Assembly (NCBI GenBank): GCA_016182185.1 | Contig: JACOXU010000001.1 | Coordinates: 207,251-271,250 of the forward strand | Length of the DNA: 64,000 nt | Source of the DNA: Candidatus Levyibacteriota bacterium | GTDB taxonomy: Bacteria > Patescibacteriota > Microgenomatia > Levybacterales > UBA12049 | Direction: 5' to 3' | Part shown: one piece after another, positions 1 through 64,000 of the stretch | Layout of the letters: every line of letters begins with the position of its first letter | Position numbering within the stretch: the first letter of the stretch is position 1 | Translations under genes and position numbers: made by a program | The notes under the pieces: model-generated | What the model was told of the DNA's origin: nothing | What the model saw: the letters and a program-made list of their open reading frames with translations, nothing else | Databases searched by the model: none

Positions 1-264
1 AAGAATTTCAGGAAGCACAACCTGTTCTTTAAGAGAATGCCAGAGGATATTTACCTTAACAATTTTAAATTTTAAATTTTTCCCCGCTTCGCCCAAGCTT
101 CGCGGGGCGAGAATTTTTAATTCAACCTGATCGTAATCTTGACGTCTTACAAACAGAATATACTGATTTTTTCGATCTACTTGCGCAAGCTGATCAATCA
201 AGTTACGGGTATATCTCCCAACTCCTGTCTGATTCCATAACCTGCAATCAATTCCAATTTTCAT
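1..264 (-). CDS. GT4-family glycosyltransferase, N-terminal part only; the gene runs off the left edge of the window
   Basis: Not in the ORF track because there is no stop in the window. A minus-strand ATG at 262-264 overlaps the stop of 261..1160 (ATGA). The open frame to position 1 reads MKIGIDCRLWNQTGVGRYTRNLIDQLAQVDRKNQYILFV..., the typical GT4 N-terminus. Confidence 0.55.
   Translation of the reverse strand, partial: MKIGIDCRLWNQTGVGRYTRNLIDQLAQVDRKNQYILFVRRQDYDQVELKILAPRSLGEAGKNLKFKIVKVNILWHSLKEQVVLPEIL
61..81. repeat. heptanucleotide tandem repeat (AATTTTA)x3 inside a coding sequence
   Basis: aatttta aatttta aattttt, encoding KNLKFKI on the minus strand. Confidence 0.7.
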
Positions 265-1160
265 TTTTGAATAGATGAAAGAGAAATCTTACGCTTAAAC
301 TCAATTACTGATAATATGAAGGAATTAAGAATTTTTGGGTATTTTTTTTCATAATGTTTTTTGTAAAAGATCCTCATAGCATTAAAACGAGCATTTGTCG
401 CTATCATTTTTGTTTGTAAATTTGCTGTAGATTTTCTTTCTGAATGTTTTTTGATTCCGCCTGAAATTCCTTTATGATGAAGTACGAAAACTTTTGGAAC
501 AAAATAAACTTTCCAGCCCTTCTCTTTAAGCCGGAAACAAAAATCTATGTCTTCTCCGTAAAAAAAATAATCCTCATCCCACCAATTTATCTCATCTCCT
601 GCTCTTCTTCTTACCATCATAAAAGCACCCACTACTGAATCGACTTCATGCTCAGTTGACAAATCAAGCCAGCCCATTGTATAGCCTGAAAATATTTTAC
701 TTTTTGGAAAAACTCTAGAAAAACCTGAAAAATAACAGAAAGAATTCCAGGGTGTAGGAAATCCCCGATGAGCCCCGTCATCAAGTTTCCCCGTTGGAAG
801 TCTTACAAAGCAGGTCGATACTCCTACATCGCTATGTTTATTCATAAAAGAAATCATATATGGCAATGTATTTTCATCAACCTGTGTATCTGGATTTAGA
901 AACAGAAGAAATTTTCCCTGTGATTTTCTGATGCCTATATTGTTTGCTTTTGAAAAACCAAAATTATCACTATTTTTTATTATGAAAACTTGTGGGAAAT
1001 GTTTTTTAACCTCTTCAACAGTACCGTCGGATGAAGCATTATCAACTAAAATAATCTCATAATTTCTTCTAGAAAGATCTGAGTTATAAATCGCGTCTAT
1101 GCATTGTTTTATGAATCCTTTTGTATTAAATGAGACAATAATTATTGAAAGCTCAATCAT
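261..1160 (-). CDS. GT2-family glycosyltransferase
   Basis: The N-terminus SIIIVSFNT...ILVDNASSDGT is typical of GT2, followed by the NPD/DxD region. It overlaps the next gene by 4 nt. Confidence 0.8.
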   Translation of the reverse strand: MIELSIIIVSFNTKGFIKQCIDAIYNSDLSRRNYEIILVDNASSDGTVEEVKKHFPQVFIIKNSDNFGFSKANNIGIRKSQGKFLLFLNPDTQVDENTLPYMISFMNKHSDVGVSTCFVRLPTGKLDDGAHRGFPTPWNSFCYFSGFSRVFPKSKIFSGYTMGWLDLSTEHEVDSVVGAFMMVRRRAGDEINWWDEDYFFYGEDIDFCFRLKEKGWKVYFVPKVFVLHHKGISGGIKKHSERKSTANLQTKMIATNARFNAMRIFYKKHYEKKYPKILNSFILSVIEFKRKISLSSIQK

Positions 1161-2353
1161 GATCTTAAAACGATCCTATATACATCTTCCAATTTCTTTG
1201 TAACCTTCTTCCAATCATATTTTTGCTCTACCAATTGCCTTGCATTTGCTGAAATCTTTTTATAAAACTCCTCATCGGTTACTAGTTTAATAATTTGATC
1301 TGCTATCTCTTTCTCGTTTTCTGAAACAATAATTTCTTTATCTTCAACTGCTCCGAGAGGGCCGGCTCCTAATCGGGTTGTAACAACAGGAACTCCTGAT
1401 GCCATTGCTTCAAGAATCTTATAACTTGACCCTCCACCGACTCTGATTGGCGAAAGTAAAAGGTCTACTTTCTGAAAGATAAGCGAAGTATCATCTGGAG
1501 CATTTTCATCGAAAAAAATATCACTACCGGCAAGTTTTTTTATATCATTATGAATATTTTTTCCAACTACCCACAATTTAACTTTTAATTTCTCACTTTT
1601 TACTTTTAACTTTATTGATGGCCAAATTTTCTCGATAATCCATTTTATTGCATCTCTATTCTGCACCCATTTAAAATCACCAATATATAGAATTGTTTTT
1701 TCGCCGCCAGTTTCTAAATCTGAACTTATGACTTTGAATTTTTCAAGGTCGACTCCGTTCGGGACAACTGCCGTATTCTCATTTTTTGGCTGCATCAAAT
1801 TTTTCTCTTCTTCTGAAACTGCTACGAGAAAATTTGCTTTTTCCCAGAATTTTTCTTCCTGTCTTTTTAACTTCAAGATATCAATATTTAATAATGGACG
1901 GGCGAAAAAAGGTGCCGTATTCGAATATCTTTTATAAACCATATATTCAATATTATGCTCAACTAAAACAATTGGAAGAGATGTCTCTGGTAAATTCTGC
2001 ATAATATAAGAGGTTTCAATATGGATCAAGTCAAATTTCTCTTTTTCTAAAAGATTTTTGATTTTTTGTTTCATTTCAGGACTGGTGTGTCCGGCAATAA
2101 GAAATGATGAAAAAGAAAAACCGGTCTTAAGAATATTATCTAATGACCACTGTTTTTTTCTTTTGACAGTAATCACTTCTTTACAAACATTAGTAACCTC
2201 ATCAACATCTTTTTGAGTCTGATAATCTCTTTTCTCACAAACTAGAGTAATTTGATGCGTTTTACTTAAATTTTTCAAAATATTATATAAGCGAATATGC
2301 CCGCCAGAAAAAAGAGGGTAGGGTAAGAACGACGAGACCATTAAAATCTTCAT
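1157..2353 (-). CDS. GT4-family glycosyltransferase
   Basis: Two-Rossmann GT4 layout with the C-terminal E(A)M..G.PVV motif (EAMASGVPVVTTRLGAGP). Confidence 0.8.
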   Translation of the reverse strand: MKILMVSSFLPYPLFSGGHIRLYNILKNLSKTHQITLVCEKRDYQTQKDVDEVTNVCKEVITVKRKKQWSLDNILKTGFSFSSFLIAGHTSPEMKQKIKNLLEKEKFDLIHIETSYIMQNLPETSLPIVLVEHNIEYMVYKRYSNTAPFFARPLLNIDILKLKRQEEKFWEKANFLVAVSEEEKNLMQPKNENTAVVPNGVDLEKFKVISSDLETGGEKTILYIGDFKWVQNRDAIKWIIEKIWPSIKLKVKSEKLKVKLWVVGKNIHNDIKKLAGSDIFFDENAPDDTSLIFQKVDLLLSPIRVGGGSSYKILEAMASGVPVVTTRLGAGPLGAVEDKEIIVSENEKEIADQIIKLVTDEEFYKKISANARQLVEQKYDWKKVTKKLEDVYRIVLRS

Positions 2354-3795
2354 GGTTTTTGGTGAAGATCAACCAAAATATAATCAGGAGTTGAAGAAAT
2401 AATTTTATAAGTTTCACCAATATCATCTCCTGTCGGATTAACAATCACCAAATAATCTGCACCCATCATTATCATTTTGGGTAATTCTTCCTGAAAGCTT
2501 GCCCAGCCCTGCCTATTTATTTGATATAAAAATGCTGTGTCTCCATCATATGGAGCAATAACTTTTGCGTCTTTAGGAATCAAATTATTTACTGCTTGAC
2601 CCGCCCGTACTATGGCCGGATTATTTATGTTATAGTAATCTCGAATACTCTGCCAGGAAAAAGCAAACATAAATAGCGCACAAACAGCAAATAGCAATAA
2701 ACCAAAACCACGTCTTATAAGTGAACTGTTTAATTTAAGTAAATATTCACTACCTAAAGCCAAGAAGATAACCAAGCTTGGAACTATAGGAATTTGATAA
2801 TAATCATGATGGACATTTCCACCGGCGACTACAAAAATATAAATAAGAGATGAGATAACAAAAGAAAGAAAAAATAAGTGCTCCTTGATTTTAACTTTTT
2901 GAATCAAGCCCAAAACAAAAAGCGGAAGCCCCCAAGATCCCAAAATTAAAGTCGCTATTCTTTTTTCAAATATCCAGGAGAAAAATGCACCTTTAAATCG
3001 TATATTATTCATATTAAACAGCCAATCGCTTCGAGGAATTCCTTCAGGATTTTGGATAATCCATATTCGCCAAAGAATAAGGGGGTAGATAGAAAAAATT
3101 AAAAAAATCCATAATTGCCATTTTTTTAAAAAACTCAATCCTAACTTGTTCAAAGCAAGAACAAATAACGGTAGTGTAAAAAATAAGGCAAATGGTTTAA
3201 GAAGAAATGACGAAGCAATCAGAATTAAAGATAGAATGAATCTGAAATCATAAATCTTAAGTTTTGAATTTTTTTCAAGCCATAAATCAAAAAAATAAAT
3301 ACCTCCAAGCAAAGTCATAAGCATCATGGCGTCAGGTAAAATCGTTCTGCTATAATAAACGTTATAAGGAAGAAATATAAAAAAGAACAAAGCCAACATT
3401 CCTGCAAAATTATTCTGGTATTTTTTAACAATTAGATACATGAAGATGGCAGCAAGAAGAGAAGAGAAAATCGAAACCAGTCTTCCCCATTGTTCAATCG
3501 TAAATATTCCAAATATTTTAAAAAGTCCGGCTTGAATAATATTATATATCGGAAATTCCACAAAACGATACCCATTTGGATTGTCATAGAAATTTGAGGG
3601 CACATTTGAGAGATCGTCAAACCGAGGATATAAAACATAAAAGCCGTATTTAATAAAATTCCTAGAAACTGCCGATGTATCTGCTTGTCGCCAGCTATGC
3701 CAGTCTGCTACTGGATTATTGAATTTATAAAGCCTTAATACAAAACCTAGTATTAAAATAGAAATTAAAAGAAAAAATTCTTTTTTTTTCATCAA
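2350..3795 (-). CDS. polytopic membrane glycosyltransferase, GT-C fold (ArnT/PMT, GT39/GT83-like)
   Basis: About 12 predicted TM helices. The first loop carries VADWHSWRQADT, which resembles the ArnT/PMT_2 aspartate-containing loop. Confidence 0.55.
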   Translation of the reverse strand: MMKKKEFFLLISILILGFVLRLYKFNNPVADWHSWRQADTSAVSRNFIKYGFYVLYPRFDDLSNVPSNFYDNPNGYRFVEFPIYNIIQAGLFKIFGIFTIEQWGRLVSIFSSLLAAIFMYLIVKKYQNNFAGMLALFFFIFLPYNVYYSRTILPDAMMLMTLLGGIYFFDLWLEKNSKLKIYDFRFILSLILIASSFLLKPFALFFTLPLFVLALNKLGLSFLKKWQLWIFLIFSIYPLILWRIWIIQNPEGIPRSDWLFNMNNIRFKGAFFSWIFEKRIATLILGSWGLPLFVLGLIQKVKIKEHLFFLSFVISSLIYIFVVAGGNVHHDYYQIPIVPSLVIFLALGSEYLLKLNSSLIRRGFGLLLFAVCALFMFAFSWQSIRDYYNINNPAIVRAGQAVNNLIPKDAKVIAPYDGDTAFLYQINRQGWASFQEELPKMIMMGADYLVIVNPTGDDIGETYKIISSTPDYILVDLHQKP

Positions 3796-3798
3796 ATA

Positions 3799-6700
3799 TC
3801 AAATATTTAGGGGAGTAATTTCTCCATGAATATTCTTAATCCACTCAACCAAAGTTCCATCCTCATTGAATTTGAACACTCTCCCGTTTGGTTCACTCAT
3901 TATAGCAAAAGCTTCATCCACTGATTTAACGATATTGACTTTTATATTTTTACCGGGAAAAAGAAGCCATGTCGCATCCTCAAGACCTACCGGGAAAATC
4001 CATGCCTCGCCTTCCCTAATTGGAACATCAACGAAATATAAAGTTGATGCCTCAGAAACACCATAATGAACGTAAGCATTTTCTAAAGATGAAAGAAAAC
4101 TTTTAGATTTTTGACCTGCTCTTTGCCAATCTGTTTGGGTTTTTTGAAACTGAAAAAGCTGAATTGATAAAAAAAATACTGCTATCAGTGCAAAAATAGA
4201 AATTGTAATTTGCCTATCTTTGACATAAAGAAACTTAAAAAGCTTTACGAGAAAGAATGAAAGAAGAAGAGATATTCCAAAAGAAGCAAGATAGCTGTAC
4301 CTTGATGTGATATTTCCTAGTCCTAAAAACGGTAGGAGAGACACAATAAAAAATAGAATCGAAAAGACTAAAATTCTTTTTTCATTATTTTCCAATTTTC
4401 TAAATAAAAATCTATAGAATAAAATAAATATTAATAATAAAACCACCAATGATAAAAAGGCAAATGGAATGTTCGCCCGTAAAAGTGACCTGAGTCCTTC
4501 ATAAAAATTTAAAGAAAAAGAACCAAAAAGTATAAGAATAAAATAGCCAAGAATATTACCAAAAAAATTAAAAGGAAGTTTCAGAAGATTATAATTATAG
4601 TCTCCGCTTAGCCAGTGACTTTGAGATAATAATCTTAGCAGTAAATAAGGTAAGACTGGGAAAAATAATATATAGTAATAAAGTTTGCTAAATAGAGATT
4701 TCAATATAATTTTTTCTTGAAAAATCAAATCATAAAAAATAATCAGTAGTGGAGCAATAATTCCCAGTTCATGAAAAAGTAAGCTTATTATGATTGATAC
4801 AAAAGAAAGAGCAAAATAAAATATTTTTTTATTTTCGCGCCACAAGATAAAAGACAATAACGCCAGGAGAATAAACGTAATGTTAAATAAATGTCCTGTT
4901 GCGGCAATCCAGAAAATCGCCTCTGTATATCCGCTTAGGAAAATAAAAATCAATACAGAAATTACAGACAAATAATAATTTTTAAATATTTTTCTTGAAA
5001 TCAGAAAAAAGAGAACTATATTCAGAAGATGAAGAACGATTGAGACAAAGTGGTAAACTGTTTGATTCAACCAGAATAAATTTTGCATTAAATAAAAATA
5101 AAGTTTTGTTCCCGGCCGGTAAAAAAACCCATTGGCTTTTGTGAAGTACTCGCTAACTATTGCAAGGGGGTTACAATTTATACAATCAGTAGCCCAACGA
5201 AGCCAAGTAAAATCGTCGCCAACGAAATAGTAACTTATGGCACCAGCAAATAATATAAATCCTGCCGTAATTAAGTAGATAATAAATGCATAGGGAGAAA
5301 TTAATATTTTTTTAATCTCACTAACTGTATCTATTTCTTTTTTCTTATAAAGAGCCAGACCTCCGATTACTATTCCCATAATAAGCCAATAAGAAAAAGC
5401 AATTTTTGATGCTTCAAAAACATCGATAAATATTGCGTTTAGGAAAAGACCTACGGATCCTGCAATAAATCCAATGATAAAACTTTTTACCGGCCCTGAA
5501 TCAATATCAGGCAAAATCTTCTTAATATATATGGCGGAAATTAGAAAAATTATTAGAAAAGAAAGAAAACCGATAAGACCTGATTCGCCCAATATTCTTA
5601 AATAATCATTGTCAACTGCAAGACTTACCGATCCATAGCCGCTTCCCAAAAAAATATTTCTTTTGAAGGCCGCAAGCGTATTGGGCCACTCGCCTTGAAA
5701 CCTAGTTGTAAATGAAATGTCATAAGCTTTGGCATTTTTTATAACGAAATCTCCGAAGACGGCTCGAATCTCTCCTTGTCCTTCAGGTTCTTTGTCGCTG
5801 GCTTTTTCAAAGAAATAAAGATGGGAAGTTTTGATAACGGGCGAGAGTGAAAGATTTATATAGCTTGATCCTTGAGGCAAGCTTTCTCCGTTTGGTTTAT
5901 TTGACTCTACAATTAATTGTGATTGAGGAGGTATTTTTTCAAATGGGAATACCGCAGAAGAAGTAGTATTTTTCTTATCAACTTCTGAGATTGGCTGAAT
6001 AAAAACGATTCTGTTTTTAAAATATGATGCTGGTACTTCCTTAATATGTCCGATTGCCTGTCCTGTTTTCGTATCTACCAAAACATCTACTTTCCCAACT
6101 GTGCTTGCAAAACGAGACAACAGGCTTGGAGCCAGTATTACAAAGACAGATATGAGTAAGATCAAAGAGATAACTGCCAGTTTTTTCTTTTGTATAATTA
6201 TTACGATTAAAAGGGCGATTAAAAGTACAGCAAAAGATATACGTGAAACAGTCATAAACATCAAAATAAAACCTAATGAAGCAGAAATTAGAAAAAAGAT
6301 CCGAAGCAATATTTTTTTAAAACCAAATATAGCGCTTACAATAATTGGAACAACAAGTACCAAATATGCTGCGAGATCATAGTGACCAGCAAAAGTTGAG
6401 GGCACACGACCAAGCGTTGAAATCCGAAGAGGAATACCCTTGGCGAACTCTTCATTTCCAGTAAGAAAGGCTGGAAACCCGAGGAATTTTTGACCAAACC
6501 CATATAATGAAGCAAGAATAACTATAATTCCTAGAAGTATAGGAATATATTGTAATAATTTCTTATCTCGCATTCCTGAAAAAGCTACAAAGAATAAAAA
6601 CATATACTCAATTCTCCGAATAAAGCTTAAAATTGCAACATTTGAAAAAACATTTGATAGTGTGGGAAAAAGAATTAATACTCCATGAAGAGTTGATATC

Positions 6701-6945
6701 CCGCCAATAATCCAAAAGAGAATTATAGGTAAAGTCAGGGGCGTTTTGAAACTAATTTTATTTTTCAAAAGTAAAATAAACCAGACAATAATTGTCGACA
6801 AGACTACAAAATCTTCAAGTCGGACATACGCCCACGTATTTCTCACATCGATTAAGGGAAGTTTTGGATAAAGAGGGATAAAAGCAAAAAGTGCCAAGGT
6901 AATTAAATATAAAATATTATCTTTTATAAAGGTAAAAAACTTCAT
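3799..6945 (-). CDS. fusion of an O-antigen ligase/polymerase-like (Wzy_C) domain and a GT-C-like membrane domain, 1048 aa
   Basis: The N-terminal half has Wzy_C-like motifs (RVPSTFAGHYDLAAYLVLVVP, TVSRISF, GSGYGS...DNDYLRILGESGLIGF) with a large inserted periplasmic loop. The C-terminal half is a second multi-TM domain (YYFVGDDFTWLRW) plus a soluble tail. Confidence 0.5.
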   Translation of the reverse strand: MKFFTFIKDNILYLITLALFAFIPLYPKLPLIDVRNTWAYVRLEDFVVLSTIIVWFILLLKNKISFKTPLTLPIILFWIIGGISTLHGVLILFPTLSNVFSNVAILSFIRRIEYMFLFFVAFSGMRDKKLLQYIPILLGIIVILASLYGFGQKFLGFPAFLTGNEEFAKGIPLRISTLGRVPSTFAGHYDLAAYLVLVVPIIVSAIFGFKKILLRIFFLISASLGFILMFMTVSRISFAVLLIALLIVIIIQKKKLAVISLILLISVFVILAPSLLSRFASTVGKVDVLVDTKTGQAIGHIKEVPASYFKNRIVFIQPISEVDKKNTTSSAVFPFEKIPPQSQLIVESNKPNGESLPQGSSYINLSLSPVIKTSHLYFFEKASDKEPEGQGEIRAVFGDFVIKNAKAYDISFTTRFQGEWPNTLAAFKRNIFLGSGYGSVSLAVDNDYLRILGESGLIGFLSFLIIFLISAIYIKKILPDIDSGPVKSFIIGFIAGSVGLFLNAIFIDVFEASKIAFSYWLIMGIVIGGLALYKKKEIDTVSEIKKILISPYAFIIYLITAGFILFAGAISYYFVGDDFTWLRWATDCINCNPLAIVSEYFTKANGFFYRPGTKLYFYLMQNLFWLNQTVYHFVSIVLHLLNIVLFFLISRKIFKNYYLSVISVLIFIFLSGYTEAIFWIAATGHLFNITFILLALLSFILWRENKKIFYFALSFVSIIISLLFHELGIIAPLLIIFYDLIFQEKIILKSLFSKLYYYILFFPVLPYLLLRLLSQSHWLSGDYNYNLLKLPFNFFGNILGYFILILFGSFSLNFYEGLRSLLRANIPFAFLSLVVLLLIFILFYRFLFRKLENNEKRILVFSILFFIVSLLPFLGLGNITSRYSYLASFGISLLLSFFLVKLFKFLYVKDRQITISIFALIAVFFLSIQLFQFQKTQTDWQRAGQKSKSFLSSLENAYVHYGVSEASTLYFVDVPIREGEAWIFPVGLEDATWLLFPGKNIKVNIVKSVDEAFAIMSEPNGRVFKFNEDGTLVEWIKNIHGEITPLNI

Positions 6946-6946
6946 A

Positions 6947-7822
6947 TTAAAACTTAAGTGCCTGCTTGTAGGTTTTCTTAAGATATTTATTTCCTGTAAT
7001 TATTCCAATTATAAATGCCGCAAATGCTTTTGTATTAAGTAATATTTTGACCAAATTATATTCCCAGAAACTTTTATGTTTCTTGTAAAAATACAATATC
7101 CCTTTATAAATATTTAATATGGCAAAGGTTTTATTTCCACTTCCCCTTTCTGTATGTAAAAGCTTTAAGTTAGGAAAAAAATAAGTATCAAATCCAAATT
7201 TTTTAGCTCTGAAACATAATTCTACATCATCCATATACATAAATATATTTTCATCAAATCCTTTAATTTTTTCAAAAACATCTCTTCTTATCATCATGCA
7301 GGCACCGCTCACCCAATCTACTTTTGTAATTATGGAAGGGTTTACTCGCACCAGTCCAAATCTTTCTCCTCCTATCAACATGATGACTAAATTGAAAAGA
7401 TTATAAAATTTACCTGCCGACAATTGAGAAGAACCATTTATATTGGTAAGTTTTCCTCCTAAAATTCCAGCACCGGTATTTTTCTCTAAAAATTCGATCA
7501 TGTTTAAAAAATTACGATCCTTCACTTCCGTATCCGAGTTTAGAAACAAAATATACTTACCGCCTGCAGTTTTGGCAGCTATGTTATTTCCTTTGCTAAA
7601 ACCGTAGTTTTCTTTATTTCCGACAATGTTTAAATTTGGGATTTGAAATTTAGGATCTGAGACTTCATTTAAAGTTCCATCTGTTGAAGCATTATCAGCA
7701 AGAATTATTTCAAAATCACCCATTTCAAGCTCTTTCCTGTACTGTTTTATTAACGACTGAATGCAATTAAGGGTTAATTCTTTTGTATTATACGAGAGGA
7801 TAATAATAGACAATTTAACCAT
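6947..7822 (-). CDS. GT2-family glycosyltransferase
   Basis: LSIIILSYNT...ILADNASTDGT and the rest of the GT2-A fold motifs. Confidence 0.8.
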   Translation of the reverse strand: MVKLSIIILSYNTKELTLNCIQSLIKQYRKELEMGDFEIILADNASTDGTLNEVSDPKFQIPNLNIVGNKENYGFSKGNNIAAKTAGGKYILFLNSDTEVKDRNFLNMIEFLEKNTGAGILGGKLTNINGSSQLSAGKFYNLFNLVIMLIGGERFGLVRVNPSIITKVDWVSGACMMIRRDVFEKIKGFDENIFMYMDDVELCFRAKKFGFDTYFFPNLKLLHTERGSGNKTFAILNIYKGILYFYKKHKSFWEYNLVKILLNTKAFAAFIIGIITGNKYLKKTYKQALKF

Positions 7823-7823
7823 C

Positions 7824-8375
7824 TTATCTAAACCAAGCTGCTCTACCCAGTTTGTAATTTAACTCTTTGTTTCTTTTTCCGATTTCTTTGGCGGGAACTC
7901 CACCGACTATTGTGAACTCTTCGACATCCTTTGTAACCACAGCTCCAGCTCCCACGACTGCTCCCTTTTTAATCTTTACTCCAGGCAAAATAATTGTCCT
8001 AGGTCCTACGAAAACATAATCTTCTATAGTTACCGGTGCTGTTATAGCGTGAAAATCAACGCTTTGTACATCATGCTGGGCATTATAAATCATAACCTCC
8101 GAAGCAATATCAACATGATTTCCTATAATAAGAGCGTCTCTTCCATCCAGAACCGTGCCTTCTCCTATAATCGAATCTTCACCTATCTTTATATTCTTAG
8201 GGTCATAAAAAACTGCGCCCATGTGAACAGCTGACCCTTTTCCAATGCTTAATCCTGAAATTCTGTAGAAAAATCTTCTGACATGATGAGACGGAATAAA
8301 ACCTACAACTCGCAATATAAAATTAATAAGTTCCGTAAGTATCGTATATAATCTCTTGAAAATTTTTCCAATCAT
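7824..8375 (-). CDS. hexapeptide-repeat (left-handed beta-helix) sugar O-acetyltransferase
   Basis: Tandem [LIV]G..xx hexapeptide repeats (IGEDSIIGEGTVLDG...IGNHVDIASEVMI...VGPRTIILPGVKIKKGAVVGAGAVV). Confidence 0.75.
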   Translation of the reverse strand: MIGKIFKRLYTILTELINFILRVVGFIPSHHVRRFFYRISGLSIGKGSAVHMGAVFYDPKNIKIGEDSIIGEGTVLDGRDALIIGNHVDIASEVMIYNAQHDVQSVDFHAITAPVTIEDYVFVGPRTIILPGVKIKKGAVVGAGAVVTKDVEEFTIVGGVPAKEIGKRNKELNYKLGRAAWFR

Positions 8376-9499
8376 ATACTTTCAAGTGCCTTCAATGTTT
8401 CCCTTGCTGTTTTTTCCCAAGAGAATTTTTTGACTTGTTCATAGCCTTTCGTAGCTAGTTCTCTACGAAGATCTAAGTCCTCAATAATTTTTTTTAAATT
8501 TTTCGTAATCTCTTCCACATTTTCAGGATTAAAATAAATAGCCGCTTGTCCCCCTGCTTCAGGCAGACTTGAGATATTACTGGTCAAAACCGGACATCCA
8601 TATTTCATGGCCTCAAGAATTGGTAATCCGAATCCCTCATAAAGACTAGGCAATACAAAACAAATGGCATTTTTGTAAAAATTTGGAAGCTCATCATCCG
8701 GAATTTCATGTAAAAATTTAACTCTTTTTTCTACATCAAATTTTTCAGGGGCCACAAGAATTTCTTCCCACATCCAGCCCTTTCTGCCTACAATTACTAA
8801 TTCAACATCTGTCTTAAGCTTTGAAAAAGCTTCTATAAGTCTTACAATATTTTTCCTTGGCTGAATTGTACCGACAAATAAAATGTAAGGGTTATTAATT
8901 CCGTATTTTTTCTTTAAATCTTCCATATTTTGAGATTTGAGATTTGAGATTTGAGATTTTATACCCGGATATGTAACTATGATTTTTTCGCTGGGTATTT
9001 TATATAAATTGATTATATCATCTTTGGAAGCTTGGCTTATGGTAAAAATTCGCTTGGCTTTTTTGATGGAATACCTTCCCCAGTATTTAAGTTGAATAAA
9101 GTCTTTCCCTTTAAAAAGTTGAGGGAAATGTAGATAAGAAAGGTCTAAAATTGAAATTGCGGACGGGATAGACGTAAAAAGAGGAAGATAATGGGTGGGT
9201 GTAAAAAAAATATCAGGTTTTGAATTTCCCAATATTAGCTCAAAAGACAAACCAAACATTGTCCATAATTTCCGGGGTTTTACTATTTTATAATTCCAAT
9301 TTTCTGATTCTTGAGGCATATCTGAAGCAGGATTGTCTGGAATATAAATAATGTAGTTATTTTTTTTGTCAATTTCATTAAAATTCAAAAGAAGCTCGAA
9401 GCAGTATTGTCCGCTTCCAACTCTGTTTGGCAAACCTGTTTTTGGATCGTATCCGAATCTCGACACAACAGCTTCAAAACCATTTATTCCAATTGTCAT
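8372..9499 (-). CDS. GT4-family glycosyltransferase; its interdomain linker contains a heptanucleotide repeat
   Basis: GT4 N-domain (MTIGINGFE...) and C-domain (ILFVGTIQPRKN...EAMKYGCPVLTSN). The linker KSQISNLKSQN is encoded by (TTTGAGA)x4 at 8929-8956. Confidence 0.8.
   Translation of the reverse strand: MTIGINGFEAVVSRFGYDPKTGLPNRVGSGQYCFELLLNFNEIDKKNNYIIYIPDNPASDMPQESENWNYKIVKPRKLWTMFGLSFELILGNSKPDIFFTPTHYLPLFTSIPSAISILDLSYLHFPQLFKGKDFIQLKYWGRYSIKKAKRIFTISQASKDDIINLYKIPSEKIIVTYPGIKSQISNLKSQNMEDLKKKYGINNPYILFVGTIQPRKNIVRLIEAFSKLKTDVELVIVGRKGWMWEEILVAPEKFDVEKRVKFLHEIPDDELPNFYKNAICFVLPSLYEGFGLPILEAMKYGCPVLTSNISSLPEAGGQAAIYFNPENVEEITKNLKKIIEDLDLRRELATKGYEQVKKFSWEKTARETLKALESI
8929..8960. repeat. 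heptanucleotide tandem repeat (TTTGAGA)x4.4 inside a GT4 coding sequence
   Basis: tttgaga x4 followed by tttt. The 7-nt unit is not a multiple of 3. Confidence 0.85.
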
Positions 9500-9500
9500 A

Positions 9501-10040
9501 TTAAATACCAGGATAAATAACTTTTATTTTTTTTTCTGGAATTTCTAAAATATCCATTACGTCTTTCTTAGTAGAATCCGAGATGCAAAATATCATATCT
9601 GATTCTTTTTTAACCAACTCAAATTTTCTTTTTTGAGTATTGATAATTTTTTTATCCATTTCATTTGAAGCTTTATAAATTGTTAGATCGTAGATAATTG
9701 TAGTCTTTTTTCCATTCCTCAGTGGTGGCTCTGTCCAATCAGATGTCATGAAAATATCGATATCATCGATAAGCTTATCGATCGACAGCACATGAAGCTT
9801 ATTCCATAAAATGTCCAAAAGAGTTGGTGGAAACTTAAATTTCTTTATTGTGACCTTTTTATTAAGCCTGACCTTGTTCTCAAATGGAATAGGCAATGAT
9901 CTTCTTAATGAAGAAAAAAATAAAATATAATAATTTTCTTTATCAATTGCTGTAAGGTTTAATAAAAGATTTGACAGATAATTATAAACTCCGGTTTTGC
10001 TTGGATAAGCAAGCTGAGAGATATCAATTCCAATTCTCAT
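9501..10040 (-). CDS. GT4 N-terminal-domain-only ORF; a gene-fission product or truncated duplicate
   Basis: MRIGIDISQLAYPSKTGVYNYL...KIKVIYPGI stops exactly at the GT4 interdomain boundary (YPGI). One nt later a complete GT4 gene begins. Confidence 0.5.
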   Translation of the reverse strand: MRIGIDISQLAYPSKTGVYNYLSNLLLNLTAIDKENYYILFFSSLRRSLPIPFENKVRLNKKVTIKKFKFPPTLLDILWNKLHVLSIDKLIDDIDIFMTSDWTEPPLRNGKKTTIIYDLTIYKASNEMDKKIINTQKRKFELVKKESDMIFCISDSTKKDVMDILEIPEKKIKVIYPGI

Positions 10041-10065
10041 ATATTAATTCTAAGTCAACTCAAGG

Positions 10066-10941
10066 TTATTTTCTAGTAGATAGATATATTCCCAGAAGAG
10101 CAAGCGTACCTCCGATGAGAAGTCCTAGCGTAAGTCTCTCGCTCAAAAGCACGAATGCTGCTATAAACGCGAAAATTGGCAAAAGATAAAAAGACATTGA
10201 CGCAAATACTGATCCGCCGTGTTTTATGGCGTATTGGTTAAGAAGATAAGTTATTATTGTACCAAAAATTGCTACATATCCAAGAGATAAAATGCTTGGG
10301 AAATTTATAATTGATATCCATTCGTTATTTTTCCAAAAGTCGACAATAAAGATGGGAAAAAGAATTATTGTTGTGATAAGTATGAATACGCTGTTTATCA
10401 AAAATGGTGAGTAATCTTTGCTATATTTTTTGGAAAATACTATATAAAATGACCAAGATAAAACTCCTCCCGCAATCAAGAGATTTCCTATTAAATCTCC
10501 TGCAAACGGCTTACCCTGTTCAAGAACGGGAAGAAAAGCTACAATAGCAACACCGATAAATCCTACGATAATGCCAATAGATTTGCTAATTGATTGCCTA
10601 TCATTAAAAAGAATAAATAAAATTAAAGATGTGATAAATGGTGTCCCTGCATAAAGCAGTTGTCCTATTGTTGCAGTTGTTGTTCTAATTCCTACTATAA
10701 AAAGAATAATATTAAGAGTTGCAAAAAGAGTAAACGGAATTAATTTTTTTAGCTGCTTAATTGAAAAATTATATTTTTTAAAAAATAGAGGAAGTATGAT
10801 TACTGATGCAATAAAAAATCTCAGAAAGGCAAAAGTAAGAGGAGGAATACTTACCAGTCCAATTTTTGTGGCTGTTGTTACCGCACCACCCATCAATGAG
10901 CCAAGGAAAACTGCCAAAAATGCTATTTGCCGATCAGACAT
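10066..10941 (-). CDS. EamA/DMT-superfamily transporter
   Basis: About 10 TM helices with duplicated EamA-like halves (LRFFIASVIILPLFF...; ...LSERLTLGLLIGGTLALLGIYL). Confidence 0.6.
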   Translation of the reverse strand: MSDRQIAFLAVFLGSLMGGAVTTATKIGLVSIPPLTFAFLRFFIASVIILPLFFKKYNFSIKQLKKLIPFTLFATLNIILFIVGIRTTTATIGQLLYAGTPFITSLILFILFNDRQSISKSIGIIVGFIGVAIVAFLPVLEQGKPFAGDLIGNLLIAGGVLSWSFYIVFSKKYSKDYSPFLINSVFILITTIILFPIFIVDFWKNNEWISIINFPSILSLGYVAIFGTIITYLLNQYAIKHGGSVFASMSFYLLPIFAFIAAFVLLSERLTLGLLIGGTLALLGIYLSTRK

Positions 10942-10942
10942 T

Positions 10943-11164
10943 TTATTTTGCTTTCTTTAAGCTTAATAGATGAAAAATAACTGAGACTAAAAAAAAGGCT
11001 GCAGCATAATAAGTCAGTCTTTGAGCTGTAAAAAATATTTGGAGATAAAAAAGAGGAATAGATACAATAAGCGAAATAATTCCAGTATATGCCGATATAG
11101 CCGGATTACGCTTTAAAATTAAAAAAACAAAGATAATTAAAAAAATAATATCTTGGATTTTCAT
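10943..11164 (-). CDS. small 2-TM membrane protein
   Basis: A 73-aa hydrophobic ORF packed between the transporter and a GT2 gene. It could be a GT2 accessory such as a GtrA- or DUF2304-like protein, but this is unverified. Confidence 0.35.
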   Translation of the reverse strand: MKIQDIIFLIIFVFLILKRNPAISAYTGIISLIVSIPLFYLQIFFTAQRLTYYAAAFFLVSVIFHLLSLKKAK

Positions 11165-11166
11165 TT

Positions 11167-12093
11167 CTATTCATCACTTGAAAACTTAAGCATTTTTCTT
11201 TCGGAAACTTTATCTGAGCTATGAAGAAAAAGATCAGCCAAGAATCCGGTGAAAAATATCTGAATTCCGCTTATAACCAAAAGGATTCCGAGAAAAAGCA
11301 GTGGTCTATTTCCAATTGTATAACCTTCAATACGAAGAACTGTAAGATAGAGAAGAACTATAGTTCCTGCTATAAATAGGAGTCCGCCAACAGGGGCAAA
11401 GAAATGAAGAGGTCTTTTAGCATATTTTGAAAGAAAAAGCATGGTAAACATATCAGGAATTTCAGTAAATACTTTGGAAAATCCATATTTTGATTTACCG
11501 AACTTTCTTTTTTCATGAGTAACCGGAATTTCTGTTACTCTAAAACCATCCTCGTGGAGAAAAAGCGGGATAAAACGATGTCTTCCTCCATATAAATTTA
11601 AGGATTTAGCAGCATCACTTGTATAAAGTTTTAAACCACAATTGTAATCATGCAGCTTTGTTCCCCAAAAGACAGATGCAATCAGATTAAAAAATTTTGA
11701 TGAAATAACCTTTACGATAGAATCCTTACGATTTTTTCTCCAGCCAGAAACAGCATCCCAGCCCTCTTCTTGTTTTTTGATTAATTTTGAAATCTCACTT
11801 GGTTTGTCCTGAAGATCAGCATCAAGTGTAGCTATCAATTCTCCTCTTGCTTTTTGAAATCCAAAGGTTAAGGCTTCTGCTTTCCCCCGATTTCGCCTAA
11901 ATGAAAATATATGAACGCTTTTTTCTTTACTATGAAATTCTTTTAATATTGTAAGGCTATTATCACTTGACCCATCATCAACAAAAATTACCTCATAATC
12001 CACTTTTAGCTTTTTAAATTCTGCTGTAAGCTCTTTAAAAAATGGATTTAAGCTCTCTTCTTCGTTAAAAACAGGCACAATTACGCTTAGCAT
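11167..12093 (-). CDS. GT2 polyprenyl-phosphate sugar transferase (DPM1/GtrB/ArnC-like) with C-terminal TM helices
   Basis: MLSVIVPVFNEEESL...VIFVDDGSSDNS...DADLQD, plus two C-terminal TM helices typical of GtrB/ArnC. Confidence 0.8.
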   Translation of the reverse strand: MLSVIVPVFNEEESLNPFFKELTAEFKKLKVDYEVIFVDDGSSDNSLTILKEFHSKEKSVHIFSFRRNRGKAEALTFGFQKARGELIATLDADLQDKPSEISKLIKKQEEGWDAVSGWRKNRKDSIVKVISSKFFNLIASVFWGTKLHDYNCGLKLYTSDAAKSLNLYGGRHRFIPLFLHEDGFRVTEIPVTHEKRKFGKSKYGFSKVFTEIPDMFTMLFLSKYAKRPLHFFAPVGGLLFIAGTIVLLYLTVLRIEGYTIGNRPLLFLGILLVISGIQIFFTGFLADLFLHSSDKVSERKMLKFSSDE

Positions 12094-12102
12094 ATGCCTA
12101 TT

Positions 12103-14166
12103 TTACCATTTTTTACTTATGTAGCCAAAAATAAGAAGACCTAGAACCAAAGAAACACTAATTAAACTTATCACAACTCCCCTATTGACCCAGTCTTGGG
12201 GGGTATAGTAGATCTCAAGCGTATAATCCCCGCCCTTGGGAAGAGTAAAGCTATTGAATAAATTACTATATTTATGGCTTTTTATACTAATCTCATTATT
12301 TCTTGCCACCCAATATTTATCAAAACTTTCAGAAAAAACAAGAACGTCGTTTTTCTGTGCATTTTTCACTGAAAGTTTATATTTCGTTGGATTAATAGAT
12401 TGAAAACTAATTTCTAAATTTTCCGACGGACTCCAAAAATGACCTCTTGGATCTAAGATTTCAAAAACTGTAATCTTCCCAAATCCCTTAACTTCCTTTA
12501 GCCAATTAATTTTTCTCACGTCTTCTATCGTTTTCAGATATAACGAATCAAAATATTTTCTGTCTTTTAAGAAAATCTCGTGTTGTGAATCAAAGGGGAC
12601 AATTACATATTTAACAGAAAGGTTTTGAAGCTCTACTTGTGATTTTTTATCATTCAGATATTTAACGACATCATAAGGATTATATTTATTTATAAATTCC
12701 TGGCCTGAAATTGAAGGATGAATATCTGATCGAAATCCAAATCTTTCATGTGTAGGGATCCAAAAAGTTCTGTAAAAAACTTTTTCTTTTGATAAGAAAT
12801 TTGCAAGTTTTACATATTCCTGAGGTAAACTTTGTTGCCTGAATGTTCCAGTCAACTCTCCAAAAAATGCAGGGCGGATTAAATACAATAGATATAAAGT
12901 TATAAATAACAAAAAAAAATTCTTTACATTTAGGATCTTGCCTTTGGTGGTTATTTGAAATTTGAAGTTAGAAATTTGAAATTTTAGCTGAGATTCCAGC
13001 AACTTATATAATTTCCAAATGCTAAATGGGATTAGTATTGAATATGAGAGAACAACTAGAAAATACCATTTAGTCGGATCTCTAAACATTACAAATCCCG
13101 GGATATGTTCAAAAAGCCATAAATATATTCCGCCAAATGGGTCATTTGCCCCTTTTGCCAAAAAGGAACCAATTAAGCCCAGGAATATAAAAAAAATTAT
13201 ATATTTTTTTTCATCTTGAGCTAATTTTTTGACAAAAAATAAACTTAAGTATGCAAGAATCGGTATTAGTAAAAACTCTGATTTCATAAAATAAACTTTA
13301 CCAAAAATATTTTCCGGCCAATATGGATGAAGCATTGATATTGTCTGTTCAAATTTTGCAAAACTAAGATATGGAACTATTTCCACCGATGAATAAGCCG
13401 GTCCAAGTTGTTGTATGGGATTTTGCTTAGTAACCAAAAGGGGAATAAGCCAAAAAGCATGAACCAAAAAAGCAATTACACCAGGAGGAACAAAAATAAC
13501 TATAAATTTCTTTATTAAGTCTATGCTATTCCTATTTGCGAGCTGAACAACTATGAAGTAAATCAATACAGAAACAATTGTCGCGTAAAATGCTCTAGGA
13601 TCAAATATTAATTGTAGGGCAATAATTAAACCGGTCAGTATTGATTTCTTAAGATCAAAGTGTTCTTCTTCAATAAGTTTTATGAAAATCCCCAAAACTA
13701 AAGGGGCGATTGCGTAGGCGATTGCAATTGCCATTTGCCCTCCCCCCACAATCATTAAAAGATATGTGTTAAAGATAAATACAAAAGGAGATAAAAAGGA
13801 AAGTTTATTCTTAGGCATCGTTATCTTAAACAAATACCAGGAGGATAAAAATGAAATCAGAATAAATGGCCAAAACCAAATTAATCTTTCTATAAATATC
13901 CATGGAAGATTAAAGTATCTGAATAACACAATCGTTGTGGTTGAAAAATAGGTATGAAGACCTAAAATAAAATTAATATTTATACCCGTATTGCTTAATA
14001 GATAACTCCATACATAGGGGAAGATGGTAAGGCTTTCTATTTGATTTTCAAATCTGAAATTCCAATCACCTGAGGAAATAACATCAAAAGAAAGCCAAGT
14101 TTTAAAAACGGCCAGAACGAGAAAAAAAATGAACAAATATGCAAGCTTTGTAATTATATTTTTCAA
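12103..14166 (-). CDS. large polytopic membrane protein, putative GT-C glycosyltransferase (687 aa) with an extracytoplasmic C-terminal domain
   Basis: At least 12 TM helices, an early-loop ISSGDW motif, a soluble roughly 250-aa C-terminal domain and a terminal TM anchor. It contains heptamer repeats at 12954-12987. Confidence 0.45.
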   Translation of the reverse strand: MKNIITKLAYLFIFFLVLAVFKTWLSFDVISSGDWNFRFENQIESLTIFPYVWSYLLSNTGININFILGLHTYFSTTTIVLFRYFNLPWIFIERLIWFWPFILISFLSSWYLFKITMPKNKLSFLSPFVFIFNTYLLMIVGGGQMAIAIAYAIAPLVLGIFIKLIEEEHFDLKKSILTGLIIALQLIFDPRAFYATIVSVLIYFIVVQLANRNSIDLIKKFIVIFVPPGVIAFLVHAFWLIPLLVTKQNPIQQLGPAYSSVEIVPYLSFAKFEQTISMLHPYWPENIFGKVYFMKSEFLLIPILAYLSLFFVKKLAQDEKKYIIFFIFLGLIGSFLAKGANDPFGGIYLWLFEHIPGFVMFRDPTKWYFLVVLSYSILIPFSIWKLYKLLESQLKFQISNFKFQITTKGKILNVKNFFLLFITLYLLYLIRPAFFGELTGTFRQQSLPQEYVKLANFLSKEKVFYRTFWIPTHERFGFRSDIHPSISGQEFINKYNPYDVVKYLNDKKSQVELQNLSVKYVIVPFDSQHEIFLKDRKYFDSLYLKTIEDVRKINWLKEVKGFGKITVFEILDPRGHFWSPSENLEISFQSINPTKYKLSVKNAQKNDVLVFSESFDKYWVARNNEISIKSHKYSNLFNSFTLPKGGDYTLEIYYTPQDWVNRGVVISLISVSLVLGLLIFGYISKKW
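12954..12987. repeat. imperfect heptanucleotide repeat (TTTGAAA-like)x4.7 inside the coding sequence of 12103..14166
   Basis: tttgaaa tttgaag ttagaaa tttgaaa ttttag, encoding KFQISNFKFQI. Confidence 0.7.
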
Positions 14167-14172
14167 TCTAGC

Positions 14173-15384
14173 CTACTTGTTGGTTTTAATAAATTCTTCA
14201 ATCGCATCAATCATATAATCGAGCATCTCTTTTGTCTGAGAAGAATGCACGCCGAGCAGGAATGAATCTCGATGAACCTTATCCGCTGTTTCTAGTCCGC
14301 CTACCAAAATGACAGGTAAGGATTTGAATCCTGATTGACGAAGAATATTTCCGGCGAAGAAAAGACGGGTTCTAATCTTATTTTTTTCTAAAAATTCTAC
14401 CAGATCTTTCCTACTAAAAGGAACTTTATCTCTCAAAGTTAAGGGAAAATTGAACCATGATGGATTAGCCTGTGGCAAAGTTTCAACAAAATGAAAGTAA
14501 TCTCCCAACTTATTTAATTTTGTCATAAGATATTTAAAATTTTTTCTTCTATCCCTGTGGAAATTTTCTAGCCTGTCCATTTGAACCAAGCCAAATGCTG
14601 CCATAATTTCAGGTACTTTAAAATTATAGCCTATTTCAGAATATGAATACCTATGGTCATAAGGAACTCCATTGCTTATGCTATCAAAATAAACACCATG
14701 ATCTTTGTCGTAACCTAATGTAATCTGTTCTTTTCCCCATTCCCTAAGGCTTTTAACCCGATAGGCAGACTTTTCATTTTTTGAAAGAACTATTCCTCCT
14801 GCACCTGCAAGTGTCATGTGATGGCTGGCATAGAAAGAGCATGTGGAAAAATTGCCAAACGAACCTGTTTTTCTACCATAAATTTCACTTCCTAAACCAT
14901 CACAGTTATCTTCAATAACCTGAAGCTTATACTTAGATGCAAGATGCATAATTCTTTTCATATCAACCGGATTACCAAGGGTGTGAGCAAAAATTATTGC
15001 TTTTATATCTTTATGTTTCTTAACCGCCTGTTCAACTCTATCAAGATCGATGTTTAAACTTTTAAGATCAACATCAACGGCAACAACCTGAAGATGGGAG
15101 TGCCATATAGGAGAAAGAGTCGAAGGAAATCCAGCTGCGCAGGTCAAAACCTTACTCCCCTCGGGAAGATTTAGCACACGTATAGCCAGAAGGTTTGCGG
15201 ATGAACCTGAGTTTACCAGACTTGCATAGGGCATTCCGATATATTTTGCAAAACGTTTTTCGAAACGCTCTGTCAGTCGTCCAGTACCAAGCCATCCGTA
15301 TTTTAGGCAATCCACGACTGCGTTTATCTCTTTCCCATCATAAACTGCTTTTGCAAAAAATATCTGATCTTTTCTTTTCTTCAC
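14173..15384 (-). CDS. DegT/DnrJ/EryC1/StrS-family PLP/PMP enzyme, E1-like sugar 3-dehydrase (RfbH/DdhC-type); GTG start
   Basis: VNSGSSANLLA is the DegT signature. The active-site segment reads SFYASHHMTLAGAGG, with His where aminotransferases have the PLP lysine; this is the hallmark of 3-dehydrases (E1, ColD). AGGA sits 7 nt before the GTG. Confidence 0.6.
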   Translation of the reverse strand: MKKRKDQIFFAKAVYDGKEINAVVDCLKYGWLGTGRLTERFEKRFAKYIGMPYASLVNSGSSANLLAIRVLNLPEGSKVLTCAAGFPSTLSPIWHSHLQVVAVDVDLKSLNIDLDRVEQAVKKHKDIKAIIFAHTLGNPVDMKRIMHLASKYKLQVIEDNCDGLGSEIYGRKTGSFGNFSTCSFYASHHMTLAGAGGIVLSKNEKSAYRVKSLREWGKEQITLGYDKDHGVYFDSISNGVPYDHRYSYSEIGYNFKVPEIMAAFGLVQMDRLENFHRDRRKNFKYLMTKLNKLGDYFHFVETLPQANPSWFNFPLTLRDKVPFSRKDLVEFLEKNKIRTRLFFAGNILRQSGFKSLPVILVGGLETADKVHRDSFLLGVHSSQTKEMLDYMIDAIEEFIKTNK

Positions 15385-15456
15385 AAGATTTTCCTAAAAG
15401 TTTTTATTTTGGAGTATATCATAGTGAAATTTCAATAGTAAAGAAGAATTTTCAAG

Positions 15457-16470
15457 TCAATGTTGCTTAACATTTTTCTTTACCCACAAATAAAGTTTTT
15501 CCAGCCCTTCATAAACACCTGTTTTTGGTTCCCATCCAAAATCTTTTTTTGCTTTACGAATGTCCGAGATATAAATACGCTGATCTCCCGGACGCCAGTC
15601 CGAAAAACTAACGTTTATCCTTCTTTTCATCAATTTTTCAAGCATTGGCTTGAATTCAATCCAAACGGAAATTGATTTATCTGTTCCTCCGCCGATGTTG
15701 TATATCTGCCCTTTCGTTTTACTTATGTTCTTTATTGCAAGCTCAAATGCCCTGATGAGATCTTGAATAAATAAAACATCTCTTACTTGTTTGCCGTCAC
15801 CGTAAATTGTGAACTTTTGTCCTAATGTAAGTGCAATAATAAACCACGCCAGCCAGCCCTGATCTTCGACTCCATATTGGTGCGGTCCGTAAATACAGGA
15901 TTGCCTAAAAACTATGGTTTTTAATCCATAGATTCTCGCATAATCCCGAACATATTGATCCGCAGCTCCCTTACTGCACCCATAGGGAGAATGAAAGTCT
16001 AAATTTCTCTCCTCTGAAATACCGTTTGGAAAATCCTCAAGTACGTACCTTGTTCTTTTTTCTCCAATCCTAAGATCTTCAAGTCCGCCGTAAACTTTAT
16101 TGGTTGAACTATACAAAATAATAGGTTTACTTTTGGATAAGCGGATTGACTCAAGGACATTTAATGTTGCAAGCGTGTTATTTTCAAAATCATCGCGTGG
16201 GTTTTCAACAGAGGTCGTAACTGCGACCTGACCTGCAAAGTGAAAAACAACATCACTGCCTTCTACCGCCTTTTTAAGAGAGGTGAAATCTCTTACATCT
16301 TTTTCCGCAACCCTTACCTTTGGGAAATTCTTTGATAAAAACACAAGATTTTTCTCAACATTTTTTCTTGAAAGATTATCATATATCGTCACTGAATCTT
16401 CTTTCTTTAAAAAATGTATAGCCGTATTTATACCGATGAAACCCGCTCCTCCCGTGATTAAAATTTTCAT
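15457..16470 (-). CDS. NAD-dependent SDR epimerase, CDP-paratose/tyvelose 2-epimerase-like
   Basis: GGAGFIG, DNLSRK, HFAGQVAVTTS, YSSTNKVYG, DFHSPYGCSKGAADQY and GDGKQVRDVL match my memory of tyvelose epimerase (RfbE). Not database-verified. Confidence 0.5.
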   Translation of the reverse strand: MKILITGGAGFIGINTAIHFLKKEDSVTIYDNLSRKNVEKNLVFLSKNFPKVRVAEKDVRDFTSLKKAVEGSDVVFHFAGQVAVTTSVENPRDDFENNTLATLNVLESIRLSKSKPIILYSSTNKVYGGLEDLRIGEKRTRYVLEDFPNGISEERNLDFHSPYGCSKGAADQYVRDYARIYGLKTIVFRQSCIYGPHQYGVEDQGWLAWFIIALTLGQKFTIYGDGKQVRDVLFIQDLIRAFELAIKNISKTKGQIYNIGGGTDKSISVWIEFKPMLEKLMKRRINVSFSDWRPGDQRIYISDIRKAKKDFGWEPKTGVYEGLEKLYLWVKKNVKQH

Positions 16471-16514
16471 ATTTTATTATTTAAAGATTATTATGAATAA
16501 TTCCCAAAAAAATA

Positions 16515-18179
16515 TTATAATTTTTTTTGAATTTCCCTAGTTATATCATAAATCTCATTTTTTTCAGAATTATAGCGAAATGCTGTAATATTTTCCTTTT
16601 TAAATTTTTCGTTTGCGATCTCTTCTTTTAGCTTAGTAAGATCGGTAAAGAAGCCGAATCCCTGGCCATTTTTTTCAAAATACCCCTGGTTTCCTAGCTT
16701 CCAGAAAAAATTATCAAGCAAAAAGGGATTTAACCTATCTGTATTATTTTTGTATGCATAGACAACTAAAAGTGTGTATCCAATTCCATTTTGAAATGGC
16801 AAGGGATTATTTGGGACAATAAAACTATGATCACTTTCTATATAAATTACCTCCCTCTGTGCAATAATTGGATGCTTCACTAATATTTCAGAAAGAATAT
16901 GTCTTTGAATTGCTCCCCTTTCTTTAAGAAAACTTATCTGATCTTGAATAAAACCAGCATTCATAATTAAATAGAATCCTATCAAAAAAAGGGTTACGGA
17001 GTAAATTGGTAGTGAAAGTTTTATATTATTGGTTATTCTTTTTAATCCTCCAAAGAAGCCTTGAAAGCCCATGCCGATTATTAAGACTAAGGGAGCCGCA
17101 GGGAGATAATAATATCTCGACTCTAAATACCCATTTGGCTTTATTAACACGATAAAAGGAATAAAGGCTAATAAATAGAAGGGGAAAGAAAAAATTATCG
17201 GCCATTTCTCTTTGCGCGAAAATAAAAAAAATAATATTGGTAGAATAAACAACGAAGCAGCCAAAACTGAAATAAACTCTACGATTATCTGTTCTGATAT
17301 GATTCCTGCATACCCTGTAGGCTCAAAATAGGGGAAAATAATTTCCGTAACCTTTCTTGATAAAGGAAAAATGATTTCTCCGGGAATGATTATCTGCGAC
17401 AATGATTCGAAAGGATAGGTTATTGCAGCCCAAACCAATCTCAGTAAACCACCAGATACTTCGCTACCTATATATCTAGTATTACTAGTAACGGTGAAAA
17501 AAAGACTTAAGAATTTTAAAACAAATATTAGGATCCCCAAAAATAAAAAAAAGAACGAAAATCGGGAAACTTTTACCTTATTTTTTTTGCTGATAAAATA
17601 AACAAATTCGACGAATGGAAAAAGCAAAAACAAAAAAAGGGCGTTTTCCTTAAAACCTAGTGAAATAGATAGAGTTATAACTGATCCAATTAGATAGAAT
17701 GTTTTCTTTGAATGTAAAAAATTCAAAAAAAAGAGTATCGATAATAAAATAAAACTTACTGCCGGAAGTGTCCCCGTGGATGCTCCAAACCATAATACTG
17801 CTTGCTTGCTTGTCGCATTGAATATGAAAAACAGCACAACTAAAGCTGAAAAAAAATGATTTCTGATAAAACGGTAGGCAATTTTATAAAGCAGGTAGGA
17901 ATTTATTGTGTGAAAAAAAGTCGAAAATAAAAATAAGGGGATAATATTGAGGGGAAATTGTCCAAAAAGCACCAAGTTTGTCAATCTGGCTAATGGCCTG
18001 TTCTCCAACAATAATAATCCTGTGAGAGATGGACCTGAAAAAATATATGAGATCCCTTCAGCTCTCAGCGTTCCCAGCGTATGCCATTCATCTTGTTGAT
18101 AAAAAGTTTGTATTAAATCTCTGTATAAAAATAGAATTATAGCAAAGAAAAAAATGATTATAAAAACGTCTCTTTTCAT
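16515..18179 (-). CDS. polytopic membrane protein, putative GT-C glycosyltransferase (554 aa)
   Basis: At least 12 TM helices. The first loop has FYQQDEWHTLG (a DE motif). It is a paralog of the C-terminal half of 3799..6945 and of 37808..40387. Confidence 0.45.
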   Translation of the reverse strand: MKRDVFIIIFFFAIILFLYRDLIQTFYQQDEWHTLGTLRAEGISYIFSGPSLTGLLLLENRPLARLTNLVLFGQFPLNIIPLFLFSTFFHTINSYLLYKIAYRFIRNHFFSALVVLFFIFNATSKQAVLWFGASTGTLPAVSFILLSILFFLNFLHSKKTFYLIGSVITLSISLGFKENALFLFLLFPFVEFVYFISKKNKVKVSRFSFFFLFLGILIFVLKFLSLFFTVTSNTRYIGSEVSGGLLRLVWAAITYPFESLSQIIIPGEIIFPLSRKVTEIIFPYFEPTGYAGIISEQIIVEFISVLAASLFILPILFFLFSRKEKWPIIFSFPFYLLAFIPFIVLIKPNGYLESRYYYLPAAPLVLIIGMGFQGFFGGLKRITNNIKLSLPIYSVTLFLIGFYLIMNAGFIQDQISFLKERGAIQRHILSEILVKHPIIAQREVIYIESDHSFIVPNNPLPFQNGIGYTLLVVYAYKNNTDRLNPFLLDNFFWKLGNQGYFEKNGQGFGFFTDLTKLKEEIANEKFKKENITAFRYNSEKNEIYDITREIQKKL

Positions 18180-18928
18180 TTTTTTTCTAAATAAATTATA
18201 AGATTTGAGGAAAAATATGGTATCAAAGAAAAAATGTAGTCAAGCAAATCATACACTTGTTGTAGTCCAGGAGGAAATTCATACTTAATAGTTGCTCCAC
18301 GCAATGCCAGTAATTTGAAATTATAAATTTTGGCCATATCTTTTATCGCCAATGCTGTAAAAATTCTTATATGACCGACGGGCTGTGTATTATGGAGAAT
18401 TTTTTTTAATACACCCAAACCTACACTTCTGTCTTTTGTGCTCATCTCGCAGAAAGTCGGAACAATTCCCACAACACAAAGTAATCGTTGATACCAAGCG
18501 AGAAGATTTGGTGTTGTGATAACGACCCTGCCTCCTTTTTTTAACACTCGGTTAAACTCTTCGAAATACCTATCCGTATCTAGAATATGTTCAAGAACTT
18601 CTTGCGAAACAATAAAATCAAAGTAATTGTTTGGGTAAGGAATTTTTTTATTAAGATCTGCCACTTTTGTTTCGACGCAATATTTTTTAGCCAATCTACA
18701 TCCCTCTCTTGAAATATCTACTCCATATAATTTCACCGTAGAAAAACGCGCTGCGATTTCTTTTGCCAGGCCACCATCCCCACAGCCAGCGTCTAAAATA
18801 TTTCCTTTGAATTTGAGGTTTAATTTATTAATAAGCAAAGATAATCGTAGTGGATAATAATGGTCTTTTCTCCATTGAATCATTTTTTTTTCGTAACGAG
18901 TTGTCTGGTAGTATTGATCTATTTTCAT
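18176..18928 (-). CDS. class I SAM-dependent methyltransferase
   Basis: Motif I ILDAGCGDGGLAKEIAARF and the post-I acidic residue (YGVDIS). Confidence 0.75.
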   Translation of the reverse strand: MKIDQYYQTTRYEKKMIQWRKDHYYPLRLSLLINKLNLKFKGNILDAGCGDGGLAKEIAARFSTVKLYGVDISREGCRLAKKYCVETKVADLNKKIPYPNNYFDFIVSQEVLEHILDTDRYFEEFNRVLKKGGRVVITTPNLLAWYQRLLCVVGIVPTFCEMSTKDRSVGLGVLKKILHNTQPVGHIRIFTALAIKDMAKIYNFKLLALRGATIKYEFPPGLQQVYDLLDYIFSLIPYFSSNLIIYLEKK

Positions 18929-19866
18929 CTTATCTTTAATTTATATAAAAAAAATATTGCAACGTATACAACTATGGTAAGAAAAGAAACTATTGGGTGC
19001 CAAAACCAGATCGGATTCTTACTCTTATTATACATTTTTATTGCCTCAATTAAGGGAGCGACAATTGAAAGATTATAAAGTACTGCCAAAAAAAAGTCTA
19101 TCTTCGAAGTTTTATCTACCCATGTTTCCTGACCTCTGTTCTTTCTTGCCATAAATTTTTTGCCAATTTTAATTCTTTTTTTGACATAGCCCCCTAGAGA
19201 AGAAACGTAATGATGATAGATGCCGATATTCTTAGGCACTGCATAGCGAACGAGCCCCCCGCTTACAAGTTTTGACACAAAATTAACTTCTTCAAATCTA
19301 TCGCCAAATCCTATTCTATCGATAAAATTTTTTCTATATAAAAATCCGTTTGCACCTATAACCGGTGCTTCTCCTATCTTAAGTTCATAGATTAGATAAT
19401 CTTTCTTTTCAATTATATTTGCTCTTGGATGAAGTTTTCTCGCTAATGGATCGGCAATCCTCAGAAGAGCAAAATATTGATTAAGAGAAGAGTCGTTTTT
19501 CCGAACTAGCCACGGTGACTCTACGCCAAAAACTCTTCTGTCTTCTTTTAACGGTTTTAGCATCTGCGTCAGCCATATTTTTTCAACCAACTCGTTATCA
19601 GCATCGATAAGCGCAATTATTTCTCCTTTTGCATTTTTTATACCTATCGCTTTTCCTCTTTCAGCATCACGAAGTTGGTTCTTAAGAATCTTAGTTCCCC
19701 ATTTTTTGGCAACCTTGATGGTATTATCAGTACTCCCCCCATCTATAACTAGAATTTCATACTTATTTTTTGGATAATCCTGTTTTCTAATACTCTTAAG
19801 ACACCTATCTAAAAACTTCTGTGCATTGTATGTTGGAATGATAATTGAAACAAAATATTTTCTCAC
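18925..19866 (-). CDS. GT2-family glycosyltransferase with C-terminal TM helices
   Basis: VSIIIPTYNAQKFL...ILVIDGGSTDNT...IDADN. Confidence 0.8.
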   Translation of the reverse strand: MRKYFVSIIIPTYNAQKFLDRCLKSIRKQDYPKNKYEILVIDGGSTDNTIKVAKKWGTKILKNQLRDAERGKAIGIKNAKGEIIALIDADNELVEKIWLTQMLKPLKEDRRVFGVESPWLVRKNDSSLNQYFALLRIADPLARKLHPRANIIEKKDYLIYELKIGEAPVIGANGFLYRKNFIDRIGFGDRFEEVNFVSKLVSGGLVRYAVPKNIGIYHHYVSSLGGYVKKRIKIGKKFMARKNRGQETWVDKTSKIDFFLAVLYNLSIVAPLIEAIKMYNKSKNPIWFWHPIVSFLTIVVYVAIFFLYKLKIR

Positions 19867-19878
19867 TCTAGAAAAAAT

Positions 19879-20871
19879 TTATTCATCATCAAATAAATTC
19901 GTATTAAAATATTTATGATTTATTTTCAGATCCCTACTGATTAATAGATGTGAGAAATTCTTGTACAGCAATTTTGTAATCTCCAATGCGCTCGACGGTA
20001 TACAGTAAACTACTTTATATGGTATACTTTCCAATCCTTTATTCAAAGCTAAACATTCCTGATAATATTTATGAATATTTCTTGTACTACCCGAGTAAAT
20101 TTTATAATTTATTAATTCGGCCACGGAAACATGTCTTGTGTATTTACGTCCGATAATTTTATATGATTTTTCGAGAGCATCCTGATTAGAAGTATGTTCA
20201 TTATATACTAACGTAGCCAATTGCATGTGTTCAGTTTTTACTAAAACAGTGATCTTATTAGGCAAAAAATTGAATTTCTTCTTGATAAGAATTTTAAGCA
20301 GTGGGGCAATAAAAGGAGTAATTAGATCAACATCACGACAGAGATATGGATTAAAATAATCATTTCTATATAAAATGCCTGAATAAGACGTAATGTGCAA
20401 TATAACTCCTTTATCAACTTCTTCTAAACCCTGCACTTGTTCTAAGTATTTATGATCATGAATTGTTATTCTTGTAAATCGAGGAGGCTTGCTTATAAAT
20501 TCTACATACCCCCCTCTTACAACATGTACGTCTTTATCCTTCTTGATTAAAGTAAGTAAATCCCTCAAAACACCACTGTAAGCCAGGATGTCATCATCTC
20601 CCAACAGGAATGAATACTTAAAGCCTCTGATTTTGACATAGTTTGTAGCAAGCCTAAAATTTTTTGCAAAACCGATATTCCTTCTGTGTCTTACGTATGT
20701 AATCTTTGAATTTTTTGGAAAATACTCAGAAACAGGTTTTTTTGAAGCATTATCAAAAACAAATATGTGGAATGGGGCATGTTTTTGCATGAGCACAGAT
20801 TTTAAAGCTAGTCCAAATTCCTCAAACCTGTTATGGGTTAGAATAATTACAGCAATTTTGTTATGATTCAT
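19879..20871 (-). CDS. GT2-like glycosyltransferase
   Basis: IAVIILTHNR...FVFDNAS...LLGDDD (GT-A fold DxD). Confidence 0.55.
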   Translation of the reverse strand: MNHNKIAVIILTHNRFEEFGLALKSVLMQKHAPFHIFVFDNASKKPVSEYFPKNSKITYVRHRRNIGFAKNFRLATNYVKIRGFKYSFLLGDDDILAYSGVLRDLLTLIKKDKDVHVVRGGYVEFISKPPRFTRITIHDHKYLEQVQGLEEVDKGVILHITSYSGILYRNDYFNPYLCRDVDLITPFIAPLLKILIKKKFNFLPNKITVLVKTEHMQLATLVYNEHTSNQDALEKSYKIIGRKYTRHVSVAELINYKIYSGSTRNIHKYYQECLALNKGLESIPYKVVYCIPSSALEITKLLYKNFSHLLISRDLKINHKYFNTNLFDDE

Positions 20872-20895
20872 TGGTAATGGCTTATTTAGGATCCG

Positions 20896-21756
20896 CTAAG
20901 GTAAGGTAGCTAAATATCTTATCAATGCAGTTCTCCATGGAGGCAAAACAACACCCAAAGATTTTGCGCTTGTATTCTTAAGAGAGGACACTACGGGAAT
21001 TCTTATACCTTTAAAAACTCCTTTTCTGTCTACAGGAACAATTTCTAAATTAAGCCTTCTTAATTTAACAATTTCCTGTGCAATTTTTACCCAAGAGCAA
21101 TAACCGGTGTTTACCAAATGATAAATTCCTGAACTTGCTTTTTTTTCCAATAATTCTAGTACTCCGCTTGCCAAGTCTTCTGCGTACGCTACGCTTACAA
21201 TTTGCTCCGATGAGATCTCCAAAGTTTTTTTGTTTTTCGCCTCATTTAATATATACAGTATGAAATTTCCTTTTTTAGCTCTACTTCCTCTCTGTCCTCC
21301 AAAAACTCCGCATGTTCTTATTATAATCGTATCCGAATTATAATTAATTGAAGCGATTTCTCCTGCAAATTTTGATAGTCCATAAATTTGCAAAGGGTTT
21401 GGTATATCTTTTTCAACATACGGACCCTCCTTGTCCCCATCGAAAACCCAACTCGTACTAAAATGAACAAATTTTATTTTTTTTTGACTGCATAAATCTC
21501 CTATGTTTCTTACAGCCAAGGTATTAATATTAAAGGCTTTTTGAGGATACCTCTCGCAATTTAATACTACATGATATGCGGCAGTATTAATAACAATTTC
21601 CGGTCTGACTCTATCGATCTTTTTTTTTAGTCTATCAAAATTAGTAATATCTAATTCTTGTTTACTAAAAGCGTGTATTTCATGTCCGTAAATATTAGAA
21701 ATGCGTTCAATTTGGGCGCCTATCTGACCATTTTTACCTAAAAGCAATATTCTCAT
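20896..21756 (-). CDS. RmlD-family (dTDP-4-dehydrorhamnose reductase-like) nucleotide-sugar 4-reductase
   Basis: MRILLLGKNGQIGAQI...INTAAY...NINTLAVRNI...YGLSKFAGE (YxxxK) follows RmlD/RfbD. Its substrate may be a CDP-sugar, given its neighbours. Confidence 0.65.
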   Translation of the reverse strand: MRILLLGKNGQIGAQIERISNIYGHEIHAFSKQELDITNFDRLKKKIDRVRPEIVINTAAYHVVLNCERYPQKAFNINTLAVRNIGDLCSQKKIKFVHFSTSWVFDGDKEGPYVEKDIPNPLQIYGLSKFAGEIASINYNSDTIIIRTCGVFGGQRGSRAKKGNFILYILNEAKNKKTLEISSEQIVSVAYAEDLASGVLELLEKKASSGIYHLVNTGYCSWVKIAQEIVKLRRLNLEIVPVDRKGVFKGIRIPVVSSLKNTSAKSLGVVLPPWRTALIRYLATLP

Positions 21757-21762
21757 TTTTTT

Positions 21763-22212
21763 TCATTTCATGACAATATCCCAGGAATATGGGACTTTTT
21801 GACTTAATGGATCTATTCTAATTATCTCTTTCTCATTGTATGGATGCGTAGAGCAATTAATAAGTACTGCTGGTTTTACGCCGATCGTTTTATAACCATT
21901 AATTACTCCCGGGGGAATTTGTACTAGGCAGTAATTATCTTCTCCAACAAATATTTCCTGAAGTCTCTTGTATGTTTTTGAATTCTTCCTATCATCAAAT
22001 AGGACCAGCTTAATCATTCCCTCCGCAACACAATAGTTTAGTGTCATTTTTTTGTGTTTATGCCAGCCTTTAATAATTCCCGGATAGCTTTTGGAAAAAT
22101 AGACTTCTCCAAAACGCTCGAACTCCCTATCGTCCTCTCTTAACATATGCATAATTGTGCCTCTTTCATCTGGGATTTTACTCAATTTTTTAATGTGGAC
22201 TCCGTCTATCAT
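21763..22212 (-). CDS. RmlC-like cupin sugar 3,5-(or 5-)epimerase
   Basis: DERGTIMHM..., KGWHKHKK (compare RGLHFQ) and a LNYCVAEGMIKLVLFDDR core; about 150 aa. Confidence 0.5.
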   Translation of the reverse strand: MIDGVHIKKLSKIPDERGTIMHMLREDDREFERFGEVYFSKSYPGIIKGWHKHKKMTLNYCVAEGMIKLVLFDDRKNSKTYKRLQEIFVGEDNYCLVQIPPGVINGYKTIGVKPAVLINCSTHPYNEKEIIRIDPLSQKVPYSWDIVMK

Positions 22213-23240
22213 ATCCAGTAAAGTTTTTTGTTTATTTTACGACTATCCAGTAAATATTTCAATTTTTTCATTCTGAAATAATCCGCGCTCTTAAGTTCCG
22301 CCGCAGTCAATTTGGTTTCCTTAAAAAATTTTATCAACTCACTAATACTCTTTTGCAAGTTCATCTTGAATCTGAATTTTGGAAATTTTGTGTTAAACTT
22401 GTAAAAATTCATTTTATAACTTCTTCTATCTCTGCTCTTCTTGTCGCCGAAAACTATTTTACATTCAGGCAATTGTCCATGTATCTCTTGAGCGATATTA
22501 ATAATTAAATAGTTTTGGCTATTTTCTCCTACCAGAAATACTTGATTGTGCACAAGCAACCTCTGACTCTCTATCATTAGCATAAAAACGCGGGATAAAT
22601 CTTTTACATGAATTACAGGACGCCAAGCTCTTCCATCGGATAGAAGAATTATCTTACGGTTAGCTATAGCACAGGCCACAAGATTATTAACCACAAGATC
22701 CAATCTTATGTTGGGAGAATAACCATGAACTGTCGGGTTACGCAGAATAATAGGAGAAAAATTTTCATTAGACAATTCCAGCAATGCTTTTTCTGTCTGA
22801 ACTTTGGTTTTTGCGTAACTGGTCAAAGGGTTGACTGAATCCTCCTCTGTTACCGAAGCTTTAAATTTATTTCCATAAACACTACAAGAAGAGGAAAATA
22901 TAAATCTCTTAACTCCTGTCTGCTTACTTAATTCTGCTAGTCGAACTGAAGCCGAAAAGTTTATTTCGCGAGTTAAGGCAGAATTTAGCTCAGCCATCGG
23001 ATCATTGGACAGAGCTGCTAGATGAACAACAGAGTCAACTCCTTCTAAATCCCTTTTCTCCAGTTTTCGAATATCTTTTTTGAGTCTTGGGTAGGAAAAC
23101 TTTTTCTTATTACTCACAAAATAGTCGGTGTCGCAACCGACAACAGAATATTTTTTGTGAACGAGCATAGGAACCAATACTGCTCCGATATAACCTTGAT
23201 CGCCGGTAACCAAAATTTTTTTCATAACTTTCTCTACCAA
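22209..23240 (-). CDS. NAD-dependent epimerase/dehydratase (SDR); candidate CDP-sugar dehydratase or reductase
   Basis: VTGDQGYIGAVL (GxxGxxG), SSSCSVYG, YAKTK (YxxxK). It lacks the GHTGFKG N-terminus of canonical CDP-glucose 4,6-dehydratase, so the exact reaction is unresolved. Confidence 0.6.
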   Translation of the reverse strand: MVEKVMKKILVTGDQGYIGAVLVPMLVHKKYSVVGCDTDYFVSNKKKFSYPRLKKDIRKLEKRDLEGVDSVVHLAALSNDPMAELNSALTREINFSASVRLAELSKQTGVKRFIFSSSCSVYGNKFKASVTEEDSVNPLTSYAKTKVQTEKALLELSNENFSPIILRNPTVHGYSPNIRLDLVVNNLVACAIANRKIILLSDGRAWRPVIHVKDLSRVFMLMIESQRLLVHNQVFLVGENSQNYLIINIAQEIHGQLPECKIVFGDKKSRDRRSYKMNFYKFNTKFPKFRFKMNLQKSISELIKFFKETKLTAAELKSADYFRMKKLKYLLDSRKINKKLYWI

Positions 23241-24025
23241 ATTTTCCAGACAGGATTATCCACCCATTGTTTGTTCAGCTCTTCTAAATCTTGATAAGTA
23301 TCTACAGCCGACCAATAACCGTTGTGGGCATAAACAGCCAATTGTCTTATCTTAACTAAACGCTCGAGTGCAATTTCTATTGTTTCTTCTGGTTTCACGT
23401 ATTTTAAAAAGGACTTTTTAAAAACCATAAAACCCCCATTAACATATTGATTAAGAAGAGGCTTTTGTACAAAATTTTTGATGATGCCATCCTTATCCGC
23501 TATCACTAAACCCCACTTTGATTTAGGATGTACACCTGTAATAGCGCCAACTGTTTTTTTTGATTTAAAATAAGATAACAATTTAAGTATGTTTATATTA
23601 CCTATACCATCTCCATAGGTTGCCATAAAAATGTCTGACTTGATATATTTTTTAACGCGGAGCAAACGTTCTCCAGTTAGGGTTTCAAGTCCTGTATTAA
23701 CAAAAGTAATTTTAAAATTTTCATGCTTTTCGACACTTCTTCGATAAATTATTTTCCTACCCGTTTTTACTTTAATAGTAAAATCATGAATAAGATACTC
23801 TTCATTTAGAAAGTAGCTTTTAATATAGTCTCCCTTATAGCCTAAAGCGATAATAAAATTATTAAATCCGTAATGAGAATAAATTTTCATGATATGCCAA
23901 AGAATCGGTTTCTCTCCGACAAGCACCATTGGTTTTGGACGAAATTCTGTTTCTTCTTTCATTCTAGTCCCTTGTCCGCCACAAAAAATAACAATAGGAA
24001 TATTCATGATTAACGAGTATAGCAT
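23234..24025 (-). CDS. rfbF: glucose-1-phosphate cytidylyltransferase
   Basis: IVIFCGGQGTRM...RPKPMVLVGEKPILWHIMKIYSHYGFNNFIIALGYKGDYIKSYF...GGFMVF...W.AVDT and a C-terminal PVWKIW match RfbF/DdhA closely. It is the first gene of the leftward operon. Confidence 0.8.
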   Translation of the reverse strand: MLYSLIMNIPIVIFCGGQGTRMKEETEFRPKPMVLVGEKPILWHIMKIYSHYGFNNFIIALGYKGDYIKSYFLNEEYLIHDFTIKVKTGRKIIYRRSVEKHENFKITFVNTGLETLTGERLLRVKKYIKSDIFMATYGDGIGNINILKLLSYFKSKKTVGAITGVHPKSKWGLVIADKDGIIKNFVQKPLLNQYVNGGFMVFKKSFLKYVKPEETIEIALERLVKIRQLAVYAHNGYWSAVDTYQDLEELNKQWVDNPVWKIW

Positions 24026-24030
24026 AGCTA

Positions 24031-24060
24031 ATTCTACCTTGTCGAATATTTTAATTTCAA
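24031..24060 (-). promoter_or_regulatory. sigma70-like promoter of the 24-kb leftward operon; leaderless
   Basis: On the minus strand: TTGAAA (24060-24055), an 18-nt spacer, TAGAAT (24036-24031), then 5 nt to the ATG at 24025. Confidence 0.4.
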
Positions 24061-24067
24061 GTATAAT
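24039..24067 (+). promoter_or_regulatory. sigma70-like promoter; near-leaderless transcript for 24076..25290
   Basis: TTGTCG (24039-44), a 17-nt spacer, TATAAT (24062-67); the ATG is 8 nt downstream. It overlaps the leftward promoter face-to-face. Confidence 0.45.
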
Positions 24068-24075
24068 CCTGAATA

Positions 24076-25290
24076 ATGATTAGCAGTCCAAAAAAAATAA
24101 GAATCCCATATGCTTTGGCTGTATATGATGAGAAAGAAAAAAAACGAATTATAAAAGTTTTAGACGAACACAGAACCAATCTTGGGAGTGAAACTATTTC
24201 GTTTGAGAAAAGTGTGGCAAGACTTTTTGGTAAAAAATTTGGGGTAATGGTAAATTCCGGATCTTCGGCAAATTATCTCGCAGTTGAGTTACTTCAGCTT
24301 CCTCCCGGATCAGAAGTGATCACTCCTCTTTTGACTTTCTCAACAACGGTTGCACCACTTATTCAGCACCGCCTTATTCCAGTTTTTGCAGACGTTGAAC
24401 CAGGTAAATATACGATTGACATAAATCAAATCGAAAAACTCATCTCAAAAAAAACAAAAGCTTTAATGATTCCGCTACTTTTAGGTAATGTGCCAGACAT
24501 GCATGAACTCGCAGGTCTTGCCAAAAAATACAAACTACGATTTATTGAGGACTCATGTGATACATTGGGTGCAAGGTTTAACAAAAAACCTACCGGAAGT
24601 TTTTCCGATATTTCTACTACTAGCTTTTTTGGGTCACATATTATAACTACCGGAGGGAATGGAGGCATGATCTTGATGAATAAATCTAAATGGAAAGACA
24701 GAGCGAAAGTTTTAAGAGGTTGGGGAAGAAGTTCTTCCCTTTTTAGTGAGTCAGAGCAAATTTCAAAACGTTTCAAAACAAAGATAGGTGATATTCCATA
24801 TGATGCTAAATTTATATTTGAAGAGATTGGATATAATTTCCTTCCTTCGGAAATTGGCTCCGCCTTTGGTAACGAGCAGCTTAAAAAACTTCCGACATTC
24901 AGAAGAAAAAGGAGAATACATTTTGCAAGATTACGGAAATTTTTTAAAAAGTATGAAGAATTTTTTATCCTTCCCATACAAAACCCCTCTGCGGAAACTC
25001 AATGGCTCGCTTTCCCGCTGACGATTAGGAAAGAGTCTCCTTTTTCCAGAATGGAAATTACTACATATCTTGAAAAAAATAATGTTCAAACTCGTCCAAT
25101 TTTTACGGGGAGCGTTCTTAGGCAACCTGGCTTTAGAAACATAGTTCATCGCTCTGTTAATAATGGGGCTCCAGTGACTCGCGAAGTTATGGAACGAGGT
25201 TTTCTAATAGGTTGTCATCATGGACTTGAAGAAAAACATATAGAAAAGCTGAAGGAACTTTTCAGGAGATTTTTAAAACGGTACGCTTAA
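24076..25290 (+). CDS. DegT-family PLP/PMP enzyme, second E1-like sugar 3-dehydrase paralog
   Basis: VNSGSSANYLA; the active-site segment SFFGSHIITTGGNGG has His in place of Lys, as in 14173..15384. Confidence 0.6.
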   Translation: MISSPKKIRIPYALAVYDEKEKKRIIKVLDEHRTNLGSETISFEKSVARLFGKKFGVMVNSGSSANYLAVELLQLPPGSEVITPLLTFSTTVAPLIQHRLIPVFADVEPGKYTIDINQIEKLISKKTKALMIPLLLGNVPDMHELAGLAKKYKLRFIEDSCDTLGARFNKKPTGSFSDISTTSFFGSHIITTGGNGGMILMNKSKWKDRAKVLRGWGRSSSLFSESEQISKRFKTKIGDIPYDAKFIFEEIGYNFLPSEIGSAFGNEQLKKLPTFRRKRRIHFARLRKFFKKYEEFFILPIQNPSAETQWLAFPLTIRKESPFSRMEITTYLEKNNVQTRPIFTGSVLRQPGFRNIVHRSVNNGAPVTREVMERGFLIGCHHGLEEKHIEKLKELFRRFLKRYA

Positions 25291-26750
25291 ATTTTAATCA
25301 ACTTTTTAATTTTATAAATACGAACATCTCCAAACTTAGCGGCCATCATATAGTTTTCATCGAGGAATTCATAAAACGGCCAGTCATTAAGAGAAGGTAC
25401 CTGCGGATAATCGACGTGATTTAATTTACTATCGATAACAAATTTAGGAGGATCCATTTCAATTTCTCGGGCGCTTTTGTCGTAAGGTTTAAGAAGCCAT
25501 GGAATAGGCCACAAATACTTATTCGCTGGAAGGCGCTGACTTAAAAAAAGTATATAGTGATTTCCAAGATTCATAATCTTTTCGTCTTTAACCGTATTCT
25601 TCTTAAGCCACACCACAGCTTTCAAATCGTCTTTATTATAATCTACAATATTGTATGGTTTTCCTGGAAAAGATTGGATGTACTCAAAAAGGTTTTGTAC
25701 GTAAGGAATTGAAACAAGTGTGAAAACGATCAGAATAATAAATGACGTTTTAGAAAAAAGGCCGAAGTTTTTGTCGGAGAATTTTGATGACATTGAAATG
25801 AGCTTTGCGAATAAAAATCCGTATCCGACTGAAGAAATGACAAAAAGACCGCGCAAACGATTGATATAAAAGCTCGGTAAAAGTCCAAAAAGAAGCCCGA
25901 ACGCAAACAAGACTAACACAATTACGGCTTCTCTTTCAAATGATGATAAATATTTTTTCTTGTAGATGAAAAGTAAAGGAAAAACAAAAGATGTAAAAAT
26001 AAAAGCGACTTTTAGTCCTTCAGAAGCTGATGCTACGGGCGCATCTTTTGCATATGTTGTTAGATTAAATAAAATGTTCCAGTAAAAGAAATCGATGAAT
26101 GCATTCTGTAAAAAAAAATATAGTGAAATAATCCCTATTACAGAACTGAGTCCTAGAGAAAACCACCAAATTTCTATATTTAATGCCCATCTCTCTTCCC
26201 TGATTTTTTTTACGAAAAGATATATAAATATAACAGGAGCAAGAACAGCAACAACTTGTTTTGTCATAATAGCGGCGCCTATAGATGCGCCGCTTAAAAA
26301 AATGTATTTATCTTTATTTGTTTTTATATACCGCACGAAAAGATACAAGGAGATTGAAGAGAAAAACGCAACAGTTACTTCTTCAAGCTGTGAGTCGGAA
26401 AAGAAAGGAAGGTAGAAAATCGTAAAAAACAAAACGGCAAAAAATCCCGATTTCTGTGAAAGATAGCTTCCGCTTTTGTAGACAAAAAAAAGAGTTAATA
26501 AAACGGTTAATAAAAAATACAGTCTGTAGGCAAAGAATGTATAACCGAAAGTCGTATAGAATCCAGTTAATATAAACTGCATAAGTGGAGTATGGTGATA
26601 AACAATATCTCTATATAAAACGAGGCCATTTTTAATAAGATATGGGACAGTTATATGAATAAGTTGTATGGGTAAGGAAAGTCCCAGATAGACGTAGGCA
26701 AAAAATGAACAAAGAAGAACAAACGCTACTACCAAAAGGATGTGTCGCAT
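25287..26750 (-). CDS. polytopic membrane protein, putative GT-C glycosyltransferase (487 aa)
   Basis: At least 11 TM helices with a conserved early loop (LYRDIVYHHTPL). It is convergent with, and overlaps, the plus-strand gene at TTAA. Confidence 0.4.
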   Translation of the reverse strand: MRHILLVVAFVLLCSFFAYVYLGLSLPIQLIHITVPYLIKNGLVLYRDIVYHHTPLMQFILTGFYTTFGYTFFAYRLYFLLTVLLTLFFVYKSGSYLSQKSGFFAVLFFTIFYLPFFSDSQLEEVTVAFFSSISLYLFVRYIKTNKDKYIFLSGASIGAAIMTKQVVAVLAPVIFIYLFVKKIREERWALNIEIWWFSLGLSSVIGIISLYFFLQNAFIDFFYWNILFNLTTYAKDAPVASASEGLKVAFIFTSFVFPLLFIYKKKYLSSFEREAVIVLVLFAFGLLFGLLPSFYINRLRGLFVISSVGYGFLFAKLISMSSKFSDKNFGLFSKTSFIILIVFTLVSIPYVQNLFEYIQSFPGKPYNIVDYNKDDLKAVVWLKKNTVKDEKIMNLGNHYILFLSQRLPANKYLWPIPWLLKPYDKSAREIEMDPPKFVIDSKLNHVDYPQVPSLNDWPFYEFLDENYMMAAKFGDVRIYKIKKLIKI

Positions 26751-27470
26751 TTAAAAATATCCTAAAGCCCGAAGTCTTTTCATGATTACTTCTCTATCCT
26801 TTGCTCGTCCAGACCTTTCATCTCCCCCAGACTTTGCTGGTTTTGTAAATTCTTTCTCGCCCAGAGACCTGTACCCCAAATCGTATAATGAGATGTAGGG
26901 AACATTTTTACTATGAATGTACTCCCATATATCTTCTTCTGTCCAATGAAGAAGCGGGTGAATCCGGATATGATCTTCTCGCTTGGAAAAATATTTCTCA
27001 TCTATTCTTTCCTTATGCTCGTCCCATCGAATTCCAATAACAAGAGCGGGCAGTTTGTGTTCTTTTACCGCCTGTTTTAGAAGAATAATTTTCATCATAC
27101 TTGCAAAGGTTACCCTATCCCTTTTTGTTTTTTGTTTTTTATACTCGGATGCTAATTTTTTCGAGGGCTTTATAGTAATTAGGTTAAGATTCCACATTCT
27201 GTTTGTCCTTTCTATAAAATTGTAAACCTCCTCAAAATCTAATCCCGTATCCAGAAATAAAACAGGAAATTTTGCTTTTGCTCCAAACATTTCTCGAATT
27301 AAATGAAGTAGGACCGTGGAGTCCTTACCTCCTGTCCAGAATATTGCCATCTGCTCCCCATGCGCTTTAAACGCTTCATTTAATTTCTCTCTACTTTTAG
27401 CAATCTTTTTACTAAGAGAGGTGATTAATTTTTTTTTCATTTTTTTATTTTTATTTTTATTTAATTTCAT
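26751..27470 (-). CDS. CysD-like PP-loop ATP pyrophosphatase (PAPS reductase/sulfate adenylyltransferase subunit 2 family)
   Basis: WTGGKDSTVLLHL is the SGGKDS PP-loop. LFLDTGLDFEEVY matches the CysD HVDTGWKF region. The C-terminus ERSGRAKDREVIMKRLRALGYF resembles the E. coli CysD C-terminus (ERQGRVIDRD...KKRQGYF). Confidence 0.55.
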   Translation of the reverse strand: MKLNKNKNKKMKKKLITSLSKKIAKSREKLNEAFKAHGEQMAIFWTGGKDSTVLLHLIREMFGAKAKFPVLFLDTGLDFEEVYNFIERTNRMWNLNLITIKPSKKLASEYKKQKTKRDRVTFASMMKIILLKQAVKEHKLPALVIGIRWDEHKERIDEKYFSKREDHIRIHPLLHWTEEDIWEYIHSKNVPYISLYDLGYRSLGEKEFTKPAKSGGDERSGRAKDREVIMKRLRALGYF

Positions 27471-27487
27471 AAATCTTTAATCATATT

Positions 27488-27516
27488 AGTTTATCAGTGA
27501 AAACATATACTGTCAA
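27488..27516 (-). promoter_or_regulatory. candidate sigma70-like promoter for 26751..27470
   Basis: On the minus strand: TTGACA (27516-27511), a 17-nt spacer, TAAACT (27493-27488), then 17 nt to the ATG. It lies back-to-back with the plus-strand promoter. Confidence 0.3.
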
Positions 27517-27521
27517 CCTAA

Positions 27522-27550
27522 TTGACTTATGAAGAGTCCTTATTTATACT
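27522..27550 (+). promoter_or_regulatory. sigma70-like promoter; leaderless transcript for 27557..28252
   Basis: TTGACT (27522-27), a 17-nt spacer, TATACT (27545-50), then 6 nt to the ATG at 27557. Confidence 0.5.
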
Positions 27551-27556
27551 TCTGTA

Positions 27557-28252
27557 ATGAACAGAATAAAACCAACAGTTTCTATTATTGTCCCTCTTTA
27601 TAACGACAAGAAATTTATTCTCGAAACTCTAAAAAGAATCGAAAAAGCAAAAATTCCGGGATTTAAAAAAGAAATAATTGTCGTCGATGATTATTCAACA
27701 GATGGAGGGCGCGAACTTATTAAAAAATATAAAAACAAATATAAAATCATTCTTCACAAAAAAAATATCGGGGTCGGCGGCGCATTACGCTCGGGCATTA
27801 AGGTGGCGACAGGAGAATATATTGTAAGACAAGACGATGATCTTGAATATGACCCGAATGATATTTTTTACCTTCTTCATCCGCTCATAACAAACCAGGC
27901 TGACATAGTATATGGATCCCGAACCCTAAATAAAAATAATGATTATTCTAAAAAATCCTACTATTGGGGAGGAAGACTACTTAATCTAATTTTTAACATC
28001 TTATATTTAAATACCATAAGCGATTTCATCACGGGTTCAAAAGTTTTTAAAAGAAGTGTATTTAACAATTTGCACCTTGAGACAAATGGGTTTGAGATTG
28101 AATCTGAAATATCGGCAAAAGCCACCAAGGAAAAATACCGGATAGTAAGCCTGCCTATAGCGTATCGCTCCCGAAGTTTTGAAGAGGGTAAAAATATCCG
28201 TTGGTACCATGCTTTTTCAATAATAGTGACTTTGATTAAATATAGGTTCTAG
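27557..28252 (+). CDS. GT2-family glycosyltransferase (DPM1-like, soluble)
   Basis: VSIIVPLYNDKKFI...IIVVDDYSTDGG...QDDDLEYDP. Confidence 0.8.
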   Translation: MNRIKPTVSIIVPLYNDKKFILETLKRIEKAKIPGFKKEIIVVDDYSTDGGRELIKKYKNKYKIILHKKNIGVGGALRSGIKVATGEYIVRQDDDLEYDPNDIFYLLHPLITNQADIVYGSRTLNKNNDYSKKSYYWGGRLLNLIFNILYLNTISDFITGSKVFKRSVFNNLHLETNGFEIESEISAKATKEKYRIVSLPIAYRSRSFEEGKNIRWYHAFSIIVTLIKYRF

Positions 28253-28267
28253 ATAACATTTTCAATA

Positions 28268-28296
28268 TTGCTACAATTTTCCTAATCGTGTATTAT
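28268..28296 (+). promoter_or_regulatory. sigma70-like promoter; leaderless transcript for 28304..28846
   Basis: TTGCTA (28268-73), a 17-nt spacer, TATTAT (28291-96), then 7 nt to the ATG at 28304. Confidence 0.45.
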
Positions 28297-28303
28297 TTAT
28301 AGA

Positions 28304-28846
28304 ATGAAATTTATAACTCTCTTATCCTTGTTTTTCGTAACTTTATTTTTAGCAAATACACCATCGCTTTATGCGCAGGGGTCAACGGAATCTGCAAGCC
28401 CAAAGGTAGATTACACGCTTCCCTATCCTGGAATACTTCCTGATCATCCGCTTTATAAACTAAAAGTTCTGCGGGATAAATTAATTCCTTTATTTATCAG
28501 TGCTCCGCAAAAAAAGGTTGAATTTTATTTACTTCAAACAGATAAAGGTATCGAGGCAACCAGAGTGCTTGTAAAAAAGGGTGATATTGAGCTTGCTAAA
28601 GAAACGGGACTCAAGGCAGAAAATAATTATACAATCCTTTCATATATTGTCAAAGCAAATAAATTGGATATATCCGATAAAGAGTATGCTAAGCTTTATT
28701 TGGCGGCTGAGAAACATCAGGATGTATTACGCACGATTATTTCATCAGTTCCCAAGAAGGATCAAAAGATCTTTCAGACAATACTATATTTTTCTGAGAA
28801 GAATGAGAAAGAAATCAAAAATACACAAAATTCTCTCATCAAGTAA
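28304..28846 (+). CDS. small secreted protein with a conserved LPYPG(I/F)xPxxPxYK N-terminal motif (paralog A)
   Basis: Signal peptide (MKFITLLSLFFVTLFLANTPSLYAQG), then YTLPYPGILPDHPLYKLKVLRDKLI. It is homologous over its full length to 57806..58333. Confidence 0.6.
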   Translation: MKFITLLSLFFVTLFLANTPSLYAQGSTESASPKVDYTLPYPGILPDHPLYKLKVLRDKLIPLFISAPQKKVEFYLLQTDKGIEATRVLVKKGDIELAKETGLKAENNYTILSYIVKANKLDISDKEYAKLYLAAEKHQDVLRTIISSVPKKDQKIFQTILYFSEKNEKEIKNTQNSLIK

Positions 28847-28895
28847 AACTCGATCCATTCTTCTAAGTCACCGCTTTCAAACAGTTAAGGAATTT

Positions 28896-30599
28896 GTGGA
28901 GAAAAATTTTTACTCAATTCTTCTTGTTTCTCTTATTATCGGAATTTCTATAAGTCATATCCTATACGTCATAAAGACCTATCAATACCCCCAATGGGAC
29001 GAACATCCATACCTAGATTATGCTGTCAATGTGCTCCCCCTTATAAAACATCCAACAATTTCCATATGGAACGATATACTGCATATTACAAAATTTAGAC
29101 AACCGCTTTATTCAGTTATTATTGCCATTGTACTTAGTATCTTTGGAACAATACATGCCTACAAAACTATACTCATTCTAAACGGCATTTTCTATTCCTT
29201 AACAATAATTGGAACATATTTTTTGGCAAAACACTTTATGAATCGCTTTCTTTCGCTTCTAGCAGCATACAGCTTTGCCTTTTATGGATTTCCGCTTTTT
29301 TATCTTCATTTCACCGTAAGTGAAACAGCCACGACAACATTTATTATTCTTTCGTTACTCTTTCTTATGAAATCAGATATCTTTAAAAAAAATATCTACA
29401 CCATATTATTTTCAATTTTTGCCAGTTTTAGCTTACTTGTTAGATGGGAAAGTATTATTTTCCTCATCGGCCCATCGCTATGGATTTTTTTGTTTTATAT
29501 AAAATTTGTTTTAAAACAGAATAAACTGAATGTCATTCGCATTGTATCCACGGTTAAGCCTATGCTTCTCATAATATTTTTCTTTGTTATTCCTACGCTC
29601 CTCCTCTATTACGTGCCCAATTTTAACTATTTTAAACAATATGTAGAAGAAAATAGAATGTATGGACCAATCTGGGCACCTGGATCAATAAAAAACCCCT
29701 TTTCCCCATCTTCATTAATTTGGTACTCAAATGTCTTAGCGCAGCAAACGATTTTCTTTTGGTTATTATTTATCGCCGGATTTTTACTAAGCGTATCAAA
29801 AATAAGAAAAAATGGCTTTCTTGTTATAACCTTCCTGACGCCATATATAGTTTTGACAATTGGTGGAGTTTGGAAAGACGACAGATTTATTGTTCCAATT
29901 TATCCATACATGGCTATTTTATCTATAACGTGTATAGATATGATTAAATTAAAAAAAATAAAATATTTGTTGATAGGCAGTGTTATCGTAATCGGATTTC
30001 TTAATTTTTTGGGCGCAAGTTGGGGCATTGGCCCTATGAAATTCAGCGTAACAGGAAACCGTACAACTGTTCCGCATTCAATTCTCGTCCCAATGCCAAT
30101 CGGGCATCCCAGGCGGGTGTGGTTTGCTCCAATTTCCTGGCCCCCAAGAGAAAACGAAGGAAATTCAGATTTAATCCTCAAGACAATTCTGGAAGATAAT
30201 AAAAATGAGAAAAGACCAAATGTCCTTCTTACATTTTCTATCCCTCAGATAGAAGGACCTTTATATAAAACTGTTCTCTATGAACAAAGAGATATTATTG
30301 ACCTTCGCGCTCTTTGGGGATTCAATGCCGATGATTACGAAATATTGTTTAACAGAATCAAAAATGCTGACTACATCTTGATTAAAGAAGAAGGCGCCTT
30401 TGATGATCAGTTTGATGGCAAACTTGACTTGCTGCAAACCTTTAACGAAACCATACGATCTTCTAATGTCCGGCTTCCCATGGCGTACCAGAAATTAAAA
30501 GAGGTAAACATTCCTTTTGATGAAAGTCGAGTATATATTTATAAAAGAATTCGCTCTCTGTCTCAAGAAGATATTGAAACATTTGAAGAAATTTTTTAG
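28896..30599 (+). CDS. polytopic membrane protein, putative GT-C glycosyltransferase with a C-terminal soluble domain; start uncertain
   Basis: The track ORF 28581..30599 overlaps the previous gene by 266 nt. An in-frame GTG at 28896, preceded by AAGGA, gives MEKNFYSILLV... without overlap. The first loop has YPQWDEHPYLDY (DE motif). Confidence 0.45.
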   Translation: MEKNFYSILLVSLIIGISISHILYVIKTYQYPQWDEHPYLDYAVNVLPLIKHPTISIWNDILHITKFRQPLYSVIIAIVLSIFGTIHAYKTILILNGIFYSLTIIGTYFLAKHFMNRFLSLLAAYSFAFYGFPLFYLHFTVSETATTTFIILSLLFLMKSDIFKKNIYTILFSIFASFSLLVRWESIIFLIGPSLWIFLFYIKFVLKQNKLNVIRIVSTVKPMLLIIFFFVIPTLLLYYVPNFNYFKQYVEENRMYGPIWAPGSIKNPFSPSSLIWYSNVLAQQTIFFWLLFIAGFLLSVSKIRKNGFLVITFLTPYIVLTIGGVWKDDRFIVPIYPYMAILSITCIDMIKLKKIKYLLIGSVIVIGFLNFLGASWGIGPMKFSVTGNRTTVPHSILVPMPIGHPRRVWFAPISWPPRENEGNSDLILKTILEDNKNEKRPNVLLTFSIPQIEGPLYKTVLYEQRDIIDLRALWGFNADDYEILFNRIKNADYILIKEEGAFDDQFDGKLDLLQTFNETIRSSNVRLPMAYQKLKEVNIPFDESRVYIYKRIRSLSQEDIETFEEIF

Positions 30600-30961
30600 A
30601 TTTTATTTCTTAAATCCCACAGATATTGTCCAAGACCTAAAACCATCAGACCGTAAACGATATTTCCCAGGTTCTCCGAAAGAGGGCTATCAATGGTTAA
30701 TATATTTATCACTGCGTTTACCCCAAGAAGAGTCATGGTAAAAATAACCGTATGTCTTGCCTTTAAATTAAAAAGAAGTAAAATTGCAATATAGAAAACG
30801 ATAGCTGAAATTATTGGATCACCAAACACTAAGTTTAAATATGGAACATTTTTTGAGAAATCAAAGAAGTAAAGTAAGAAAAGCAGGAATATAATTTTTG
30901 TAAAATTTCTTCGTATAAATTCAGAACTTTTGTTCCGTAAATAATCTAATCTATTTTTCAT
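30596..30961 (-). CDS. small 3-4-TM membrane protein; last gene of the long leftward operon
   Basis: A 121-aa hydrophobic ORF. It is convergent with the plus-strand gene and its stop codon overlaps at TTAG. Confidence 0.4.
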   Translation of the reverse strand: MKNRLDYLRNKSSEFIRRNFTKIIFLLFLLYFFDFSKNVPYLNLVFGDPIISAIVFYIAILLLFNLKARHTVIFTMTLLGVNAVINILTIDSPLSENLGNIVYGLMVLGLGQYLWDLRNKI

Positions 30962-33900
30962 TTTTAATCAAAACTATAGCTAGCGAACCTAAGACAATAA
31001 AAACGCTCGAAAATGTAATTAAAAATCCAATCCAGGTTATGATCTGAGGAAAATAAATTACTGCCAGAAAACTATTATCATCAAGATTATTCGGGTCGAT
31101 ATACCACGCGTTTGCGTAATTATTGGCCATGTAATGATTGGATTTTTCAAGTTCTCTGCCTTTAATAACTGTGTATATTTGCATTGTTGCTTGACAAACT
31201 ATATTTGTACAATCTTTAAGCGGCATTTTATTGGGCATTTTAAATAGCCTCCAACCCTCAGAGTAACCCTGTTTCAGTAAAATAAAAAATGGATTTTTTT
31301 GAGATTTTATATTAAATGCATAAAACGTAGGATTATGTTTTTGTAAATCAGGAAAAATTGTTGACGAAACAGGAATAACATCTCTCCTGGTTGGCAAAAG
31401 CATTAGGATTGGATCTTTTATCAACTGATGCATTTTTAATTTTTCAATATTTATAGATTGAGAGTTATTTCGCGGATCTGAATAATTAAATCCTAAAATA
31501 ATTTCTCTAGTCCTGTTTGGGGTCTCAAATATAATTCGTTGTTCTTCGTCTTTTTTGGGAGTCAGCACTTTAGATGCAACTGTTTGTTTCTTTTCACCCT
31601 GTAATACGGCAGTGACGCTTATTTTAGTATCTCTAGTCGAATTCTCTTTATATTTAAAGCTCAATAGATATTTCTGATTTGGTTTTATAAATGTAGGAGA
31701 AATATAAGAAGGATCGCCGTAGGACGCGATATCTACATTAGAAACGGAAAGCAAATTTTTATATTGAGGCGTATTAACGGAAACTTTATAAGTTCCCTTA
31801 TCTAGGGAAATCTTTCCGTAATTAAACCCGAGATTCGGATCAGAAGATTCTATGTCTTTATTTTCTTTCGTATTTTCTAACACAATGCTTGATTTGACAG
31901 AATTCTCATCAAAAATATTTGCATATTCAATGGGGTCTTCTGAGACTAGGTAAAAAGTGTATGAATCTAGTTTGGGAATATTAACTGTAAATTTTAAAGA
32001 ACTTTCCTGGGATGTCCGCCAAAAATTTTTATTTCCGAGAATCCGTAATTTTTCTATTTTTTCATATATAGATTCGAGCTTCTTATCAAATTCACTTGAA
32101 TGAGAAAGTTCATAGCTTAAATTTCTAGTTTCATTCGCCATTGCAGTCGTAAAACTTTCCATGTACTGATTGTAGGGATAATTAATCGGCTCATTAAGAA
32201 TCTCTATACTTCTGATCTTATAAATATCATCAAGTAGTATTTCTACATCAGCGAAAGTTTCGTTTATTACTTTTGCGTATGTGGACTGAGAAAACTTATT
32301 TTCTGTTTTTGATAAAATAAGTGATAAATTTTTTATTTCGTCTATCCTCCTTAGTGCGTATCCTGCCATAAGAGAAGTTTTCTTCTGGTTAGTTCCTGAA
32401 ATTTTAACATTTATTCTCTCCTTTAATCTTAGAAAGCTGTAAAAAGGGGATGTAGAAAGCATGTTTGATTTTTGAATAGGAAAACTTGGAGGAGAAATAT
32501 CAGTGTCGCAAAAATTGCACTCTGCTGTGATTACTGCTCTGTCAATTGGCGTTTTTATTTTTTCAGTATCGACTGTATTTGGAATTACAATTGTATTAAC
32601 GTTTAAAAGTTTTATAAATTTATCCAGATTCGTTACATCGTTTGTATAGGACACGGCTTGTTTTACATCAAGTGGTAAAAATTTGTAACCATCTCTTTTT
32701 GGCAACTCGTAAACAACCCATCTATCAAATATATAAACAGGCTTTATCCAAGGCGATTCTGAGAGTATATTCTCGTAATAACTTACTGGGAAATCATCTA
32801 GATTTGTTTGCACGTCTTTTCTGAATAAAATAAACTTAACATCGAGTAAATCAGCAATTGAAATGGTTTTTTTCTCATCTTTTGATTCAATTACCTTGTA
32901 AAACTGATCGACGATATCATACTGTTCCTTGCTTAAAAAGATGCTATCTGAAATGACAGATTTTTCTGTCAGAAGGTTTATAAAGGGAGTTAGGCTCCAA
33001 TAATTCCATGTATATTGATCCGCCCGTCCTCTTTGAAGCCTAGGGTAAAGCAGAATTTTGTTATTATCTTTTTTCTCATTAATCCACTTTTGGAAGTCAA
33101 AAGAATATTGAGGAGGACGAACCATTGTCGAAAGGGGCGTATCCCATTTGAAAAAAACCCCTGTAAAAAACGGGTAGCTATAGATACCTGTCAGAAGTAG
33201 AAAAAGTACCAACGTAAGTAACTTGATGATTTTTTTAAACAATTCTCTTTTAAAATTTATTTGAGATATTTTTTCAATAAACGTAGAAAAGGAATAAGAT
33301 ATCAAAACCGCATATCCAATCCAAAGCATATAGCCAAACTTGTAAAATGGGGTACGTATTGTGGCGAAACCGGGAATATTAAGTAGACTTGAGAATATAA
33401 AACCCAAAGGAGATCTGGTTCCGCTCATGAAAAATATTGTCAAAAGTAATAAACCAAAGAAAAAACCTATAAAAACTTTATCCTTACGATTTACTTTCTT
33501 TAGAATTAATGAAGTCAATACCATTAGAGACCAAACAAAACTAATAATAATAAAAAACGGATTTTTCAAAAGTATATTTGAATAAGGATGGTTTTCAATG
33601 TCGTACCAGCCCGAGAATCCTTGAAGTCTTAGTAAATTATCAAACGTCGCATATCTTGTAATTATCTCAACCCAGCTTGAAACACCCGCAACTCCTCCTG
33701 CTAAATTAAGTTCTGCTGTATAATTATTTTTTACATAATTACCAAAGGGTAAAATCCAATAAGCATTAAATAAAATAAAAAATATTATTAACACTGTGAT
33801 AAATTTACCGCAGGCGAAAAAATTTTTCCTTCTATGTTTTTGTGAAAATGAGATAAACCCAAAGTAGATAAAAAACCAGATCAGAGCTAGTCCTAAACCC

Positions 33901-34505
33901 GCAACTATTGGAATACCGACTCCTCCCGTACCATTAAAAATGGTAAGAAGAAATGCTCCAATTATACCCAGTAAAAGAAAATTATCTCCTTTTGTAAAAA
34001 TTTTTATTAAAAATGCAATAAGTATTGGGGTAACAATTACAAAGGAGATTTCTTGCTTTAAGGCCACAAACCAAGCTTGAAGCAAATAGTGATTTAGACT
34101 ATAAAAAATACTACCTGAGAGAAGAAAATATAAACTATATTTTCTTGGAAAATCTTTATTGTCTATAATTGTTTTTAAAAGATAAAACATCGATAAGCCT
34201 GGCAAAACAAACCAAATCATAAAGACTATTATTTGTCCAGTTCTAATGGGAACTCCTAAAAGTTGAAGAATTGCCTCCGGAAGATACGTAGCGATAGCCC
34301 CTATGTTAAATGATGCATCAGAGCCTAAATTCAATGTATCAGACCAGATAAAAATTCTATTAATAACTCTTGAAAGAGGATCTAGCGAATAACCCATATC
34401 ATGACCGGAAGCAATAAATCCCGGCTTAAACCAAAGTAGAGGAATTAAACCAATTAAAAAAAGGGGAAATAATGGAATAAGAGCTTTCAATCTATTGCGC
34501 CACAT
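30951..34505 (-). CDS. giant (1184 aa) polytopic membrane protein, AftD/arabinofuranosyltransferase-like GT-C architecture
   Basis: About 12 N-terminal TM helices with an early loop FIASGHDMGYSLDP, a 600-aa soluble domain and a C-terminal TM anchor (ITWIGFLITFSSVFIVLGSLAIVL). Confidence 0.45.
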   Translation of the reverse strand: MWRNRLKALIPLFPLFLIGLIPLLWFKPGFIASGHDMGYSLDPLSRVINRIFIWSDTLNLGSDASFNIGAIATYLPEAILQLLGVPIRTGQIIVFMIWFVLPGLSMFYLLKTIIDNKDFPRKYSLYFLLSGSIFYSLNHYLLQAWFVALKQEISFVIVTPILIAFLIKIFTKGDNFLLLGIIGAFLLTIFNGTGGVGIPIVAGLGLALIWFFIYFGFISFSQKHRRKNFFACGKFITVLIIFFILFNAYWILPFGNYVKNNYTAELNLAGGVAGVSSWVEIITRYATFDNLLRLQGFSGWYDIENHPYSNILLKNPFFIIISFVWSLMVLTSLILKKVNRKDKVFIGFFFGLLLLTIFFMSGTRSPLGFIFSSLLNIPGFATIRTPFYKFGYMLWIGYAVLISYSFSTFIEKISQINFKRELFKKIIKLLTLVLFLLLTGIYSYPFFTGVFFKWDTPLSTMVRPPQYSFDFQKWINEKKDNNKILLYPRLQRGRADQYTWNYWSLTPFINLLTEKSVISDSIFLSKEQYDIVDQFYKVIESKDEKKTISIADLLDVKFILFRKDVQTNLDDFPVSYYENILSESPWIKPVYIFDRWVVYELPKRDGYKFLPLDVKQAVSYTNDVTNLDKFIKLLNVNTIVIPNTVDTEKIKTPIDRAVITAECNFCDTDISPPSFPIQKSNMLSTSPFYSFLRLKERINVKISGTNQKKTSLMAGYALRRIDEIKNLSLILSKTENKFSQSTYAKVINETFADVEILLDDIYKIRSIEILNEPINYPYNQYMESFTTAMANETRNLSYELSHSSEFDKKLESIYEKIEKLRILGNKNFWRTSQESSLKFTVNIPKLDSYTFYLVSEDPIEYANIFDENSVKSSIVLENTKENKDIESSDPNLGFNYGKISLDKGTYKVSVNTPQYKNLLSVSNVDIASYGDPSYISPTFIKPNQKYLLSFKYKENSTRDTKISVTAVLQGEKKQTVASKVLTPKKDEEQRIIFETPNRTREIILGFNYSDPRNNSQSINIEKLKMHQLIKDPILMLLPTRRDVIPVSSTIFPDLQKHNPTFYAFNIKSQKNPFFILLKQGYSEGWRLFKMPNKMPLKDCTNIVCQATMQIYTVIKGRELEKSNHYMANNYANAWYIDPNNLDDNSFLAVIYFPQIITWIGFLITFSSVFIVLGSLAIVLIKNEK

Positions 34506-35178
34506 AAAAAACAGTCGAGTTTATGAAGGGAAGATTGCTGTTAAATGGAAAAATTATGTTTAATCTGGAATCAATTCTGTATAAAAATGGAAAAAATGTA
34601 ACAGGTTGAAATTTTACCTCTTTAAAACCGGCATCTTTCATAAACCTCCTCCACTTTTTAGGATGTAAAACATTGACATGAGTATTAATCTCTATATATT
34701 TTTTAAAAGGGTATGGAGTAGTAGCGATCAACTTTCCATTCTTATTAAGTGATTTCTTTATGTTAATCAAACCTGATAAAGGATCAGTCAGATGCTCTAG
34801 TACTTCAAATGCGAAAATAAAATCGAATTTTTCCCTGATAGGAATTTCCTCCTGTACATCACACACCAAAAAATTTACCTCTGGGGAAAGTTTTTTCGCT
34901 CTACTTATAGCATACCTTGATATATCTACTGCCCATGCATTGCTTCCCTTCTCCTGAAAAATGTCTGCTATGCCACCTATCGCACATCCTACTTCCAATA
35001 CTTTCCTTGCCTTCTTAAATGAAACTGAAAAGTGTTGCTCAAAAAATGAAAGCTGCCCTTTAAACCAATACCTGTTTCTTTTTAACGCGCTTGAATCAAA
35101 GTCTCCAACTGCATTAAACTGTTTTATAAAATAGCCTTTGTCGTAATCTTTTTTTTTATTCTTAAGTTTTTTGTTCAT
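34492..35178 (-). CDS. class I SAM-dependent methyltransferase
   Basis: VLEVGCAIGGIADIF...AVDIS...FDFIFAFEVLEHL. Confidence 0.75.
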   Translation of the reverse strand: MNKKLKNKKKDYDKGYFIKQFNAVGDFDSSALKRNRYWFKGQLSFFEQHFSVSFKKARKVLEVGCAIGGIADIFQEKGSNAWAVDISRYAISRAKKLSPEVNFLVCDVQEEIPIREKFDFIFAFEVLEHLTDPLSGLINIKKSLNKNGKLIATTPYPFKKYIEINTHVNVLHPKKWRRFMKDAGFKEVKFQPVTFFPFLYRIDSRLNIIFPFNSNLPFINSTVFYVAQ

Positions 35179-36719
35179 CTGTCAAATATATCTTTTCTTA
35201 TTTTTCCTTCCATTGTTTTGGGAGCCGGTAAACCTAGAATATATAGCAAAGATGGTGCAATATCAAGTATTTGCATTTTCTCTACTTTAGAATTTCTTTT
35301 TTTAAGTTTATCATGATAATAAATAAACATTCCATCCCTCCCGTGCTCTGCACTTTTCGGAACCCCACCCTCAGATGCAAGCCCTATTTTACCCTTTTTT
35401 ATCCCTTTTTGAAGATGATACCCGCTCTTAGTTTCAACAATCAAATCCTGAGCATTTTCAACATACGGACCCGAGTATATCTCTTCCCTTCTGTAGACTC
35501 GTTTAATTATTTTTTCTCCGGTATTTGGATCTTTAAGGTTAAGTAACTTATTGATAACATAATTTCTTATTTTATTATAATCTTTTTCTTTTACAGCTCC
35601 TTTTTCTTCTCTACCGACAAGATTTACCCTTAAGCCTTGGCTTGAAGGCGTGGGAAAATAGACTTTTGTATTTGACCATTCAATGTGTAATTCTTTGCCC
35701 TCAATACCAGATGTTTGTGCCAAAAACGTAAAAATATTACCCGGTAAGATTCTCTGAACATATTGAGCAAGTCCCAATTTATAAGCCAATTTTCTTCCTA
35801 TTAAAATACTCTCTGTAAAGTACTTGGTTAAATATCCCGCATAATTTTTTTTAAAAGATAAAAGCTTCCATTCCTCCAAATATTTTTCAATAAACACATC
35901 ATTATAGAGAGCTTCGGTGCCATGATCTGAAAATATGAAAAAAGAGAAATTACGGAACGATTTGAGCAAATCTTCTAAAATCTTATCAAGAACTACATAA
36001 TATTCTTCTATTCTATTTTTTTTCTTTTTATTATCATAAAGCGGATGGCTCTTGTCGATATGGTGGTAAAAATAATGATGAACTCGATCTAACTGTGTAA
36101 GGAATATAAGAGACAAGTCCCAAGGATACTTTCTTAGCAAATATTTCACTGCTTTTGCATGATCGAGTGTTAAACGCACAATATCATCAAAATATAAATC
36201 TTCCTTGCCGTTTATAATATGATCACCAAGTACATCTATTTTGTATGATGGTGCCACTTGGAGTATTTCTTTTTTAATCGATGCAGGGTATGTAAAGTTT
36301 GTATTGACCCCAGGAGTGTTCATCCCGGAAACAAAAATTCCTTCAATTTTTTTTGGAGGATACCCCATCGGATAATTGAAAACGATTGTCTTTTTTTTGG
36401 CAAAACCAAGGAAATCCCAAACGGCGAGGGATGATCTATCAGTTGAATTTAATACCTCAACTCCATAATCGCTTGTATAAGAAAAGAAATCAAAAATATT
36501 ATGTTTTCCCGCATTTACTCCTGTCACTGCAGTTTCCCATGCGCAAGGAGTAATTGGAGGAACTGTACTTTCAAGTGCTCCATATATCCCCTCCTCCATT
36601 ATTTTTTTAAATGTAGGAAGATAACCTTTTTCTACTAACGGAGATAAAATACTTAAGGTTGCACTATCCAGCCCTAGACCGATTAGTTTCTTTTGACCAG
36701 CGCTCTTTTTTGCTTTCAT
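35175..36719 (-). CDS. alkaline-phosphatase-superfamily enzyme (type I phosphodiesterase/nucleotide pyrophosphatase-like)
   Basis: LIGLGLDSATLS...PPITPCAWETAVTGVNAGKHNIFDFF matches the NPP-family metal-site motifs (GlDg...PTxTxP...TG..P.HGI). Downstream there are LDRVHHYF and SDHG. Confidence 0.55.
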   Translation of the reverse strand: MKAKKSAGQKKLIGLGLDSATLSILSPLVEKGYLPTFKKIMEEGIYGALESTVPPITPCAWETAVTGVNAGKHNIFDFFSYTSDYGVEVLNSTDRSSLAVWDFLGFAKKKTIVFNYPMGYPPKKIEGIFVSGMNTPGVNTNFTYPASIKKEILQVAPSYKIDVLGDHIINGKEDLYFDDIVRLTLDHAKAVKYLLRKYPWDLSLIFLTQLDRVHHYFYHHIDKSHPLYDNKKKKNRIEEYYVVLDKILEDLLKSFRNFSFFIFSDHGTEALYNDVFIEKYLEEWKLLSFKKNYAGYLTKYFTESILIGRKLAYKLGLAQYVQRILPGNIFTFLAQTSGIEGKELHIEWSNTKVYFPTPSSQGLRVNLVGREEKGAVKEKDYNKIRNYVINKLLNLKDPNTGEKIIKRVYRREEIYSGPYVENAQDLIVETKSGYHLQKGIKKGKIGLASEGGVPKSAEHGRDGMFIYYHDKLKKRNSKVEKMQILDIAPSLLYILGLPAPKTMEGKIRKDIFDR

Positions 36720-36764
36720 ATGTTTTAAAGGGTAAAATTTTCTAGGTATTTACCAGAAACAATG

Positions 36765-37811
36765 TCAATCTGGATAATCTTCATTTTCAAATAACACCTC
36801 CTTATTAAGAAACATGTTTAAATAATATTTAAGATTAAATTTTCTGCTTATCCAAGGAAGATAAGCTTTGTCAGCGACCGCTCTTATTTTAGTTTGGATT
36901 ACCCTGCGTTTTTTGAGAGTATTGTCGATATTTACAACATTCCATAAAAGAGCATTTATTACTGCTATGCTCAGTCTTAACTTAAACTTTATCGAATAAA
37001 TAATAGCCAGAAATAAATATATTACTACCAATGATAAGACAATTCTGGCAAGCGTTGGAAGTTCAAAATTTTTAATGGAGCTTGCCAACCTATTCTTGAA
37101 TGAGTGAAAAAAAATAAAACTTTCTGCCATTTTCTGACTTGTCTGTCCTCCTTTGTGATATATCACCGATGCCGGTTCATAGACGACTTTATAGCCTGAA
37201 AGCCAAACCCGATGACAAAAATCAGTTTCTTCGTAATATGCAAAAAAATCCTTGTCAAATAAAGAAACTTTCTTTATGGCCTCTCTTCTTATCAGTAAGC
37301 AAGCTCCATTGCCGGAGAATATGGGCATTGATTTGTTGTAGATTTTTTTCTCGGGATCCTGGCCGTAACCGAAGTAATATAAAAAACCGGGAGTAGTAAA
37401 AAAAGCACCCCCGGATTGAAGACGCTTGTTATCAAGAAATATAATCTTAGGCTGAACAACTCCTATCAGTCTATCTGATCTTATTTTTTCAACTAAAACT
37501 GTTAAAAAATTGGGTTTAACAATAGTATCATTATTTAAAAGCAGTACTAGATTCCCATTTACCATTGGTATAGCCTGATTATTAGCCTCGGCAAAACCTA
37601 CATTTTTGACATTCCTGATTAATCTTATATTTAAATCTTGATATCTTTTTTTTGATAATTCTTCGAGTGAGCCATCTGTTGAACCATTATCTACAATAAT
37701 TATCTCTGTATTTTTATATGTATTGTTTTTAAAAGACATAAGACATTCTTTAAGTAGCCCAGAGCCATTAAGATTAACAATAATGATTGATACAAGATAA
37801 GATTTTTTCAT
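36765..37811 (-). CDS. GT2-family glycosyltransferase with C-terminal TM helices
   Basis: VSIIIVNLNGSGLL...IIIVDNGSTDGS...LLNNDT. Confidence 0.8.
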   Translation of the reverse strand: MKKSYLVSIIIVNLNGSGLLKECLMSFKNNTYKNTEIIIVDNGSTDGSLEELSKKRYQDLNIRLIRNVKNVGFAEANNQAIPMVNGNLVLLLNNDTIVKPNFLTVLVEKIRSDRLIGVVQPKIIFLDNKRLQSGGAFFTTPGFLYYFGYGQDPEKKIYNKSMPIFSGNGACLLIRREAIKKVSLFDKDFFAYYEETDFCHRVWLSGYKVVYEPASVIYHKGGQTSQKMAESFIFFHSFKNRLASSIKNFELPTLARIVLSLVVIYLFLAIIYSIKFKLRLSIAVINALLWNVVNIDNTLKKRRVIQTKIRAVADKAYLPWISRKFNLKYYLNMFLNKEVLFENEDYPD

Positions 37812-40387
37812 TCTGAAACGGAGATTTTAGGTACCAGCCGTAGGCTTTCTACGACGACATTTCCAGGAAAATTGCTAAAATCAAGACTTATCTTCTGAAT
37901 TTTTCTTTTTAAAAATTGTCCTGGTAAGCTATAATTTTCAGATTCGTAAATTGGAATTTTGTATGCATGAAACTTCCCATCAACTGCAATTTTGAAATAA
38001 AAACTTGTTTGGTCTTGGGGAATATTTGTAAGATTTGTTTCCCATGTCAACTTCCCAAATGAATAATCGGGTATTTCAGTAAATTTTGAATTCATAACGT
38101 ATGCATGAAGGTTGTATAAATCTTCTTTTAATTCTTGTCTGCTAGACCACAAATTAAATATCCCTACTGCATCTGCAAGCACCGGCTCAACTTCATCAAG
38201 CTTGACAAAACTTCCTTTTTGAGTTGAATCAACACTTGCTCTAACAAAACGCGCATTATAAGTCTTGGGCCATTTATCTAATATTTCCCATCTTGTATTA
38301 TTCTTAACAGTCATAACCTTTTCCCAAGCTTTCCCGTCCTTAGATACCTCATAGTTATAATCCTGAGGAAGTAGCGGGTCATCTTTGATCCCTCCCATTA
38401 TGAAACCTGAAAGCTCGTATTCTTTTCCCAAATCCATAATAAACCACCCTGGTAAACAATCTGCCCACCAGGTAGAGCGTGTTCCGAAATTCCCGTCGAC
38501 TAGATGATCTGGATCAAACATTAGCATGTTTCCGCGGGTTCTACACACCTCTAAAATTTTTCTATCTATCATCTCCTCGTAGCTTTTGGAATACGCCAAC
38601 AATGCTTTTAATTTTTCTTCGGTCATTTGAGCATCATCCTGTTCCTTGGGTATTTTTGCTGGAAACAAATCAGCTTTTAAACTAATCTCTGCGATATATG
38701 GAATTTCAACGGGAGATATATCATCAACAGAAAGGTTTAAAAAAGATTTCTGAGACTGTTCATTTGAGAGGTTAAATTGAACTGTTTTCTGATGCAATAT
38801 TACTTCTTTTACCTCATCTGTGTAATTAACAACGCCAATATCTGGATCGAAATCAATAAAATGTAGATTCTGAAAAACAGAGGGTTCATGTTTTATAAGC
38901 GTGATGACTTTTTCCATCTCGCCATACGACCAATCTGTTCTTAAGGTTGATAAACCCTTATAGTAAAATTCTTTAGAAAAGTACCATTCCCATAAATAGT
39001 CTCCCAGTTGATATGAATAGGGATACACGTAAAGAATACTATCTTTTGAATAACTTGGGAATGTTTTTAAAAAAGTTGAATAAAAAAGTTTCTGAGCACG
39101 AAACATATCAGAATACATCCTATCCTGTTCTGTCCAGAGAAAAAAAATATTCCCTACGATATTTAAAAAAAATATACCGCCAATAAGAATCAATCCAAAC
39201 GACTTTCTAAGCTTTTTAAGTTTAAGGCTCAATAGGGAAATTACGATAAACAGTGATGTTCCATAAAAAGCGAAATAACGCCATCTATTTTCGTCATAAC
39301 TATAGTTCCGAAGAAACATGTTTTCATCCATGCTGATTGCCGTTGAATAGAAAAATGTCGGAACGGTTATCATCACAATTGAAAAAAGAAGTAATTTGAA
39401 GTACTTACTTTTTTTTTGCTTATAGACAACATAGAACGCGCTGGCATAGATAAGAAACCCCAAGACAGAAAAGAAATATACTTTTGCAATTTTTTGCGGC
39501 AGTAAAATGACAACAATCTCACGCAACGTATTTAACACCGGATAGGGAATTACGTGAGGAGGAAGATATGTGCCAAATGATGCAATAGAAATAAAAAAAT
39601 ATTCTAAATATCTTTTCTGAGTAAGAAGTACGAACTGGAATTTTACTCTTTCATCGATGAAATAATTGGGCGGTTCAAGAAAACTTTTTGAGAGAACAAA
39701 GTAAATACATGCAATAATGATAAGTGGAAGCTGCGGAAGGAGAAAACGTATGATTTTCTTTCCATTTGCTAAAATAGACTCTTTCTTATGATGGGGAAAA
39801 AAAAAGATGATATCGAAAAAAAGCAAAATAGGAAAAAATATAAGTCCCAGTTCACGAAGAGGCAGAGTGATTACAAGAGAAATAAATGCAATAATATAAC
39901 TTGCTGCGGCGTGTTTTTTTTCTCGAAATTGTTTATAAAAAAATAATGCTATAAAAAATAAAAAAAACTGTAAACTATAAACTCCTTCCTGGCTTCCAAA
40001 AGTAATCGCATCGATCCAGGACAAGTTTGCAGAAAACCATATACCAGTAAGAAAGCCTATTACTCTGCTTTTCGCAAGATTTGTTGTTAAAACAATAAGC
40101 ATGAATGTTGCGAGAATATGAAATAAGATAGCTGTTGCATACCAGCCAGCAGGATTAACGCCAAATAACTTGTAATTTATGAATGATAAAAACCCATGGC
40201 TTCTAATAAGGTTCACTAGGGTAAACTGCTCCCCGGTTGTGCCAATCAGCCATCCGATTTCTCTATTTGCATGGAAGGAGAAATTAAATACTTTATAAAA
40301 ACCGACCAATACAAGGCTTGCGACAATAACAAATTGTAAGAGATATGACTGTAAAATTTTTTTAAATATTAATTTTGCAATTATCAT
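37808..40387 (-). CDS. polytopic membrane protein (putative GT-C) fused to a C-terminal discoidin/F5-8-type-C-like carbohydrate-binding domain
   Basis: At least 13 TM helices in the N-terminal half. The C-terminal VDGNFGTRSTWWADCLPGWFIMDLGKEYELSGFIMG...YEVSKDGKAWEKV fits the F5/8 type C pattern. The start was moved to M11 (40387), giving a TAATG overlap with the upstream MTase. Confidence 0.5.
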   Translation of the reverse strand: MIIAKLIFKKILQSYLLQFVIVASLVLVGFYKVFNFSFHANREIGWLIGTTGEQFTLVNLIRSHGFLSFINYKLFGVNPAGWYATAILFHILATFMLIVLTTNLAKSRVIGFLTGIWFSANLSWIDAITFGSQEGVYSLQFFLFFIALFFYKQFREKKHAAASYIIAFISLVITLPLRELGLIFFPILLFFDIIFFFPHHKKESILANGKKIIRFLLPQLPLIIIACIYFVLSKSFLEPPNYFIDERVKFQFVLLTQKRYLEYFFISIASFGTYLPPHVIPYPVLNTLREIVVILLPQKIAKVYFFSVLGFLIYASAFYVVYKQKKSKYFKLLLFSIVMITVPTFFYSTAISMDENMFLRNYSYDENRWRYFAFYGTSLFIVISLLSLKLKKLRKSFGLILIGGIFFLNIVGNIFFLWTEQDRMYSDMFRAQKLFYSTFLKTFPSYSKDSILYVYPYSYQLGDYLWEWYFSKEFYYKGLSTLRTDWSYGEMEKVITLIKHEPSVFQNLHFIDFDPDIGVVNYTDEVKEVILHQKTVQFNLSNEQSQKSFLNLSVDDISPVEIPYIAEISLKADLFPAKIPKEQDDAQMTEEKLKALLAYSKSYEEMIDRKILEVCRTRGNMLMFDPDHLVDGNFGTRSTWWADCLPGWFIMDLGKEYELSGFIMGGIKDDPLLPQDYNYEVSKDGKAWEKVMTVKNNTRWEILDKWPKTYNARFVRASVDSTQKGSFVKLDEVEPVLADAVGIFNLWSSRQELKEDLYNLHAYVMNSKFTEIPDYSFGKLTWETNLTNIPQDQTSFYFKIAVDGKFHAYKIPIYESENYSLPGQFLKRKIQKISLDFSNFPGNVVVESLRLVPKISVSE

Positions 40388-41139
40388 TACTTCTTGCGGC
40401 AAACAAAAATGAAACAATAACTCAAATTAAAAGGTACGAATTTGTTAAAGAACACGTTATAAAGTTTTATTATGAGAGGATGTGCGAATCTGGTACCTCC
40501 TAGATGGTTATATACGCTTGCCGATTCTATTTCAAGACCTCCTTTAGCCAGAACTTCTCTCCAGCCCTGATATGTATAAAATTTCTCGTTATTGTAATCA
40601 TATATGTTCTCGCCGCTATTTGTAGTTCCTCCGTGGGTGGGCATAAGGCCACGACGTAATGCGAGCCATACATAACCTACAAACATAAGATTTGGCACAA
40701 ATATAACTGCCCGTCCATTATTCTTAAGAACGCGGGCGATTTCCCTTGCGCCTTTCACTGGATTTTGGTAGTACTCAAGTCCGCCAAGACAGGAAACAAA
40801 ATCGAATTGGCTGCTCGTAAAGGAGAGCGCTTCTCCGTCATCTACGGAAAACGTTGCATTTGGAACAATTTTTTTTGCATTAGTAATTGCGTATCTTGAA
40901 ATATCTGATCCGTAAAGTTCAAGGTAATTATTCTTTTCATTAATTTGTTTAATTAGTAGTCCTTTTCCGCAAGCCACGTCCAATAACCTTCCTCTTGTTT
41001 TACTGGTGATGCCTAAAGCCTGCATGACATTCCTGTTGGAGAACGAAAAGTCTTTTATGCTTTTTTCTATATCAAGTTGGTAAACTTCTTTATGCCAACG
41101 ATCGTATAGTTCCTGCTTGGTTCTATTCCTTTTTCTCAT
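40387..41139 (-). CDS. class I SAM-dependent methyltransferase
   Basis: RLLDVACGKGLLIKQI...GSDIS...FDFVSCLGGLEY. Confidence 0.75.
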   Translation of the reverse strand: MRKRNRTKQELYDRWHKEVYQLDIEKSIKDFSFSNRNVMQALGITSKTRGRLLDVACGKGLLIKQINEKNNYLELYGSDISRYAITNAKKIVPNATFSVDDGEALSFTSSQFDFVSCLGGLEYYQNPVKGAREIARVLKNNGRAVIFVPNLMFVGYVWLALRRGLMPTHGGTTNSGENIYDYNNEKFYTYQGWREVLAKGGLEIESASVYNHLGGTRFAHPLIIKLYNVFFNKFVPFNLSYCFIFVCRKK

Positions 41140-41752
41140 TGTTTACTATTGCTAAATTATATGCACGAAAAGGTTCTAAAAAGGGAACTTTTTCCATAAA
41201 AAATTCAAAAATTTTGAAAGGGAAACGTACGAAAGAAGGATATGCGTGTGCTTCAAAATATTTAAACTGGGACCTAGGAAATATTGAGCGGATTATTCTT
41301 ATAAAATATCCTTTCGTAAAATGATTATGACCTTCCATTTTGACCATATGCGGGTAGAAAAGAGGATTATACCTATTGGCCTCAAGAATAATAATCTTCC
41401 CCCCCCGCTTACAAACCCTTCTTAGCTCCTTTAAACCATCGAGATGCAACCTAGTACTTTGATTTTTCTCATCTATGTGATGGAGTACATCGTGTAAAAA
41501 AACGTAATCAAAAGAATTATCTTTGAAAGGAATTTTGTAGATACTTCCTTTCTTAAAATTAAGAGCTTTTATGTTTTTGATGTTTTTGTCCTTATAAATA
41601 TCTGTCCCCCATGTTTTTAGACTATATTTTTCAATAAAAATTTTATCATCATCACCGTCGCCGCATCCCACATCCAGAAGTGTGTTTCCTTTTTTGAAGG
41701 AAAGTCCCATTTTTTCAAAAATATCTTTTTTGTAAAGCTGTTTTACAGTCAT
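41123..41752 (-). CDS. class I SAM-dependent methyltransferase (type 11-like)
   Basis: TLLDVGCGDGDDDKIF...GTDI...FDYVFLHDVLHHI. Confidence 0.75.
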   Translation of the reverse strand: MTVKQLYKKDIFEKMGLSFKKGNTLLDVGCGDGDDDKIFIEKYSLKTWGTDIYKDKNIKNIKALNFKKGSIYKIPFKDNSFDYVFLHDVLHHIDEKNQSTRLHLDGLKELRRVCKRGGKIIILEANRYNPLFYPHMVKMEGHNHFTKGYFIRIIRSIFPRSQFKYFEAHAYPSFVRFPFKIFEFFMEKVPFLEPFRAYNLAIVNNEKKE

Positions 41753-42936
41753 ACAAATACTCTTTTCAGGTGCTTAGCAAGAAGAGACGGATAATCAAAT
41801 TGTTTTGCATACCGAAGAGATGATCTCCTATATTCTTTTAAGCGTTTGTCATTACCTATGATTGATATTATAGCACTTGCTGCTTCTTTCGAACTCTCTT
41901 TTATTACTATTCCTCCTCCTGCATCCTGAATATCATACGCATTATAGAAAGTATCAGTCATAACAACAGGTATACCAGCTCCTAAATATAATTTAGTCTT
42001 TGCAGGATCCGCATAAAAGGTGAGACCACTTTCATCTTCATTGGTATATGTTGCAATACCTACACCACATGAAGCAATAATATTTTCCACTTCTTTGTGA
42101 TCTTCGACATATCCCATAAATTTTACATTATCTGAAACTCCTAAATTCTTTGCTAATTTTTCAAGCGAGTTTTTATAATCACCTTTTCCGATAATAATAA
42201 GAATAAAATCAGGGATTCTTTCAAGAATTATCGGCATTGCGCGAATAACAATTTGAACACCCATTCTTTTGACAATATGTCCTACAAATATTGCTGAATG
42301 TTTATTAACATTGAAAAATGGTAATCTTTTAATTCTATCAATCCAGACACCCTCAGGGACAAGTTTTTGTTTTTTGTCATACTTATTATTCAACTCAAGT
42401 AGATTCCGTCTTCCTTCAATCACTCTAGGGGACAGTATCCAAACTTCATCGGAAAAAATTACTGCAAGTTTTTCAACCCAATGATAAAAATTATTCAAAA
42501 GTTTATTTTCAAATCTTTGAGGGACGAAATCGACTGTATAAAAAATGACCTTATCTACAAAACCCAGTTTTTTTAAAATTACTCCAGATATGGTATTGAG
42601 ATTATCAGCGCCGATGTAAAGATCCCATCTCTTTCTCTTACTCAAAACGAAAACAATATTTAAAATGCCGTCTTTTAAATAAGTCAGTAATCCCTTATTC
42701 TTTAAAAAAGAAAACTTCTTCATTTCTACAGCTTTACCTTTTTTTGAAAAACGATAAAAGGATAGTTCATTTTCTCTTTCTGGATGCAATGGGTGGCCTA
42801 TGTATAAAAGTTTTTTTATTTTTATAATACGAAGGAATTCTTCCAGGTGCTGTATAAATGCAGTTGATGAATAATGTGTTGCAATGATAACAGATTTGTT
42901 TTGAAGAATAGTGTTGTCATTATCGCGCTTGTGCAT
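41749..42936 (-). CDS. GT4-family glycosyltransferase
   Basis: The C-domain ...IIIGKGDYKNSLEKLAKNLGVSDNVKFMGYV...GIPVVMTD is typical of GT4. Confidence 0.75.
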   Translation of the reverse strand: MHKRDNDNTILQNKSVIIATHYSSTAFIQHLEEFLRIIKIKKLLYIGHPLHPERENELSFYRFSKKGKAVEMKKFSFLKNKGLLTYLKDGILNIVFVLSKRKRWDLYIGADNLNTISGVILKKLGFVDKVIFYTVDFVPQRFENKLLNNFYHWVEKLAVIFSDEVWILSPRVIEGRRNLLELNNKYDKKQKLVPEGVWIDRIKRLPFFNVNKHSAIFVGHIVKRMGVQIVIRAMPIILERIPDFILIIIGKGDYKNSLEKLAKNLGVSDNVKFMGYVEDHKEVENIIASCGVGIATYTNEDESGLTFYADPAKTKLYLGAGIPVVMTDTFYNAYDIQDAGGGIVIKESSKEAASAIISIIGNDKRLKEYRRSSLRYAKQFDYPSLLAKHLKRVFV

Positions 42937-44026
42937 AAAATTTTTTTATAGCATCACAGATATATTTTATTTGTCCTTTTTTTAATTCATAATAAACAGG
43001 GAGCGATAATCCATTTTTATATGCATAAATTGAATTTGGAAAATTTTGGTCATTGTATTTATACATTTTATAGCAAGGCTGCTTATGCAGAGGATAAAAC
43101 ATTTCTCTAGTTTGAATTCCTTTTTCTTGTAAAAATTCTGTAAGCCCTGGTAGATTTTGGACAAAAATATTAAATCTGAATGGAGTAAAGCTTGAGTATG
43201 AAAGCGGTTTTATTATTTCAACATTCTTAAGATTTACTAAGTATTTTTCATACAAGCTGTGATTTTCTAATCTTTTCTTCAAAATTTTGTCAAATTTTTT
43301 AATCTGCGCGAGACCAACAGCGCATTGAAGATCCGTCATTCTGAAATTATAACCTATTTGAGGATGGATAAAGGAACCGCTTGTTAATCTTCCTTGATTT
43401 CTAAAATACAAAAGTTTTTCGTACAATCTCTTGTCGTTGGTAACAACCATTCCTCCTTCCCCGCCCGTTGTAAAAGCTTTGTCAGCAAAAAAAGAAAAAC
43501 AGCCTAAATCTCCAATAGTTCCCACGTGTTTATTTTTGTAAAACAACCCATGACCCTGACATGCATCTTCGACAATAAATAATTTATTTTTCTTGGCAAT
43601 TTTTTGAATTATATCTATATCGCATGCTGCGCCATAAATATGAACAGGCATTATCGCTTTGGTTTTCTTAGTTATCACTTTTTCGATCTTGTCGGTATCA
43701 ATGTTTAAATCATCAATTTTTACATCAACAAATATTGGTGTTGCGCCTGTTAAATAGACGGCATTCGATGACGCAATCATAGTAAAATCAGGCACTATTA
43801 TCTCATCTCCCGGACCAATACCGAGAACCATTAATGACATATATAAAGCCAGCGTCCCATTTGGAGCAAGAACACCATATTTTGATCCAGTTATTTTCAG
43901 CATTTCTGAAATAAAACTTTTGGCTTTTGGCCCTTCAGTAACCCAGGCATTTCTTAAAGTATCTAAGACTTCTTTTTCTTCATCTTTTGTAAAATATGGA
44001 TAAACTTGTGGAATTATTTGTTTCAT
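42920..44026 (-). CDS. DegT/DnrJ/EryC1-family PLP-dependent sugar aminotransferase
   Basis: The active-site segment FSFFADKAFTTGGEGGMVV keeps the catalytic Lys, unlike the two E1-like paralogs. It is about 368 aa. Confidence 0.75.
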   Translation of the reverse strand: MKQIIPQVYPYFTKDEEKEVLDTLRNAWVTEGPKAKSFISEMLKITGSKYGVLAPNGTLALYMSLMVLGIGPGDEIIVPDFTMIASSNAVYLTGATPIFVDVKIDDLNIDTDKIEKVITKKTKAIMPVHIYGAACDIDIIQKIAKKNKLFIVEDACQGHGLFYKNKHVGTIGDLGCFSFFADKAFTTGGEGGMVVTNDKRLYEKLLYFRNQGRLTSGSFIHPQIGYNFRMTDLQCAVGLAQIKKFDKILKKRLENHSLYEKYLVNLKNVEIIKPLSYSSFTPFRFNIFVQNLPGLTEFLQEKGIQTREMFYPLHKQPCYKMYKYNDQNFPNSIYAYKNGLSLPVYYELKKGQIKYICDAIKKFYAQAR

Positions 44027-44030
44027 AAAT

Positions 44031-44963
44031 TTAATCGTTTAAATAGGATTTGTACGTTGTTTTAATTCCTTGTTCAATACCGGTTTCTGGTAACCATTTA
44101 AAAATTTTTTTGCATAGGGAAACATCCATAACTTTATAGGGAGCTCCATCCGGTTTTGTTTTATCAAAGACTAACCTACCTTTATATCCAACAATTTTTT
44201 TAATTAACTTTGCCAAATCTAATATGGTTATTCCCTTGCCAACTCCTATATTTATTGGCTCTATGAAGTAATCGATATTTATAGCTTTGATCAGTGCTTC
44301 AGCCCCATCGTCAACATATAACCATTCTCTGACAGGTTTTCCTGTTCCCCATACCACAACTTCAGATAGCCCCTTCTTTTTGGCATTAATAATTTTCATA
44401 AGAAGAGCTCCTAAAGCATGGGATCTTTCGGGATCAAAGTAATCACCGGGTCCGTACATATTTGGTAAGACTAAGTTGATAAATTTCATTCCGTACTGCC
44501 GTGCATACGCCCATGTTTGCGCCCACTGTGCTTTTCTAACCATGCCGTACACCATAACTGAGGGGTGAAGCGGACCATTCCAAAACTCAGATTCTTTAAA
44601 ATCTTTATTCACCACATCAGGATACGCACAATTGGCAATGGGACTTATAAAAAGCTCAACTCCAGTAAGTCTTGCTGCCTCTATTAAATTTGTGCTGATC
44701 AAAATATTATTAAAATATACTTCACCTGCATGATCCAATCCAAACTTAATTCCGCCTATATAGGCAGCTGAGTGAATTACGATATCAGCTTTATTTTTCC
44801 TGAAGTAGGTAAGGGTTTTGTTAAAATTTCTGAAGTCAACTCCACTAGTTAAAGAGGCAGAAACAACCTTGTATTGTTTTTTTTCTTTTAGTTTTTTGAC
44901 TATCCTTTTACCTAAAAATCCATTTCCACCGGCAACAAAAACAGTTTTATTTATCATGCGCAC
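44031..44963 (-). CDS. fcl: GDP-L-fucose synthase-like 3,5-epimerase/4-reductase (Fcl/GMER family; ColC is a homolog)
   Basis: VVVWGTGKPVREWLYVDD and VGYKGRLVFDKTKPDGAPYKVMDV closely parallel E. coli Fcl ([42 protein letters not shown]). Confidence 0.7.
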   Translation of the reverse strand: MRMINKTVFVAGGNGFLGKRIVKKLKEKKQYKVVSASLTSGVDFRNFNKTLTYFRKNKADIVIHSAAYIGGIKFGLDHAGEVYFNNILISTNLIEAARLTGVELFISPIANCAYPDVVNKDFKESEFWNGPLHPSVMVYGMVRKAQWAQTWAYARQYGMKFINLVLPNMYGPGDYFDPERSHALGALLMKIINAKKKGLSEVVVWGTGKPVREWLYVDDGAEALIKAINIDYFIEPINIGVGKGITILDLAKLIKKIVGYKGRLVFDKTKPDGAPYKVMDVSLCKKIFKWLPETGIEQGIKTTYKSYLND

Positions 44964-44996
44964 AGATTAATCTTCAATATCATATAGAATATACGA

Positions 44997-46208
44997 TCAT
45001 TTTTCAACAGGAATCAAAGGAAGAATAAGGGGATCGCGAGGTCCTGACTTGAAATCGAAAGCGTTCAGCATATTTGCAGATTTCCCATCACGCTCTGTTA
45101 AAGAAGGCAAGTTATAAAGTGTTTGAAAAAATTTTAGTACAGAACTTGTATTATACGTGGTATGATCTATATACCCCTTTTTACTGTAGGCTGAAATTAC
45201 TAAACCTGGCACTCTTGGTCCAGGACCAAACTGGTCTGTTATTTCTGGCTTAACATGATCAAAATAACCCCCGAAATCATCCCAAATAACAATTATGGCT
45301 GTGTCCTTCCAATATTTGCTTTTCATAATTTCGTTTATAACCTCCGTTACATGATTCATTCCCTTTCTCACATTTTGAGGAGGATGCTCGCTTTCTTCCG
45401 CTTCCGGAAAAATCCAGGAGAATTGTGGCAAGGTACCATTTTTTATATCCTTAAAAATTTTATCTCTATGAACAATGTTACTAATGACTTTTTTGTCATT
45501 TTTATGCTGCTTAAAAGTAAGGATGTAATTAAAACCATTAGGGACATTTGTTAGATTATTAAAAGTTTCGCCGGAGTAAAGCTTCCAGCTGATGGAGTAT
45601 TCTTTAAAAAGGTCTATCATGGTCTTTGAAGCTAGATAAGGTTTCTCCATTCTGTTGGTCATCCAACCTTCTGCAGTTGCAGCAATTAAATAAAAATGCG
45701 ACGGCACAGAATATCTGACTCTCACTGCGCTAAAAAGTCTGTCTAAAAGCACAAAATTTTTAGCATATGCCCAGTAATTGGGAATTTCCTTCTCCTCAAA
45801 ATATTGCATTACAACCATCCCGTTAGCATCTTCTCTACCAGTATCAAAATCCTTATGATAGGCTCTTTCTCTTAAACTGGGAGTTTTTGTATTTTGTGTG
45901 CGTCGCAAACCAATTGATGGTTTTTCGCCTGGAAGCCTAGGAAGCAGAGTATTTGGATCAAAACCATCCGCTCCAGGATATGTTCCGAAATAACTATCAA
46001 AACTATGGTTTTCCTGAACTATTAAAACTACCCTTTTAATCGGGTAGCTTGAAACAGCTTTTTTCTGATCAAGTACGATTGGAACTTTTGTTTTATGACG
46101 AACAAAGGTCTTGATAGTTAAGGACAAGGTGACAATTAAGATCAGTAAGGCAAATAGTAAAAATGATTTTCTCATCAAGAAATCCACCATATTTTTTTGT
46201 TTTTTCAT
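44997..46208 (-). CDS. phosphoesterase-family protein (phospholipase C/AcpA-like), N-terminally membrane-anchored
   Basis: VVLIVQENHSFDSYFGTYPG is the phosphoesterase-family (PF04185-type) signature. There is an N-terminal TM helix. Confidence 0.6.
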   Translation of the reverse strand: MKKQKNMVDFLMRKSFLLFALLILIVTLSLTIKTFVRHKTKVPIVLDQKKAVSSYPIKRVVLIVQENHSFDSYFGTYPGADGFDPNTLLPRLPGEKPSIGLRRTQNTKTPSLRERAYHKDFDTGREDANGMVVMQYFEEKEIPNYWAYAKNFVLLDRLFSAVRVRYSVPSHFYLIAATAEGWMTNRMEKPYLASKTMIDLFKEYSISWKLYSGETFNNLTNVPNGFNYILTFKQHKNDKKVISNIVHRDKIFKDIKNGTLPQFSWIFPEAEESEHPPQNVRKGMNHVTEVINEIMKSKYWKDTAIIVIWDDFGGYFDHVKPEITDQFGPGPRVPGLVISAYSKKGYIDHTTYNTSSVLKFFQTLYNLPSLTERDGKSANMLNAFDFKSGPRDPLILPLIPVEK

Positions 46209-46237
46209 TAGATATCTAAATACGTAATAAACCCATG

Positions 46238-47143
46238 CTATCTTTTTTTAAAATAGTCTACCGTTTGTCTAAGTCCCTCTCCTATAGTTGTCTTTGGTTG
46301 CCAATTAAGTAGCTTTGACGCTTTATGAATATCTAGTAACCATTCATCCGCTTCCCCCAATCTTTCCGGAATTTGTCCGTAGAAAACCTTAGATTTGCTT
46401 TTTGCGAAAGATAGTATAAGATCTACTATTTTACGTAGAGAATAACTTCTACCGCCGCTAATATTTATTATATTTACACCATTGTTAAATGTTGCTTCTT
46501 TAATTCTAATAAGTGCCTCAACAACGTCATCTATAAAAACATAGTCTCTTTTTTTTAGCCCTGAATTTAGGTCAATTTGTTTATTATTTATTGCCCGGAC
46601 AATAATCTGTGGTATTAATCTATGTATTCTATCGCCTGGCCCATACATAGTTCCTATTCGTGCAATAATTAATTGAAATTTAAATTCTTTTGCATAAATC
46701 ATGCACAATCTTTCGGCCGCCAGTTTAGAAATTGAGTATCCTGAGGGAGGATCCACTTTTGATTCTTCAGTGTAAGGAATATTGCTGTTTCCATATATTT
46801 CTTCTGTACTGATGAAAACAAATTTTTTTGGTGGATAATCTCTTAGAGATTCTAAAAGATTGAGAGTTCCTATCGTATTTATCTCAAGACAATTTTTGTA
46901 TACCTCATAATCCCTTGAAAGATTAACTAAACCCCCTATGTGGTAGATAACTGATGATCTTGCCCTGCTTATTGTTTCTTTTACCTCCTCAGGAAACAAA
47001 AAATTCATCTTTTGAATTTTTAGATTCTTATTTTCGCCTGAAGCAGTCGCAAAAACGTCTACTTTTTGTTTTGAAAGATACGCCAAGAAGCGTCTTCCTA
47101 AAAAACTTGTAGCGCCTGTCATCAATATTGTATCTTTTATCAT
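46238..47143 (-). CDS. NAD-dependent epimerase/dehydratase (SDR)
   Basis: The start was moved to the internal ATG at 47141-47143 (MIKDTILMTGATSFLGRRF), which forms an ATGA overlap with the upstream gene. STEEIYG and YSISK (YxxxK) are present. Confidence 0.65.
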   Translation of the reverse strand: MIKDTILMTGATSFLGRRFLAYLSKQKVDVFATASGENKNLKIQKMNFLFPEEVKETISRARSSVIYHIGGLVNLSRDYEVYKNCLEINTIGTLNLLESLRDYPPKKFVFISTEEIYGNSNIPYTEESKVDPPSGYSISKLAAERLCMIYAKEFKFQLIIARIGTMYGPGDRIHRLIPQIIVRAINNKQIDLNSGLKKRDYVFIDDVVEALIRIKEATFNNGVNIINISGGRSYSLRKIVDLILSFAKSKSKVFYGQIPERLGEADEWLLDIHKASKLLNWQPKTTIGEGLRQTVDYFKKR

Positions 47144-48156
47144 ATATGTAGAATTTTTTTGAGTGTTGCAAAAGAATATGCCAGAAGATACACCCAACAC
47201 ACAATTGGATGAAGAAACCAAGCTCGATCCCGAATGACAATGTATCCTCTTAAGCTGTCCATAAATGGCTTTACTAAAGTGATCGTATACAAAATGAATA
47301 AAATAAGTTTAATCGTGTCACTCAGTTTTTTTGGATTGTAGATATAATATCTCCTTTCCATTCTACTGTTTTTAGATTTAAAATAATACGAAAGAAGAAA
47401 GGCCATTCTTTTTTTCATCAACGTTCTTAGATTAACTGCCGTATCATGTGAGATGCTATTTTTAACTATCGCATACGTGTCGTATTTTTTATCAAGCAAA
47501 TCAACAAAAACATCCATGTGAAGAAACTTTGACGGATCACTTTGAGCATGCGCAAGTAATAAGTCTTTTCTATATACAACTCCATTGCATCCAACAGTCG
47601 GAAGAGTTTCGTGAGTGAACTTTACTATATAATAACGCTGTGTTTCCTTTAAAATTGTACCAACGGCCCACTTTTTCTTAAAATAAGGAAGTCGATCGGG
47701 TTTACCTATGTAGAAAACGACAGGATCTAACACTCCAAATAACGCAACGTATCTGTTAAAAATGTTGTCTGTTTCTGTATATGTAAAGTAAATTGTACCA
47801 GCATGAATTATTTTCTTTTCACTCATAAAAGGCTCAACCATTTGCTTGAGCCAATTTTTATGGGGAATGTAATTGTCTGCATCTAATGATACGATGAGAT
47901 TATTTTTTGCATACATCAAGCCAATTGCTCTTTGAGCCTCGGCGTTATGCGGAATCGGACTTTTAATTATTTTGAAAGAATGATTCTTTAATATTTTTTC
48001 TGTATTGTCAGTAGATCCTCCATCGATATTTAAATATTCAATTTTTTCTTTGGGGTAATCTTGAAACTTAATGGCCTGAACGCATTTTTTGATCGTCCTT
48101 CCATTATTGTAGGTAACAATTACTATCGAGATTTTTGGTAATTTTTTATTTTTCAT
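47140..48156 (-). CDS. GT2-family glycosyltransferase with C-terminal TM helices
   Basis: ISIVIVTYNNGRTI...NIDGGSTDNT...LDADN. Confidence 0.8.
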   Translation of the reverse strand: MKNKKLPKISIVIVTYNNGRTIKKCVQAIKFQDYPKEKIEYLNIDGGSTDNTEKILKNHSFKIIKSPIPHNAEAQRAIGLMYAKNNLIVSLDADNYIPHKNWLKQMVEPFMSEKKIIHAGTIYFTYTETDNIFNRYVALFGVLDPVVFYIGKPDRLPYFKKKWAVGTILKETQRYYIVKFTHETLPTVGCNGVVYRKDLLLAHAQSDPSKFLHMDVFVDLLDKKYDTYAIVKNSISHDTAVNLRTLMKKRMAFLLSYYFKSKNSRMERRYYIYNPKKLSDTIKLILFILYTITLVKPFMDSLRGYIVIRDRAWFLHPIVCWVYLLAYSFATLKKILHI

Positions 48157-49270
48157 TTAGTTTATGATTAAGTAAATAGTTATTGAAATTATTGAAGCTT
48201 TTAGACCAAGAGAAATTTTTACTCCACTTAATTGAGTTCTGATAAAGACTACTTCTGTCTTTATTTTCAATTAAACTGATTAAGGCATTAGCAATCTCAG
48301 TGGGCGATGGATTACTTGATAAAATTGTTCCTGTTCTTTTATGAATTACAGAATCCCGCAGACCCGTTACATTTGATACTATTGATGGTGTCCCGCATGC
48401 GGCCGCTTCGGTAACCACCATGCCCCAGCCCTCTTTTACCGATGGTAATATTAATGCCCACGCTTGCTGCATTAATCTAACTTTTTCATCGCGCATATCC
48501 CTTTTGAGAAAAAAATTATTTTTGTTAACTATAAATACATTTTTTTTGAGTTTTAATTTTTCGATTTGTGTTTTTAAGTTTTTCTCCTCTTTCCCATATC
48601 CTATTAAATATAATTTAGCTTTTGGATATTTAGAAATAACAATAATCATTGCAGAAACACATCTTTCAGGTCTTTTATTCCGAACAAACCTTGCGACAAA
48701 AATGAACGTTGGGTTTTCGGATTTCTTTTGTGGATAATATCTTTTGTGATCGAGTCCAAGAGGAAAAACATAAATATTCTTCTTATCAATCCCAAGAGAT
48801 ATTAAATCCTCTTTTGTGCTATTACTATAACAAACAACATCTGTATTCTTATAAGTAAGGTATTGTAACGGTTCAACTAGATAAGCCAGTATGGAAAAAG
48901 GGAACGGGTATTCATAAAAGAATACTTCCCTCGCCGCTTGATTAGTATATAAAACCCTTCTATCTTTACTTACATAAAGAGGCGTTTGCCAACAAGCCGT
49001 ATTTACGCAATCTAGCACGATGTCGGGTTTTACTTTTAGACTCCGATAATATTGAAAAGCATGAAAAAATACTGAATATTTTCCTCCTGAACGAATTATT
49101 TTTATTCCTTCCTGCACCTCTTCTTCGGAAGAATTCTTAAAACCACTGCAAAACCAAGTAACAGAATTACCTTTTTTGACAAGTCTTTTGACGAGCTCGT
49201 AAAGAATAATTTCAGCTCCTCCGCCTTCCGGATTCTTGATATCACGCCAATTAAGTATTAATATATTCAT
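48146..49270 (-). CDS. GT4-family glycosyltransferase
   Basis: MNILILNWRDIKNPEGGGAEI...EGWGMVVTEAAACGTPSIVSN. Confidence 0.8.
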   Translation of the reverse strand: MNILILNWRDIKNPEGGGAEIILYELVKRLVKKGNSVTWFCSGFKNSSEEEVQEGIKIIRSGGKYSVFFHAFQYYRSLKVKPDIVLDCVNTACWQTPLYVSKDRRVLYTNQAAREVFFYEYPFPFSILAYLVEPLQYLTYKNTDVVCYSNSTKEDLISLGIDKKNIYVFPLGLDHKRYYPQKKSENPTFIFVARFVRNKRPERCVSAMIIVISKYPKAKLYLIGYGKEEKNLKTQIEKLKLKKNVFIVNKNNFFLKRDMRDEKVRLMQQAWALILPSVKEGWGMVVTEAAACGTPSIVSNVTGLRDSVIHKRTGTILSSNPSPTEIANALISLIENKDRSSLYQNSIKWSKNFSWSKSFNNFNNYLLNHKLNEK

Positions 49271-50157
49271 TACAAAAGACTAATTATTTCTCGAAGATCA
49301 TCTATCCTGATTATTTTTCCCTCAATGTGCGCACCCTTTATTGTCTCGTCGACCAGAATGCCCATACCAAAACCAAGCTCACTTATTGGAACCACAAGAT
49401 CGTCTTCAAAAGAATTCCCAACGACTACCAAATCTTCTGAACCTACATATCTCCCTAAAACTTTATTTATCGTAGATATTCCTTTCTTAAAATAATCCCT
49501 TGAAGGCTTATCATGTGGATCTCCAACTATAATATCATTAAAATATAATCCTTCTTTTCGAAGCTCTTCCATACGCCTCTTTTTGAATTCTTCGGAATAA
49601 ATTGGGTCATAAGAAAAAACTCCGTTTTCAAAAAGTAACCTTCCATCACTACTTGTTAATAAATAAATTGGGATATTATGTTTTTTAAGCTCCTTGAATA
49701 AAATTTTTGCAGATATGAAAGTTTTTGCTTTTTTTGTAATTGCATGCCAATGAGCATCTACTACTGATTTTATTATTCTGTTGTCTATTTCTACCCCTAC
49801 ACTATCTGCAGCAATCTTAAGAAATACCTCCCTGCTCCATTTTTTTATAAATCCCCATTTGTCATTTATTAATTTCTGATGAAGACTTATCTTTGAAAGT
49901 ATCTCCTTATATGCCTTCTTACCACCCGGAACACCATCCCAATCCTTCTCGTTTGTTATGAGAAAACCTGCAATCATAAGACTTGTTATATAGTGAACAT
50001 GCTTAATAATACTATTTGCTTTATGTTTCTCTATTCCGTTATCTATAAGTTCTTGTTCCATGCTCTTCATTGCATAAAGATGACCCGTTGCTGTATTAAT
50101 CAAAGTATGGTTAACATCAAATAGAAAAATTTTATTCTTTAAATTCACGCTTTTCAT
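49270..50157 (-). CDS. HAD-superfamily-like hydrolase (atypical motif I)
   Basis: IFLFDVNHTL (the DxDxT position, with D-x-N), LLTSS, a K...D pair and a terminal VVVGNSFEDD (GDxxxD-like). Weak. Confidence 0.35.
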   Translation of the reverse strand: MKSVNLKNKIFLFDVNHTLINTATGHLYAMKSMEQELIDNGIEKHKANSIIKHVHYITSLMIAGFLITNEKDWDGVPGGKKAYKEILSKISLHQKLINDKWGFIKKWSREVFLKIAADSVGVEIDNRIIKSVVDAHWHAITKKAKTFISAKILFKELKKHNIPIYLLTSSDGRLLFENGVFSYDPIYSEEFKKRRMEELRKEGLYFNDIIVGDPHDKPSRDYFKKGISTINKVLGRYVGSEDLVVVGNSFEDDLVVPISELGFGMGILVDETIKGAHIEGKIIRIDDLREIISLL

Positions 50158-50237
50158 GTTTTTTGCATAAACCGTTTACTTCTTTATAGAAACACCTGCG
50201 GTTTTTTAAGTGTTGTCAGCCCTTTAATATCCCAGTG

Positions 50238-50990
50238 TTAATGAGTTTTATTTATTTTACTATAATAATTAAGTATTTTAAGTCTGTAGAATACAGCAAT
50301 TGTATCCCACAATGCGTTAAATATTATATTCCAAAAATTTCTAGAGGTTATACTTCCGCTTTTAAAATTGAGTTTTATAGGAGACTCATAAATTCTTGTA
50401 TATCCCAGTTTATGTGCCAGAGCTAAAACTTCTATGTCAAAGGCAAATCTTTTAACAATTATCATCGGGAAAACTTCTTTTGCAACCCGTTTTTTAAATA
50501 TTTTAAGTCCAACCTGCGTGTCTTTAATTTCAAATCCAAAAAGTGCGTGGGTAAGAGTTCTATATCCCCAAGATAGGATTTTTCTAGTAAATGGGTAATT
50601 CACCTTTGATTCAGGATGAAGTTTACTGCCCATAACAATGTCTGCTTTATTCCAATCCATAATATCAAGCATTATTGAAATTTGCGTCGGATCTAAATCC
50701 ATCCCCGCATCAATAAAACCTATTGTTTCGCCTCTAGCTTCGCTTACTCCGTATTTAATTGCAAAACCCTTTCCTTTGTTTTCTTCGTACCCGAAGATTT
50801 TTATATTATTATTTTTTATTGATTTTAGAATTTCATATGTTTTATCCACAAAACCATCAACAACTATAAGTATTTCGTAATTAATATGAAGTGAGGTTAA
50901 AATTCTATTAAGATTCTTAATATCTCTAATTATAGTTTTTTCTTGTTTATAGGCAGGAACTATTATTGAAAGAAGATTTCCTTCACTCAT
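50238..50990 (-). CDS. GT2-family glycosyltransferase (DPM1-like)
   Basis: SIIVPAYKQEKTI...LIVVDGFVDKT...IDAGMD. The start was moved to the internal ATG (MSEGNLLSII) to avoid an 83-nt overlap; the longer form would add an N-terminal TM helix. Confidence 0.7.
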   Translation of the reverse strand: MSEGNLLSIIVPAYKQEKTIIRDIKNLNRILTSLHINYEILIVVDGFVDKTYEILKSIKNNNIKIFGYEENKGKGFAIKYGVSEARGETIGFIDAGMDLDPTQISIMLDIMDWNKADIVMGSKLHPESKVNYPFTRKILSWGYRTLTHALFGFEIKDTQVGLKIFKKRVAKEVFPMIIVKRFAFDIEVLALAHKLGYTRIYESPIKLNFKSGSITSRNFWNIIFNALWDTIAVFYRLKILNYYSKINKTH

Positions 50991-51537
50991 TAGTATTGAA
51001 AAGTTTCCTAATAATATCCCAATTAAAAAAAGTGTCATCGGGAAATTTAATACCAGCTCTATCAAAAGGCAATCTTTCTTCTTCTTCTGGATTATAAAGT
51101 GCAGTCGGAAAGTTTAGCAAAATCGCTGGCTTTTGAGATACGACTAGGAACCCATGAAGAGTCTTCTTTGGTATCAACAGGATATATGGGTCAATGTCAG
51201 ATTGCATGTGAAATAAATTCAATAATCCTTTTGTCGGTGATTCTTCTCGGTTATCTGCAATTGCAACTACTGTTGCACCTTGGACAACAATAAATCTGTC
51301 GTCCTGAACTGTTGGATGATAATGCCAAACGTCTTCATCTCGAGCCGTACCTGGAGGAGTAACAGAGTAATATTGCATAAAAAATTCTCTTTTTTTTCCG
51401 TAAATCTCCTTCCAATCTATCCTTAAAGTTTCAACCAGGACTCCCGATTCGTCGCTATTTATTTTGAGCGGATAAAGAAAAACGTCTTTAATAAGATCAG
51501 CACTATCCTTATTCTTAAAATCAATAAACTCAATCAT
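50983..51537 (-). CDS. rmlC: dTDP-4-dehydrorhamnose 3,5-epimerase
   Basis: KINSDESGVLVE..., ESPTKG, LLIPKKTLHGF and YNPEEEERLPFDRAGIKFP match RmlC family motifs. Confidence 0.75.
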   Translation of the reverse strand: MIEFIDFKNKDSADLIKDVFLYPLKINSDESGVLVETLRIDWKEIYGKKREFFMQYYSVTPPGTARDEDVWHYHPTVQDDRFIVVQGATVVAIADNREESPTKGLLNLFHMQSDIDPYILLIPKKTLHGFLVVSQKPAILLNFPTALYNPEEEERLPFDRAGIKFPDDTFFNWDIIRKLFNTNE

Positions 51538-51581
51538 TGATAAATGATATCAAATATTAATTGTTATTCCAACTACGTGCT

Positions 51582-52901
51582 CTAATTTCTTGGATTATTA
51601 ACAAAAGTAATGGCTTTTATAATTCTATTAAAATTTCCGTATTCTTTAAAATAGTATGCGAGAAGAATTATAAAAATTACCGATGAGGCAATAAGGGAAA
51701 CGCCAATTACCTGAAAAAAAGTTCTATGGAAAGCCGAAATAAGTATTATTTGAGAGAGCACCCCTAATCCAATAATTATAAATACATTTGTTTTTTTTAA
51801 AGAAAGGAAAAAATTTGCACATACATTTAACAAGCTAAATACTACAATAAACAAACCATAAATTCCAAGATAGGGAGAGATTTCTACATACTCTCTTCCT
51901 CCTAAAAAGAAATTAATAGTAAGTAGTGGAAAGAGAAAGTAAAATAGCATTATCACAATTGAAGGAATAGCTACCAATATTAAAGCCAGGTAAAATAAAG
52001 AATTATAATCTTTCCCGAGATTATGTCTTTTAATAAGCAAAGGGAACATAACAGATACTATAGGGCTAGTAAAATAGAATATTACCTTGCCTGCGAGAGA
52101 AAGACCTGCATATAGCCCTGCATCATGAGCATGGAAAAAATGCTTAACTAAAATTATGTCTATTGAAGTAAGAGAATTAAGAGAAAGAATTGTAATAGTG
52201 GTTGGAAGAGCATAAATTATGATTTCTTTTGTTGGAAATTTAATATCCATAGTTTTCTTTTTATTTATCAAGAAACGAAGCGGTATAAATGTAAAAAATA
52301 AAGGTAATAAAAAAGCGAGCACTATTGCCCAAAGAGCAGCGAATACCTTAAATCCCAAAAATACCAGCAGTCCTCCAATCGCAATCTTTAAAGCCCCTCC
52401 TGCTATCTGAGTAAAAGAAATAAACGAAAATTTAAGCAAGCTTTGTAGATAAGCATTATTAACTATTCCCAAATAATTAATGCTCACAATAAAGCCAGTT
52501 AAAATAACATACCAAATATTATCTAGATTTAAAAATTCTTTTATTGAGATCGAAAATAAAACAAATCCCAGAAATATAAAAATGGAAAAAATTATAGACA
52601 ATTTTAATAATCTAGAATATAATACTTTAGCTTCATCGATTTTGTTTTTGGTAAAATAGTCAGCGGCAAATTTAATAATTACAGTCGTTATAGACTGAGC
52701 AGGAATTCCTATAAGAATAAAAAGTGATAATAAACTAGCATAAGCTCCATAATCTACGGTATTAAGATTTCGAGCAAGGAGAAGATTAAATAAGAAAGCA
52801 AAAATGTTGGCAATTAAAGATCCTGTGAATATATAAAAACTCCCTGTTATTAATTCATGTTTTATAAATTTTTCTCCTATATTTAATAAATTCTGTTTCA
52901 T
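51582..52901 (-). CDS. wzx: Wzx-type polysaccharide/oligosaccharide flippase (MOP superfamily)
   Basis: A 439-aa protein with about 12 TM helices and N-terminal ...FTGSLIANIFAFLFNLLLARNLNTVDYG, as in polysaccharide biosynthesis protein family members. Confidence 0.6.
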   Translation of the reverse strand: MKQNLLNIGEKFIKHELITGSFYIFTGSLIANIFAFLFNLLLARNLNTVDYGAYASLLSLFILIGIPAQSITTVIIKFAADYFTKNKIDEAKVLYSRLLKLSIIFSIFIFLGFVLFSISIKEFLNLDNIWYVILTGFIVSINYLGIVNNAYLQSLLKFSFISFTQIAGGALKIAIGGLLVFLGFKVFAALWAIVLAFLLPLFFTFIPLRFLINKKKTMDIKFPTKEIIIYALPTTITILSLNSLTSIDIILVKHFFHAHDAGLYAGLSLAGKVIFYFTSPIVSVMFPLLIKRHNLGKDYNSLFYLALILVAIPSIVIMLFYFLFPLLTINFFLGGREYVEISPYLGIYGLFIVVFSLLNVCANFFLSLKKTNVFIIIGLGVLSQIILISAFHRTFFQVIGVSLIASSVIFIILLAYYFKEYGNFNRIIKAITFVNNPRN

Positions 52902-52902
52902 A

Positions 52903-54033
52903 TTAAGCTATAAAATAACCTCTAAGAAAGAAGGATGTTAATATGATTAATAATATTGATAATATTGTCAATAATAATAGTTTATATACAGTTTTTTTAA
53001 TTCTAGCCAGTAATATAAAAATGGGAAAAACAACAAGCGTATATCTTGGCATGGAAGATAACGTCCCTGAAAATGTTGGAACTATAATAGCAAATAAACT
53101 AAACAATACATAGGAAAACCTAATGTTTTTTCTAAATAACATTAGCAAAAGTAAAAATGCAGAAAAAATAATAATTTCCAAGAGAGCGATAAGATAATTA
53201 TGTGTTAGAGGATTGAGGGTAGTCAATATTTTCACATATCTAAAAAATAATTGTGGCAGTAAAATTATTTCCCCCCCGCTTCTTTCTGCCCCGAAAGCAG
53301 GCTGAGTATGAATGAATAAGAAGGAATCTTGGTAGTTAACCCATAAGTAAATCATATAAGCAAGTACTCCAGATGAAGAAATTAGAGTAAAAGAAAGAAA
53401 ATTTAAGAGATATGACTTTAAATTACTCACATTTTTAATTCTAGAAAGATAAAATTCTAGTAAAAGAGGAATCAAAAGAAAAATTCCGATTATTCTTGTT
53501 GCTGAAGCAAATCCAATTAAAATACTCGTCAAAGTAAATTTTTGCCTACGCATGAAATAAAAAGACGAAAAGACAAAGGCAAGAAATAAAGATTCAGTAT
53601 ATATACTGCCTAAAAAAAATGCTGTTGGGAAAAACAACAAGAAAATAAGAGTCCACTTTACGGTATCAGTTTTAAAATCCATTGAAGCTAACTTATATAA
53701 AAATATTAGAGAGATTAATAAACTAACATGAACAATAAATAACGCGCTGAGAATATAATTTCCCATAAAGAAAAGAGAAAAAAATTTAATTAATAACGGA
53801 AATAAGGGGAAAAATGCCTGTTGATAAATACCGTATCCATATTTAGCAATGTTTAGATAATGCTCTCCGTCAAAATTCGCCCATGGAATAAGACCTGTAA
53901 ATTGAGGGTTTAAAATAATATATTTACTGAAATATTCAACAACATAAAGAACGAGTTTCCAAATAACAAATAATATAAAAATAAATAAAAATAAATCCCT
54001 ATTGCCCTTTAATAACTTCTTCATATACGGCAT
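52903..54033 (-). CDS. polytopic membrane protein, PIG-V/DUF2029-like mannosyltransferase-type GT-C; start uncertain
   Basis: WANFDGEHYLNIAKYGY...AFFPLFPLL resembles PIG-V-type GT-C motifs. The track ORF start (54195) would overlap the upstream GT4 by 197 nt. An internal ATG at 54033 (or 54024) is preferred. Confidence 0.4.
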   Translation of the reverse strand: MPYMKKLLKGNRDLFLFIFILFVIWKLVLYVVEYFSKYIILNPQFTGLIPWANFDGEHYLNIAKYGYGIYQQAFFPLFPLLIKFFSLFFMGNYILSALFIVHVSLLISLIFLYKLASMDFKTDTVKWTLIFLLFFPTAFFLGSIYTESLFLAFVFSSFYFMRRQKFTLTSILIGFASATRIIGIFLLIPLLLEFYLSRIKNVSNLKSYLLNFLSFTLISSSGVLAYMIYLWVNYQDSFLFIHTQPAFGAERSGGEIILLPQLFFRYVKILTTLNPLTHNYLIALLEIIIFSAFLLLLMLFRKNIRFSYVLFSLFAIIVPTFSGTLSSMPRYTLVVFPIFILLARIKKTVYKLLLLTILSILLIILTSFFLRGYFIA

Positions 54034-55066
54034 TCGTTTCTTTAGCTGTTTTTTGCCAGGAAAATTTTTTGGACTGAATTGATCCTTTTTCTGAAAGTTC
54101 TTTCTGTAAATTTGTATTCGAAAAAACCTCTTCAATTCCCTCTCTAATACTATTGGCATCATAGGGATCAACATAGAAAACAGCATCTTCTGCAACTTCG
54201 GGAATTGATCCCTCTCTTGAGGTTACTACCGGACAACCGCAAGACATTGCCTCAAGAATCGGCAGTCCAAATCCCTCATACAAGCTCGGCATTGCAAAAA
54301 CTGATGCGTAATTATAAAGAGAAACTAAATCTTTTTGATCCACAAATCCAAGCCTAATAAATCTGCCATCATTTCTAATCATTTCTTGAATTTTTCTAAG
54401 ATCCTGATTCCATGGATTATCAATGTCGTAATCTTTAGATATTAAAGCTTCTCCAATCATTACGATCTTAAGGTTCGTTTTTTTAATCGCTTCGATTAAC
54501 CGAGGTAAATTCTTATTCCATGTCACATCACCTACATAAAGAACAAAACTTTCCGGCAGGCTGTATTTCTTTCTCAAATTCTGAATTTTGAATTCTGAAT
54601 TTTGAATTCTTTTGAATTCTTCTCCCGCAGCTAAATATACAACACTAATTTTATTTTCATCAATTCCGGCGAATTTGCTTATATCTCTCTTTGATGACTC
54701 AGAATCTGTAATAATAGTTTCTACCTTATTCAGCGCTTTTTTTTGTATTTGCCACCTCAATTCTCCTTTTATGCCTCTTGGAAAATAATTGGGAAAAACA
54801 AGAGGAGTTAAATCATGAACAGTGACAATTGTCTTAAATTTTTTAAAAAAGGGCAGCGTCAAAAAAAAGGGTTCAAAATAAGGGTAGTGGACTAAATCTA
54901 GTTTTTGGAGTAATTTTTCTCCTCGAGTAAAAAAAATATACTTATTTTCTGGATAGTACTTCAATAGAGCCTTTTTAAGATTTTTTAAATAAAAGCCCGT
55001 ACCCCTAACTCTGTGCTGTAAATAATTTTTCTTTTCCAATGGAGAGATATCGATACCAATTATCAT
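53999..55066 (-). CDS. GT4-family glycosyltransferase; its interdomain linker contains a heptamer/14-mer repeat
   Basis: MIIGIDISPL...EAMSCGCPVVTSREGSIPE. The linker EEFKRIQNSEFKIQNLRKK is encoded by (AATTCTGAATTTTG)x2 and related copies at 54577-54620. Confidence 0.8.
   Translation of the reverse strand: MIIGIDISPLEKKNYLQHRVRGTGFYLKNLKKALLKYYPENKYIFFTRGEKLLQKLDLVHYPYFEPFFLTLPFFKKFKTIVTVHDLTPLVFPNYFPRGIKGELRWQIQKKALNKVETIITDSESSKRDISKFAGIDENKISVVYLAAGEEFKRIQNSEFKIQNLRKKYSLPESFVLYVGDVTWNKNLPRLIEAIKKTNLKIVMIGEALISKDYDIDNPWNQDLRKIQEMIRNDGRFIRLGFVDQKDLVSLYNYASVFAMPSLYEGFGLPILEAMSCGCPVVTSREGSIPEVAEDAVFYVDPYDANSIREGIEEVFSNTNLQKELSEKGSIQSKKFSWQKTAKETNAVYEEVIKGQ
54577..54620. repeat. 14-nt tandem repeat (AATTCTGAATTTTG)x2 plus degenerate copies inside a GT4 coding sequence
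   Basis: Two exact 14-mers at 54577-54604, followed by aattcttttg aattcttc. Confidence 0.8.
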
Positions 55067-56697
55067 ATTATCTTATATCGAAAATTTTTGAAAATTATTA
55101 TCGTAAATATTACGAAAGATATCAATGAAAGAGCTTCAGCAAAATTTCTGACCGAAGTATTTCCAAATTTTAGTTCAACAACATGTTTCCCTCTTGGAAC
55201 TAAAAATTTAATTAAACCGTTTTCAGTACGTCCCAGAGCTGAAGGTCTATTATCTATAGTAACATACCAGCCGGGAAAATAAGCAGTGTTTACAATAATT
55301 TCGCTTTTTTCTTTTATCTTTATTTCAAATAAGTATCTCGATGGGTTTAATTTTTTTATGAAAATTTCTCCGTGATTTTTATTAATAGATATCTTTTTAT
55401 CACTTCTGGAAAATGATCCATTGATCCAATTTGTGTTAAATAAATTCCCTGGACTATTTGTCCCGTCCATAAAATTTGATCGGGTTAAATAGTAATTATC
55501 TTCTCTATCAAAATAATGAGCTGGTCGAGCATAACCTATCCCGAGCAGGAATACTAAAAAAATTATGATTCCGGCTAGTATTTTTGAATGATATACAGAA
55601 AATAGGCTTCCAGCCATGAACGACGCTGTAAGCATCACGATACTTAAAAATCGCCATGGAAACTGAAAATAGTTCATAAGCGGGAAAAAATCCCAAATAG
55701 AGATAGAGAACTTTGTTATCAATAAAACTGATAAAAAAAACCAAATTAAGAAAAACAAGAGGATTTTAAATTTTTTATCTTTCCTCTTCAGCAAGGGGAC
55801 AAGTAAAACAATACTTGCTAAAACCGCAAAAATATTTGCTATTCCAATTTGAACTGACATTTCGTTTCCTCCCCCCGTTCCGAAAAAGCCGGAACCCCAC
55901 GATGGAATAATGAGCTGGTAAATCTCGGCAAAGTTTCTTTTGACATCAAAAATTTGAAGACCGGTAACGTATTTTAGTTCAAAAATTGCCGGAATCCAAA
56001 AAATAGACGCTAACCCTAGTCCGAGAAAAATAACGGCTACAGAATTTTTTAAACTTGTAATTATATTATTACCTAAATAACTTAGTAATAACATATAAGA
56101 CAGGACGAATGGAAAAAAGGCAAAGGCAAGTATATTGTGTGCAAATATTATTAAAGCCAAAATTAAACCGGAAAATGCAATAAAGATTTTTTCATCTCTA
56201 AATATTGCTTTTGTTACAGCCCATAAAAAAACGGGAAATAATCCCAAAGCCCAAACCTCACCGACTGATCCTCTAATATAGATGTCTACAAAAAAATATG
56301 GTGAAAATGAATAGAAAATTGCGCCAACTACTCCTCCTAACTTACCCCAAAATTCTTTACTCCATAAATAAAAAGATATAGCACCAAAAACATAGGCCAT
56401 GAACATATTCAACTTAAAGGCATTAATAAAGCTAATTCCAAGCAAATGCAAGAACGATGCAATATAGTTAGGTAAGGGGTAAACATAGTTAAAAAGTGGT
56501 ACTCCCAAACCGAAATTTAAGTCCGGTGCCCAACGGGGATATAAATTTCCATCTGCTAAAACTTTATAAAATTCATAAAAACGCACAATATGATACTCAC
56601 CGTCATGGGTTGGAATGAGACCGGAATAAAGCAAAGGGAATCCTCCTATCAAAGGAAAAATAATTAACAAAACCCATACTAGATATTTCTTGACCAT
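55063..56697 (-). CDS. polytopic membrane protein, uncharacterised GT-C-like family (paralog of 60120..61763)
   Basis: Shared N-terminal motif PTHDGEYHIVRF...NLYPRWAPDLNFGLGVPLF.YVYPLPNY. The C-terminal soluble domain has YFPGWYV...VPRGKHVVE, followed by a TM anchor. Confidence 0.45.
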   Translation of the reverse strand: MVKKYLVWVLLIIFPLIGGFPLLYSGLIPTHDGEYHIVRFYEFYKVLADGNLYPRWAPDLNFGLGVPLFNYVYPLPNYIASFLHLLGISFINAFKLNMFMAYVFGAISFYLWSKEFWGKLGGVVGAIFYSFSPYFFVDIYIRGSVGEVWALGLFPVFLWAVTKAIFRDEKIFIAFSGLILALIIFAHNILAFAFFPFVLSYMLLLSYLGNNIITSLKNSVAVIFLGLGLASIFWIPAIFELKYVTGLQIFDVKRNFAEIYQLIIPSWGSGFFGTGGGNEMSVQIGIANIFAVLASIVLLVPLLKRKDKKFKILLFFLIWFFLSVLLITKFSISIWDFFPLMNYFQFPWRFLSIVMLTASFMAGSLFSVYHSKILAGIIIFLVFLLGIGYARPAHYFDREDNYYLTRSNFMDGTNSPGNLFNTNWINGSFSRSDKKISINKNHGEIFIKKLNPSRYLFEIKIKEKSEIIVNTAYFPGWYVTIDNRPSALGRTENGLIKFLVPRGKHVVELKFGNTSVRNFAEALSLISFVIFTIIIFKNFRYKII

Positions 56698-57809
56698 AGA
56701 ATTTTTTTGGAATAAAAGAAAATTAGTAAGATTAACGATGGGAAAAATAGAAATAATGTTTTTAATACTGGTGTTATCTCAAAATGAGTTCCTAAAAACA
56801 TAAAAGGTATATAACGCAAGAGAAGACCGAAAGATAAAGATATAGATAAATAAAAAATGATCTTTTTTTCAGGAATCAAAGCTGTAAACACTAAGAACCA
56901 TATTGCATACCACGGATATATCTCCTCCCTTAACGGGGACAGAAGAAAAATTAGAAACATTGATATTGCTGAAAAATAAATAAATTTTTCAATGTTTAAA
57001 TTTTTATTCTTAATTATTTGAAAGATTCCATAAAAATAAATTGGAATTAAAAATAATGTAGAATATTTTATCAGTACTGAAAGTATTATTGTTAATAAAC
57101 CACTCCAAATTTTTTTCTTTATTAGGAAAAACAATGAAGCAATTGCCAAAAACATCATCACAGTATCATTATGTCCTGAAACCATTGTTTCAATTATAAC
57201 TAGAGGATTTAAGCCAAAAATTATTAATGATATATTTTTTTTTGAAATTTTCCAAATGAAATATAAAGTCCCTATGTAAAAAAGAATATTTAAAAATTTA
57301 AAGCTAAATAGAATTATAAGAAAATTTCCAAAACCCAAGGAAAATGGTATTACGGACAGCAAAATCCAAAATGGTCCATAAAGAGCAATCTTATTTGCGG
57401 CATGTGTAAAAGACAAAAGTGGATCATTTATAAATTCAATTGGCATAATAATATAGGGGTTTTCATGATAAAAGAAAGCAACCTTGGCTGTTGAAATATA
57501 ATTAAAAATATCATATGAAAGCATTGCTGGATATGAAAAAAGTAAGGAAAGAGTTGTAATTGTTATTAAAACTACTACTCCCCTTTTGTTAAGTAACTTA
57601 TTCCTTCCAAACTGAATAAATGATATATAAAATATAAAAAAAATGATGATACCTATTAGATATATTACTGTTGTGATTTCTCTATTATTAAATGCAAAAC
57701 CTGTATACAAATTACTTAAATATATTAAGTTAGGATCTACAAATAGATATGAAAATATGCTAAACGACAGTAGAAAGAGTCCGTATAAAATGAGGAATAA
57801 TTTTTTCAT
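56679..57809 (-). CDS. polytopic membrane protein, putative GT-C glycosyltransferase (376 aa)
   Basis: At least 10 TM helices and no soluble domain. Hypothetical. Confidence 0.35.
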   Translation of the reverse strand: MKKLFLILYGLFLLSFSIFSYLFVDPNLIYLSNLYTGFAFNNREITTVIYLIGIIIFFIFYISFIQFGRNKLLNKRGVVVLITITTLSLLFSYPAMLSYDIFNYISTAKVAFFYHENPYIIMPIEFINDPLLSFTHAANKIALYGPFWILLSVIPFSLGFGNFLIILFSFKFLNILFYIGTLYFIWKISKKNISLIIFGLNPLVIIETMVSGHNDTVMMFLAIASLFFLIKKKIWSGLLTIILSVLIKYSTLFLIPIYFYGIFQIIKNKNLNIEKFIYFSAISMFLIFLLSPLREEIYPWYAIWFLVFTALIPEKKIIFYLSISLSFGLLLRYIPFMFLGTHFEITPVLKTLFLFFPSLILLIFFYSKKILWSRNI

Positions 57810-58333
57810 AAATTTTTCCTTCGAATAGATATAGACATTTCTATATCTTTCTTAAGATAGATTTTGGTTGAAAAAGATTTCTCCGGCCTCCAATAAACTT
57901 TTTCCGGAATTCCTTCTCTCAACATCAATAACGCTTCTATATGCTTTAGGCTCGCCTCTTTTAATAATGTCCGTTTTGAATCAATGCTCTCTTTATTAGC
58001 TTTCGAATTGTCAAGATTTGATCGAATATTATAAAAATATTCGTCAGATTTTTTTAGCGCTTTTTGCCCTAATAAAAACTGGTCATATTCAAAAAGCGTT
58101 TTTGCTTCAACTAGATATTTATCTGCTTGTTTAAGATTATAATTAAACTGCCCAAATTTACCAAAATACCAGTATTTTAAGATTTTATCCTTAATAAGAT
58201 TGATTTTGTAAAAAGGGCTTCCTGGCATAAATGATGGGTATGGAAGTACATAAGAAGATTGAGCAAAAATTGGACTATAGAAAAAAAATAAAAACATGAT
58301 AGAAAGGAGAAAAGATCGAAGAATCCACCTCAT
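57806..58333 (-). CDS. small secreted protein, paralog B of 28304..28846 (LPYPxxxPxxPxYK motif)
   Basis: Signal peptide (MRWILRSFLLSIMFLFFFYSPIFAQS), then YVLPYPSFMPGSPFYKINLIKDKIL. Its start codon sits inside the (TTTTGAA)x4 repeat. Confidence 0.55.
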   Translation of the reverse strand: MRWILRSFLLSIMFLFFFYSPIFAQSSYVLPYPSFMPGSPFYKINLIKDKILKYWYFGKFGQFNYNLKQADKYLVEAKTLFEYDQFLLGQKALKKSDEYFYNIRSNLDNSKANKESIDSKRTLLKEASLKHIEALLMLREGIPEKVYWRPEKSFSTKIYLKKDIEMSISIRRKNL

Positions 58334-59325
58334 TTTGAATTTTGAATTTTGAATTTTGAATTATTTTTGCGCCATTCCCATGCGGTTTTAACAATTGTTT
58401 CAAGATCAGAATATTTTGGCTCAAACCCCAATTCCTTTTTAATCTTTGTCGGATCCGCAATTAAAACATCTACATCCCCTGATCTTCTTGAGGAGTTTTT
58501 TACCTTAAAATCAATTCCTGATATTTTTTTTACCATTTCAAGTACTTCTTTATTTGAATATCCTTTTCCGGTTCCAACGTTGTAATAGTAATCATCTGGA
58601 TTTTCTTTTAGTTTTTGAAGCGTTAAAAGATGAGATTCAACTAAATCAATCACATGAATATAATCCCTAATACATGTTCCATCAGGGGTATCATAATCAT
58701 TTCCAAAAAGACTAAATTCGGAGTTTCCTAAGGTTGCTTTAATTGCTAGAGGAATTATATGAGTTTCAGGATCATGATCTTCTCCCATATTTCCATCAAG
58801 AGAGGCGCCAGCTGCATTAAAATAGCGAAGACTTGCAAAGCTCAATCCAAAGATTTTATTATACCAAGCAAGAATTTTCTCAACCATTAATTTACTTTCT
58901 CCATAAGGGTTAGTGGGAAGAGTCTGGTGATCCTCAGATATAGGAGTTTTAATTGGATTCCCATAAACTCCGGCCGTAGAAGAAAAAACTAAAGATTTAA
59001 TATTGTGCCTTACAGCTTGCTCGATCAAATTAAGAGATCCAAGAGTATTGTTTTGAAAATACAATTTGGGATTTTCCATAGATTCTGCCATAGATATATA
59101 TCCTGCGAAATGGATCACGGCATCGAACTTATCGGTGGAAAATGTATTTTCTAGTATTTCAGGATTTAAAAGGTCTCCTTGAACAAACTTTGCTTTCGTA
59201 TCAATAGCTTCTCTTTGACCGCGCTCCAAACTATCAAGCACAACCACATCATCTCCATTTTTTAGAAGTCGCTTAACCATAAAGCTTCCAATATAACCTG
59301 CCCCACCCGTAACCAAGATTTTCAT
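58330..59325 (-). CDS. galE: UDP-glucose 4-epimerase
   Basis: MKILVTGGAGYIGSFMVKRL...AVIHFAGY...FSSTAGVYG...YGESK matches GalE throughout. The C-terminus NNSKFKIQNSK is encoded by a heptamer repeat. Confidence 0.8.
   Translation of the reverse strand: MKILVTGGAGYIGSFMVKRLLKNGDDVVVLDSLERGQREAIDTKAKFVQGDLLNPEILENTFSTDKFDAVIHFAGYISMAESMENPKLYFQNNTLGSLNLIEQAVRHNIKSLVFSSTAGVYGNPIKTPISEDHQTLPTNPYGESKLMVEKILAWYNKIFGLSFASLRYFNAAGASLDGNMGEDHDPETHIIPLAIKATLGNSEFSLFGNDYDTPDGTCIRDYIHVIDLVESHLLTLQKLKENPDDYYYNVGTGKGYSNKEVLEMVKKISGIDFKVKNSSRRSGDVDVLIADPTKIKKELGFEPKYSDLETIVKTAWEWRKNNSKFKIQNSK
58333..58362. repeat. heptanucleotide tandem repeat (TTTTGAA)x4 spanning the galE stop codon and the next gene's start
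   Basis: Four exact copies at 58333-58360. It encodes the GalE C-terminus KFKIQNSK-stop and overlaps the ATG of 57806..58333. Confidence 0.85.
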
Positions 59326-60104
59326 AATTTTAAGTACTTAATATATGATACAGGAAATCGAAGAGATGAGAAAAGAGAGAAGACAAATCCTGGCCACAAA
59401 TCCATAAAACCTTTATGCCTTAAATAAGTAAAAAGAAACCAATAAACAGGTTTAAAAGTTAAGGAGGCGCCTGCAAAAATTATTTTGTAAAAAATATTTT
59501 TATTTTTTAGCTTTTCTTTAATTTGCGATGCAATAAGATCAGTATATCTATCCCACTTTAAAAGATAATCGTTAAAATCTTTATATGGATAATGTAATAA
59601 CGGGTTTTTAAGATATGTGACTTCTCCTTCAACTTCTGCTTGTTCATGAACATCCTTCTGAGGAAGCCTTCCTTTTCCCCTTTTATACAGTCTTAAAGTA
59701 TAGTCAGGATACTGCCCGCCCTTCATAAGAAATCTACCCAAAAACCAATTTTTTCTCGGAATCCAATATCCATTAACATGACTGACTATTGATGACTGAC
59801 TATTGATGACTGACTTAATCTCTTTTCTAAGTCCTTTGGAGACCACTTCATCTGCATCAAGTTGCAAGATCCAATCAGAAGTTGCCATATCTATAGCCAT
59901 TTGCTTATTGATATGAAAAATAGGTTTATTTGTTGTGATTTTAATTTTGGCTCCGAATTGCTTCGCCTTATCAACTGTCTTGTCACTTGAAGCTCCATCA
60001 ACAACAACAATCTCATCTGCCAAACCATCTACGCTTTCAAGACAAGCTGGAAGATTCTTTTCCTCATTGTAAGTTGCCAAAACCACAGACAAAGTTGCCT
60101 TCAT
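59322..60104 (-). CDS. GT2-family glycosyltransferase; contains a 14-bp tandem repeat
   Basis: LSVVLATYNEEKNL...IVVVDGASSDKT...LDADEVV. The segment KSVINSQSSIVSHVNG is encoded by (ATGACTGACTATTG)x2.7 at 59779-59818. Confidence 0.75.
   Translation of the reverse strand: MKATLSVVLATYNEEKNLPACLESVDGLADEIVVVDGASSDKTVDKAKQFGAKIKITTNKPIFHINKQMAIDMATSDWILQLDADEVVSKGLRKEIKSVINSQSSIVSHVNGYWIPRKNWFLGRFLMKGGQYPDYTLRLYKRGKGRLPQKDVHEQAEVEGEVTYLKNPLLHYPYKDFNDYLLKWDRYTDLIASQIKEKLKNKNIFYKIIFAGASLTFKPVYWFLFTYLRHKGFMDLWPGFVFSLFSSLRFPVSYIKYLKL
59779..59818. repeat. 14-nt tandem repeat (ATGACTGACTATTG)x2.7 inside a GT2 coding sequence
   Basis: atgactgactattg atgactgactattg atgactgact. Confidence 0.85.
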
Positions 60105-60119
60105 AATACATATGATACC

Positions 60120-61763
60120 CTAAAATTTCGTTTTTATAAACTTGAATAAGTAAAAAGTTAATATACCAAATAAAACAAACGTTGAAGCAATATTGGAAAA
60201 CAATCTTAATTTAGTTTCTCTGTAAACAATTTCAATATCGTGTTTTCCTTCCGGGACGTAAAAGGTTATTAAGCCTCGGAAACGTTGATCTTGAAACTCA
60301 ACTATTGCAGGTTTACTGTCCAACAAAACCGTCCAGCCTGGAAAATATAATGTATTTTCAAGAATTCTGCTTGTTTTCTGGGCGTTAATTTTATAAATAC
60401 GTTTCGTCGTTGACCTTTGAACGAGCTCTATTGATGCTTTTCCGTCAATCAGCTGTATTTGCTCTAAAGCTCTCTTTTCCATAAACCTCACAGACCAGAT
60501 TGGGGAACTTTCACCGGTGTCAGTTGTGCTGTTATAAATTCCAGTGTAAAAGTTTTCAGGTTTGTAGAGATAATCTATCGGCCTCATATAATCTTTGCTC
60601 AAAAACAAAAGTAAAATAATCGCAAAGACTGTAAACCAGATTCGAGATTTACGAAAAACCTGCTCAAAAACGACTGCTCCTAATACAGACGTTGTGAAAA
60701 CCGGAATTGCCAAGAATCGCCAGGGAAATTGAAAATTTTGAAGGAGAATAAATTTCTGCCAAATAAAACTAGAGATAGGAAGCATTAAAAAAATCGCAAT
60801 TAATGTATAGACGATTAATCCTAAAGAGAATACCAGGTTTTTTCTATCTTTTTTTATATAAAATTTAGTAAGTAATATAATAGACAAAATAAAACTAGCC
60901 CAATGTAGAATTCCAAGTTGGACCGTAAATTGTCCGGATATACCATAGCTCCACGGTCCATATAGTAAATCTCTGAAATTTACAAACCTTCCGATATAAC
61001 CTCCGGCCGTCACAATATTCCTTAATGTATATTTTCCCTCCAAAAGTCCCGGTATCCAGAAGAATGCAGAAAGGCCGAATCCGATGAGCATTAAAGAAGT
61101 AAGATTTATGATATAAGATTTACGATTTTTAGATAAATTAAGAAGAAAAAATCCATAAAAAATAATAAATGGCATAAGCATAAGGCTAATGGCATTATGA
61201 GAAAGAATTAGGAACGCCAAGGAAAAACCTCCTAGAAAAATGTTGTTCATATTTTTCTTTTTATAAATACTATAAATAAAAAATAAAACAAGAGGTATAA
61301 AAGCAAAAGCGAGATGCTCTCCTATATCTCCCCTTACATAAACTTCAACAAATCTATAAGGCGCATGTGTATATAAAACTGCTCCAAAAAGAGCAGAAAA
61401 CTTGTTAAGAAAAGATGATAACCATAAATACATAAATATTATTGATAATATTGTGCCTAATCCGAAAACTATTTTCACTGAATCAACCAATGAAAATCCC
61501 AAGAAATGAAAAAATGAGGCTGTATAAGATGGAAAAGGATACAGAAACTCAAGGATCGGATGGCCATATCCCCAATTAAGGTTCCCCGCCCAACGAGGAA
61601 TAATATTTCCCTCGGAAAGATTTTGGTAAAAATTTGCAATTCTTGCCACATGATCCTGTCCATCATGAGTAATCGGAAGTCCTGAATGGAAAAGAGATAT
61701 CGCTGGAATAATACCGATAAAAATTAAAACTAAATATAAAAAATGTTTTTTATATTTTTTCAT
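60120..61763 (-). CDS. polytopic membrane protein, uncharacterised GT-C-like family (paralog of 55063..56697)
   Basis: PITHDGQDHVARIANF...NIIPRWAGNLNWGYGHPILEFLYPFPSY. The C-terminus has YFPGWTV...VPEGKHDIE and a TM anchor. Confidence 0.45.
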   Translation of the reverse strand: MKKYKKHFLYLVLIFIGIIPAISLFHSGLPITHDGQDHVARIANFYQNLSEGNIIPRWAGNLNWGYGHPILEFLYPFPSYTASFFHFLGFSLVDSVKIVFGLGTILSIIFMYLWLSSFLNKFSALFGAVLYTHAPYRFVEVYVRGDIGEHLAFAFIPLVLFFIYSIYKKKNMNNIFLGGFSLAFLILSHNAISLMLMPFIIFYGFFLLNLSKNRKSYIINLTSLMLIGFGLSAFFWIPGLLEGKYTLRNIVTAGGYIGRFVNFRDLLYGPWSYGISGQFTVQLGILHWASFILSIILLTKFYIKKDRKNLVFSLGLIVYTLIAIFLMLPISSFIWQKFILLQNFQFPWRFLAIPVFTTSVLGAVVFEQVFRKSRIWFTVFAIILLLFLSKDYMRPIDYLYKPENFYTGIYNSTTDTGESSPIWSVRFMEKRALEQIQLIDGKASIELVQRSTTKRIYKINAQKTSRILENTLYFPGWTVLLDSKPAIVEFQDQRFRGLITFYVPEGKHDIEIVYRETKLRLFSNIASTFVLFGILTFYLFKFIKTKF

Positions 61764-63324
61764 CTTCTATTCGTTTTTGAATAATAAAACCCGATGGCAA
61801 TGTTTGAGTCCATTCAATTTTACCTGATTTAATTACCGTCTCCATCCATCCTTTGTAAGACCATGGTTTTGAAGAATCAACCTCTATCCATAAGTAAAAC
61901 GTGTCTTTTTTTTCTTTGCTAGGAACATAATTATATTTTCTCTGACCATACCACCATATAACATAATCATAGGGATAAGTATAAACCGGAGGGCTAAAAA
62001 CCAAAAGGTTAAATGGTTTTCCTTTTGAATCTTGATAAATGAAATCGAGTGCGTCTATTTTCCCTTTAATTTTTGCCGTTCCTCCGTAATCTTTATAATC
62101 ATAGAAAAATGTTACTGAACCTTTAATAGAGGCGTTGATAACCATTACTATAGTCAAGACAATTCCGACAAGCTGAACAATTTTAAGCTTATATTTAAAA
62201 GAAGAATATAAAATATAGACAAAAAACAGGATGTAAACAAAATAAAGATGTGTTAGATAATAAACATATATTGCTCCTTTAATGAAAGATAAAATAAAAA
62301 AACTGATTATTGGAAGTAGAATAATAAAAAAAAGAAAATTTTTTAACTTTCCTCTTGGTTCCCTTAGGAAAAAGTAAATAAATACAAGGAAAAATAATAT
62401 TAAAAAGAAAGTATTTTGTACAGGAAAAACTCGTTGAAAAGTATCAAGAAAATTGTAAATAAATAATCCAAAATGATCTTTTAGATTTAGCTCAATAAAT
62501 TTAGCCGTTACGATATTTTTTTCTCTAATAAAGATGTACGTATATATTCCATTAATTGTTGTAAAACCATGTCTAATCTCAAAGAAAATCATAGGAGCAA
62601 AAGCCAAGATGAAACCAGAGAATAAAGTGATAAACTTGATAATTCTTTCTTTTCTGATAATAAATATATAGAAAAGGATAACAGTCAAACTAAGAGGTGT
62701 GGCGACTGCAAGCTGAAAATTATAGGAAAAACCTGCAAAGAATGAAGTAAGAAATAGATTTCTCAATTTTATTTGTTTTTCCTCAAGACTCTTAAGTAAA
62801 AAATAGAAAGACAGCAGGATAAAAATAGTTGAGCCATGGGTATTCCAGACAAAACGAGAATAAGATATTAAAGGAGGAGATATGGCAATAAGAAGCGACG
62901 TTACGATCCCTGCCCAACGTCCTAATAATTTTTTTCCAAGAAGATAACCGAGAAAAATTGTGATTGCTCCATAAAGAAATGTCAGTAAAACCCCACCGTA
63001 TGGATTACCATTTAAGACAGCGAAAAAAGTCGCCAGAAAAAAATAATGTAAAGGGCCGTGGAATACTCCTTGAAATCCAGCAGATCCTGCTCCAATCTCA
63101 GAACCAATCAGCGTCAGCTTCTTATCTACCACGATATTTTTAACTGCGAGATAATCCCTGCCCTGATCAAAGCCAAATAAATAGTTTCCGCTTAAGACTT
63201 CCGCTGCTCGCGGAAATACGGATAAAAAAATAATTAATGTAATTATTAAATATTCGATAATTTTCAAGGTTTTTTTAGAAAAAATTTTCTCTCTGTTATT
63301 TTTCAAAAAAGTTTTTGTTTTCAT
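61750..63324 (-). CDS. polytopic membrane glycosyltransferase, GT-C fold (ArnT/PMT, GT39-like) with a C-terminal soluble domain
   Basis: The first loop has YLFGFDQGRDYLAV (a DxxRD/DE-type motif). There are about 11 TM helices, and the soluble C-terminal domain is rich in Y and W. Confidence 0.5.
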   Translation of the reverse strand: MKTKTFLKNNREKIFSKKTLKIIEYLIITLIIFLSVFPRAAEVLSGNYLFGFDQGRDYLAVKNIVVDKKLTLIGSEIGAGSAGFQGVFHGPLHYFFLATFFAVLNGNPYGGVLLTFLYGAITIFLGYLLGKKLLGRWAGIVTSLLIAISPPLISYSRFVWNTHGSTIFILLSFYFLLKSLEEKQIKLRNLFLTSFFAGFSYNFQLAVATPLSLTVILFYIFIIRKERIIKFITLFSGFILAFAPMIFFEIRHGFTTINGIYTYIFIREKNIVTAKFIELNLKDHFGLFIYNFLDTFQRVFPVQNTFFLILFFLVFIYFFLREPRGKLKNFLFFIILLPIISFFILSFIKGAIYVYYLTHLYFVYILFFVYILYSSFKYKLKIVQLVGIVLTIVMVINASIKGSVTFFYDYKDYGGTAKIKGKIDALDFIYQDSKGKPFNLLVFSPPVYTYPYDYVIWWYGQRKYNYVPSKEKKDTFYLWIEVDSSKPWSYKGWMETVIKSGKIEWTQTLPSGFIIQKRIEDEKI

Positions 63325-64000
63325 GTTTCTGTTATTACAACAACTACATTCCCGTCAAGATTTTTAAATTCTGTTACGGATTGTATATCTTTAGGAAAAT
63401 CTGTGGGATTACCAACATAAAGAGTTTTTTCTTTTTTGACTTCACTATTCCAATTGATAGGCCGGAATTCGTACTTTCCAATTTTATGTGTTGCCGCAAA
63501 ACCCCCCGAAAGTGTTCCCCCCTGCTTAAGATATTTTTCCGGATCATATTTAGTATGAAAAAGAAAAAACATATATGATTGATAAAGATTATCCTTATTC
63601 GATAAAACTATATGGTTATAATCATTTTGTCTTGAAAATACATATGGGATAGCCTGAGTTAAACCGTATTGAAAAGATTTGGATTGTTCCTTTGGAAAAT
63701 TATTGAAATAATTTTTGAAAAGAGTAAATAAACTAAATAAAGTAACGAGTAAAAAAAGAGAGAGTATCCACAGCTTAAGCTTTCGTAATTTGTAAAATAA
63801 ATAACCCAAACCAAGCGCAGTAAATATTTGCCAGACTGGAACGAAATTGTACGATCTCATCGCATGAGGGGCTTGTGTGGCAATTGAAGCAGGAACTGCC
63901 GATAATAAAAACCATAGTAAGATTAATTTTTTATAATTAGCATCAACCTCTTTTCGTAGAAGAATAAACCCTGTCCCAAAAATTATAAAAGGGGCCTGCC
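63321..64000 (-). CDS. C-terminal part of a membrane protein whose 5' end lies beyond the window (probably another GT-C-like protein)
   Basis: The track ORF starts at M (63860), but the frame stays open upstream to position 64000 (...FGTGFILLRKEVDANYKKLILLWFLLSAVPASIATQAPHAMRSYNF), encoding TM helices. There is an ATGA overlap with 61750..63324. Confidence 0.5.
   Translation of the reverse strand, partial: QAPFIIFGTGFILLRKEVDANYKKLILLWFLLSAVPASIATQAPHAMRSYNFVPVWQIFTALGLGYLFYKLRKLKLWILSLFLLVTLFSLFTLFKNYFNNFPKEQSKSFQYGLTQAIPYVFSRQNDYNHIVLSNKDNLYQSYMFFLFHTKYDPEKYLKQGGTLSGGFAATHKIGKYEFRPINWNSEVKKEKTLYVGNPTDFPKDIQSVTEFKNLDGNVVVVITET

What the first reader, a model, noticed from the sequence alone, without database searches (positions are those of the whole stretch)
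1..64000. The whole window is one gap-free surface-glycan locus with extreme glycosyltransferase density
About 58 consecutive genes all point to glycan assembly. There are at least 18 GT2 or GT4 enzymes and at least 13 large polytopic membrane proteins of GT-C type. There is a Wzx flippase, an O-antigen-ligase-like domain, a polyprenyl-phosphate GT2 and an acetyltransferase. There are four methyltransferases, three DegT enzymes and enzymes for CDP-, GDP-, dTDP- and UDP-sugars. No housekeeping gene interrupts the run. Genes overlap by 1-4 nt, implying operons of at least 24 kb (1..24025) and at least 33 kb (30596..>64000). Such a high ratio of GT-C membrane enzymes to soluble GTs is unusual. 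It suggests many extracytoplasmic, lipid-linked-donor glycosylation steps, for example an S-layer, pilin or protein glycan or a complex wall polymer, rather than a classic O-antigen cluster.
Basis: partly seen in the sequence, partly recalled or inferred. Interest (0 to 1): 0.7.

Follow-up and report, generated by a model that had tools for sequence, protein, structure and literature searches.

The report
Giant surface-glycan gene region in Levybacteria
The whole 64-kb window, from an uncultivated ultra-small groundwater bacterium (Candidatus Levybacteria), is packed with sugar-chain-building genes, about 40% of it coding for membrane enzymes that add sugars outside the cell, so this tiny genome invests heavily in its surface coat; every part belongs to a known enzyme family.

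Summary
The window carries 57 tightly packed genes (about 98.6% coding, no RNA genes). At least 48 of them are recognisable glycan-biosynthesis genes.

Corrected counts:
- 10 GT2 and 6 GT4 enzymes, one of which is a half-size GT4 protein, plus one GT4 fragment at the window edge.
- 13 well-supported and 1 tentative GT-C membrane glycosyltransferases.
- 3 ArnC/GtrB/DPM1-type polyprenyl-phosphate sugar synthases.
- 1 Wzx flippase, 4 methyltransferases and 1 acetyltransferase.
- Enzymes for CDP-, dTDP- and UDP-sugars, and more weakly for GDP-sugars.

The source is a Candidatus Levybacteria MAG (candidate phyla radiation, Microgenomates) on a 617-kb contig. The region is not an assembly chimera.

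It is not one uniform locus. Genes g1-g8 (261-10040), and in a subset g10-g11, form a core conserved across Microgenomates. This core includes a 1048-aa fusion of a WaaL-like domain with a PMT/STT3-like GT-C domain. In relatives the core continues past the window to a phosphoglycosyl transferase, DUF4012 and RecO. The other roughly 50 kb are variable modules; g23-g43 are missing from the closest relative. The region extends past both window ends, to at least about 71.5 kb.

Every part belongs to a known family. The scale, the GT-C density and the fusion enzyme are unusual. The glycan product and its acceptor remain unknown.

The parts
1..260 (-). N-terminus of a 384-aa GT4 that runs off the window start
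   Evidence: Translation. Full gene in the 100%-identical contig L001.
261..1160 (-). g1, GT2 (conserved core)
   Evidence: PF00535, 1e-28. Found in 76 of 82 related loci.
1157..2353 (-). g2, GT4 (core)
   Evidence: PF13692 and PF00534. Found in 67 of 82 related loci.
2350..3795 (-). g3, GT-C of PMT_2 type (core)
   Evidence: PF13231, 36 bits against a cut-off of 26.1. Found in 72 of 82 related loci.
3799..6945 (-). g4, 1048-aa fusion. The N-terminal half is WaaL/Wzy_C-like. The C-terminal half (about residues 540-1048) is a PMT/STT3-like GT-C. It is the anchor of the conserved core.
6947..7822 (-). g5, GT2 (core)
   Evidence: PF00535. Found in 77 of 82 related loci.
7824..8375 (-). g6, hexapeptide O-acetyltransferase, WcaF-like (core)
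   Evidence: PF00132. NF007797, 102 bits. Found in 76 of 82 related loci at a median 66% identity.
8372..9499 (-). g7, GT4 (core)
   Evidence: PF00534, 2e-36. Found in 77 of 82 related loci.
9501..10040 (-). g8, protein consisting only of a GT4 N-terminal domain, kept as a separate gene in relatives (core)
   Evidence: PF13439. Found in 62 of 82 related loci as a 180-188-aa gene.
10066..10941 (-). g9, EamA/DMT transporter. Inferred candidate flippase for polyprenyl-P-sugar.
   Evidence: PF00892, 1e-38. Present in only 5 of 82 related loci.
11167..12093 (-). g10, ArnC/GtrB-type polyprenyl-phosphate glycosyltransferase with two C-terminal transmembrane helices
   Evidence: PDB ArnC 9hwj, 5e-47 over the full length; GtrB 5ekp, 3e-29. 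Transmembrane prediction.
12103..14166 (-). g11, GT-C, a short AftD/DUF3367-like paralogue of g29
   Evidence: hhalign of its family against g29: 99.1%, E 5e-19, 529 columns. Invariant D34 after TM1. No Pfam or PDB sequence hit.
14173..15384 (-). g12, RfbH-like PLP enzyme (CDP-4-keto-6-deoxyglucose 3-dehydrase type)
   Evidence: NF011936, 407 bits against a cut-off of 423.
15457..16470 (-). g13, SDR resembling an NDP-hexose 4,6-dehydratase
   Evidence: TIGR01181, 177 bits, below cut-off.
16515..18179 (-). g14, GT-C related to the C-terminal half of g4
   Evidence: hhalign to the g4 family: 97%, E 1e-10. blastp 4e-12.
18176..18928 (-). g15, SAM methyltransferase
   Evidence: PF13489 and PF08241.
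18925..19866 (-). g16, GT2 with C-terminal transmembrane helices
   Evidence: PF00535. PDB hits cover only the N-terminal part.
19879..20871 (-). g17, GT2
   Evidence: PF00535, 48.5 bits.
20896..21756 (-). g18, dTDP-4-dehydrorhamnose reductase (RmlD)
   Evidence: TIGR01214, 234.6 bits against a cut-off of 224.
21763..22212 (-). g19, RmlC-like cupin epimerase
   Evidence: PF00908.
22209..23240 (-). g20, SDR epimerase or dehydratase
   Evidence: PF01370.
23234..24025 (-). g21, glucose-1-phosphate cytidylyltransferase-like
   Evidence: TIGR02623, 236 bits against a cut-off of 300.
24076..25290 (+). g22, second RfbH-like enzyme
   Evidence: NF011936, 345 bits.
25287..26750 (-). g23, GT-C of PMT_2 type. 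First gene of the block that is absent from the closest relative.
   Evidence: PF13231, 56 bits. Synteny.
26751..27470 (-). g24, PAPS-reductase-family protein, role unclear
   Evidence: PF01507, 4e-43. Below the NCBIfam cut-offs.
27557..28252 (+). g25, DPM1-like GT2, a candidate polyprenyl-P-sugar synthase without transmembrane helices
   Evidence: PDB 5mlz, dolichol-P-mannose synthase, 1e-17 across the whole catalytic domain.
28304..28846 (+). g26, DUF5667 protein with a signal peptide
   Evidence: PF18915. Sequence.
28803..30599 (+). g27, polytopic membrane protein, tentatively a GT-C. The start is uncertain (28803 or 28896).
   Evidence: blastp to g54, 2e-5. hhalign to the g49/g54 family gives only 46%, E 2e-4. 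No Pfam hit. Candidate starts.
30596..30961 (-). g28, small membrane protein of unknown function
   Evidence: No significant family hit.
30951..34505 (-). g29, 1184-aa AftD-like GT-C with an internal DUF5667 domain
   Evidence: PF11847, 37.9 bits against a cut-off of 26; PF18915 at residues 685-743. NCBI names it a DUF3367 protein.
34492..35178 (-). g30, methyltransferase
   Evidence: PF13489.
35175..36719 (-). g31, alkaline-phosphatase-superfamily phosphodiesterase, role unclear
   Evidence: PF01663, 3e-32.
36765..37811 (-). g32, GT2
   Evidence: PF00535.
37808..40417 (-). g33, GT-C fused to a CBM32 (F5/8 type C) sugar-binding domain
40387..41139 (-). g34, methyltransferase
   Evidence: PF08241.
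41123..41752 (-). g35, methyltransferase
   Evidence: PF08241.
41749..42936 (-). g36, GT4
   Evidence: PF00534.
42920..44026 (-). g37, DegT-family sugar aminotransferase
   Evidence: PF01041, 2.5e-108.
44031..44963 (-). g38, GDP-L-fucose-synthase-like SDR
   Evidence: NF047922, 256 bits against a cut-off of 500.
44997..46208 (-). g39, secreted phosphoesterase of the PLC/acid-phosphatase family, role unclear
   Evidence: PF04185, 1e-68. N-terminal transmembrane segment.
46238..47221 (-). g40, SDR resembling a dehydratase
   Evidence: PF01370. TIGR01181, 127 bits.
47140..48156 (-). g41, GT2
   Evidence: PF00535.
48146..49270 (-). g42, GT4
   Evidence: PF00534.
49270..50157 (-). g43, weakly HAD-like protein of unknown role
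   Evidence: Only weak hits.
50238..50990 (-). g44, DPM1/GtrB-like GT2, a candidate polyprenyl-P-sugar synthase
   Evidence: PDB 5mlz 2e-12; GtrB 4e-11. Called as 250 aa in independent contigs.
50983..51537 (-). g45, RmlC-like epimerase
   Evidence: PF00908.
51582..52901 (-). g46, Wzx-type flippase
   Evidence: PF13440 and PF01943.
52903..54033 (-). g47, GT-C resembling PIG-V/Mannosyl_trans2, not a Wzy polymerase. The true start is near 54033.
   Evidence: 18 of 37 family members hit PF04188 (best 7e-15); the protein itself scores 20.9 bits. Large family. Candidate starts.
53999..55066 (-). g48, GT4
   Evidence: PF00534.
55063..56697 (-). g49, GT-C of YfhO/PTPS_related type
   Evidence: PF10131, 57.5 bits; PF09586.
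56679..57809 (-). g50, GT-C of the MptA_B family (GT87-like), widely conserved in Levybacteria
   Evidence: PF26314 precomputed hit. TIGR03459, 6e-7.
57806..58333 (-). g51, DUF5667 protein with a signal peptide
   Evidence: PF18915. Sequence.
58330..59325 (-). g52, UDP-glucose 4-epimerase (GalE)
   Evidence: TIGR01179, 412 bits against a cut-off of 262.
59322..60104 (-). g53, GT2
   Evidence: PF00535.
60120..61763 (-). g54, GT-C of PTPS_related/PMT_2 type
   Evidence: PF10131, 44.7 bits. 31% identical to g49.
61750..63324 (-). g55, GT-C of PMT_2 type
   Evidence: PF13231, 41.6 bits.
63321..64000 (-). g56, C-terminal 226 residues of a 556-aa PMT_2-type GT-C that runs off the window end
   Evidence: Full ORF in the 100%-identical contig L003. 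PF13231, 30.7 bits.

Best explanation
What it is. The window is part of a surface-glycan biosynthesis region of at least about 71.5 kb in a Candidatus Levybacteria (CPR, Microgenomates) genome. It is built from modules.

- Module A (about 1-14166, g1-g11) is an envelope-glycan core. Genes g1-g8 are conserved across Microgenomates; g10 and g11 recur in a subset of relatives. In relatives the core continues beyond the window start to a sugar-1-P nucleotidyltransferase, an initiating phosphoglycosyl transferase (Bac_transf), DUF4012 and then RecO.
- The remaining roughly 50 kb are variable accessory modules.
- g12-g22 supply CDP- and dTDP-deoxyhexose enzymes plus glycosyltransferases.
- g23-g43 form a block absent from the closest relative.
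- g44-g51 form a Wzx-containing block that is shared with the closest relative.
- g52 onwards continues past the window end.

Proposed mechanism (inferred).
1. Locus-encoded enzymes make NDP-sugars, including deoxy, amino and epimerised forms.
2. An oligosaccharide is assembled on polyprenyl diphosphate at the cytoplasmic face by the GT2 and GT4 enzymes. It is methylated and acetylated, and flipped by Wzx (g46).
3. In parallel, three ArnC/GtrB/DPM1-type GT2 enzymes (g10, g25, g44) load single sugars onto polyprenyl phosphate.
4. After flipping, 13-14 GT-C enzymes add these sugars outside the membrane to the growing glycan or to its final acceptor.
5. The conserved fusion g4 probably transfers or polymerises the polyprenyl-PP-linked glycan through its WaaL-like half. 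Its PMT/STT3-like half probably adds a further sugar.

Shown versus inferred. Gene identities, folds, synteny and contiguity are shown by tool results. The pathway order, the sugars, the flippase role of g9 and the acceptor are inferred.
For: Source organism and contig: exact protein look-up.

Family assignments.

GT-C fold:
- Transitive profile links: g11 family to g29, 99.1%; g14 to g4, 97%; g33 family to the g4 C-half, 97.6%.
- g47 family matches PIG-V Mannosyl_trans2 in 18 of 37 members.
- g50 is MptA_B family.
- Invariant acidic residues follow the first helix in the g4 C-half (DD577-578) and g11 (D34); in g33 (E53) and g47 (D55) the residue is conserved in at least 90% of sequences.

Lipid-sugar donor synthases: g10 matches ArnC at 5e-47 over the full length. 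g25 and g44 match dolichol-P-mannose synthase and GtrB.

Conserved core:
- g1-g8 occur in 62-82 of 82 related loci.
- The PGT is present in 47, and the NTP-transferase in 48, of the 49 loci that have a full downstream flank.
- The core ends at RecO in L005.
- The same order begins in this genome, as seen in L001.

Variable part: g12 onwards are absent from the flanks of relatives. The closest relative lacks g23-g43 and g47.

Contiguity: independent assemblies from 5 sequencing runs are 100% identical over 38.9 kb of the window, including both module junctions.
Against: - No initiating phosphoglycosyl transferase, Wzy polymerase, chain-length regulator, LCP ligase or GtrA-type flippase was found inside the window by Pfam.
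- The PGT is inferred only from relatives, because the source contig could not be fetched.
- The N-terminal half of the g4 model has low confidence (pLDDT mostly below 65). Its Wzy_C hit is below the Pfam cut-off.
- g27 is only weakly linked to GT-C.
- Sugar pathways are incomplete in the window. There is no RmlA, no GDP-mannose dehydratase above cut-off, and no E3 reductase partner for the RfbH-like enzymes.
- Several genes (g24, g31, g39, g43) do not fit the model.
- No acceptor gene (S-layer protein, pilin or sortase substrate) lies in the window.
- The operon structure is unproven.
Confidence: 0.6

Rival explanations
1. One pathway, one product. All of the roughly 57 genes cooperate to build a single, very complex glycan or wall polymer, and they are transcribed as two giant operons.
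For: Packing is uninterrupted and genes overlap by 1-4 nt. Only two strand switches interrupt the run. GC content is uniform at about 33%. No unrelated housekeeping gene is present.
Against: Synteny shows separable modules with different conservation. g23-g43 and g47 are absent from a relative that otherwise keeps the same order at 50-82% identity. There are duplicated functions: 2 RfbH-like enzymes, 2 RmlC-like enzymes, 3 lipid-sugar synthases and several paralogous GT-C enzymes. There are at least five transcription units by strand.
Confidence: 0.15
2. Mainly protein glycosylation. The PMT_2, STT3-like and WaaL/PglL-like enzymes glycosylate S-layer proteins or type IV pilins directly, in the manner of actinobacterial Pmt or the PglL/PilO O-oligosaccharyltransferases. 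On this view the region is a protein-glycosylation island rather than a wall-polysaccharide locus.
For: The best structural matches of g4 and g33 are protein O-mannosyltransferases and oligosaccharyltransferases. Wzy_C-type domains include the PglL and PilO O-oligosaccharyltransferases (established knowledge). CPR cells carry S-layers and abundant pili (PMC7906910). Pilin O-glycosylation is predicted but unexplored in Saccharibacteria (bioRxiv 10.1101/2024.11.25.624915).
Confidence: 0.25
3. Artefact. The window is an assembly or binning chimera that stitches together glycan genes from several organisms.
For: MAG contigs from complex groundwater communities can be chimeric. One close g4 homologue is labelled as Pacearchaeota, and many relatives are labelled 'uncultured Gammaproteobacteria', which shows that labelling errors exist in such data.
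Against: Independent Logan assemblies of runs SRR12113383, -384, -420, -424 and -430 are 100% identical to the window over 38.9 kb. They bridge 16751-37470 and 45636-58112, and both window ends. Composition is uniform. Gene order is shared with other Levybacteria.
Confidence: 0.02

Closest known systems
Mycobacterial arabinogalactan/lipoarabinomannan machinery (AftA-D, EmbA-C, MptA/B, PimE, with polyprenyl-phosphate sugar donors)
   Same: Many GT-C enzymes clustered with cytoplasmic glycosyltransferases build a wall glycan outside the membrane from polyprenyl-P-monosaccharides. g29 passes the GT-C_AftD Pfam model. g11 is its paralogue. g50 is MptA_B family.
   Different: No decaprenyl-P-arabinose pathway (UbiA, DprE1/2) and no Emb-type proteins were found. 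The organism is a CPR bacterium with a genome likely near 1 Mb. The GT-C genes are more numerous per kb: 14 in 64 kb. There is also a Wzx flippase and a WaaL-like fusion.
Three-component glycosylation systems (GtrB/GtrA/GtrC for O-antigen; CsbB/GtcA/YfhO for teichoic acids; ArnC/ArnEF/ArnT for lipid A)
   Same: A GT2 with C-terminal transmembrane helices loads a sugar onto undecaprenyl phosphate, and a GT-C transfers it outside the cell. g10 matches ArnC and GtrB over its full length. g49 and g54 are YfhO/PTPS_related. g9 is an EamA/DMT protein lying next to g10; ArnE and ArnF belong to the same transporter superfamily (from my own knowledge, not tested here).
   Different: No GtrA/GtcA-family flippase was detected by Pfam. 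There are three donor synthases for about 14 GT-C enzymes, rather than one for one. The system is embedded in a large de novo glycan assembly region instead of being a small add-on module.
Wzx/Wzy-dependent O-antigen or capsule loci, and WaaL/PglL ligases
   Different: No separate Wzy or Wzz was found. The candidate Wzy (g47) proved to be a PIG-V-like GT-C. The ligase-like domain is fused to a PMT/STT3-like GT-C. CPR bacteria appear to lack an outer membrane (PMC7906910), so presumably have no lipid A acceptor.
Eukaryotic and archaeal lipid-linked-oligosaccharide pathway (cytosolic Alg GT4/GT2 enzymes, DPM1, luminal ALG3/9/12/6/8 GT-C enzymes, STT3/AglB)
   Same: The logic is the same: cytoplasmic GT-B and GT-A steps, flipping, multiple GT-C extensions from polyprenyl-P-sugars, and a GT-C transferase. 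ALG12, ALG9, ALG3, STT3B and AglB are among the top structural matches of g33 and g4. g25 and g44 match archaeal dolichol-P-mannose synthase best.
   Different: There is no sequence-level orthology. No STT3-type WWDxG motif was examined. The gene content is bacterial (Wzx, WaaL-like, Bac_transf).

Membership tests
GT-C glycosyltransferase superfamily (applied to the 14 polytopic proteins) | Large polytopic membrane protein with at least 8 transmembrane helices | tested here: met
   Hydropathy predicts 8-22 hydrophobic segments in g3, g4, g11, g14, g23, g27, g29, g33, g47, g49, g50, g54 and g55. AF2 models show helical bundles.
GT-C glycosyltransferase superfamily | GT-C fold, or significant match to a curated GT-C family | tested here: met
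GT-C glycosyltransferase superfamily | Conserved acidic residue in the first extracytoplasmic loop | tested here: met
   Family alignments show invariant DD577-578 in the g4 C-half and invariant D34 in g11. E53 in g33 and D55 in g47 are conserved in at least 90% of sequences. Each follows the first helix. hhalign aligns g33 E53 with g4 D578. This was not checked for the other nine proteins.
GT-C glycosyltransferase superfamily | Use of polyprenyl-phosphate-linked sugar donors | not testable with these tools
   Support is indirect only. Three ArnC/GtrB/DPM1-type synthases are encoded in the same region.
Wzx/Wzy-dependent O-antigen or capsule locus | Initiating phosphoglycosyl transferase (WbaP/WecA/PglC type) | tested here: not met
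   None was found in the window by Pfam. A Bac_transf gene lies about 7-8 kb beyond g1 in 47 of the 49 relatives that have a full flank. It is expected in this genome, but that stretch could not be fetched.
Wzx/Wzy-dependent O-antigen or capsule locus | Wzx flippase | tested here: met
   g46 matches PF13440 and PF01943.
Wzx/Wzy-dependent O-antigen or capsule locus | Wzy polymerase and Wzz/PCP chain-length regulator | tested here: not met
   No Wzz/PCP hit was found. The positional candidate g47 is a PIG-V-like GT-C. Only the N-terminal half of g4 is Wzy_C-like, at 20 bits against a cut-off of 31.7.
O-antigen ligase / O-oligosaccharyltransferase (WaaL, PglL; Pfam Wzy_C), applied to the g4 N-terminal half | Wzy_C domain above the Pfam threshold | tested here: inconclusive
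   g4 itself scores 19-20 bits against a cut-off of 31.7. Ten of the 120 listed homologues carry PF04932 in the precomputed column. NCBI names the protein 'O-antigen ligase family protein'.
O-antigen ligase / O-oligosaccharyltransferase (g4 N-terminal half) | WaaL-like fold | tested here: met
O-antigen ligase / O-oligosaccharyltransferase (g4 N-terminal half) | Catalytic His and Arg residues of WaaL | not tested
   The family motif reads AVDNNYLRILGESGLLG with invariant D445. From memory, the canonical motif has His at that position. No alignment to a WaaL sequence was made.
ArnC/GtrB-type polyprenyl-phosphate glycosyltransferases (g10) | GT2 catalytic domain plus juxtamembrane region and two C-terminal transmembrane helices, matching over the full length | tested here: met
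   g10 residues 2-287 match ArnC residues 10-293 at 5e-47. GtrB matches at 3e-29 over residues 2-297. Transmembrane helices lie at about 235 and 265.
Three-component Gtr/GtcA/YfhO glycosylation system | Small GtrA/GtcA-family flippase | tested here: not met
   No PF04138 hit was found among any of the ORFs. g9 (EamA) and g28 are only candidates.
Mycobacterial arabinan/mannan GT-C set | AftD-type GT-C domain | tested here: met
   g29 matches PF11847 at 37.9 bits against a cut-off of 26.
Mycobacterial arabinan/mannan GT-C set | Decaprenyl-P-arabinose synthesis genes (UbiA-type PRPP transferase, DprE1/2) and Emb proteins | tested here: not met
   No such Pfam hits were found in any ORF of the window.
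CDP-3,6-dideoxyhexose pathway (RfbF, RfbG, RfbH, RfbI) | Cytidylyltransferase, 4,6-dehydratase, E1 dehydrase and E3 reductase | tested here: inconclusive
   g21 scores 236 bits against 300. g12 scores 407 and g22 scores 345, both against 423. All are just below the equivalog cut-offs. The dehydratase cannot be assigned among the SDR proteins. No E3-type reductase was found.
dTDP-L-rhamnose pathway (RmlA-D) | All four enzymes present | tested here: not met
   Only RmlD (g18) passes its cut-off. The RmlC-like proteins g19 and g45 and the RmlB-like g13 are far below theirs. No RmlA is present in the window.

The most novel reading that the evidence does not exclude
Microgenomates may share a previously undescribed envelope-glycan pathway. 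Its core would be a conserved fusion enzyme (g4) that joins a WaaL-like polyprenyl-PP-glycan transferase or polymerase to a PMT/STT3-like GT-C.

In this Levybacteria genome the core would be coupled to an exceptionally large, fast-evolving set of a dozen or more extracytoplasmic GT-C enzymes. Some of these carry or pair with lectin (CBM32) or DUF5667 domains.

Together they would form a bacterial counterpart of the eukaryotic ER-lumen ALG pathway. The resulting strain-specific surface glycan would govern attachment to host cells or evasion of phages in these episymbionts.
Probability: 0.3. Interest if true: 0.75.

Novelty: new variant of a known kind. Interest (0 to 1): 0.5.

Why it matters
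CPR/Patescibacteria have very small genomes and are thought to live attached to other cells, yet almost nothing is known about their surface chemistry. The library held one paper containing both 'Microgenomates' and 'glycosyltransferase', and none mentioning DUF5667 or the Wzy_C plus PMT_2 pair. A recent Saccharibacteria preprint calls their glycosylation 'unexplored'.

A region of at least 71.5 kb is more than 11% of the 617-kb contig. About 40% of the window encodes GT-C enzymes. Surface glycans are therefore a major investment for this organism. They are likely central to host recognition, phage defence or envelope integrity.

The conserved core, and especially the WaaL-GT-C fusion found in at least 573 species representatives, gives a concrete and testable entry point into CPR envelope biogenesis. 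It is also a possible source of new glycoengineering enzymes. If the region only makes an ordinary wall polysaccharide, the finding is still a useful catalogue entry but not a surprise.

Tried and rejected
1. A genome-contig scan with g29 found no relative.
2. The source contig could not be fetched through the look-up of encoding contigs. The true boundaries therefore remain unknown, and the flanks come from Logan contigs only.
3. I first read L003 and L004 as strain variants upstream of g55. This was rejected: they are identical, and the 179-aa 'g56' is an ORF-listing artefact of a 556-aa gene that runs off the window.
4. I expected g47, next to Wzx, to be the Wzy polymerase. This was rejected: its family matches PIG-V-type GT-C.
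5. g8 (half a GT4) looked like a pseudogene fragment. This was rejected: it is a conserved separate gene in 62 of 82 relatives.
6. PDB sequence searches gave nothing for g4, g11, g47 and g50. Only fold comparison worked.
7. Pfam gave nothing for g11, g14 and g27, even at E 0.1 or through family members.
8. hhalign of g27 against four GT-C family profiles gave only a weak match to the YfhO-like group, so g27 stays tentative.
10. The sigma-70 promoter and terminator scan was at chance level, and Rfam found nothing.
11. Literature searches found no description of such loci in CPR bacteria.

Full report
**Observation**

The window (GC about 33%) is tiled by 56 ORFs of at least 100 aa, plus a gene fragment at 1-260. 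All but four ORFs are on the minus strand. Positive intergenic gaps sum to about 870 nt. Many neighbours overlap by 4 nt, and others by 1-31 nt. There are no tRNA genes and no Rfam matches.

Three ORF starts given by the mechanical list are too long: g27, g44 and g47. The '179-aa' g56 is the C-terminus of a 556-aa gene that runs off the window.

**What the genes are** (Pfam and NCBIfam scans)

- GT2, ten genes: g1, g5, g10, g16, g17, g25, g32, g41, g44, g53.
- GT4: five full genes (g2, g7, g36, g42, g48), one N-domain-only protein (g8) and the edge fragment.
- Four SAM methyltransferases (g15, g30, g34, g35).
- A WcaF-like acetyltransferase (g6) and a Wzx flippase (g46).
- Three DegT-family enzymes. 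g12 and g22 are RfbH-like (407 and 345 bits against a cut-off of 423). g37 is an aminotransferase.
- A glucose-1-P cytidylyltransferase-like enzyme (g21).
- RmlD (g18) and GalE (g52), both above their cut-offs.
- Two RmlC-like cupins (g19, g45).
- A GDP-fucose-synthase-like SDR (g38, below cut-off) and three further SDR proteins.

Genes without an evident glycan role: g24 (PAPS-reductase family), g31 (alkaline-phosphatase-type phosphodiesterase), g39 (secreted PLC/acid-phosphatase family), g43 (weakly HAD-like), g28 (small membrane protein), g9 (EamA) and two DUF5667 proteins (g26, g51).

**Are the polytopic proteins GT-C enzymes?**

Seven pass curated Pfam thresholds:
- g3, g23, g55 and the full-length g56 match PMT_2.
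- g29 matches GT-C_AftD.
- g49 and g54 match PTPS_related/YfhO.

Profile comparisons tie in the rest:
- The g33 family matches the g4 C-half at 97.6%.
- g14 matches the g4 C-half at 97%.
- The g11 family matches g29 at 99.1% over 529 columns.
- g50 carries the MptA_B family domain.
- The family of g47 has more than 10,000 cluster representatives. It hits PIG-V Mannosyl_trans2 in 18 of 37 sampled members. g47 is therefore a GT-C and not the Wzy polymerase its position suggested.

Only g27 remains tentative.

An acidic residue follows the first helix in the four families I aligned. It is invariant in g4-C and g11, and conserved in at least 90% of sequences in g33 and g47.

The total is 13 supported and 1 tentative GT-C enzymes. 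They occupy about 25 kb, roughly 40% of the window.

**Donor supply**

g10 matches ArnC over its whole length (5e-47) and GtrB (3e-29). It has the two C-terminal helices typical of these enzymes. g25 and g44 are its paralogues. They match archaeal dolichol-phosphate-mannose synthase best. The region thus encodes three candidate polyprenyl-phosphate sugar synthases to feed the GT-C enzymes.

**Source and integrity**

Exact protein look-up places the window on a 617,327-bp contig of a 'Candidatus Levybacteria bacterium' MAG, for example HYT08_01275 = g11. The contig itself could not be retrieved.

Independent Logan assemblies from five sequencing runs are 100% identical to the window over 38.9 kb. 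They cover 1-1415, 16751-37470, 45636-58112 and 59671-64000. This rules out a chimera.

Two of these contigs extend the region.
- Beyond position 1 lie a GT4, a methyltransferase, a 112-aa gene on the other strand, a GT4 and an NTP-transferase.
- Beyond 64000 lie the rest of g56, an SDR protein and a further weak PMT_2-like protein.

The region is therefore at least about 71.5 kb, and neither boundary was reached.

**One locus or several?**

g4 has more than 1595 homologues at about 55% identity. It occurs in at least 573 GTDB species representatives of Levy-, Gottesman-, Roizman- and Woesebacteria.

In 82 related loci:
- g1-g8 are present in 62-82 loci.
- g10 and g11 are present in about 31-36 loci.
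- g9 is present in 5 loci.
- g12 onwards are essentially absent from the 10-kb flanks.

Downstream of g1, relatives carry two GT4 genes. Of the 49 loci with a full downstream flank, 48 have an NTP-transferase, 47 have a Bac_transf phosphoglycosyl transferase and 42 have DUF4012. RecO follows in L005.

The closest relative shows 50-82% identity. It keeps g11-g1, and g51-g48 followed by g46-g44. It lacks g47. It joins the g44-side GT4 directly to g22 and g21, so g23-g43 are missing.

The window is therefore a conserved core plus variable modules, not a single uniform locus.

Density of large polytopic proteins is 2.2 per 10 kb across the whole window. Around the core in relatives the median is 1.3 and the maximum 2.2. 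GT-C richness is thus a lineage trait, and here it is sustained over an unusually long stretch.

**Mechanism**

The best-supported model runs as follows.
1. Cytoplasmic assembly of a polyprenyl-PP-linked oligosaccharide from locus-made NDP-sugars.
2. Flipping by Wzx.
3. Multiple extracytoplasmic additions by GT-C enzymes, using polyprenyl-P-sugars from g10, g25 and g44.
4. Transfer or polymerisation by the WaaL-like half of g4.

The gene identities are shown by tool results. The order of steps, the sugars and the acceptor are inferred. CPR cells have S-layers and pili and appear to lack an outer membrane (PMC7906910). Plausible acceptors are therefore surface proteins, peptidoglycan or a membrane lipid.

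**Comparison with known systems**

The nearest analogues are:
- the mycobacterial arabinogalactan/LAM GT-C set;
- the three-component Gtr/Arn/YfhO systems;
- Wzx-dependent O-antigen loci;
- by logic, the eukaryotic ALG/OST pathway.

Defining features of each are only partly met (see the membership table). The window has no PGT, Wzy, Wzz or GtrA, no arabinose-donor genes, and incomplete rhamnose and dideoxyhexose pathways.

**Novelty and score**

All parts belong to known families. What is unusual is the scale in a tiny genome, the GT-C density, the conserved WaaL-GT-C fusion, the GT-C-CBM32 fusion and the pairing of DUF5667 with GT-C genes. I found no description of these in the searchable literature.

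I rate it a new variant of a known kind, with interest 0.5.

Noticed in passing
window 28304-28846 (+), 57806-58333 (-), and g29 residues 685-743 (within 30951-34505, -); also L088 532-1089: DUF5667 (PF18915) occurs as small proteins with a signal peptide immediately upstream of, and overlapping, two GT-C genes (g27 and g50). It is also fused inside the AftD-like GT-C g29. The same pairing is seen in the closest relative. DUF5667 may be an extracytoplasmic accessory domain of GT-C enzymes. The literature library has no mention of it.
   Followed up: partly
window 9501-10040 (-): g8 encodes only the N-terminal Rossmann half of a GT4. It is kept as a separate 180-188-aa gene next to the full GT4 g7 in 62 of 82 related loci. 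This suggests a two-subunit glycosyltransferase of the Alg13/Alg14 kind rather than a pseudogene.
   Followed up: partly
L087 7007-7375: In the closest relative, a 122-aa gene with bAvd/23S_rRNA_IVP domains is inserted between the g8 and g7 homologues. This is the accessory-protein type found in diversity-generating retroelements. It is absent from the window.
   Followed up: no
window 26751-27470 (-): A PAPS-reductase/CysD-family protein (PF01507, 4e-43) sits in a two-gene unit with the PMT_2-type GT-C g23. It has no sulfate-assimilation partners nearby. Its role in a glycan region is unexplained; sulfation or an ATP-pyrophosphatase-type activation are possibilities.
   Followed up: no
window 35175-36719 (-) and 44997-46208 (-): Two phosphoesterases lie inside the variable block: an alkaline-phosphatase-superfamily phosphodiesterase (g31) and a secreted PLC/acid-phosphatase-family protein (g39). 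They could add or remove phospho-substituents on the glycan, or scavenge host lipids or phosphate.
   Followed up: no
window 3799-6945 (-), residues about 440-460: The Wzy_C-like motif of the g4 family reads AVDNNYLRILGESGLLG with an invariant Asp445. From memory, canonical O-antigen ligases have a catalytic His at that position. This may indicate altered chemistry.
   Followed up: no
window 63321-63860: The mechanical ORF list reports a 179-aa ORF starting at an internal ATG. The reading frame is in fact open to the window end and belongs to a 556-aa PMT_2-type protein, as seen in contig L003.
   Followed up: yes
window 24031-24067 and 27488-27550: Paired, divergently oriented sigma-70-like promoter matches sit in the two short divergent intergenic regions, g21/g22 and g24/g25. 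Overall promoter-like counts are at chance level, so this is only suggestive.
   Followed up: partly
(related loci L009, L010, L013 and others): Many public relatives of this Microgenomates-specific gene are titled 'uncultured Gammaproteobacteria bacterium', and one is titled 'Pacearchaeota archaeon'. These look like placeholder names or mis-binned records rather than true taxonomy.
   Followed up: no
L005 1-3095 and L087 1-1974: Relatives carry a protein of 1116-1170 aa, a g29 homologue (25% identity over 1138 aa, 8e-81), directly upstream of the g11 homologue. A giant AftD-like GT-C is therefore a recurrent neighbour of the conserved core.
   Followed up: partly

What the first reader, a model, noticed from the sequence alone, without database searches (positions are those of the whole stretch)
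61..58362. A recurring family of A/T-rich heptanucleotide tandem repeats embedded in coding sequences of glycan genes
Arrays of 3 to 5 copies of related 7-nt units sit inside ORFs at six places. They are AATTTTA at 61-81, TTTGAGA at 8929-8960, TTTGAAA-like at 12954-12987, a weaker instance near 47007-47035, AATTCTG/AATTTTG at 54577-54620 and TTTTGAA at 58333-58362. All are on the coding strand and translate to similar K-F/S-K/Q-I-Q/S-N peptides (KFKIQN, KSQISN, KFQISN, EFKIQN, NLKIQK). A 7-nt unit is not a multiple of 3, so gain or loss of one copy by slipped-strand mispairing would shift the frame. This is the classic contingency-locus mechanism, but with an unusual heptamer unit and a shared consensus across several genes. 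Alternatively it could be a conserved DNA-level signal, such as a binding site or recombination hotspot, carried inside the CDS.
Basis: seen in the sequence. Interest (0 to 1): 0.6.

Follow-up and report, generated by a model that had tools for sequence, protein, structure and literature searches.

The report
In-frame heptanucleotide microsatellites in coding genes
The 7-base tandem repeats are real and far from chance, but they look like tolerated in-frame slippage products in flexible protein loops, of a kind also found in essential housekeeping genes of many bacteria, rather than on/off switches special to sugar-coat genes.

Summary
Five of the six reported arrays are real. The site at 47007-47035 is not a tandem array. 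In this Candidatus Levybacteria (CPR) glycan locus, period 7/14 is the only enriched repeat period: 4 perfect period-7 runs against 0.19 expected.

All arrays lie A-rich on the coding (minus) strand and in frame. They sit at permissive sites: two GT4 interdomain linkers (low-confidence coil in an AlphaFold model), a loop between hydrophobic segments, and the extreme C-terminus of GalE.

The contingency-locus reading is not supported.
- Tracts are short, 2.9-4.9 units.
- They are not near the 5' ends of genes.
- Identical arrays occur in frame in LeuRS, SecA, TopA, GatB, MiaA and ribosomal protein L18 in metagenome contigs.
- Heptamers are already reported as the commonest long-SSR class in prokaryotes.

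Slippage dynamics are supported. Orthologous sites carry arrays with different units and lengths. Units evolve in concert (AAATTCA versus GAGTTCA at the GalE tail). One frameshifted GT4 homolog exists.

One observation remains unexplained. The 33-nt GalE-tail array overlaps the next gene's ATG and is identical in three species whose GalE third codon positions are only 40-54% identical. No read-level data were available to test copy-number heterogeneity.

The parts
8929..8959 (-). Perfect (AAATCTC) x4.4 array on the coding strand. It encodes KSQISNLKSQ in the interdomain linker of GT4 glycosyltransferase 8372-9499, directly before Met193.
   Evidence: Pfam places the N-domain at 75-180 and the C-domain at 193-354. 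In the AlphaFold model, residues 181-190 are the only low-confidence coil, with block pLDDT 58.
58332..58362 (-). Perfect (AAAATTC) x4.4 array. It encodes the last 10 residues (NSKFKIQNSK) of GalE 58330-59325. The TGA stop overlaps the ATG (ATGA) of the downstream DUF5667-like gene 57806-58333.
   Evidence: The same 33 nt are present in L211 and L212, whose GalE is 64-65% identical. L213 has the same architecture with unit GAGTTCA.
54577..54621 (-). (AAAATTC/AGAATTC) array of about 5 units, perfect as a 14-mer x2.4. It encodes EFKRIQNSEFKIQN in the linker of GT4 glycosyltransferase 53999-55066.
   Evidence: Pfam places the domains at 39-144 and 165-328. Logan contig L001 is identical here.
12953..12984 (-). 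Imperfect (AAATTTC) x4.6 array at 84% matches. It encodes LKFQISNFKFQI in a hydrophilic loop between two hydrophobic segments of the 687-aa membrane protein 12103-14166, which has no Pfam hit.
61..80 (-). (AAAATTT) x2.9 array. It encodes NLKFKIV in the N-terminal domain loop of a GT4 gene that runs off the window (1-264). This unit contains TAA in one frame, and the array stops before that frame would be read.
   Evidence: The orthologous loop in L008 (20355-20386) carries (AAAATTC) x4.6.
82..107 (.). GC-rich hairpin CCCCGC...GCGGGG inserted in frame (APRSLGEAG) next to the 61-80 array. It is a separate class of insertion, not part of the heptamer arrays.
   Evidence: Comparable hairpins interrupt the linker array in orthologs L087 and L086. 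Hairpins accompany only 3 of 55 arrays elsewhere.
59778..59815 (-). Perfect 14-nt (2 x 7) tandem repeat x2.7 (AGTCAGTCATCAAT). It encodes SVINSQSSIVSH in a variable loop of GT2 59322-60104.
   Evidence: The loop varies in the L211 and L212 orthologs.
27122..27140 (-). (AAAAAAC) x2.7 array inside the PAPS-reductase-domain protein 26751-27470.
1577..1613 (-). Degenerate period-7 array (5.3 copies, 76% matches) inside GT4 gene 1157-2353. It looks like a decayed member.
47007..47035 (-). It is not a tandem array. It is an A/T-rich imperfect inverted repeat.
   Evidence: no TRF row; I22.

Best explanation
These are coding heptanucleotide microsatellites.

Origin and filtering. Replication slippage at short A/T-rich direct repeats 7 nt apart generates tandem 7-nt units. 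Prokaryotic slippage is reported to favour this unit length. Selection then keeps only arrays that meet four conditions. They add a multiple of 3 nt, typically one original unit plus three new ones (about 4.4 copies, or 7 extra codons). They are free of stop codons in all three frames on the coding strand. They encode hydrophilic K/N/Q/S-rich peptides. They fall in places where a protein tolerates an insertion, such as interdomain linkers, surface loops, loops between membrane segments and C-terminal tails.

Why the units look alike. The apparent shared consensus (A3-4, T1-3, C) is mostly the outcome of those filters in an AT-rich genome. It is not a common signal.

Later history. Once present, arrays persist at the same site for long evolutionary times. 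They keep being homogenised, expanded, contracted, mutated and occasionally interrupted by GC-rich hairpins.

What is shown and what is inferred. Shown: the arrays, their frame, their positions, the lineage-wide period-7 bias, their presence in housekeeping genes, their turnover and concerted evolution among orthologs. Inferred: slippage as the generating mechanism, near-neutrality of the encoded peptides, and the way three units are gained without a lethal frameshifted intermediate.
For: Non-random period-7/14 bias:
- In the window.
- In 176 kb of related Levybacteria loci: 11 period-7 runs against 0-1 for each other period tested (period 14: one).
- In array-bearing metagenome contigs: about 17 per 100 kb against 4 or fewer for other periods.

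Position and strand:
- All arrays are on the coding strand and in frame, at relative positions from 0.13 to 0.98.
- The GT4 arrays fall between the Pfam domains.
- They coincide with the only low-pLDDT coil of an otherwise confident model, with mean pLDDT 89.5.

Variation among orthologs:
- In 120 GT4 orthologs the same linker is hypervariable, with protein lengths of 369-408 aa, and is often heptamer-derived.
- The DNA shows (AAAACTC AAAATTC)n in L010 and degenerate versions in L008, L009 and L087.

Not glycan-specific:
- The same arrays lie in frame in essential genes.
- Orthologous LeuRS and MiaA sites are shared by species about 50% identical.

Frame and stop filters:
- In-ORF perfect runs peak at 23-25 nt, which is 21 plus a few nt of microhomology.
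- Every array of at least 3 copies uses a unit that is stop-free in all frames. The one unit that is not (AAAATTT) stops at 2.9 copies.
- 0 of 132 arrays lie in an antisense ORF.

Concerted evolution:
- The GalE tail has unit AAATTCA in the window, L211 and L212, and GAGTTCA in all units of L213.

Literature:
- Heptanucleotides are reported as the most abundant long-SSR class. A polymerase-contact-length explanation has been proposed (PMC4679880, PMC4692102).
Against: - The 33-nt GalE-tail array is identical in three species. Their GalE genes are 66-77% identical at nucleotide level and 40-54% at third positions. It is the only fully conserved 33-nt window of the gene. Pure neutrality does not predict this.
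- Gaining three units in one essential gene (LeuRS, SecA) cannot proceed by single-unit steps without lethal intermediates. A multi-unit event has to be assumed.
- About 6 of 34 low-GC host proteins were glycan enzymes, judged from the domain counts. Some enrichment in glycan genes therefore cannot be excluded.
- No read-level data were examined.
Confidence: 0.68

Rival explanations
1. Contingency loci. Single-unit slippage switches glycosyltransferases off, or switches a fused GT-B enzyme to a split two-ORF form. This would diversify the surface glycan of an episymbiotic CPR bacterium.
For: - A 7-nt unit shifts the frame, and +/-1 unit truncates GT4a, GT4b and the GT2 right after the N-terminal part.
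- Units evolve in concert, so slippage happens on evolutionary time scales.
- One homolog, P0292, carries an array 'EELRIKNEK' in the linker and then reads the conserved C-domain start in the +2 frame. Alignment scores are 40-78 in that frame against 12-22 in the other frames.
- A related MAG (L061) has two GT4 genes split at exactly this linker with overlapping stop and start codons, so split forms are viable.
- Logan contig L209, found in 3 samples, ends inside the 8929-8959 array.
Against: - Tracts have only 3-5 units, against 6-38 units in described heptanucleotide phase-variable tracts.
- They are not near the 5' ends of their genes.
- All window arrays are in frame.
- The GalE array cannot switch GalE off, because it affects only the tail.
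- Identical arrays occur in essential genes, where switching would be lethal.
- All Logan contigs that cover arrays are 100% identical to the window.
- The contig break can be explained by array k-mers shared with other loci in the metagenome.
- The P0292 frameshift could equally be an A5 homopolymer sequencing error.
Confidence: 0.12
2. A functional cis-element. The arrays, or at least the one at the GalE junction, would act at the DNA or RNA level. One possibility is an unstructured A-rich translation-initiation or coupling region for the downstream gene. Another is a row of binding sites for a protein that recognises single-stranded heptamers.
For: - 33 of 33 nt are identical across three species at the GalE/next-gene junction, while third-position identity in the rest of the gene is 0.40-0.54.
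- The ATGA stop/start overlap is conserved even where the unit has changed (L213).
- Many metagenome arrays sit immediately upstream of long ORFs.
- Intergenic TAACTGA heptamer repeats upstream of start codons have been proposed to act in translational regulation, and CspB binds one protein per heptamer (PMC4679880).
Against: - Unit sequence differs among clades at the same site: AAAATTC, AAATCTC, AAAAATG-like and GAGTTCA.
- Unit sequence also differs among sites.
- Most arrays are in the interior of proteins, with no downstream start codon.
- GalE tails vary from 2 to 22 residues among 120 orthologs.
- No binding factor or structure is indicated.
Confidence: 0.13
3. Pre-formed cassettes or footprints of a very small mobile element. 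Arrays of about 21 nt, and the GC-rich hairpins, would be inserted by an enzyme-driven process rather than by local slippage.
For: - Near-identical arrays of about 31 nt occur in unrelated genes and in contigs with 24-67% GC.
- There is a preferred size of about 4.4 units.
- GC-rich hairpins are inserted, and even nested, inside arrays.
- A preference for four units is also reported for an unrelated heptamer family (PMC4692102).
Against: - The size preference follows from the frame constraint.
- Units at a site change in concert, as expected from local slippage.
- Array ends show the 2-5 nt of extra periodicity expected from microhomology-mediated duplication.
- No transposase or terminal structure is associated with the arrays.
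- Hairpins accompany only 3 of 55 arrays.
- The scan searched for this pattern specifically, so finding it widely does not show that it is preferred.
Confidence: 0.05

Closest known systems
Long simple sequence repeats with heptanucleotide units in prokaryotic genomes (Mrazek, Guo and Shah 2007, as summarised in PMC4679880 and PMC4692102)
   Same: Both are tandem head-to-tail 7-nt units that are over-represented relative to other unit lengths. A replication-slippage origin has been proposed. The phylogenetic distribution is scattered.
   Different: Those repeats are described as mostly intergenic, with non-triplet units rare in coding regions. Here the arrays are inside compactly packed genes, in frame. 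They have a preferred size of about 4.4 units and persist at orthologous protein sites.
Heptanucleotide phase-variable SSRs of Haemophilus influenzae: the hmw1A/hmw2A promoter (TGAAAGA)13-38, intragenic (AATTTTG)14 in hmw1A, and (AACAACC)1-13 (PMC2651432)
   Same: The unit is 7 nt, and one unit (AATTTTG) is the same word as in the 54577 array. Intragenic copies shift the frame. The associated genes have surface-related functions.
   Different: Those tracts are much longer and vary between strains, including out-of-frame alleles. They are confined to contingency genes. Here the tracts have 3-5 units, no variation was observed, and the same arrays occur in essential genes.
Named heptamer repeat families: cyanobacterial STRR, TAACTGA repeats of Beggiatoaceae, cyanobacteria and Bacteroidetes (PMC4679880), and GGGNATC repeats of Xanthomonas and Nostoc (PMC4692102)
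   Same: All are tandem heptamers dispersed through a genome. Occasional copies lie inside ORFs, translated in the stop-free orientation as 7-aa periodic peptides. A preference for about four units is reported for GGGNATC.
   Different: The unit sequences differ. Those families are mainly intergenic and each is dominated by one unit per genome. Here units are diverse and coding. G-quadruplex formation, the explanation offered for four GGGNATC units, is impossible for these A/T-rich units.
Low-complexity in-frame insertions in housekeeping proteins of AT-rich genomes, for example Asn/Lys-rich inserts in Plasmodium falciparum (from my own knowledge, not checked here)
   Same: Both are slippage-derived hydrophilic inserts in surface loops and linkers of otherwise conserved enzymes. 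They vary between orthologs and are apparently tolerated rather than required.
   Different: Those inserts are based on triplet or homopolymer-codon repeats and can be very long. Here the DNA unit is 7 nt, so the peptide period is 7 aa and length changes are restricted to steps of three units.

Membership tests
SSR contingency locus (phase variation by slipped-strand mispairing) | Tandem repeat with a unit that is not a multiple of 3, inside the coding sequence (or in the promoter) | tested here: met
   7-nt and 14-nt units lie inside the CDS.
SSR contingency locus (phase variation by slipped-strand mispairing) | Tract long enough for high slippage rates. Described heptanucleotide tracts have 6-38 units. 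| tested here: not met
   The window tracts have 2.9-4.9 units. The comparison values come from PMC2651432.
SSR contingency locus (phase variation by slipped-strand mispairing) | Copy-number polymorphism among strains or reads, including out-of-frame alleles | tested here: inconclusive
   Logan contigs from the samples queried are 100% identical to the window wherever they cover an array. Contig L209 ends inside the 8929 array. One frameshifted homolog (P0292) exists in a distant relative. No reads were available.
SSR contingency locus (phase variation by slipped-strand mispairing) | Repeat placed near the 5' end, so that a frameshift abolishes the product | tested here: not met
   Relative positions in the window are 0.37-0.97. 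At GalE only the last 10 residues change.
SSR contingency locus (phase variation by slipped-strand mispairing) | Confined to surface, antigen or restriction-modification genes and absent from housekeeping genes | tested here: not met
   The same arrays occur in LeuRS, SecA, TopA, GatB, MiaA, Mur ligases, L18, HisRS and TsaD in metagenome contigs. This could not be tested in this genome outside the window.
Heptanucleotide long SSRs of prokaryotes | Head-to-tail 7-nt copies longer than chance expectation | tested here: met
   Runs reach 24 nt against a maximum of 14 in shuffles.
Heptanucleotide long SSRs of prokaryotes | Period 7 over-represented relative to other unit lengths in the genome or lineage | tested here: met
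Heptanucleotide long SSRs of prokaryotes | Predominantly intergenic location, as reported in the literature | tested here: not met
   All window arrays and all arrays in related loci are inside ORFs. 80 of 132 metagenome arrays lie in sense ORFs of at least 80 aa.
STRR / TAACTGA / GGGNATC heptamer families | The family-specific unit sequence | tested here: not met
   The units here are AAATCTC, AAAATTC, AAATTTC, AAAATTT and AAAAAAC.
Tolerated low-complexity in-frame insertion (coding microsatellite) | In frame, in a loop, linker or terminus, and variable in length among orthologs | tested here: met
   Pfam domain boundaries, the AlphaFold coil at 181-191, the ortholog alignment and the GalE tails.

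The most novel reading that the evidence does not exclude
The arrays may be more than tolerated junk. In CPR bacteria and several other phyla, heptanucleotide arrays could be long-lived, concertedly evolving elements kept at fixed protein sites and gene junctions because they do something.

One possibility is that they act as single-unit slippage switches. These would toggle GT-B glycosyltransferases between fused, split and off states, so that a tiny-genome episymbiont could vary its surface glycan.

Another possibility is that they act as rows of heptamer binding sites, or as coupling leaders that set translation of the downstream reading frame. The nucleotide-perfect GalE/next-gene junction array would be the clearest case.
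Probability: 0.15. Interest if true: 0.7.

Novelty: new member of a known kind. Interest (0 to 1): 0.38.

Why it matters
The finding is mainly a caution. A non-triplet repeat inside a glycan gene is not by itself a phase-variation switch.

In this lineage, and in many metagenome contigs, 7-nt arrays are a general mutational product. They survive wherever a protein tolerates seven extra hydrophilic residues, including in essential enzymes.

Three points are worth recording for people who study microsatellite evolution or CPR genomes.
- The in-ORF size preference of one unit plus three.
- Persistence and concerted evolution of arrays at orthologous sites across deep divergence.
- The perfectly conserved array at the GalE/next-gene junction.

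These raise a concrete, testable question: how do three units get added to an essential gene at once? They also offer a set of natural markers for permissive insertion sites in conserved enzymes.

Tried and rejected
1. Site 47007-47035 as an array. Rejected: TRF gives no signal and the region is palindrome-like.
2. GC-rich hairpins as an integral part of the arrays, in the manner of a MITE or terminator-like element. Hairpins flank or interrupt arrays at window 82-107 and in L086 and L087, but they accompany only 3 of 55 arrays elsewhere. I treat them as a separate insertion class that shares the same permissive sites.
3. Base composition alone as the explanation for the shared consensus. The observed units rank only 21st to 211th among 1608 stop-free cyclic heptamers under a base-composition model. 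The stop-free filter, a hydrophilic-peptide filter and shared ancestry are also needed.
4. Strain-level variation.
   - Exact-protein look-ups gave only contigs 100% identical to the window.
   - 90% cluster members differed outside the linker or were contig-end partials.
   - P0134 ends at a chimeric contig end.
   - Contig breaks at or near arrays are ambiguous, because array k-mers recur across a metagenome.
5. Strict three-unit quantisation of GalE tails. This holds only in part. The classes 'xxNSK' and 'xxNSKFKIQNSK' differ by 7 aa, but tails of 2-22 aa exist.
6. A frameshift survey of metagenome arrays. No clear split gene was found among 55 low-GC arrays. The arrays with differing upstream and downstream frames sit at gene junctions or 5' ends.
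7. The source genome outside the window could not be reached. The exact proteins P0001 and P0152 are listed from an NCBI 617-kb contig, but that contig is not in the contig index.
8. The paper by Mrazek et al. 2007 is not held in the library. It is cited only through two papers that summarise it.
9. AAATTTC also fits the X XXY YYZ pattern of -1 ribosomal frameshift sites. I did not pursue this, because the other units do not fit that pattern.

Full report
**What is in the sequence**

The window has 33% GC and is packed with genes on the minus strand. Exact-match proteins place it in a Candidatus Levybacteria (CPR/Patescibacteria) MAG, on a 617-kb contig. Every ORF that I scanned against Pfam and that matched a family encodes a sugar- or glycan-pathway protein or a closely associated one; a few large ORFs matched nothing. 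The list includes many GT2 and GT4 transferases, GT-C-type membrane transferases (PMT_2, AftD-like; the YfhO/PTPS-like and MptA_B assignments come from the precomputed Pfam hits), epimerases, DegT aminotransferases, the rhamnose pathway and a flippase.

- 61-80, x2.9, perfect
- 8929-8959, x4.4, perfect
- 12953-12984, x4.6, 84% matches
- 54577-54610, x4.9 as a 7-mer, or a perfect 14-mer x2.4
- 58332-58362, x4.4, perfect

Nothing periodic is found at 47007-47035, which is an A/T-rich imperfect palindrome.

The signal is far above chance and is specific to period 7 and its double. Perfect runs exist for period 7 (four) and period 14 (two), against 0-1 for every other period from 2 to 24. In 100 dinucleotide-preserving shuffles the mean number of period-7 runs of at least 10 is 0.19. 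The longest shuffled run is 14, against 24 observed. The degenerate family pattern hits 11 times at six loci, all on the minus strand, against 0.18 expected.

**Where the arrays sit**

On the coding strand the units are AAATCTC, AAAATTC, AAATTTC, AAAATTT and AGAATTC. Three 7-nt units make 21 nt, so an array is read in all three phases and gives a 7-aa periodic peptide (KSQISNL, KFKIQNS, KFQISNF).
- In the two GT4 enzymes the array falls exactly between the Pfam N- and C-domain matches. These are 75-180 and 193-354 in one enzyme, and 39-144 and 165-328 in the other.
- An AlphaFold model of GT4 8372-9499 has mean pLDDT 89.5. Its only poorly defined stretch is residues 181-190, the array peptide. 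This is a coil between strand 173-175 and helix 192-199.
- In the 687-aa membrane protein the array lies in a hydrophilic stretch between two hydrophobic segments.
- In GalE the array forms the last ten residues, beyond the fold. The TGA stop overlaps the ATG of the next gene.

These are all places where proteins tolerate insertions.

**The period-7 bias is not special to this locus or to glycan genes**

In 176 kb of related Levybacteria loci there are 11 perfect period-7 runs, one at period 14 (twice 7) and 0-1 at each other period tested. All are inside ORFs on the coding strand, at relative positions from 0.13 to 0.98. The non-CPR loci fetched by the same search, mostly Chloroflexota, show 36 period-7 runs against 16 for period 3.

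Of 132 arrays, 80 lie in sense ORFs of at least 80 aa and none in antisense ORFs.

The host proteins are mostly housekeeping enzymes.
- In the low-GC set: LeuRS (three), MiaA (two), Mur ligases (two), topoisomerase I, SecA, GatB, thymidylate synthase, Sua5 and ribosomal protein L18. These sit alongside two GT2, two GT4, an epimerase and a DegT.
- In the higher-GC set: UvrD-like helicases, ABC ATPases, oxoprolinase, LeuRS, HisRS, MiaA, TsaD and a protein with Mfd/TRCF-type domains (CarD_TRCF_RID, UvrB_inter).

In those contigs, further heptamer arrays with many different units run at about 17 per 100 kb, against 4 or fewer for any other period. The window has about 6 per 100 kb. One reservation applies: it comes from other genomes, because the rest of this genome could not be reached.

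The literature already reports heptanucleotides as the most abundant class of long simple sequence repeats in most prokaryotic genomes. A proposed link is to the length of DNA in contact with the polymerase (Mrazek et al. 2007, as summarised in PMC4679880 and PMC4692102). A 7-nt unit is therefore not unusual.

**Evolutionary behaviour**

GT4 linker. The 120 closest orthologs of GT4 8372-9499 are 61-71% identical and range from 369 to 408 aa. Almost all of that length variation lies in this one linker. Many carry heptamer-derived peptides such as SEIRNPKSETNSKFKMQNSK. DNA from relatives shows (AAAACTC AAAATTC)2.4 in L010, degenerate arrays in L008 and L009, and arrays interrupted by a GC-rich hairpin (L087) or a nested hairpin (L086).

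GalE tail. The tails of 120 orthologs range from 2 to 22 residues and are mostly heptamer-derived. Examples are NSK, NSKFKI, KLKMKNEK, NSKFKIQNSK and ISNLKSQISK.
- Three species have exactly the same 33 nt, AATTCAAAATTCAAAATTCAAAATTCAAAATGA. Their GalE genes are 66-77% identical at nucleotide level and 40-54% at third codon positions. This is the only fully conserved 33-nt window of the gene.
- A fourth species, L213, has the same architecture and the same ATGA overlap. Its unit is GAGTTCA in place of AAATTCA: position 1 is A to G in all four full units and position 3 in three of them, and two units carry one further substitution each.

That pattern is concerted evolution. The arrays are kept homogeneous by recurrent slippage or conversion while their length is held.

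Other genes. Orthologous arrays with the same unit also occur in LeuRS of species about 50% identical, at two different sites. In MiaA they occur at one site with different units.

Array length. Inside ORFs the perfect run length peaks at 23-25 nt. That equals 21 nt plus a few bases of boundary microhomology, or one original unit plus three added. This is the smallest frame-preserving gain.

**Is it a switch?**

Arguments for:
- Simulated +/-1 unit truncates the transferases just after the N-domain.
- One distant homolog, P0292, has an N-domain, a linker array, and then the conserved C-domain start read in the +2 frame. Alignment scores are 40-78 in that frame against 12-22 in the others.
- A related MAG has two GT4 genes cleanly split at this linker with overlapping stop and start codons, so a split enzyme seems viable.

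Arguments against:
- The tracts have 3-5 units. Described heptanucleotide phase-variable tracts have 6-38 units.
- They are not near the 5' ends of their genes.
- All are in frame.
- The GalE array cannot inactivate GalE.
- The same arrays sit in genes where switching off would be lethal.

Direct evidence is lacking. Logan contigs from the samples queried are 100% identical to the window wherever they cover an array. One contig, seen in three samples, ends inside the 8929 array. That has a trivial alternative explanation, since array 31-mers are shared with other loci in a metagenome. The P0292 frameshift could be an A5 homopolymer error.

**Why the units look alike**

An array of three or more units is read in all three frames, so its unit must be free of TAA, TAG and TGA cyclically. 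Every array of at least 3 copies obeys this. AAAATTT does not, and its array stops at 2.9 copies.

In an AT-rich genome a run of A has to be preceded by C. It cannot be preceded by T, which would create TAA. It cannot be preceded by TG, which would create TGA. The peptide also has to be hydrophilic. Together these rules give A3-4 T1-3 C. Composition alone does not single these units out, since they rank 21st to 211th of 1608. Related loci use many other units. I therefore read the 'family' as a filter effect plus shared ancestry, not as a common signal.

**Conclusion**

The arrays are real coding heptanucleotide microsatellites. They are generated by a slippage process with a known bias for 7-nt units. 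They are filtered by reading frame, stop codons and protein tolerance, and they are long-lived and homogenised at permissive sites. My confidence in this reading is about 0.68.

I give the contingency reading about 0.12. I give a functional cis-element, mainly for the GalE junction, about 0.13. I give a mobile or cassette origin about 0.05.

This is a new member of a known kind. Two things remain unexplained:
- the nucleotide-perfect conservation of the GalE junction array;
- how three units are gained at once in essential genes.

**Limits**

No reads were available. This genome outside the window could not be reached. Mrazek et al. 2007 was read only through secondary citations.

Noticed in passing
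window 82-107 (also L087 1287-1322 and L086, inside the GT4 linker): GC-rich hairpins are inserted in frame in coding sequence of a 33% GC genome. In the window the insert encodes APRSLGEAG and folds at -17 kcal/mol. In ortholog L087 a 36-nt hairpin (z = -4.3 on the sense strand, using G-U pairs) interrupts the heptamer array. L086 has a second hairpin nested in its loop. Similar GC-coded peptides appear in GT4 and GalE tails of other relatives (P0136, P0228, P0261).
   Followed up: partly
window 9501-10040, minus strand: A stand-alone 179-aa ORF matches only the GT4 N-terminal domain (Glyco_transf_4). It sits directly upstream of the full-length GT4 8372-9499. The same arrangement is conserved in relatives: L086 4469-4999, L087 145-678 and L088 2463-2996.
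   Followed up: no
L061 2087-3141 and 11445-12369: In a related MAG (49% GC), two GT4 genes are each split at the interdomain linker into an N-domain ORF and a C-domain ORF. Stop and start codons overlap (ATGA in one case, and an ATG 8 nt before the TAA in the other). This suggests that split GT-B enzymes are viable.
   Followed up: partly
P0292 (ENA metagenome protein, 211 aa): This GT4 homolog has a tail after the linker array (EELRIKNEK) that is the +2-frame translation of the conserved C-domain start. It is either a natural frameshifted or split allele, or a homopolymer sequencing error.
   Followed up: partly
window 58330-58362, L211 3962-3996, L212 3963-3996, L213 about 990-1024: The GalE stop overlaps the start of a signal-peptide protein (DUF5667-like) as ATGA in all four species. 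The 33 nt before it are identical in three of them, although third codon positions in the rest of the gene are only 40-54% identical between them. Adding one unit would fuse GalE in frame to the downstream protein, giving 508 aa.
   Followed up: partly
window 1-64000: The whole 64-kb window is one almost uninterrupted glycan-biosynthesis locus, nearly all on one strand. It has more than 10 GT2, at least 6 GT4 and several GT-C membrane transferases, plus two large proteins without Pfam hits (1048 aa at 3799-6945 and 672 aa at 28581-30599). This is more than a tenth of a 617-kb contig of a CPR genome.
   Followed up: partly
L126 42-582 (metagenome contig, 53% GC): Four (AAATCTC) x4.3 arrays recur about 168-175 nt apart inside a larger tandem repeat. 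The first three lie in one open frame as near-identical peptide repeats, and the fourth falls in an overlapping ORF. Heptamer arrays can therefore be carried inside higher-order repeats.
   Followed up: no
L209 position 1 = window 8956; L004 end = window 59746: A Logan contig found in three samples starts inside the 8929-8959 array. Another contig ends 32 nt past the 14-nt repeat at 59778-59815. Possible causes are copy-number heterogeneity or array k-mers shared with other loci in the metagenome.
   Followed up: partly
metagenome loci L089-L208: Arrays inside ORFs favour about 4.4 units. [quoted passage not shown] A/T-rich arrays cannot form quadruplexes, so the four-unit preference may have a more general cause.
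   Followed up: no

What the first reader, a model, noticed from the sequence alone, without database searches (positions are those of the whole stretch)
3799..6945. O-antigen-ligase/polymerase-like domain fused to a second GT-C-like membrane domain in one 1048-aa protein
Residues about 1-540 carry Wzy_C-type motifs with an unusually large periplasmic insertion. Residues about 540-1048 form a separate 10-12-TM domain with a DDxTW loop motif that is paralogous to the stand-alone proteins 16515..18179 and 37808..40387. A covalent ligase/polymerase-GT-C fusion is not a standard architecture. It might couple glycan polymerisation or ligation with a further transfer step.
Basis: partly seen in the sequence, partly recalled or inferred. 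Interest (0 to 1): 0.55.

Follow-up and report, generated by a model that had tools for sequence, protein, structure and literature searches.

The report
WaaL-like and PMT-like glycosyltransferase fusion
This is a real 1048-residue membrane protein, conserved across a class of ultra-small (CPR) bacteria, that joins an O-antigen-ligase-like module to a second lipid-carrier-dependent glycosyltransferase module, so two outer-face steps of surface-sugar assembly are probably physically coupled.

The parts
3799..6945 (-). Whole gene, 1048 aa plus stop. The ATG lies 1 nt after the stop of the upstream GT2 gene. The stop lies a few nt before the start of the downstream PMT_2 gene.
   Evidence: Full-length homologs.
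5347..6945 (-). N module, aa 1-533. WaaL/Wzy_C-like (GT-C_B type), 12 TM helices, inferred topology N-in/C-in. Conserved polar residues all lie on the outer face: K28, R42, D45, R110, Q152, H188, D190, R278, R415, W420, D445, R450, E454, D508, S513, K514.
5716..6099 (-). Beta-rich periplasmic insertion, aa 283-410, inside the Wzy_C domain. It is variable between subfamilies. The GExLPQG motif (353-359) is invariant among the fusions.
5569..5613 (-). Ligase signature motif, aa 445-459, DNDYLRILGESGLIG. This is H[NSQ]X9GXX[GTY] with the His replaced by Asp.
   Evidence: The motif definition comes from bioRxiv 10.1101/2022.10.31.514599.
5296..5346 (-). Short Lys-rich cytoplasmic linker, aa 534-550, between TM12 of the N module and TM1 of the C module. 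This is where the gene is split in L001 and L002.
4069..5295 (-). C module membrane domain, aa 551-959. GT-C_A fold (PMT/STT3/PglB-like). Conserved residues: D577, D578, W581, R610, P611, H632, E675, W679, N793, N797, R882, Y883.
5203..5217 (-). DDFTW motif, aa 577-581, six residues after TM1 of the C module, at the position of the catalytic acidic motif of GT-C_A enzymes. It aligns with the invariant QQDEW of the paralog family.
3802..4068 (-). C-terminal alpha/beta domain, aa 960-1048, inferred to be extracytoplasmic. Conserved P975, G987, D990, W993.
   Evidence: Its fold was not searched separately.
261..3795 (-). Downstream part of the conserved operon: PMT_2 GT-C (2350..3795), GT4 (1157..2353), GT2 (261..1160).
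   Evidence: Pfam. Collinear in nearly all of 80 genomes.
6947..10040 (-). Upstream part of the conserved operon: GT2 (6947..7822), WcaF-like hexapeptide acetyltransferase (7824..8375), GT4 (8372..9499), and an ORF holding only the GT4 N-domain (9501..10040).
10066..12093 (-). Candidate donor supply for the GT-C modules: an EamA/DMT transporter (10066..10941) and an ArnC/GtrB-type polyprenyl-phosphate glycosyltransferase with two C-terminal TM helices (11167..12093).
   Evidence: PDB ArnC E 4.8e-47 and GtrB 2.7e-29. NCBIfam. TM helices. Often directly upstream of the operon in other genomes.
16515..18179 (-). Stand-alone paralog of the C module, 554 aa. It carries QQDEW in place of GDDFTW.
37808..40417 (-). 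Distant paralog of the C module membrane domain, fused to an F5/8 type C (discoidin) domain.

Best explanation
The gene encodes a single polypeptide with two catalytic modules, both working on the outer face of the cytoplasmic membrane. It belongs to a glycan-assembly operon conserved across Microgenomates. The N module (aa 1-533) has the WaaL/Wzy fold. I infer that it takes an undecaprenyl-diphosphate-linked oligosaccharide built in the cytoplasm by the operon's GT4 and GT2 enzymes and its WcaF-like O-acetyltransferase. It would transfer that glycan en bloc to an acceptor, or polymerise it, using an Asp (D445) where classical ligases use a His. The C module (aa 551-1048) has the PMT/STT3-type GT-C fold with an acidic DD motif after its first helix. 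I infer that it transfers a single sugar from a polyprenyl-monophosphate sugar onto the same glycan or acceptor. The donor would be made by the ArnC/GtrB-type synthase encoded a few genes upstream. The 17-residue cytoplasmic linker fits the topologies, because WaaL ends inside the cell and GT-C_A begins inside. It fixes the two modules at a 1:1 ratio, side by side. What is shown: the folds, the motifs, the conservation, and the fused, split and C-less forms of the operon. What is inferred: the donors, the acceptor, the order of the steps and catalytic competence.
Against: There is no biochemical evidence for any member of this family. The ligase family's catalytic His is absent, replaced by Asp in 136 of 152 relatives and never His. 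Wzy_C is below Pfam's cut-off in this protein. The predicted catalytic loops of the N module have low confidence, pLDDT below 50 at 159-191 and 410-449. No initiating phosphoglycosyl transferase or flippase lies inside the conserved operon. The only Wzx in the window is 45 kb away. C-less operons show that the C module is dispensable for the N module. The two split cases come from metagenomic contigs and have A5-A6 runs at the junction, so a frameshift error or a recent mutation cannot be excluded. The relative placement of the two active sites could not be inspected, because coordinates and PAE were not available.
Confidence: 0.6

Rival explanations
1. This is a protein O-glycosylation machine. 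The N module would act like a PglL/PglS/WsaB-type O-oligosaccharyltransferase, and the C module like a PMT-type protein O-mannosyltransferase. Both would modify secreted proteins such as S-layer protein or pilins rather than a polysaccharide or lipid. This shares the chemistry of the best explanation and differs only in the acceptor.
For: The only solved protein that the N-family profile finds by sequence is an O-oligosaccharyltransferase, 9rmk_A. The top structural matches of the C module are the protein-glycosylating GT-Cs STT3B, Pmt4 and Pmt2, ahead of lipid or glycan-modifying ArnT, AftA and ALG enzymes. The paralog carries a D-E pair, as PMTs do (the PMT 'DE motif' is from my own knowledge). 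Some paralog relatives hit PMT_2.
Confidence: 0.2
2. Only the C module is catalytic. Having lost the catalytic His, the N module would be a non-enzymatic scaffold that binds the lipid-linked glycan or the acceptor and presents it to the GT-C module.
For: His is replaced by Asp in the signature motif. The Wzy_C score is weak.
Against: The N module keeps more than 20 invariant or nearly invariant charged residues in outer loops. These include several Arg of the kind that bind pyrophosphate in WaaL and PglS (role of Arg and His from PMC12800693). The same residues are conserved in stand-alone N proteins from operons that lack the C module, so the N module has a function of its own. An Asp can act as a general base, as it does in SEDS and GT-C_A enzymes (own knowledge).
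Confidence: 0.12
3. The long ORF is an artefact: a missed stop, a frameshift or an assembly chimera joining two genes.
For: Two related contigs have the halves as separate overlapping ORFs.
Against: The window has an uninterrupted ORF. An identical protein comes from an independent record. More than 120 full-length homologs were found. 80 of 80 species-representative genomes have a single ORF. The linker is conserved in length and character.
Confidence: 0.01

Closest known systems
WaaL O-antigen ligase (Cupriavidus metallidurans, PDB 7TPG/7TPJ) and the Pfam Wzy_C (PF04932) superfamily
   Different: The catalytic His is replaced by a conserved Asp. A beta-rich insertion of about 125 aa with no known fold sits inside the domain. 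The host is a monoderm CPR bacterium without LPS. The module is covalently fused to a second glycosyltransferase. The Pfam score is below the cut-off.
O-oligosaccharyltransferases PglL, PglS and TfpO (for example PDB 9rmk_A; PglS in PMC12800693), and Wzy/TuaE-type polymerases
   Same: They belong to the same superfamily, use Und-PP-linked glycan donors and act on the outer face. 9rmk_A is the only sequence-level PDB hit of the family profile (E 0.01).
   Different: Those enzymes rely on a His (the PglS H324A mutant is inactive), and they are not fused to a GT-C_A module. Whether the N module ligates or polymerises cannot be told from sequence.
GT-C_A glycosyltransferases: PMT1/2/4, STT3/PglB/AglB, ArnT (Pfam PMT, PMT_2)
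   Different: No Pfam or NCBIfam model and no PDB sequence matches the C module itself. Its motif is DDFTW rather than the DE or DxD context of PMT and PglB. It is not detectably related in sequence to the PMT_2 protein encoded next to it.
Three-component glycan-decoration systems (GtrA/GtrB/GtrC; ArnC/ArnEF/ArnT; CsbB/GtcA/YfhO; GacI/GacK/GacL). Named from my own knowledge.
   Same: The window encodes an ArnC/GtrB-type polyprenyl-P-sugar synthase, a small-molecule/DMT transporter and GT-C transferases next to each other. This logic would feed the C module.
   Different: Here the GT-C is fused to the WaaL-like enzyme. That would couple decoration directly with en-bloc transfer. In the known systems the two steps are carried out by separate proteins.

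Membership tests
Wzy_C / WaaL O-antigen ligase superfamily (N module) | Match to Pfam PF04932 at or above the gathering score | tested here: inconclusive
   This protein scores 19.1 bits against a cut-off of 31.7. Of 60 relatives, 59 hit at E<=0.01, best 1.9e-14. Relative P0241 scores 42.1 bits. Several close homologs carry a precomputed PF04932 hit.
Wzy_C / WaaL O-antigen ligase superfamily (N module) | WaaL-type 12-TM fold (GT-C_B) | tested here: met
Wzy_C / WaaL O-antigen ligase superfamily (N module) | Signature motif H[NSQ]X9GXX[GTY] with the catalytic His (E. coli H338; PglS H324) | tested here: not met
   The motif frame is present as D445-N446-x9-G456-x2-G459. The first residue is Asp in 136 of 152 relatives, Ala in 1, and never His. 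It aligns to the His of 9rmk_A.
Wzy_C / WaaL O-antigen ligase superfamily (N module) | Conserved Arg residues in periplasmic loops that bind the Und-PP pyrophosphate | tested here: inconclusive
   R42, R110, R278, R415 and R450 are invariant, and R180 and R235 are at least 90% conserved, all in predicted outer loops. Equivalence to WaaL R215/R288 could not be checked residue by residue.
Wzy_C / WaaL O-antigen ligase superfamily (N module) | Transfers an Und-PP-linked glycan to an acceptor | not testable with these tools
   This needs biochemistry.
GT-C_A fold glycosyltransferases (C module) | GT-C_A membrane fold | tested here: met
GT-C_A fold glycosyltransferases (C module) | Catalytic acidic residue(s) in the first extracytoplasmic loop, directly after TM1 | tested here: met
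   D577 and D578 are invariant in 48 fusions. D578 is 94% conserved in a wider set. They lie 6 residues after helix 551-571 and align with the invariant D30-E31 of the paralog family.
GT-C_A fold glycosyltransferases (C module) | Uses a polyprenyl-phosphate-linked sugar donor | not testable with these tools
   The evidence is only contextual: an ArnC/GtrB-type synthase at 11167..12093.
Pfam PMT_2 (PF13231) / PMT (PF02366) | HMM match | tested here: not met
   There is no hit for the C half, its stand-alone relatives or the paralog in this window. Only 4 of 63 paralog-family members carry a precomputed PF13231 hit. There is no profile match to the neighbouring PMT_2 protein.

The most novel reading that the evidence does not exclude
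The N module and its stand-alone relatives may form a distinct catalytic class of the WaaL/Wzy superfamily, one that uses Asp instead of the canonical His. Coupled to a dedicated GT-C_A partner, this class would build or attach a core envelope glycopolymer of monoderm CPR bacteria. One possibility is ligation of a wall polysaccharide to a lipid, protein or peptidoglycan acceptor that the fused GT-C first primes with a sugar. That would be an undescribed 'prime-and-ligate' mechanism, and the first functional handle on the cell envelope of Microgenomates.
Probability: 0.2. Interest if true: 0.7.

Novelty: new variant of a known kind. Interest (0 to 1): 0.5.

Why it matters
WaaL/Wzy-type enzymes and GT-C_A enzymes are the two main kinds of machine that handle lipid-linked sugars outside the membrane. 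In all studied systems they are separate proteins. A covalent fusion that also occurs split, or without the second module, inside one strictly conserved operon is strong genomic evidence that the two steps act on the same product. It also gives a natural 1:1 complex for structural work. The His-to-Asp change tests current ideas on the ligase mechanism. The operon is nearly universal in Levybacteria and related Microgenomates, organisms that cannot be cultured alone and whose envelope chemistry is unknown. It therefore probably makes a major surface glycoconjugate of these organisms. On the practical side, about 500 residues of these proteins (the C module) are invisible to Pfam and NCBIfam, and public annotation names only the ligase half.

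Tried and rejected
(1) Missed stop or chimera. Rejected: the gene is a single ORF in 80 of 80 genomes.
(2) Programmed slippage at a poly-A run in the linker, suggested by A5-A6 runs at the split sites of L001 and L002. Rejected: 30 of 75 fusions have no A run of 5 or more in the linker.
(3) Sequence search of the PDB with the protein and with the fusion profile found nothing. The C-module profile also found nothing. Only the N-family profile found one weak hit.
(5) Apparent stand-alone C-domain proteins P0190, P0206 and probably P0160, P0162 and P0168 are contig-edge fragments, not split genes. P0256 is a second, duplicated C-domain gene downstream of a fusion-like gene.
(6) Is the C module related to the adjacent PMT_2 protein or to the 687-aa membrane protein at 12103..14166? 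There is no detectable relation.
(7) Does the N module have a paralog in the window, for example 52903..54195 next to the Wzx? None was found.
(8) Is the GT2 directly upstream (6947..7822) the polyprenyl-P-sugar synthase? No. It is an ordinary GT2. The ArnC/GtrB-type enzyme is 11167..12093.
(9) Is the acetyltransferase PglD-like, which would suggest a bacillosamine pathway? No. It is closest to the WcaF family and to maltose/galactoside O-acetyltransferases.
(10) Longer proteins of 1077-1266 aa with an N-module at their start (P0211, P0241, P0261 and others). Their C-terminal parts are not clearly the same GT-C. One carries a Metallophos domain. I did not resolve these.
(11) Literature. I found no paper on a Wzy_C and GT-C fusion, or on O-antigen ligases in CPR, in the library searched.
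Full report
1. THE OBSERVATION

The finding's coordinates hold one ORF, but on the minus strand. The + strand frame is full of stops. The reverse complement of 3799..6945 translates to 1048 residues, from ATG to TGA, without interruption.

The ATG lies one base after the stop of the upstream GT2 gene. The stop lies a few bases before the start of the downstream PMT_2 gene. The gene therefore sits in a tightly packed operon. The window has about 32% G+C and is almost entirely coded on the minus strand.

2. NOT AN ARTEFACT

A 100% identical protein exists in NCBI from a 617-kb Candidatus Levybacteria contig. The 120 best of 1595 hits are all about 1045 aa long and 53-77% identical over the full length.

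A search of 1.84 billion cluster representatives gave 9134 hits, 320 of them at E<=1e-30. These include more than 30 clusters of full-length fusions down to about 35% identity.

A scan of one genome per GTDB species found 168 genomes encoding a relative. The best 80 all carry a single uninterrupted ORF at 46-77% identity. They are titled Levyibacteriota, Roizman-, Gottesman- and Woesebacteria and 'Patescibacteria group'. Some MAG records have evidently wrong titles.

3. DOMAIN IDENTITIES

Pfam finds only a sub-threshold Wzy_C match (19.1 bits, cut-off 31.7) on aa 401-464, which is the second half of the profile. It finds nothing for the C half, and NCBIfam finds nothing at all. Sequence searches against the PDB were empty.

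An AlphaFold2 model built from 48 fusions has mean pLDDT 75.5 and pTM 0.77. The C half scores 85-95. The N half scores 60-85, with poorly predicted loops.

- STT3B 17.6
- Pmt4 17.3
- Pmt2 17.2
- ALG12 15.6
- AftA 14.4
- PglB 14.1
- AglB 13.4
- AftD 12.8
- ArnT 12.2

The WaaL-related SEDS proteins FtsW and RodA score 11-12.5. Foldseek gives the same two groups. The N half is therefore WaaL-like and the C half is a PMT/STT3-type GT-C.

At family level the Wzy_C link is firm. Of 60 sequences (the N half plus 59 stand-alone relatives), 59 hit Wzy_C at E<=0.01, with a best E of 1.9e-14. One relative exceeds the Pfam cut-off.

4. THE N MODULE IN DETAIL

From the model's helices, a hydropathy scan and the positive-inside rule I infer 12 TM helices with both ends in the cytoplasm.

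All strongly conserved polar residues fall in outer loops. This holds across 104 fused and stand-alone sequences. The residues are K28, R42, D45, R110, E113, Q152, T162, N164, E166, R180, H188, D190, R278, R415, W420, D445, R450, E454, D508, S513 and K514.

A family profile finds one solved protein, an O-oligosaccharyltransferase (9rmk_A, E 0.01). The alignment places the family's 'atDNdYLRlLGEtGllG' on the enzyme's 'HSHNIVLQLLAEMGISG'. This is the ligase signature H[NSQ]X9GXX[GTY], which begins with the critical His338 of E. coli WaaL (bioRxiv 10.1101/2022.10.31.514599). The equivalent His324 of PglS is the proposed catalytic base, and its Ala mutant is used as an inactive control (PMC12800693).

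In the window the motif reads DNDYLRILGESGLIG (aa 445-459). The first residue is Asp in 136 of 152 relatives, Ala in one, and never His. The N module is therefore a member of the fold and superfamily but fails one defining catalytic feature.

5. THE C MODULE IN DETAIL

D577, D578, F579, T580 and W581 are invariant in the fusions. They lie six residues after the first helix (551-571), in a loop containing three short helices. That is the position of the catalytic acidic motif in GT-C_A enzymes (own knowledge of PglB, PMT and ArnT).

Further conserved positions are R610/P611, Y631/H632, E675/W679, N793/N797, R882/Y883, W940, and P975/G987/D990 in the C-terminal alpha/beta domain. I infer that this domain is extracytoplasmic.

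The module is homologous to the stand-alone protein at 16515..18179. BLASTP gives E 2e-14, local phmmer gives 4e-8, and profile-profile comparison gives 99.8%, E 2.9e-30 over 411 columns, with GDDFTW aligned to the paralog's invariant QQDEW. That paralog family consists of about 550-aa hypothetical proteins of Patescibacteria, and a few of them carry a PMT_2 hit.

The membrane domain of 37808..40417, which also has an F5/8 type C domain, is a distant relative (E 6e-10). The adjacent PMT_2 protein (2350..3795) and the protein at 12103..14166 are not detectably related.

6. CONTEXT

The fusion is the centre of a conserved operon with this gene order:
- GT4 N-domain ORF (9501..10040)
- GT4 (8372..9499)
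- WcaF-like hexapeptide acetyltransferase (7824..8375)
- GT2 (6947..7822)
- the fusion
- PMT_2 (2350..3795)
- GT4 (1157..2353)
- GT2 (261..1160)

. This order is collinear in nearly all 80 species genomes examined. An ArnC-like GT2 and an EamA transporter often lie directly upstream.

In the window that GT2 (11167..12093) has two C-terminal TM helices. It matches ArnC at E 4.8e-47 and GtrB at 2.7e-29 over its full length. It is therefore a polyprenyl-phosphate sugar synthase, the enzyme that makes donors for GT-C transferases.

The rest of the 64-kb window is also devoted to glycan synthesis. It holds nucleotide-sugar enzymes, many GT2 and GT4 genes, a Wzx flippase at 51582..52901, and at least eight further GT-C-type membrane proteins.

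7. FUSED, SPLIT AND ABSENT FORMS

I traced representative proteins that match only one half back to their contigs. The same operon occurs in three states.

(a) Fused, as in the window.

(b) Split. In L002 the order is GT4f-GT4-LbH-GT2-[Wzy_C 507 aa][C-domain 498 aa]-PMT_2-GT4-GT2. The two genes overlap by 20 nt and match aa 1-536 and 535-1032 of the fusion. L001 is the same with an 11-nt overlap.

(c) C-less. In L089, L090 and L003 the Wzy_C gene (544-549 aa, insertion included) is followed directly by the PMT_2 gene.

A fourth variant has an extra stand-alone copy of the C domain (L087).

Several apparent 'C-only' proteins are merely contig-edge fragments. Both split junctions lie in the Lys-rich linker and contain A5-A6 runs, so an error or a recent frameshift cannot be excluded. 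A conserved slippery site is not supported, because 30 of 75 linkers have no A run of 5 or more.

In every state the WaaL-like gene neighbours a GT-C_A gene. The C module behaves as an accessory partner that became covalently attached.

8. MECHANISM

The best-supported reading (about 0.6) is a bifunctional outer-face enzyme. The N module would transfer or polymerise an Und-PP-linked oligosaccharide built by the operon's cytoplasmic GTs and acetyltransferase. The C module would add a sugar from a polyprenyl-P-sugar to the same product or acceptor.

The fusion is topologically natural, because WaaL ends in the cytoplasm and GT-C_A starts there. It would fix stoichiometry and proximity.

I cannot tell from these data whether the N module ligates or polymerises. 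I also cannot tell whether the acceptor is a polysaccharide, a lipid, peptidoglycan or a protein.

A protein-glycosylation version (0.2) is favoured by the identity of the best structural and sequence neighbours: O-OTase, STT3 and PMT. It is disfavoured by the EPS-like acetyltransferase and GT4.

A scaffold-only N module (0.12) is disfavoured by its many conserved outer-face charges and by its occurrence without the C module.

9. NOVELTY

Both modules belong to known superfamilies, and the protein is already in databases as 'O-antigen ligase family protein'. But the C module is not covered by any Pfam or NCBIfam model. No paper in the searched library describes a WaaL/Wzy and GT-C_A fusion or the Asp-type motif.

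I rate it a new variant of a known kind, with interest 0.5. It is not shocking. It is a clean, widely conserved and testable case of physical coupling between the two main classes of lipid-carrier-dependent glycosyltransferases, in organisms whose envelope is unknown.

Noticed in passing
window 1..64000 (for example 2350..3795, 12103..14166, 16515..18179, 25287..26750, 30951..34505, 37808..40417, 55063..56697, 60120..61763, 61750..63324): Almost the whole 64-kb window is a minus-strand glycan-synthesis island. It holds at least nine further multi-TM proteins, most of them GT-C-type (PMT_2, PTPS_related/YfhO, AftD-like, or with no Pfam hit). That is an unusually high density for a genome of roughly 0.6-1 Mb.
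   Followed up: partly
window 9501..10040 (-): A 179-aa ORF consists only of the N-terminal (Glyco_transf_4) half of a GT4 enzyme. It is kept as a separate ORF just upstream of a full GT4 in most of the 80 related genomes. It may be a conserved split or heteromeric GT4.
   Followed up: partly
window 37808..40417 (-): An 869-aa protein combines a GT-C-like membrane domain, distantly related to the C module, with an F5/8 type C (discoidin, carbohydrate-binding) domain at aa 635-739.
   Followed up: partly
window 30951..34505 (-) and 57806..58333 (-): A 1184-aa protein has an AftD-like GT-C domain plus DUF5667. A second, small DUF5667 protein is encoded at 57806..58333.
   Followed up: no
window 14173..15384 (-): A DegT-family protein scores 407 bits against the RfbH model (CDP-6-deoxy-4-hexulose 3-dehydrase), just under the cut-off of 423. 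This hints at a 3,6-dideoxyhexose pathway in a CPR bacterium.
   Followed up: no
window 26751..27470 (-), 35175..36719 (-), 44997..46208 (-): A PAPS reductase-domain protein, a type I phosphodiesterase/nucleotide pyrophosphatase and a 'Phosphoesterase family' protein sit among the glycan genes. They may indicate sulfate or phosphodiester chemistry of the polymer.
   Followed up: no
L087 1..3078 and L088 (metagenome contigs): A variant operon has a second stand-alone copy of the C domain (481 aa, seen on 7 contigs). It follows the GT2 gene that lies downstream of a fusion-like gene.
   Followed up: partly
P0211, P0212, P0215, P0241, P0253, P0259, P0261 (representative proteins, 1077-1266 aa): Other long proteins start with the same WaaL-like N module but continue into different C-terminal parts. 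One has a calcineurin-like phosphoesterase domain. The N module may therefore be fused to various partners.
   Followed up: partly
L005, L006, L014, L017 and others (record titles): Many species-representative MAG records that carry this Levybacteria-type operon at 48-77% identity are titled 'uncultured Gammaproteobacteria bacterium', and one 'Candidatus Pacearchaeota archaeon'. These are probably mislabelled or mis-binned.
   Followed up: no
window 52903..54195 / 53999..55066 and 46238..47221 / 47140..48156 (-): Neighbouring ORFs overlap by about 197 and 82 nt as listed. The cause is probably over-extended TTG starts in the mechanical ORF list rather than real overlaps.
   Followed up: no
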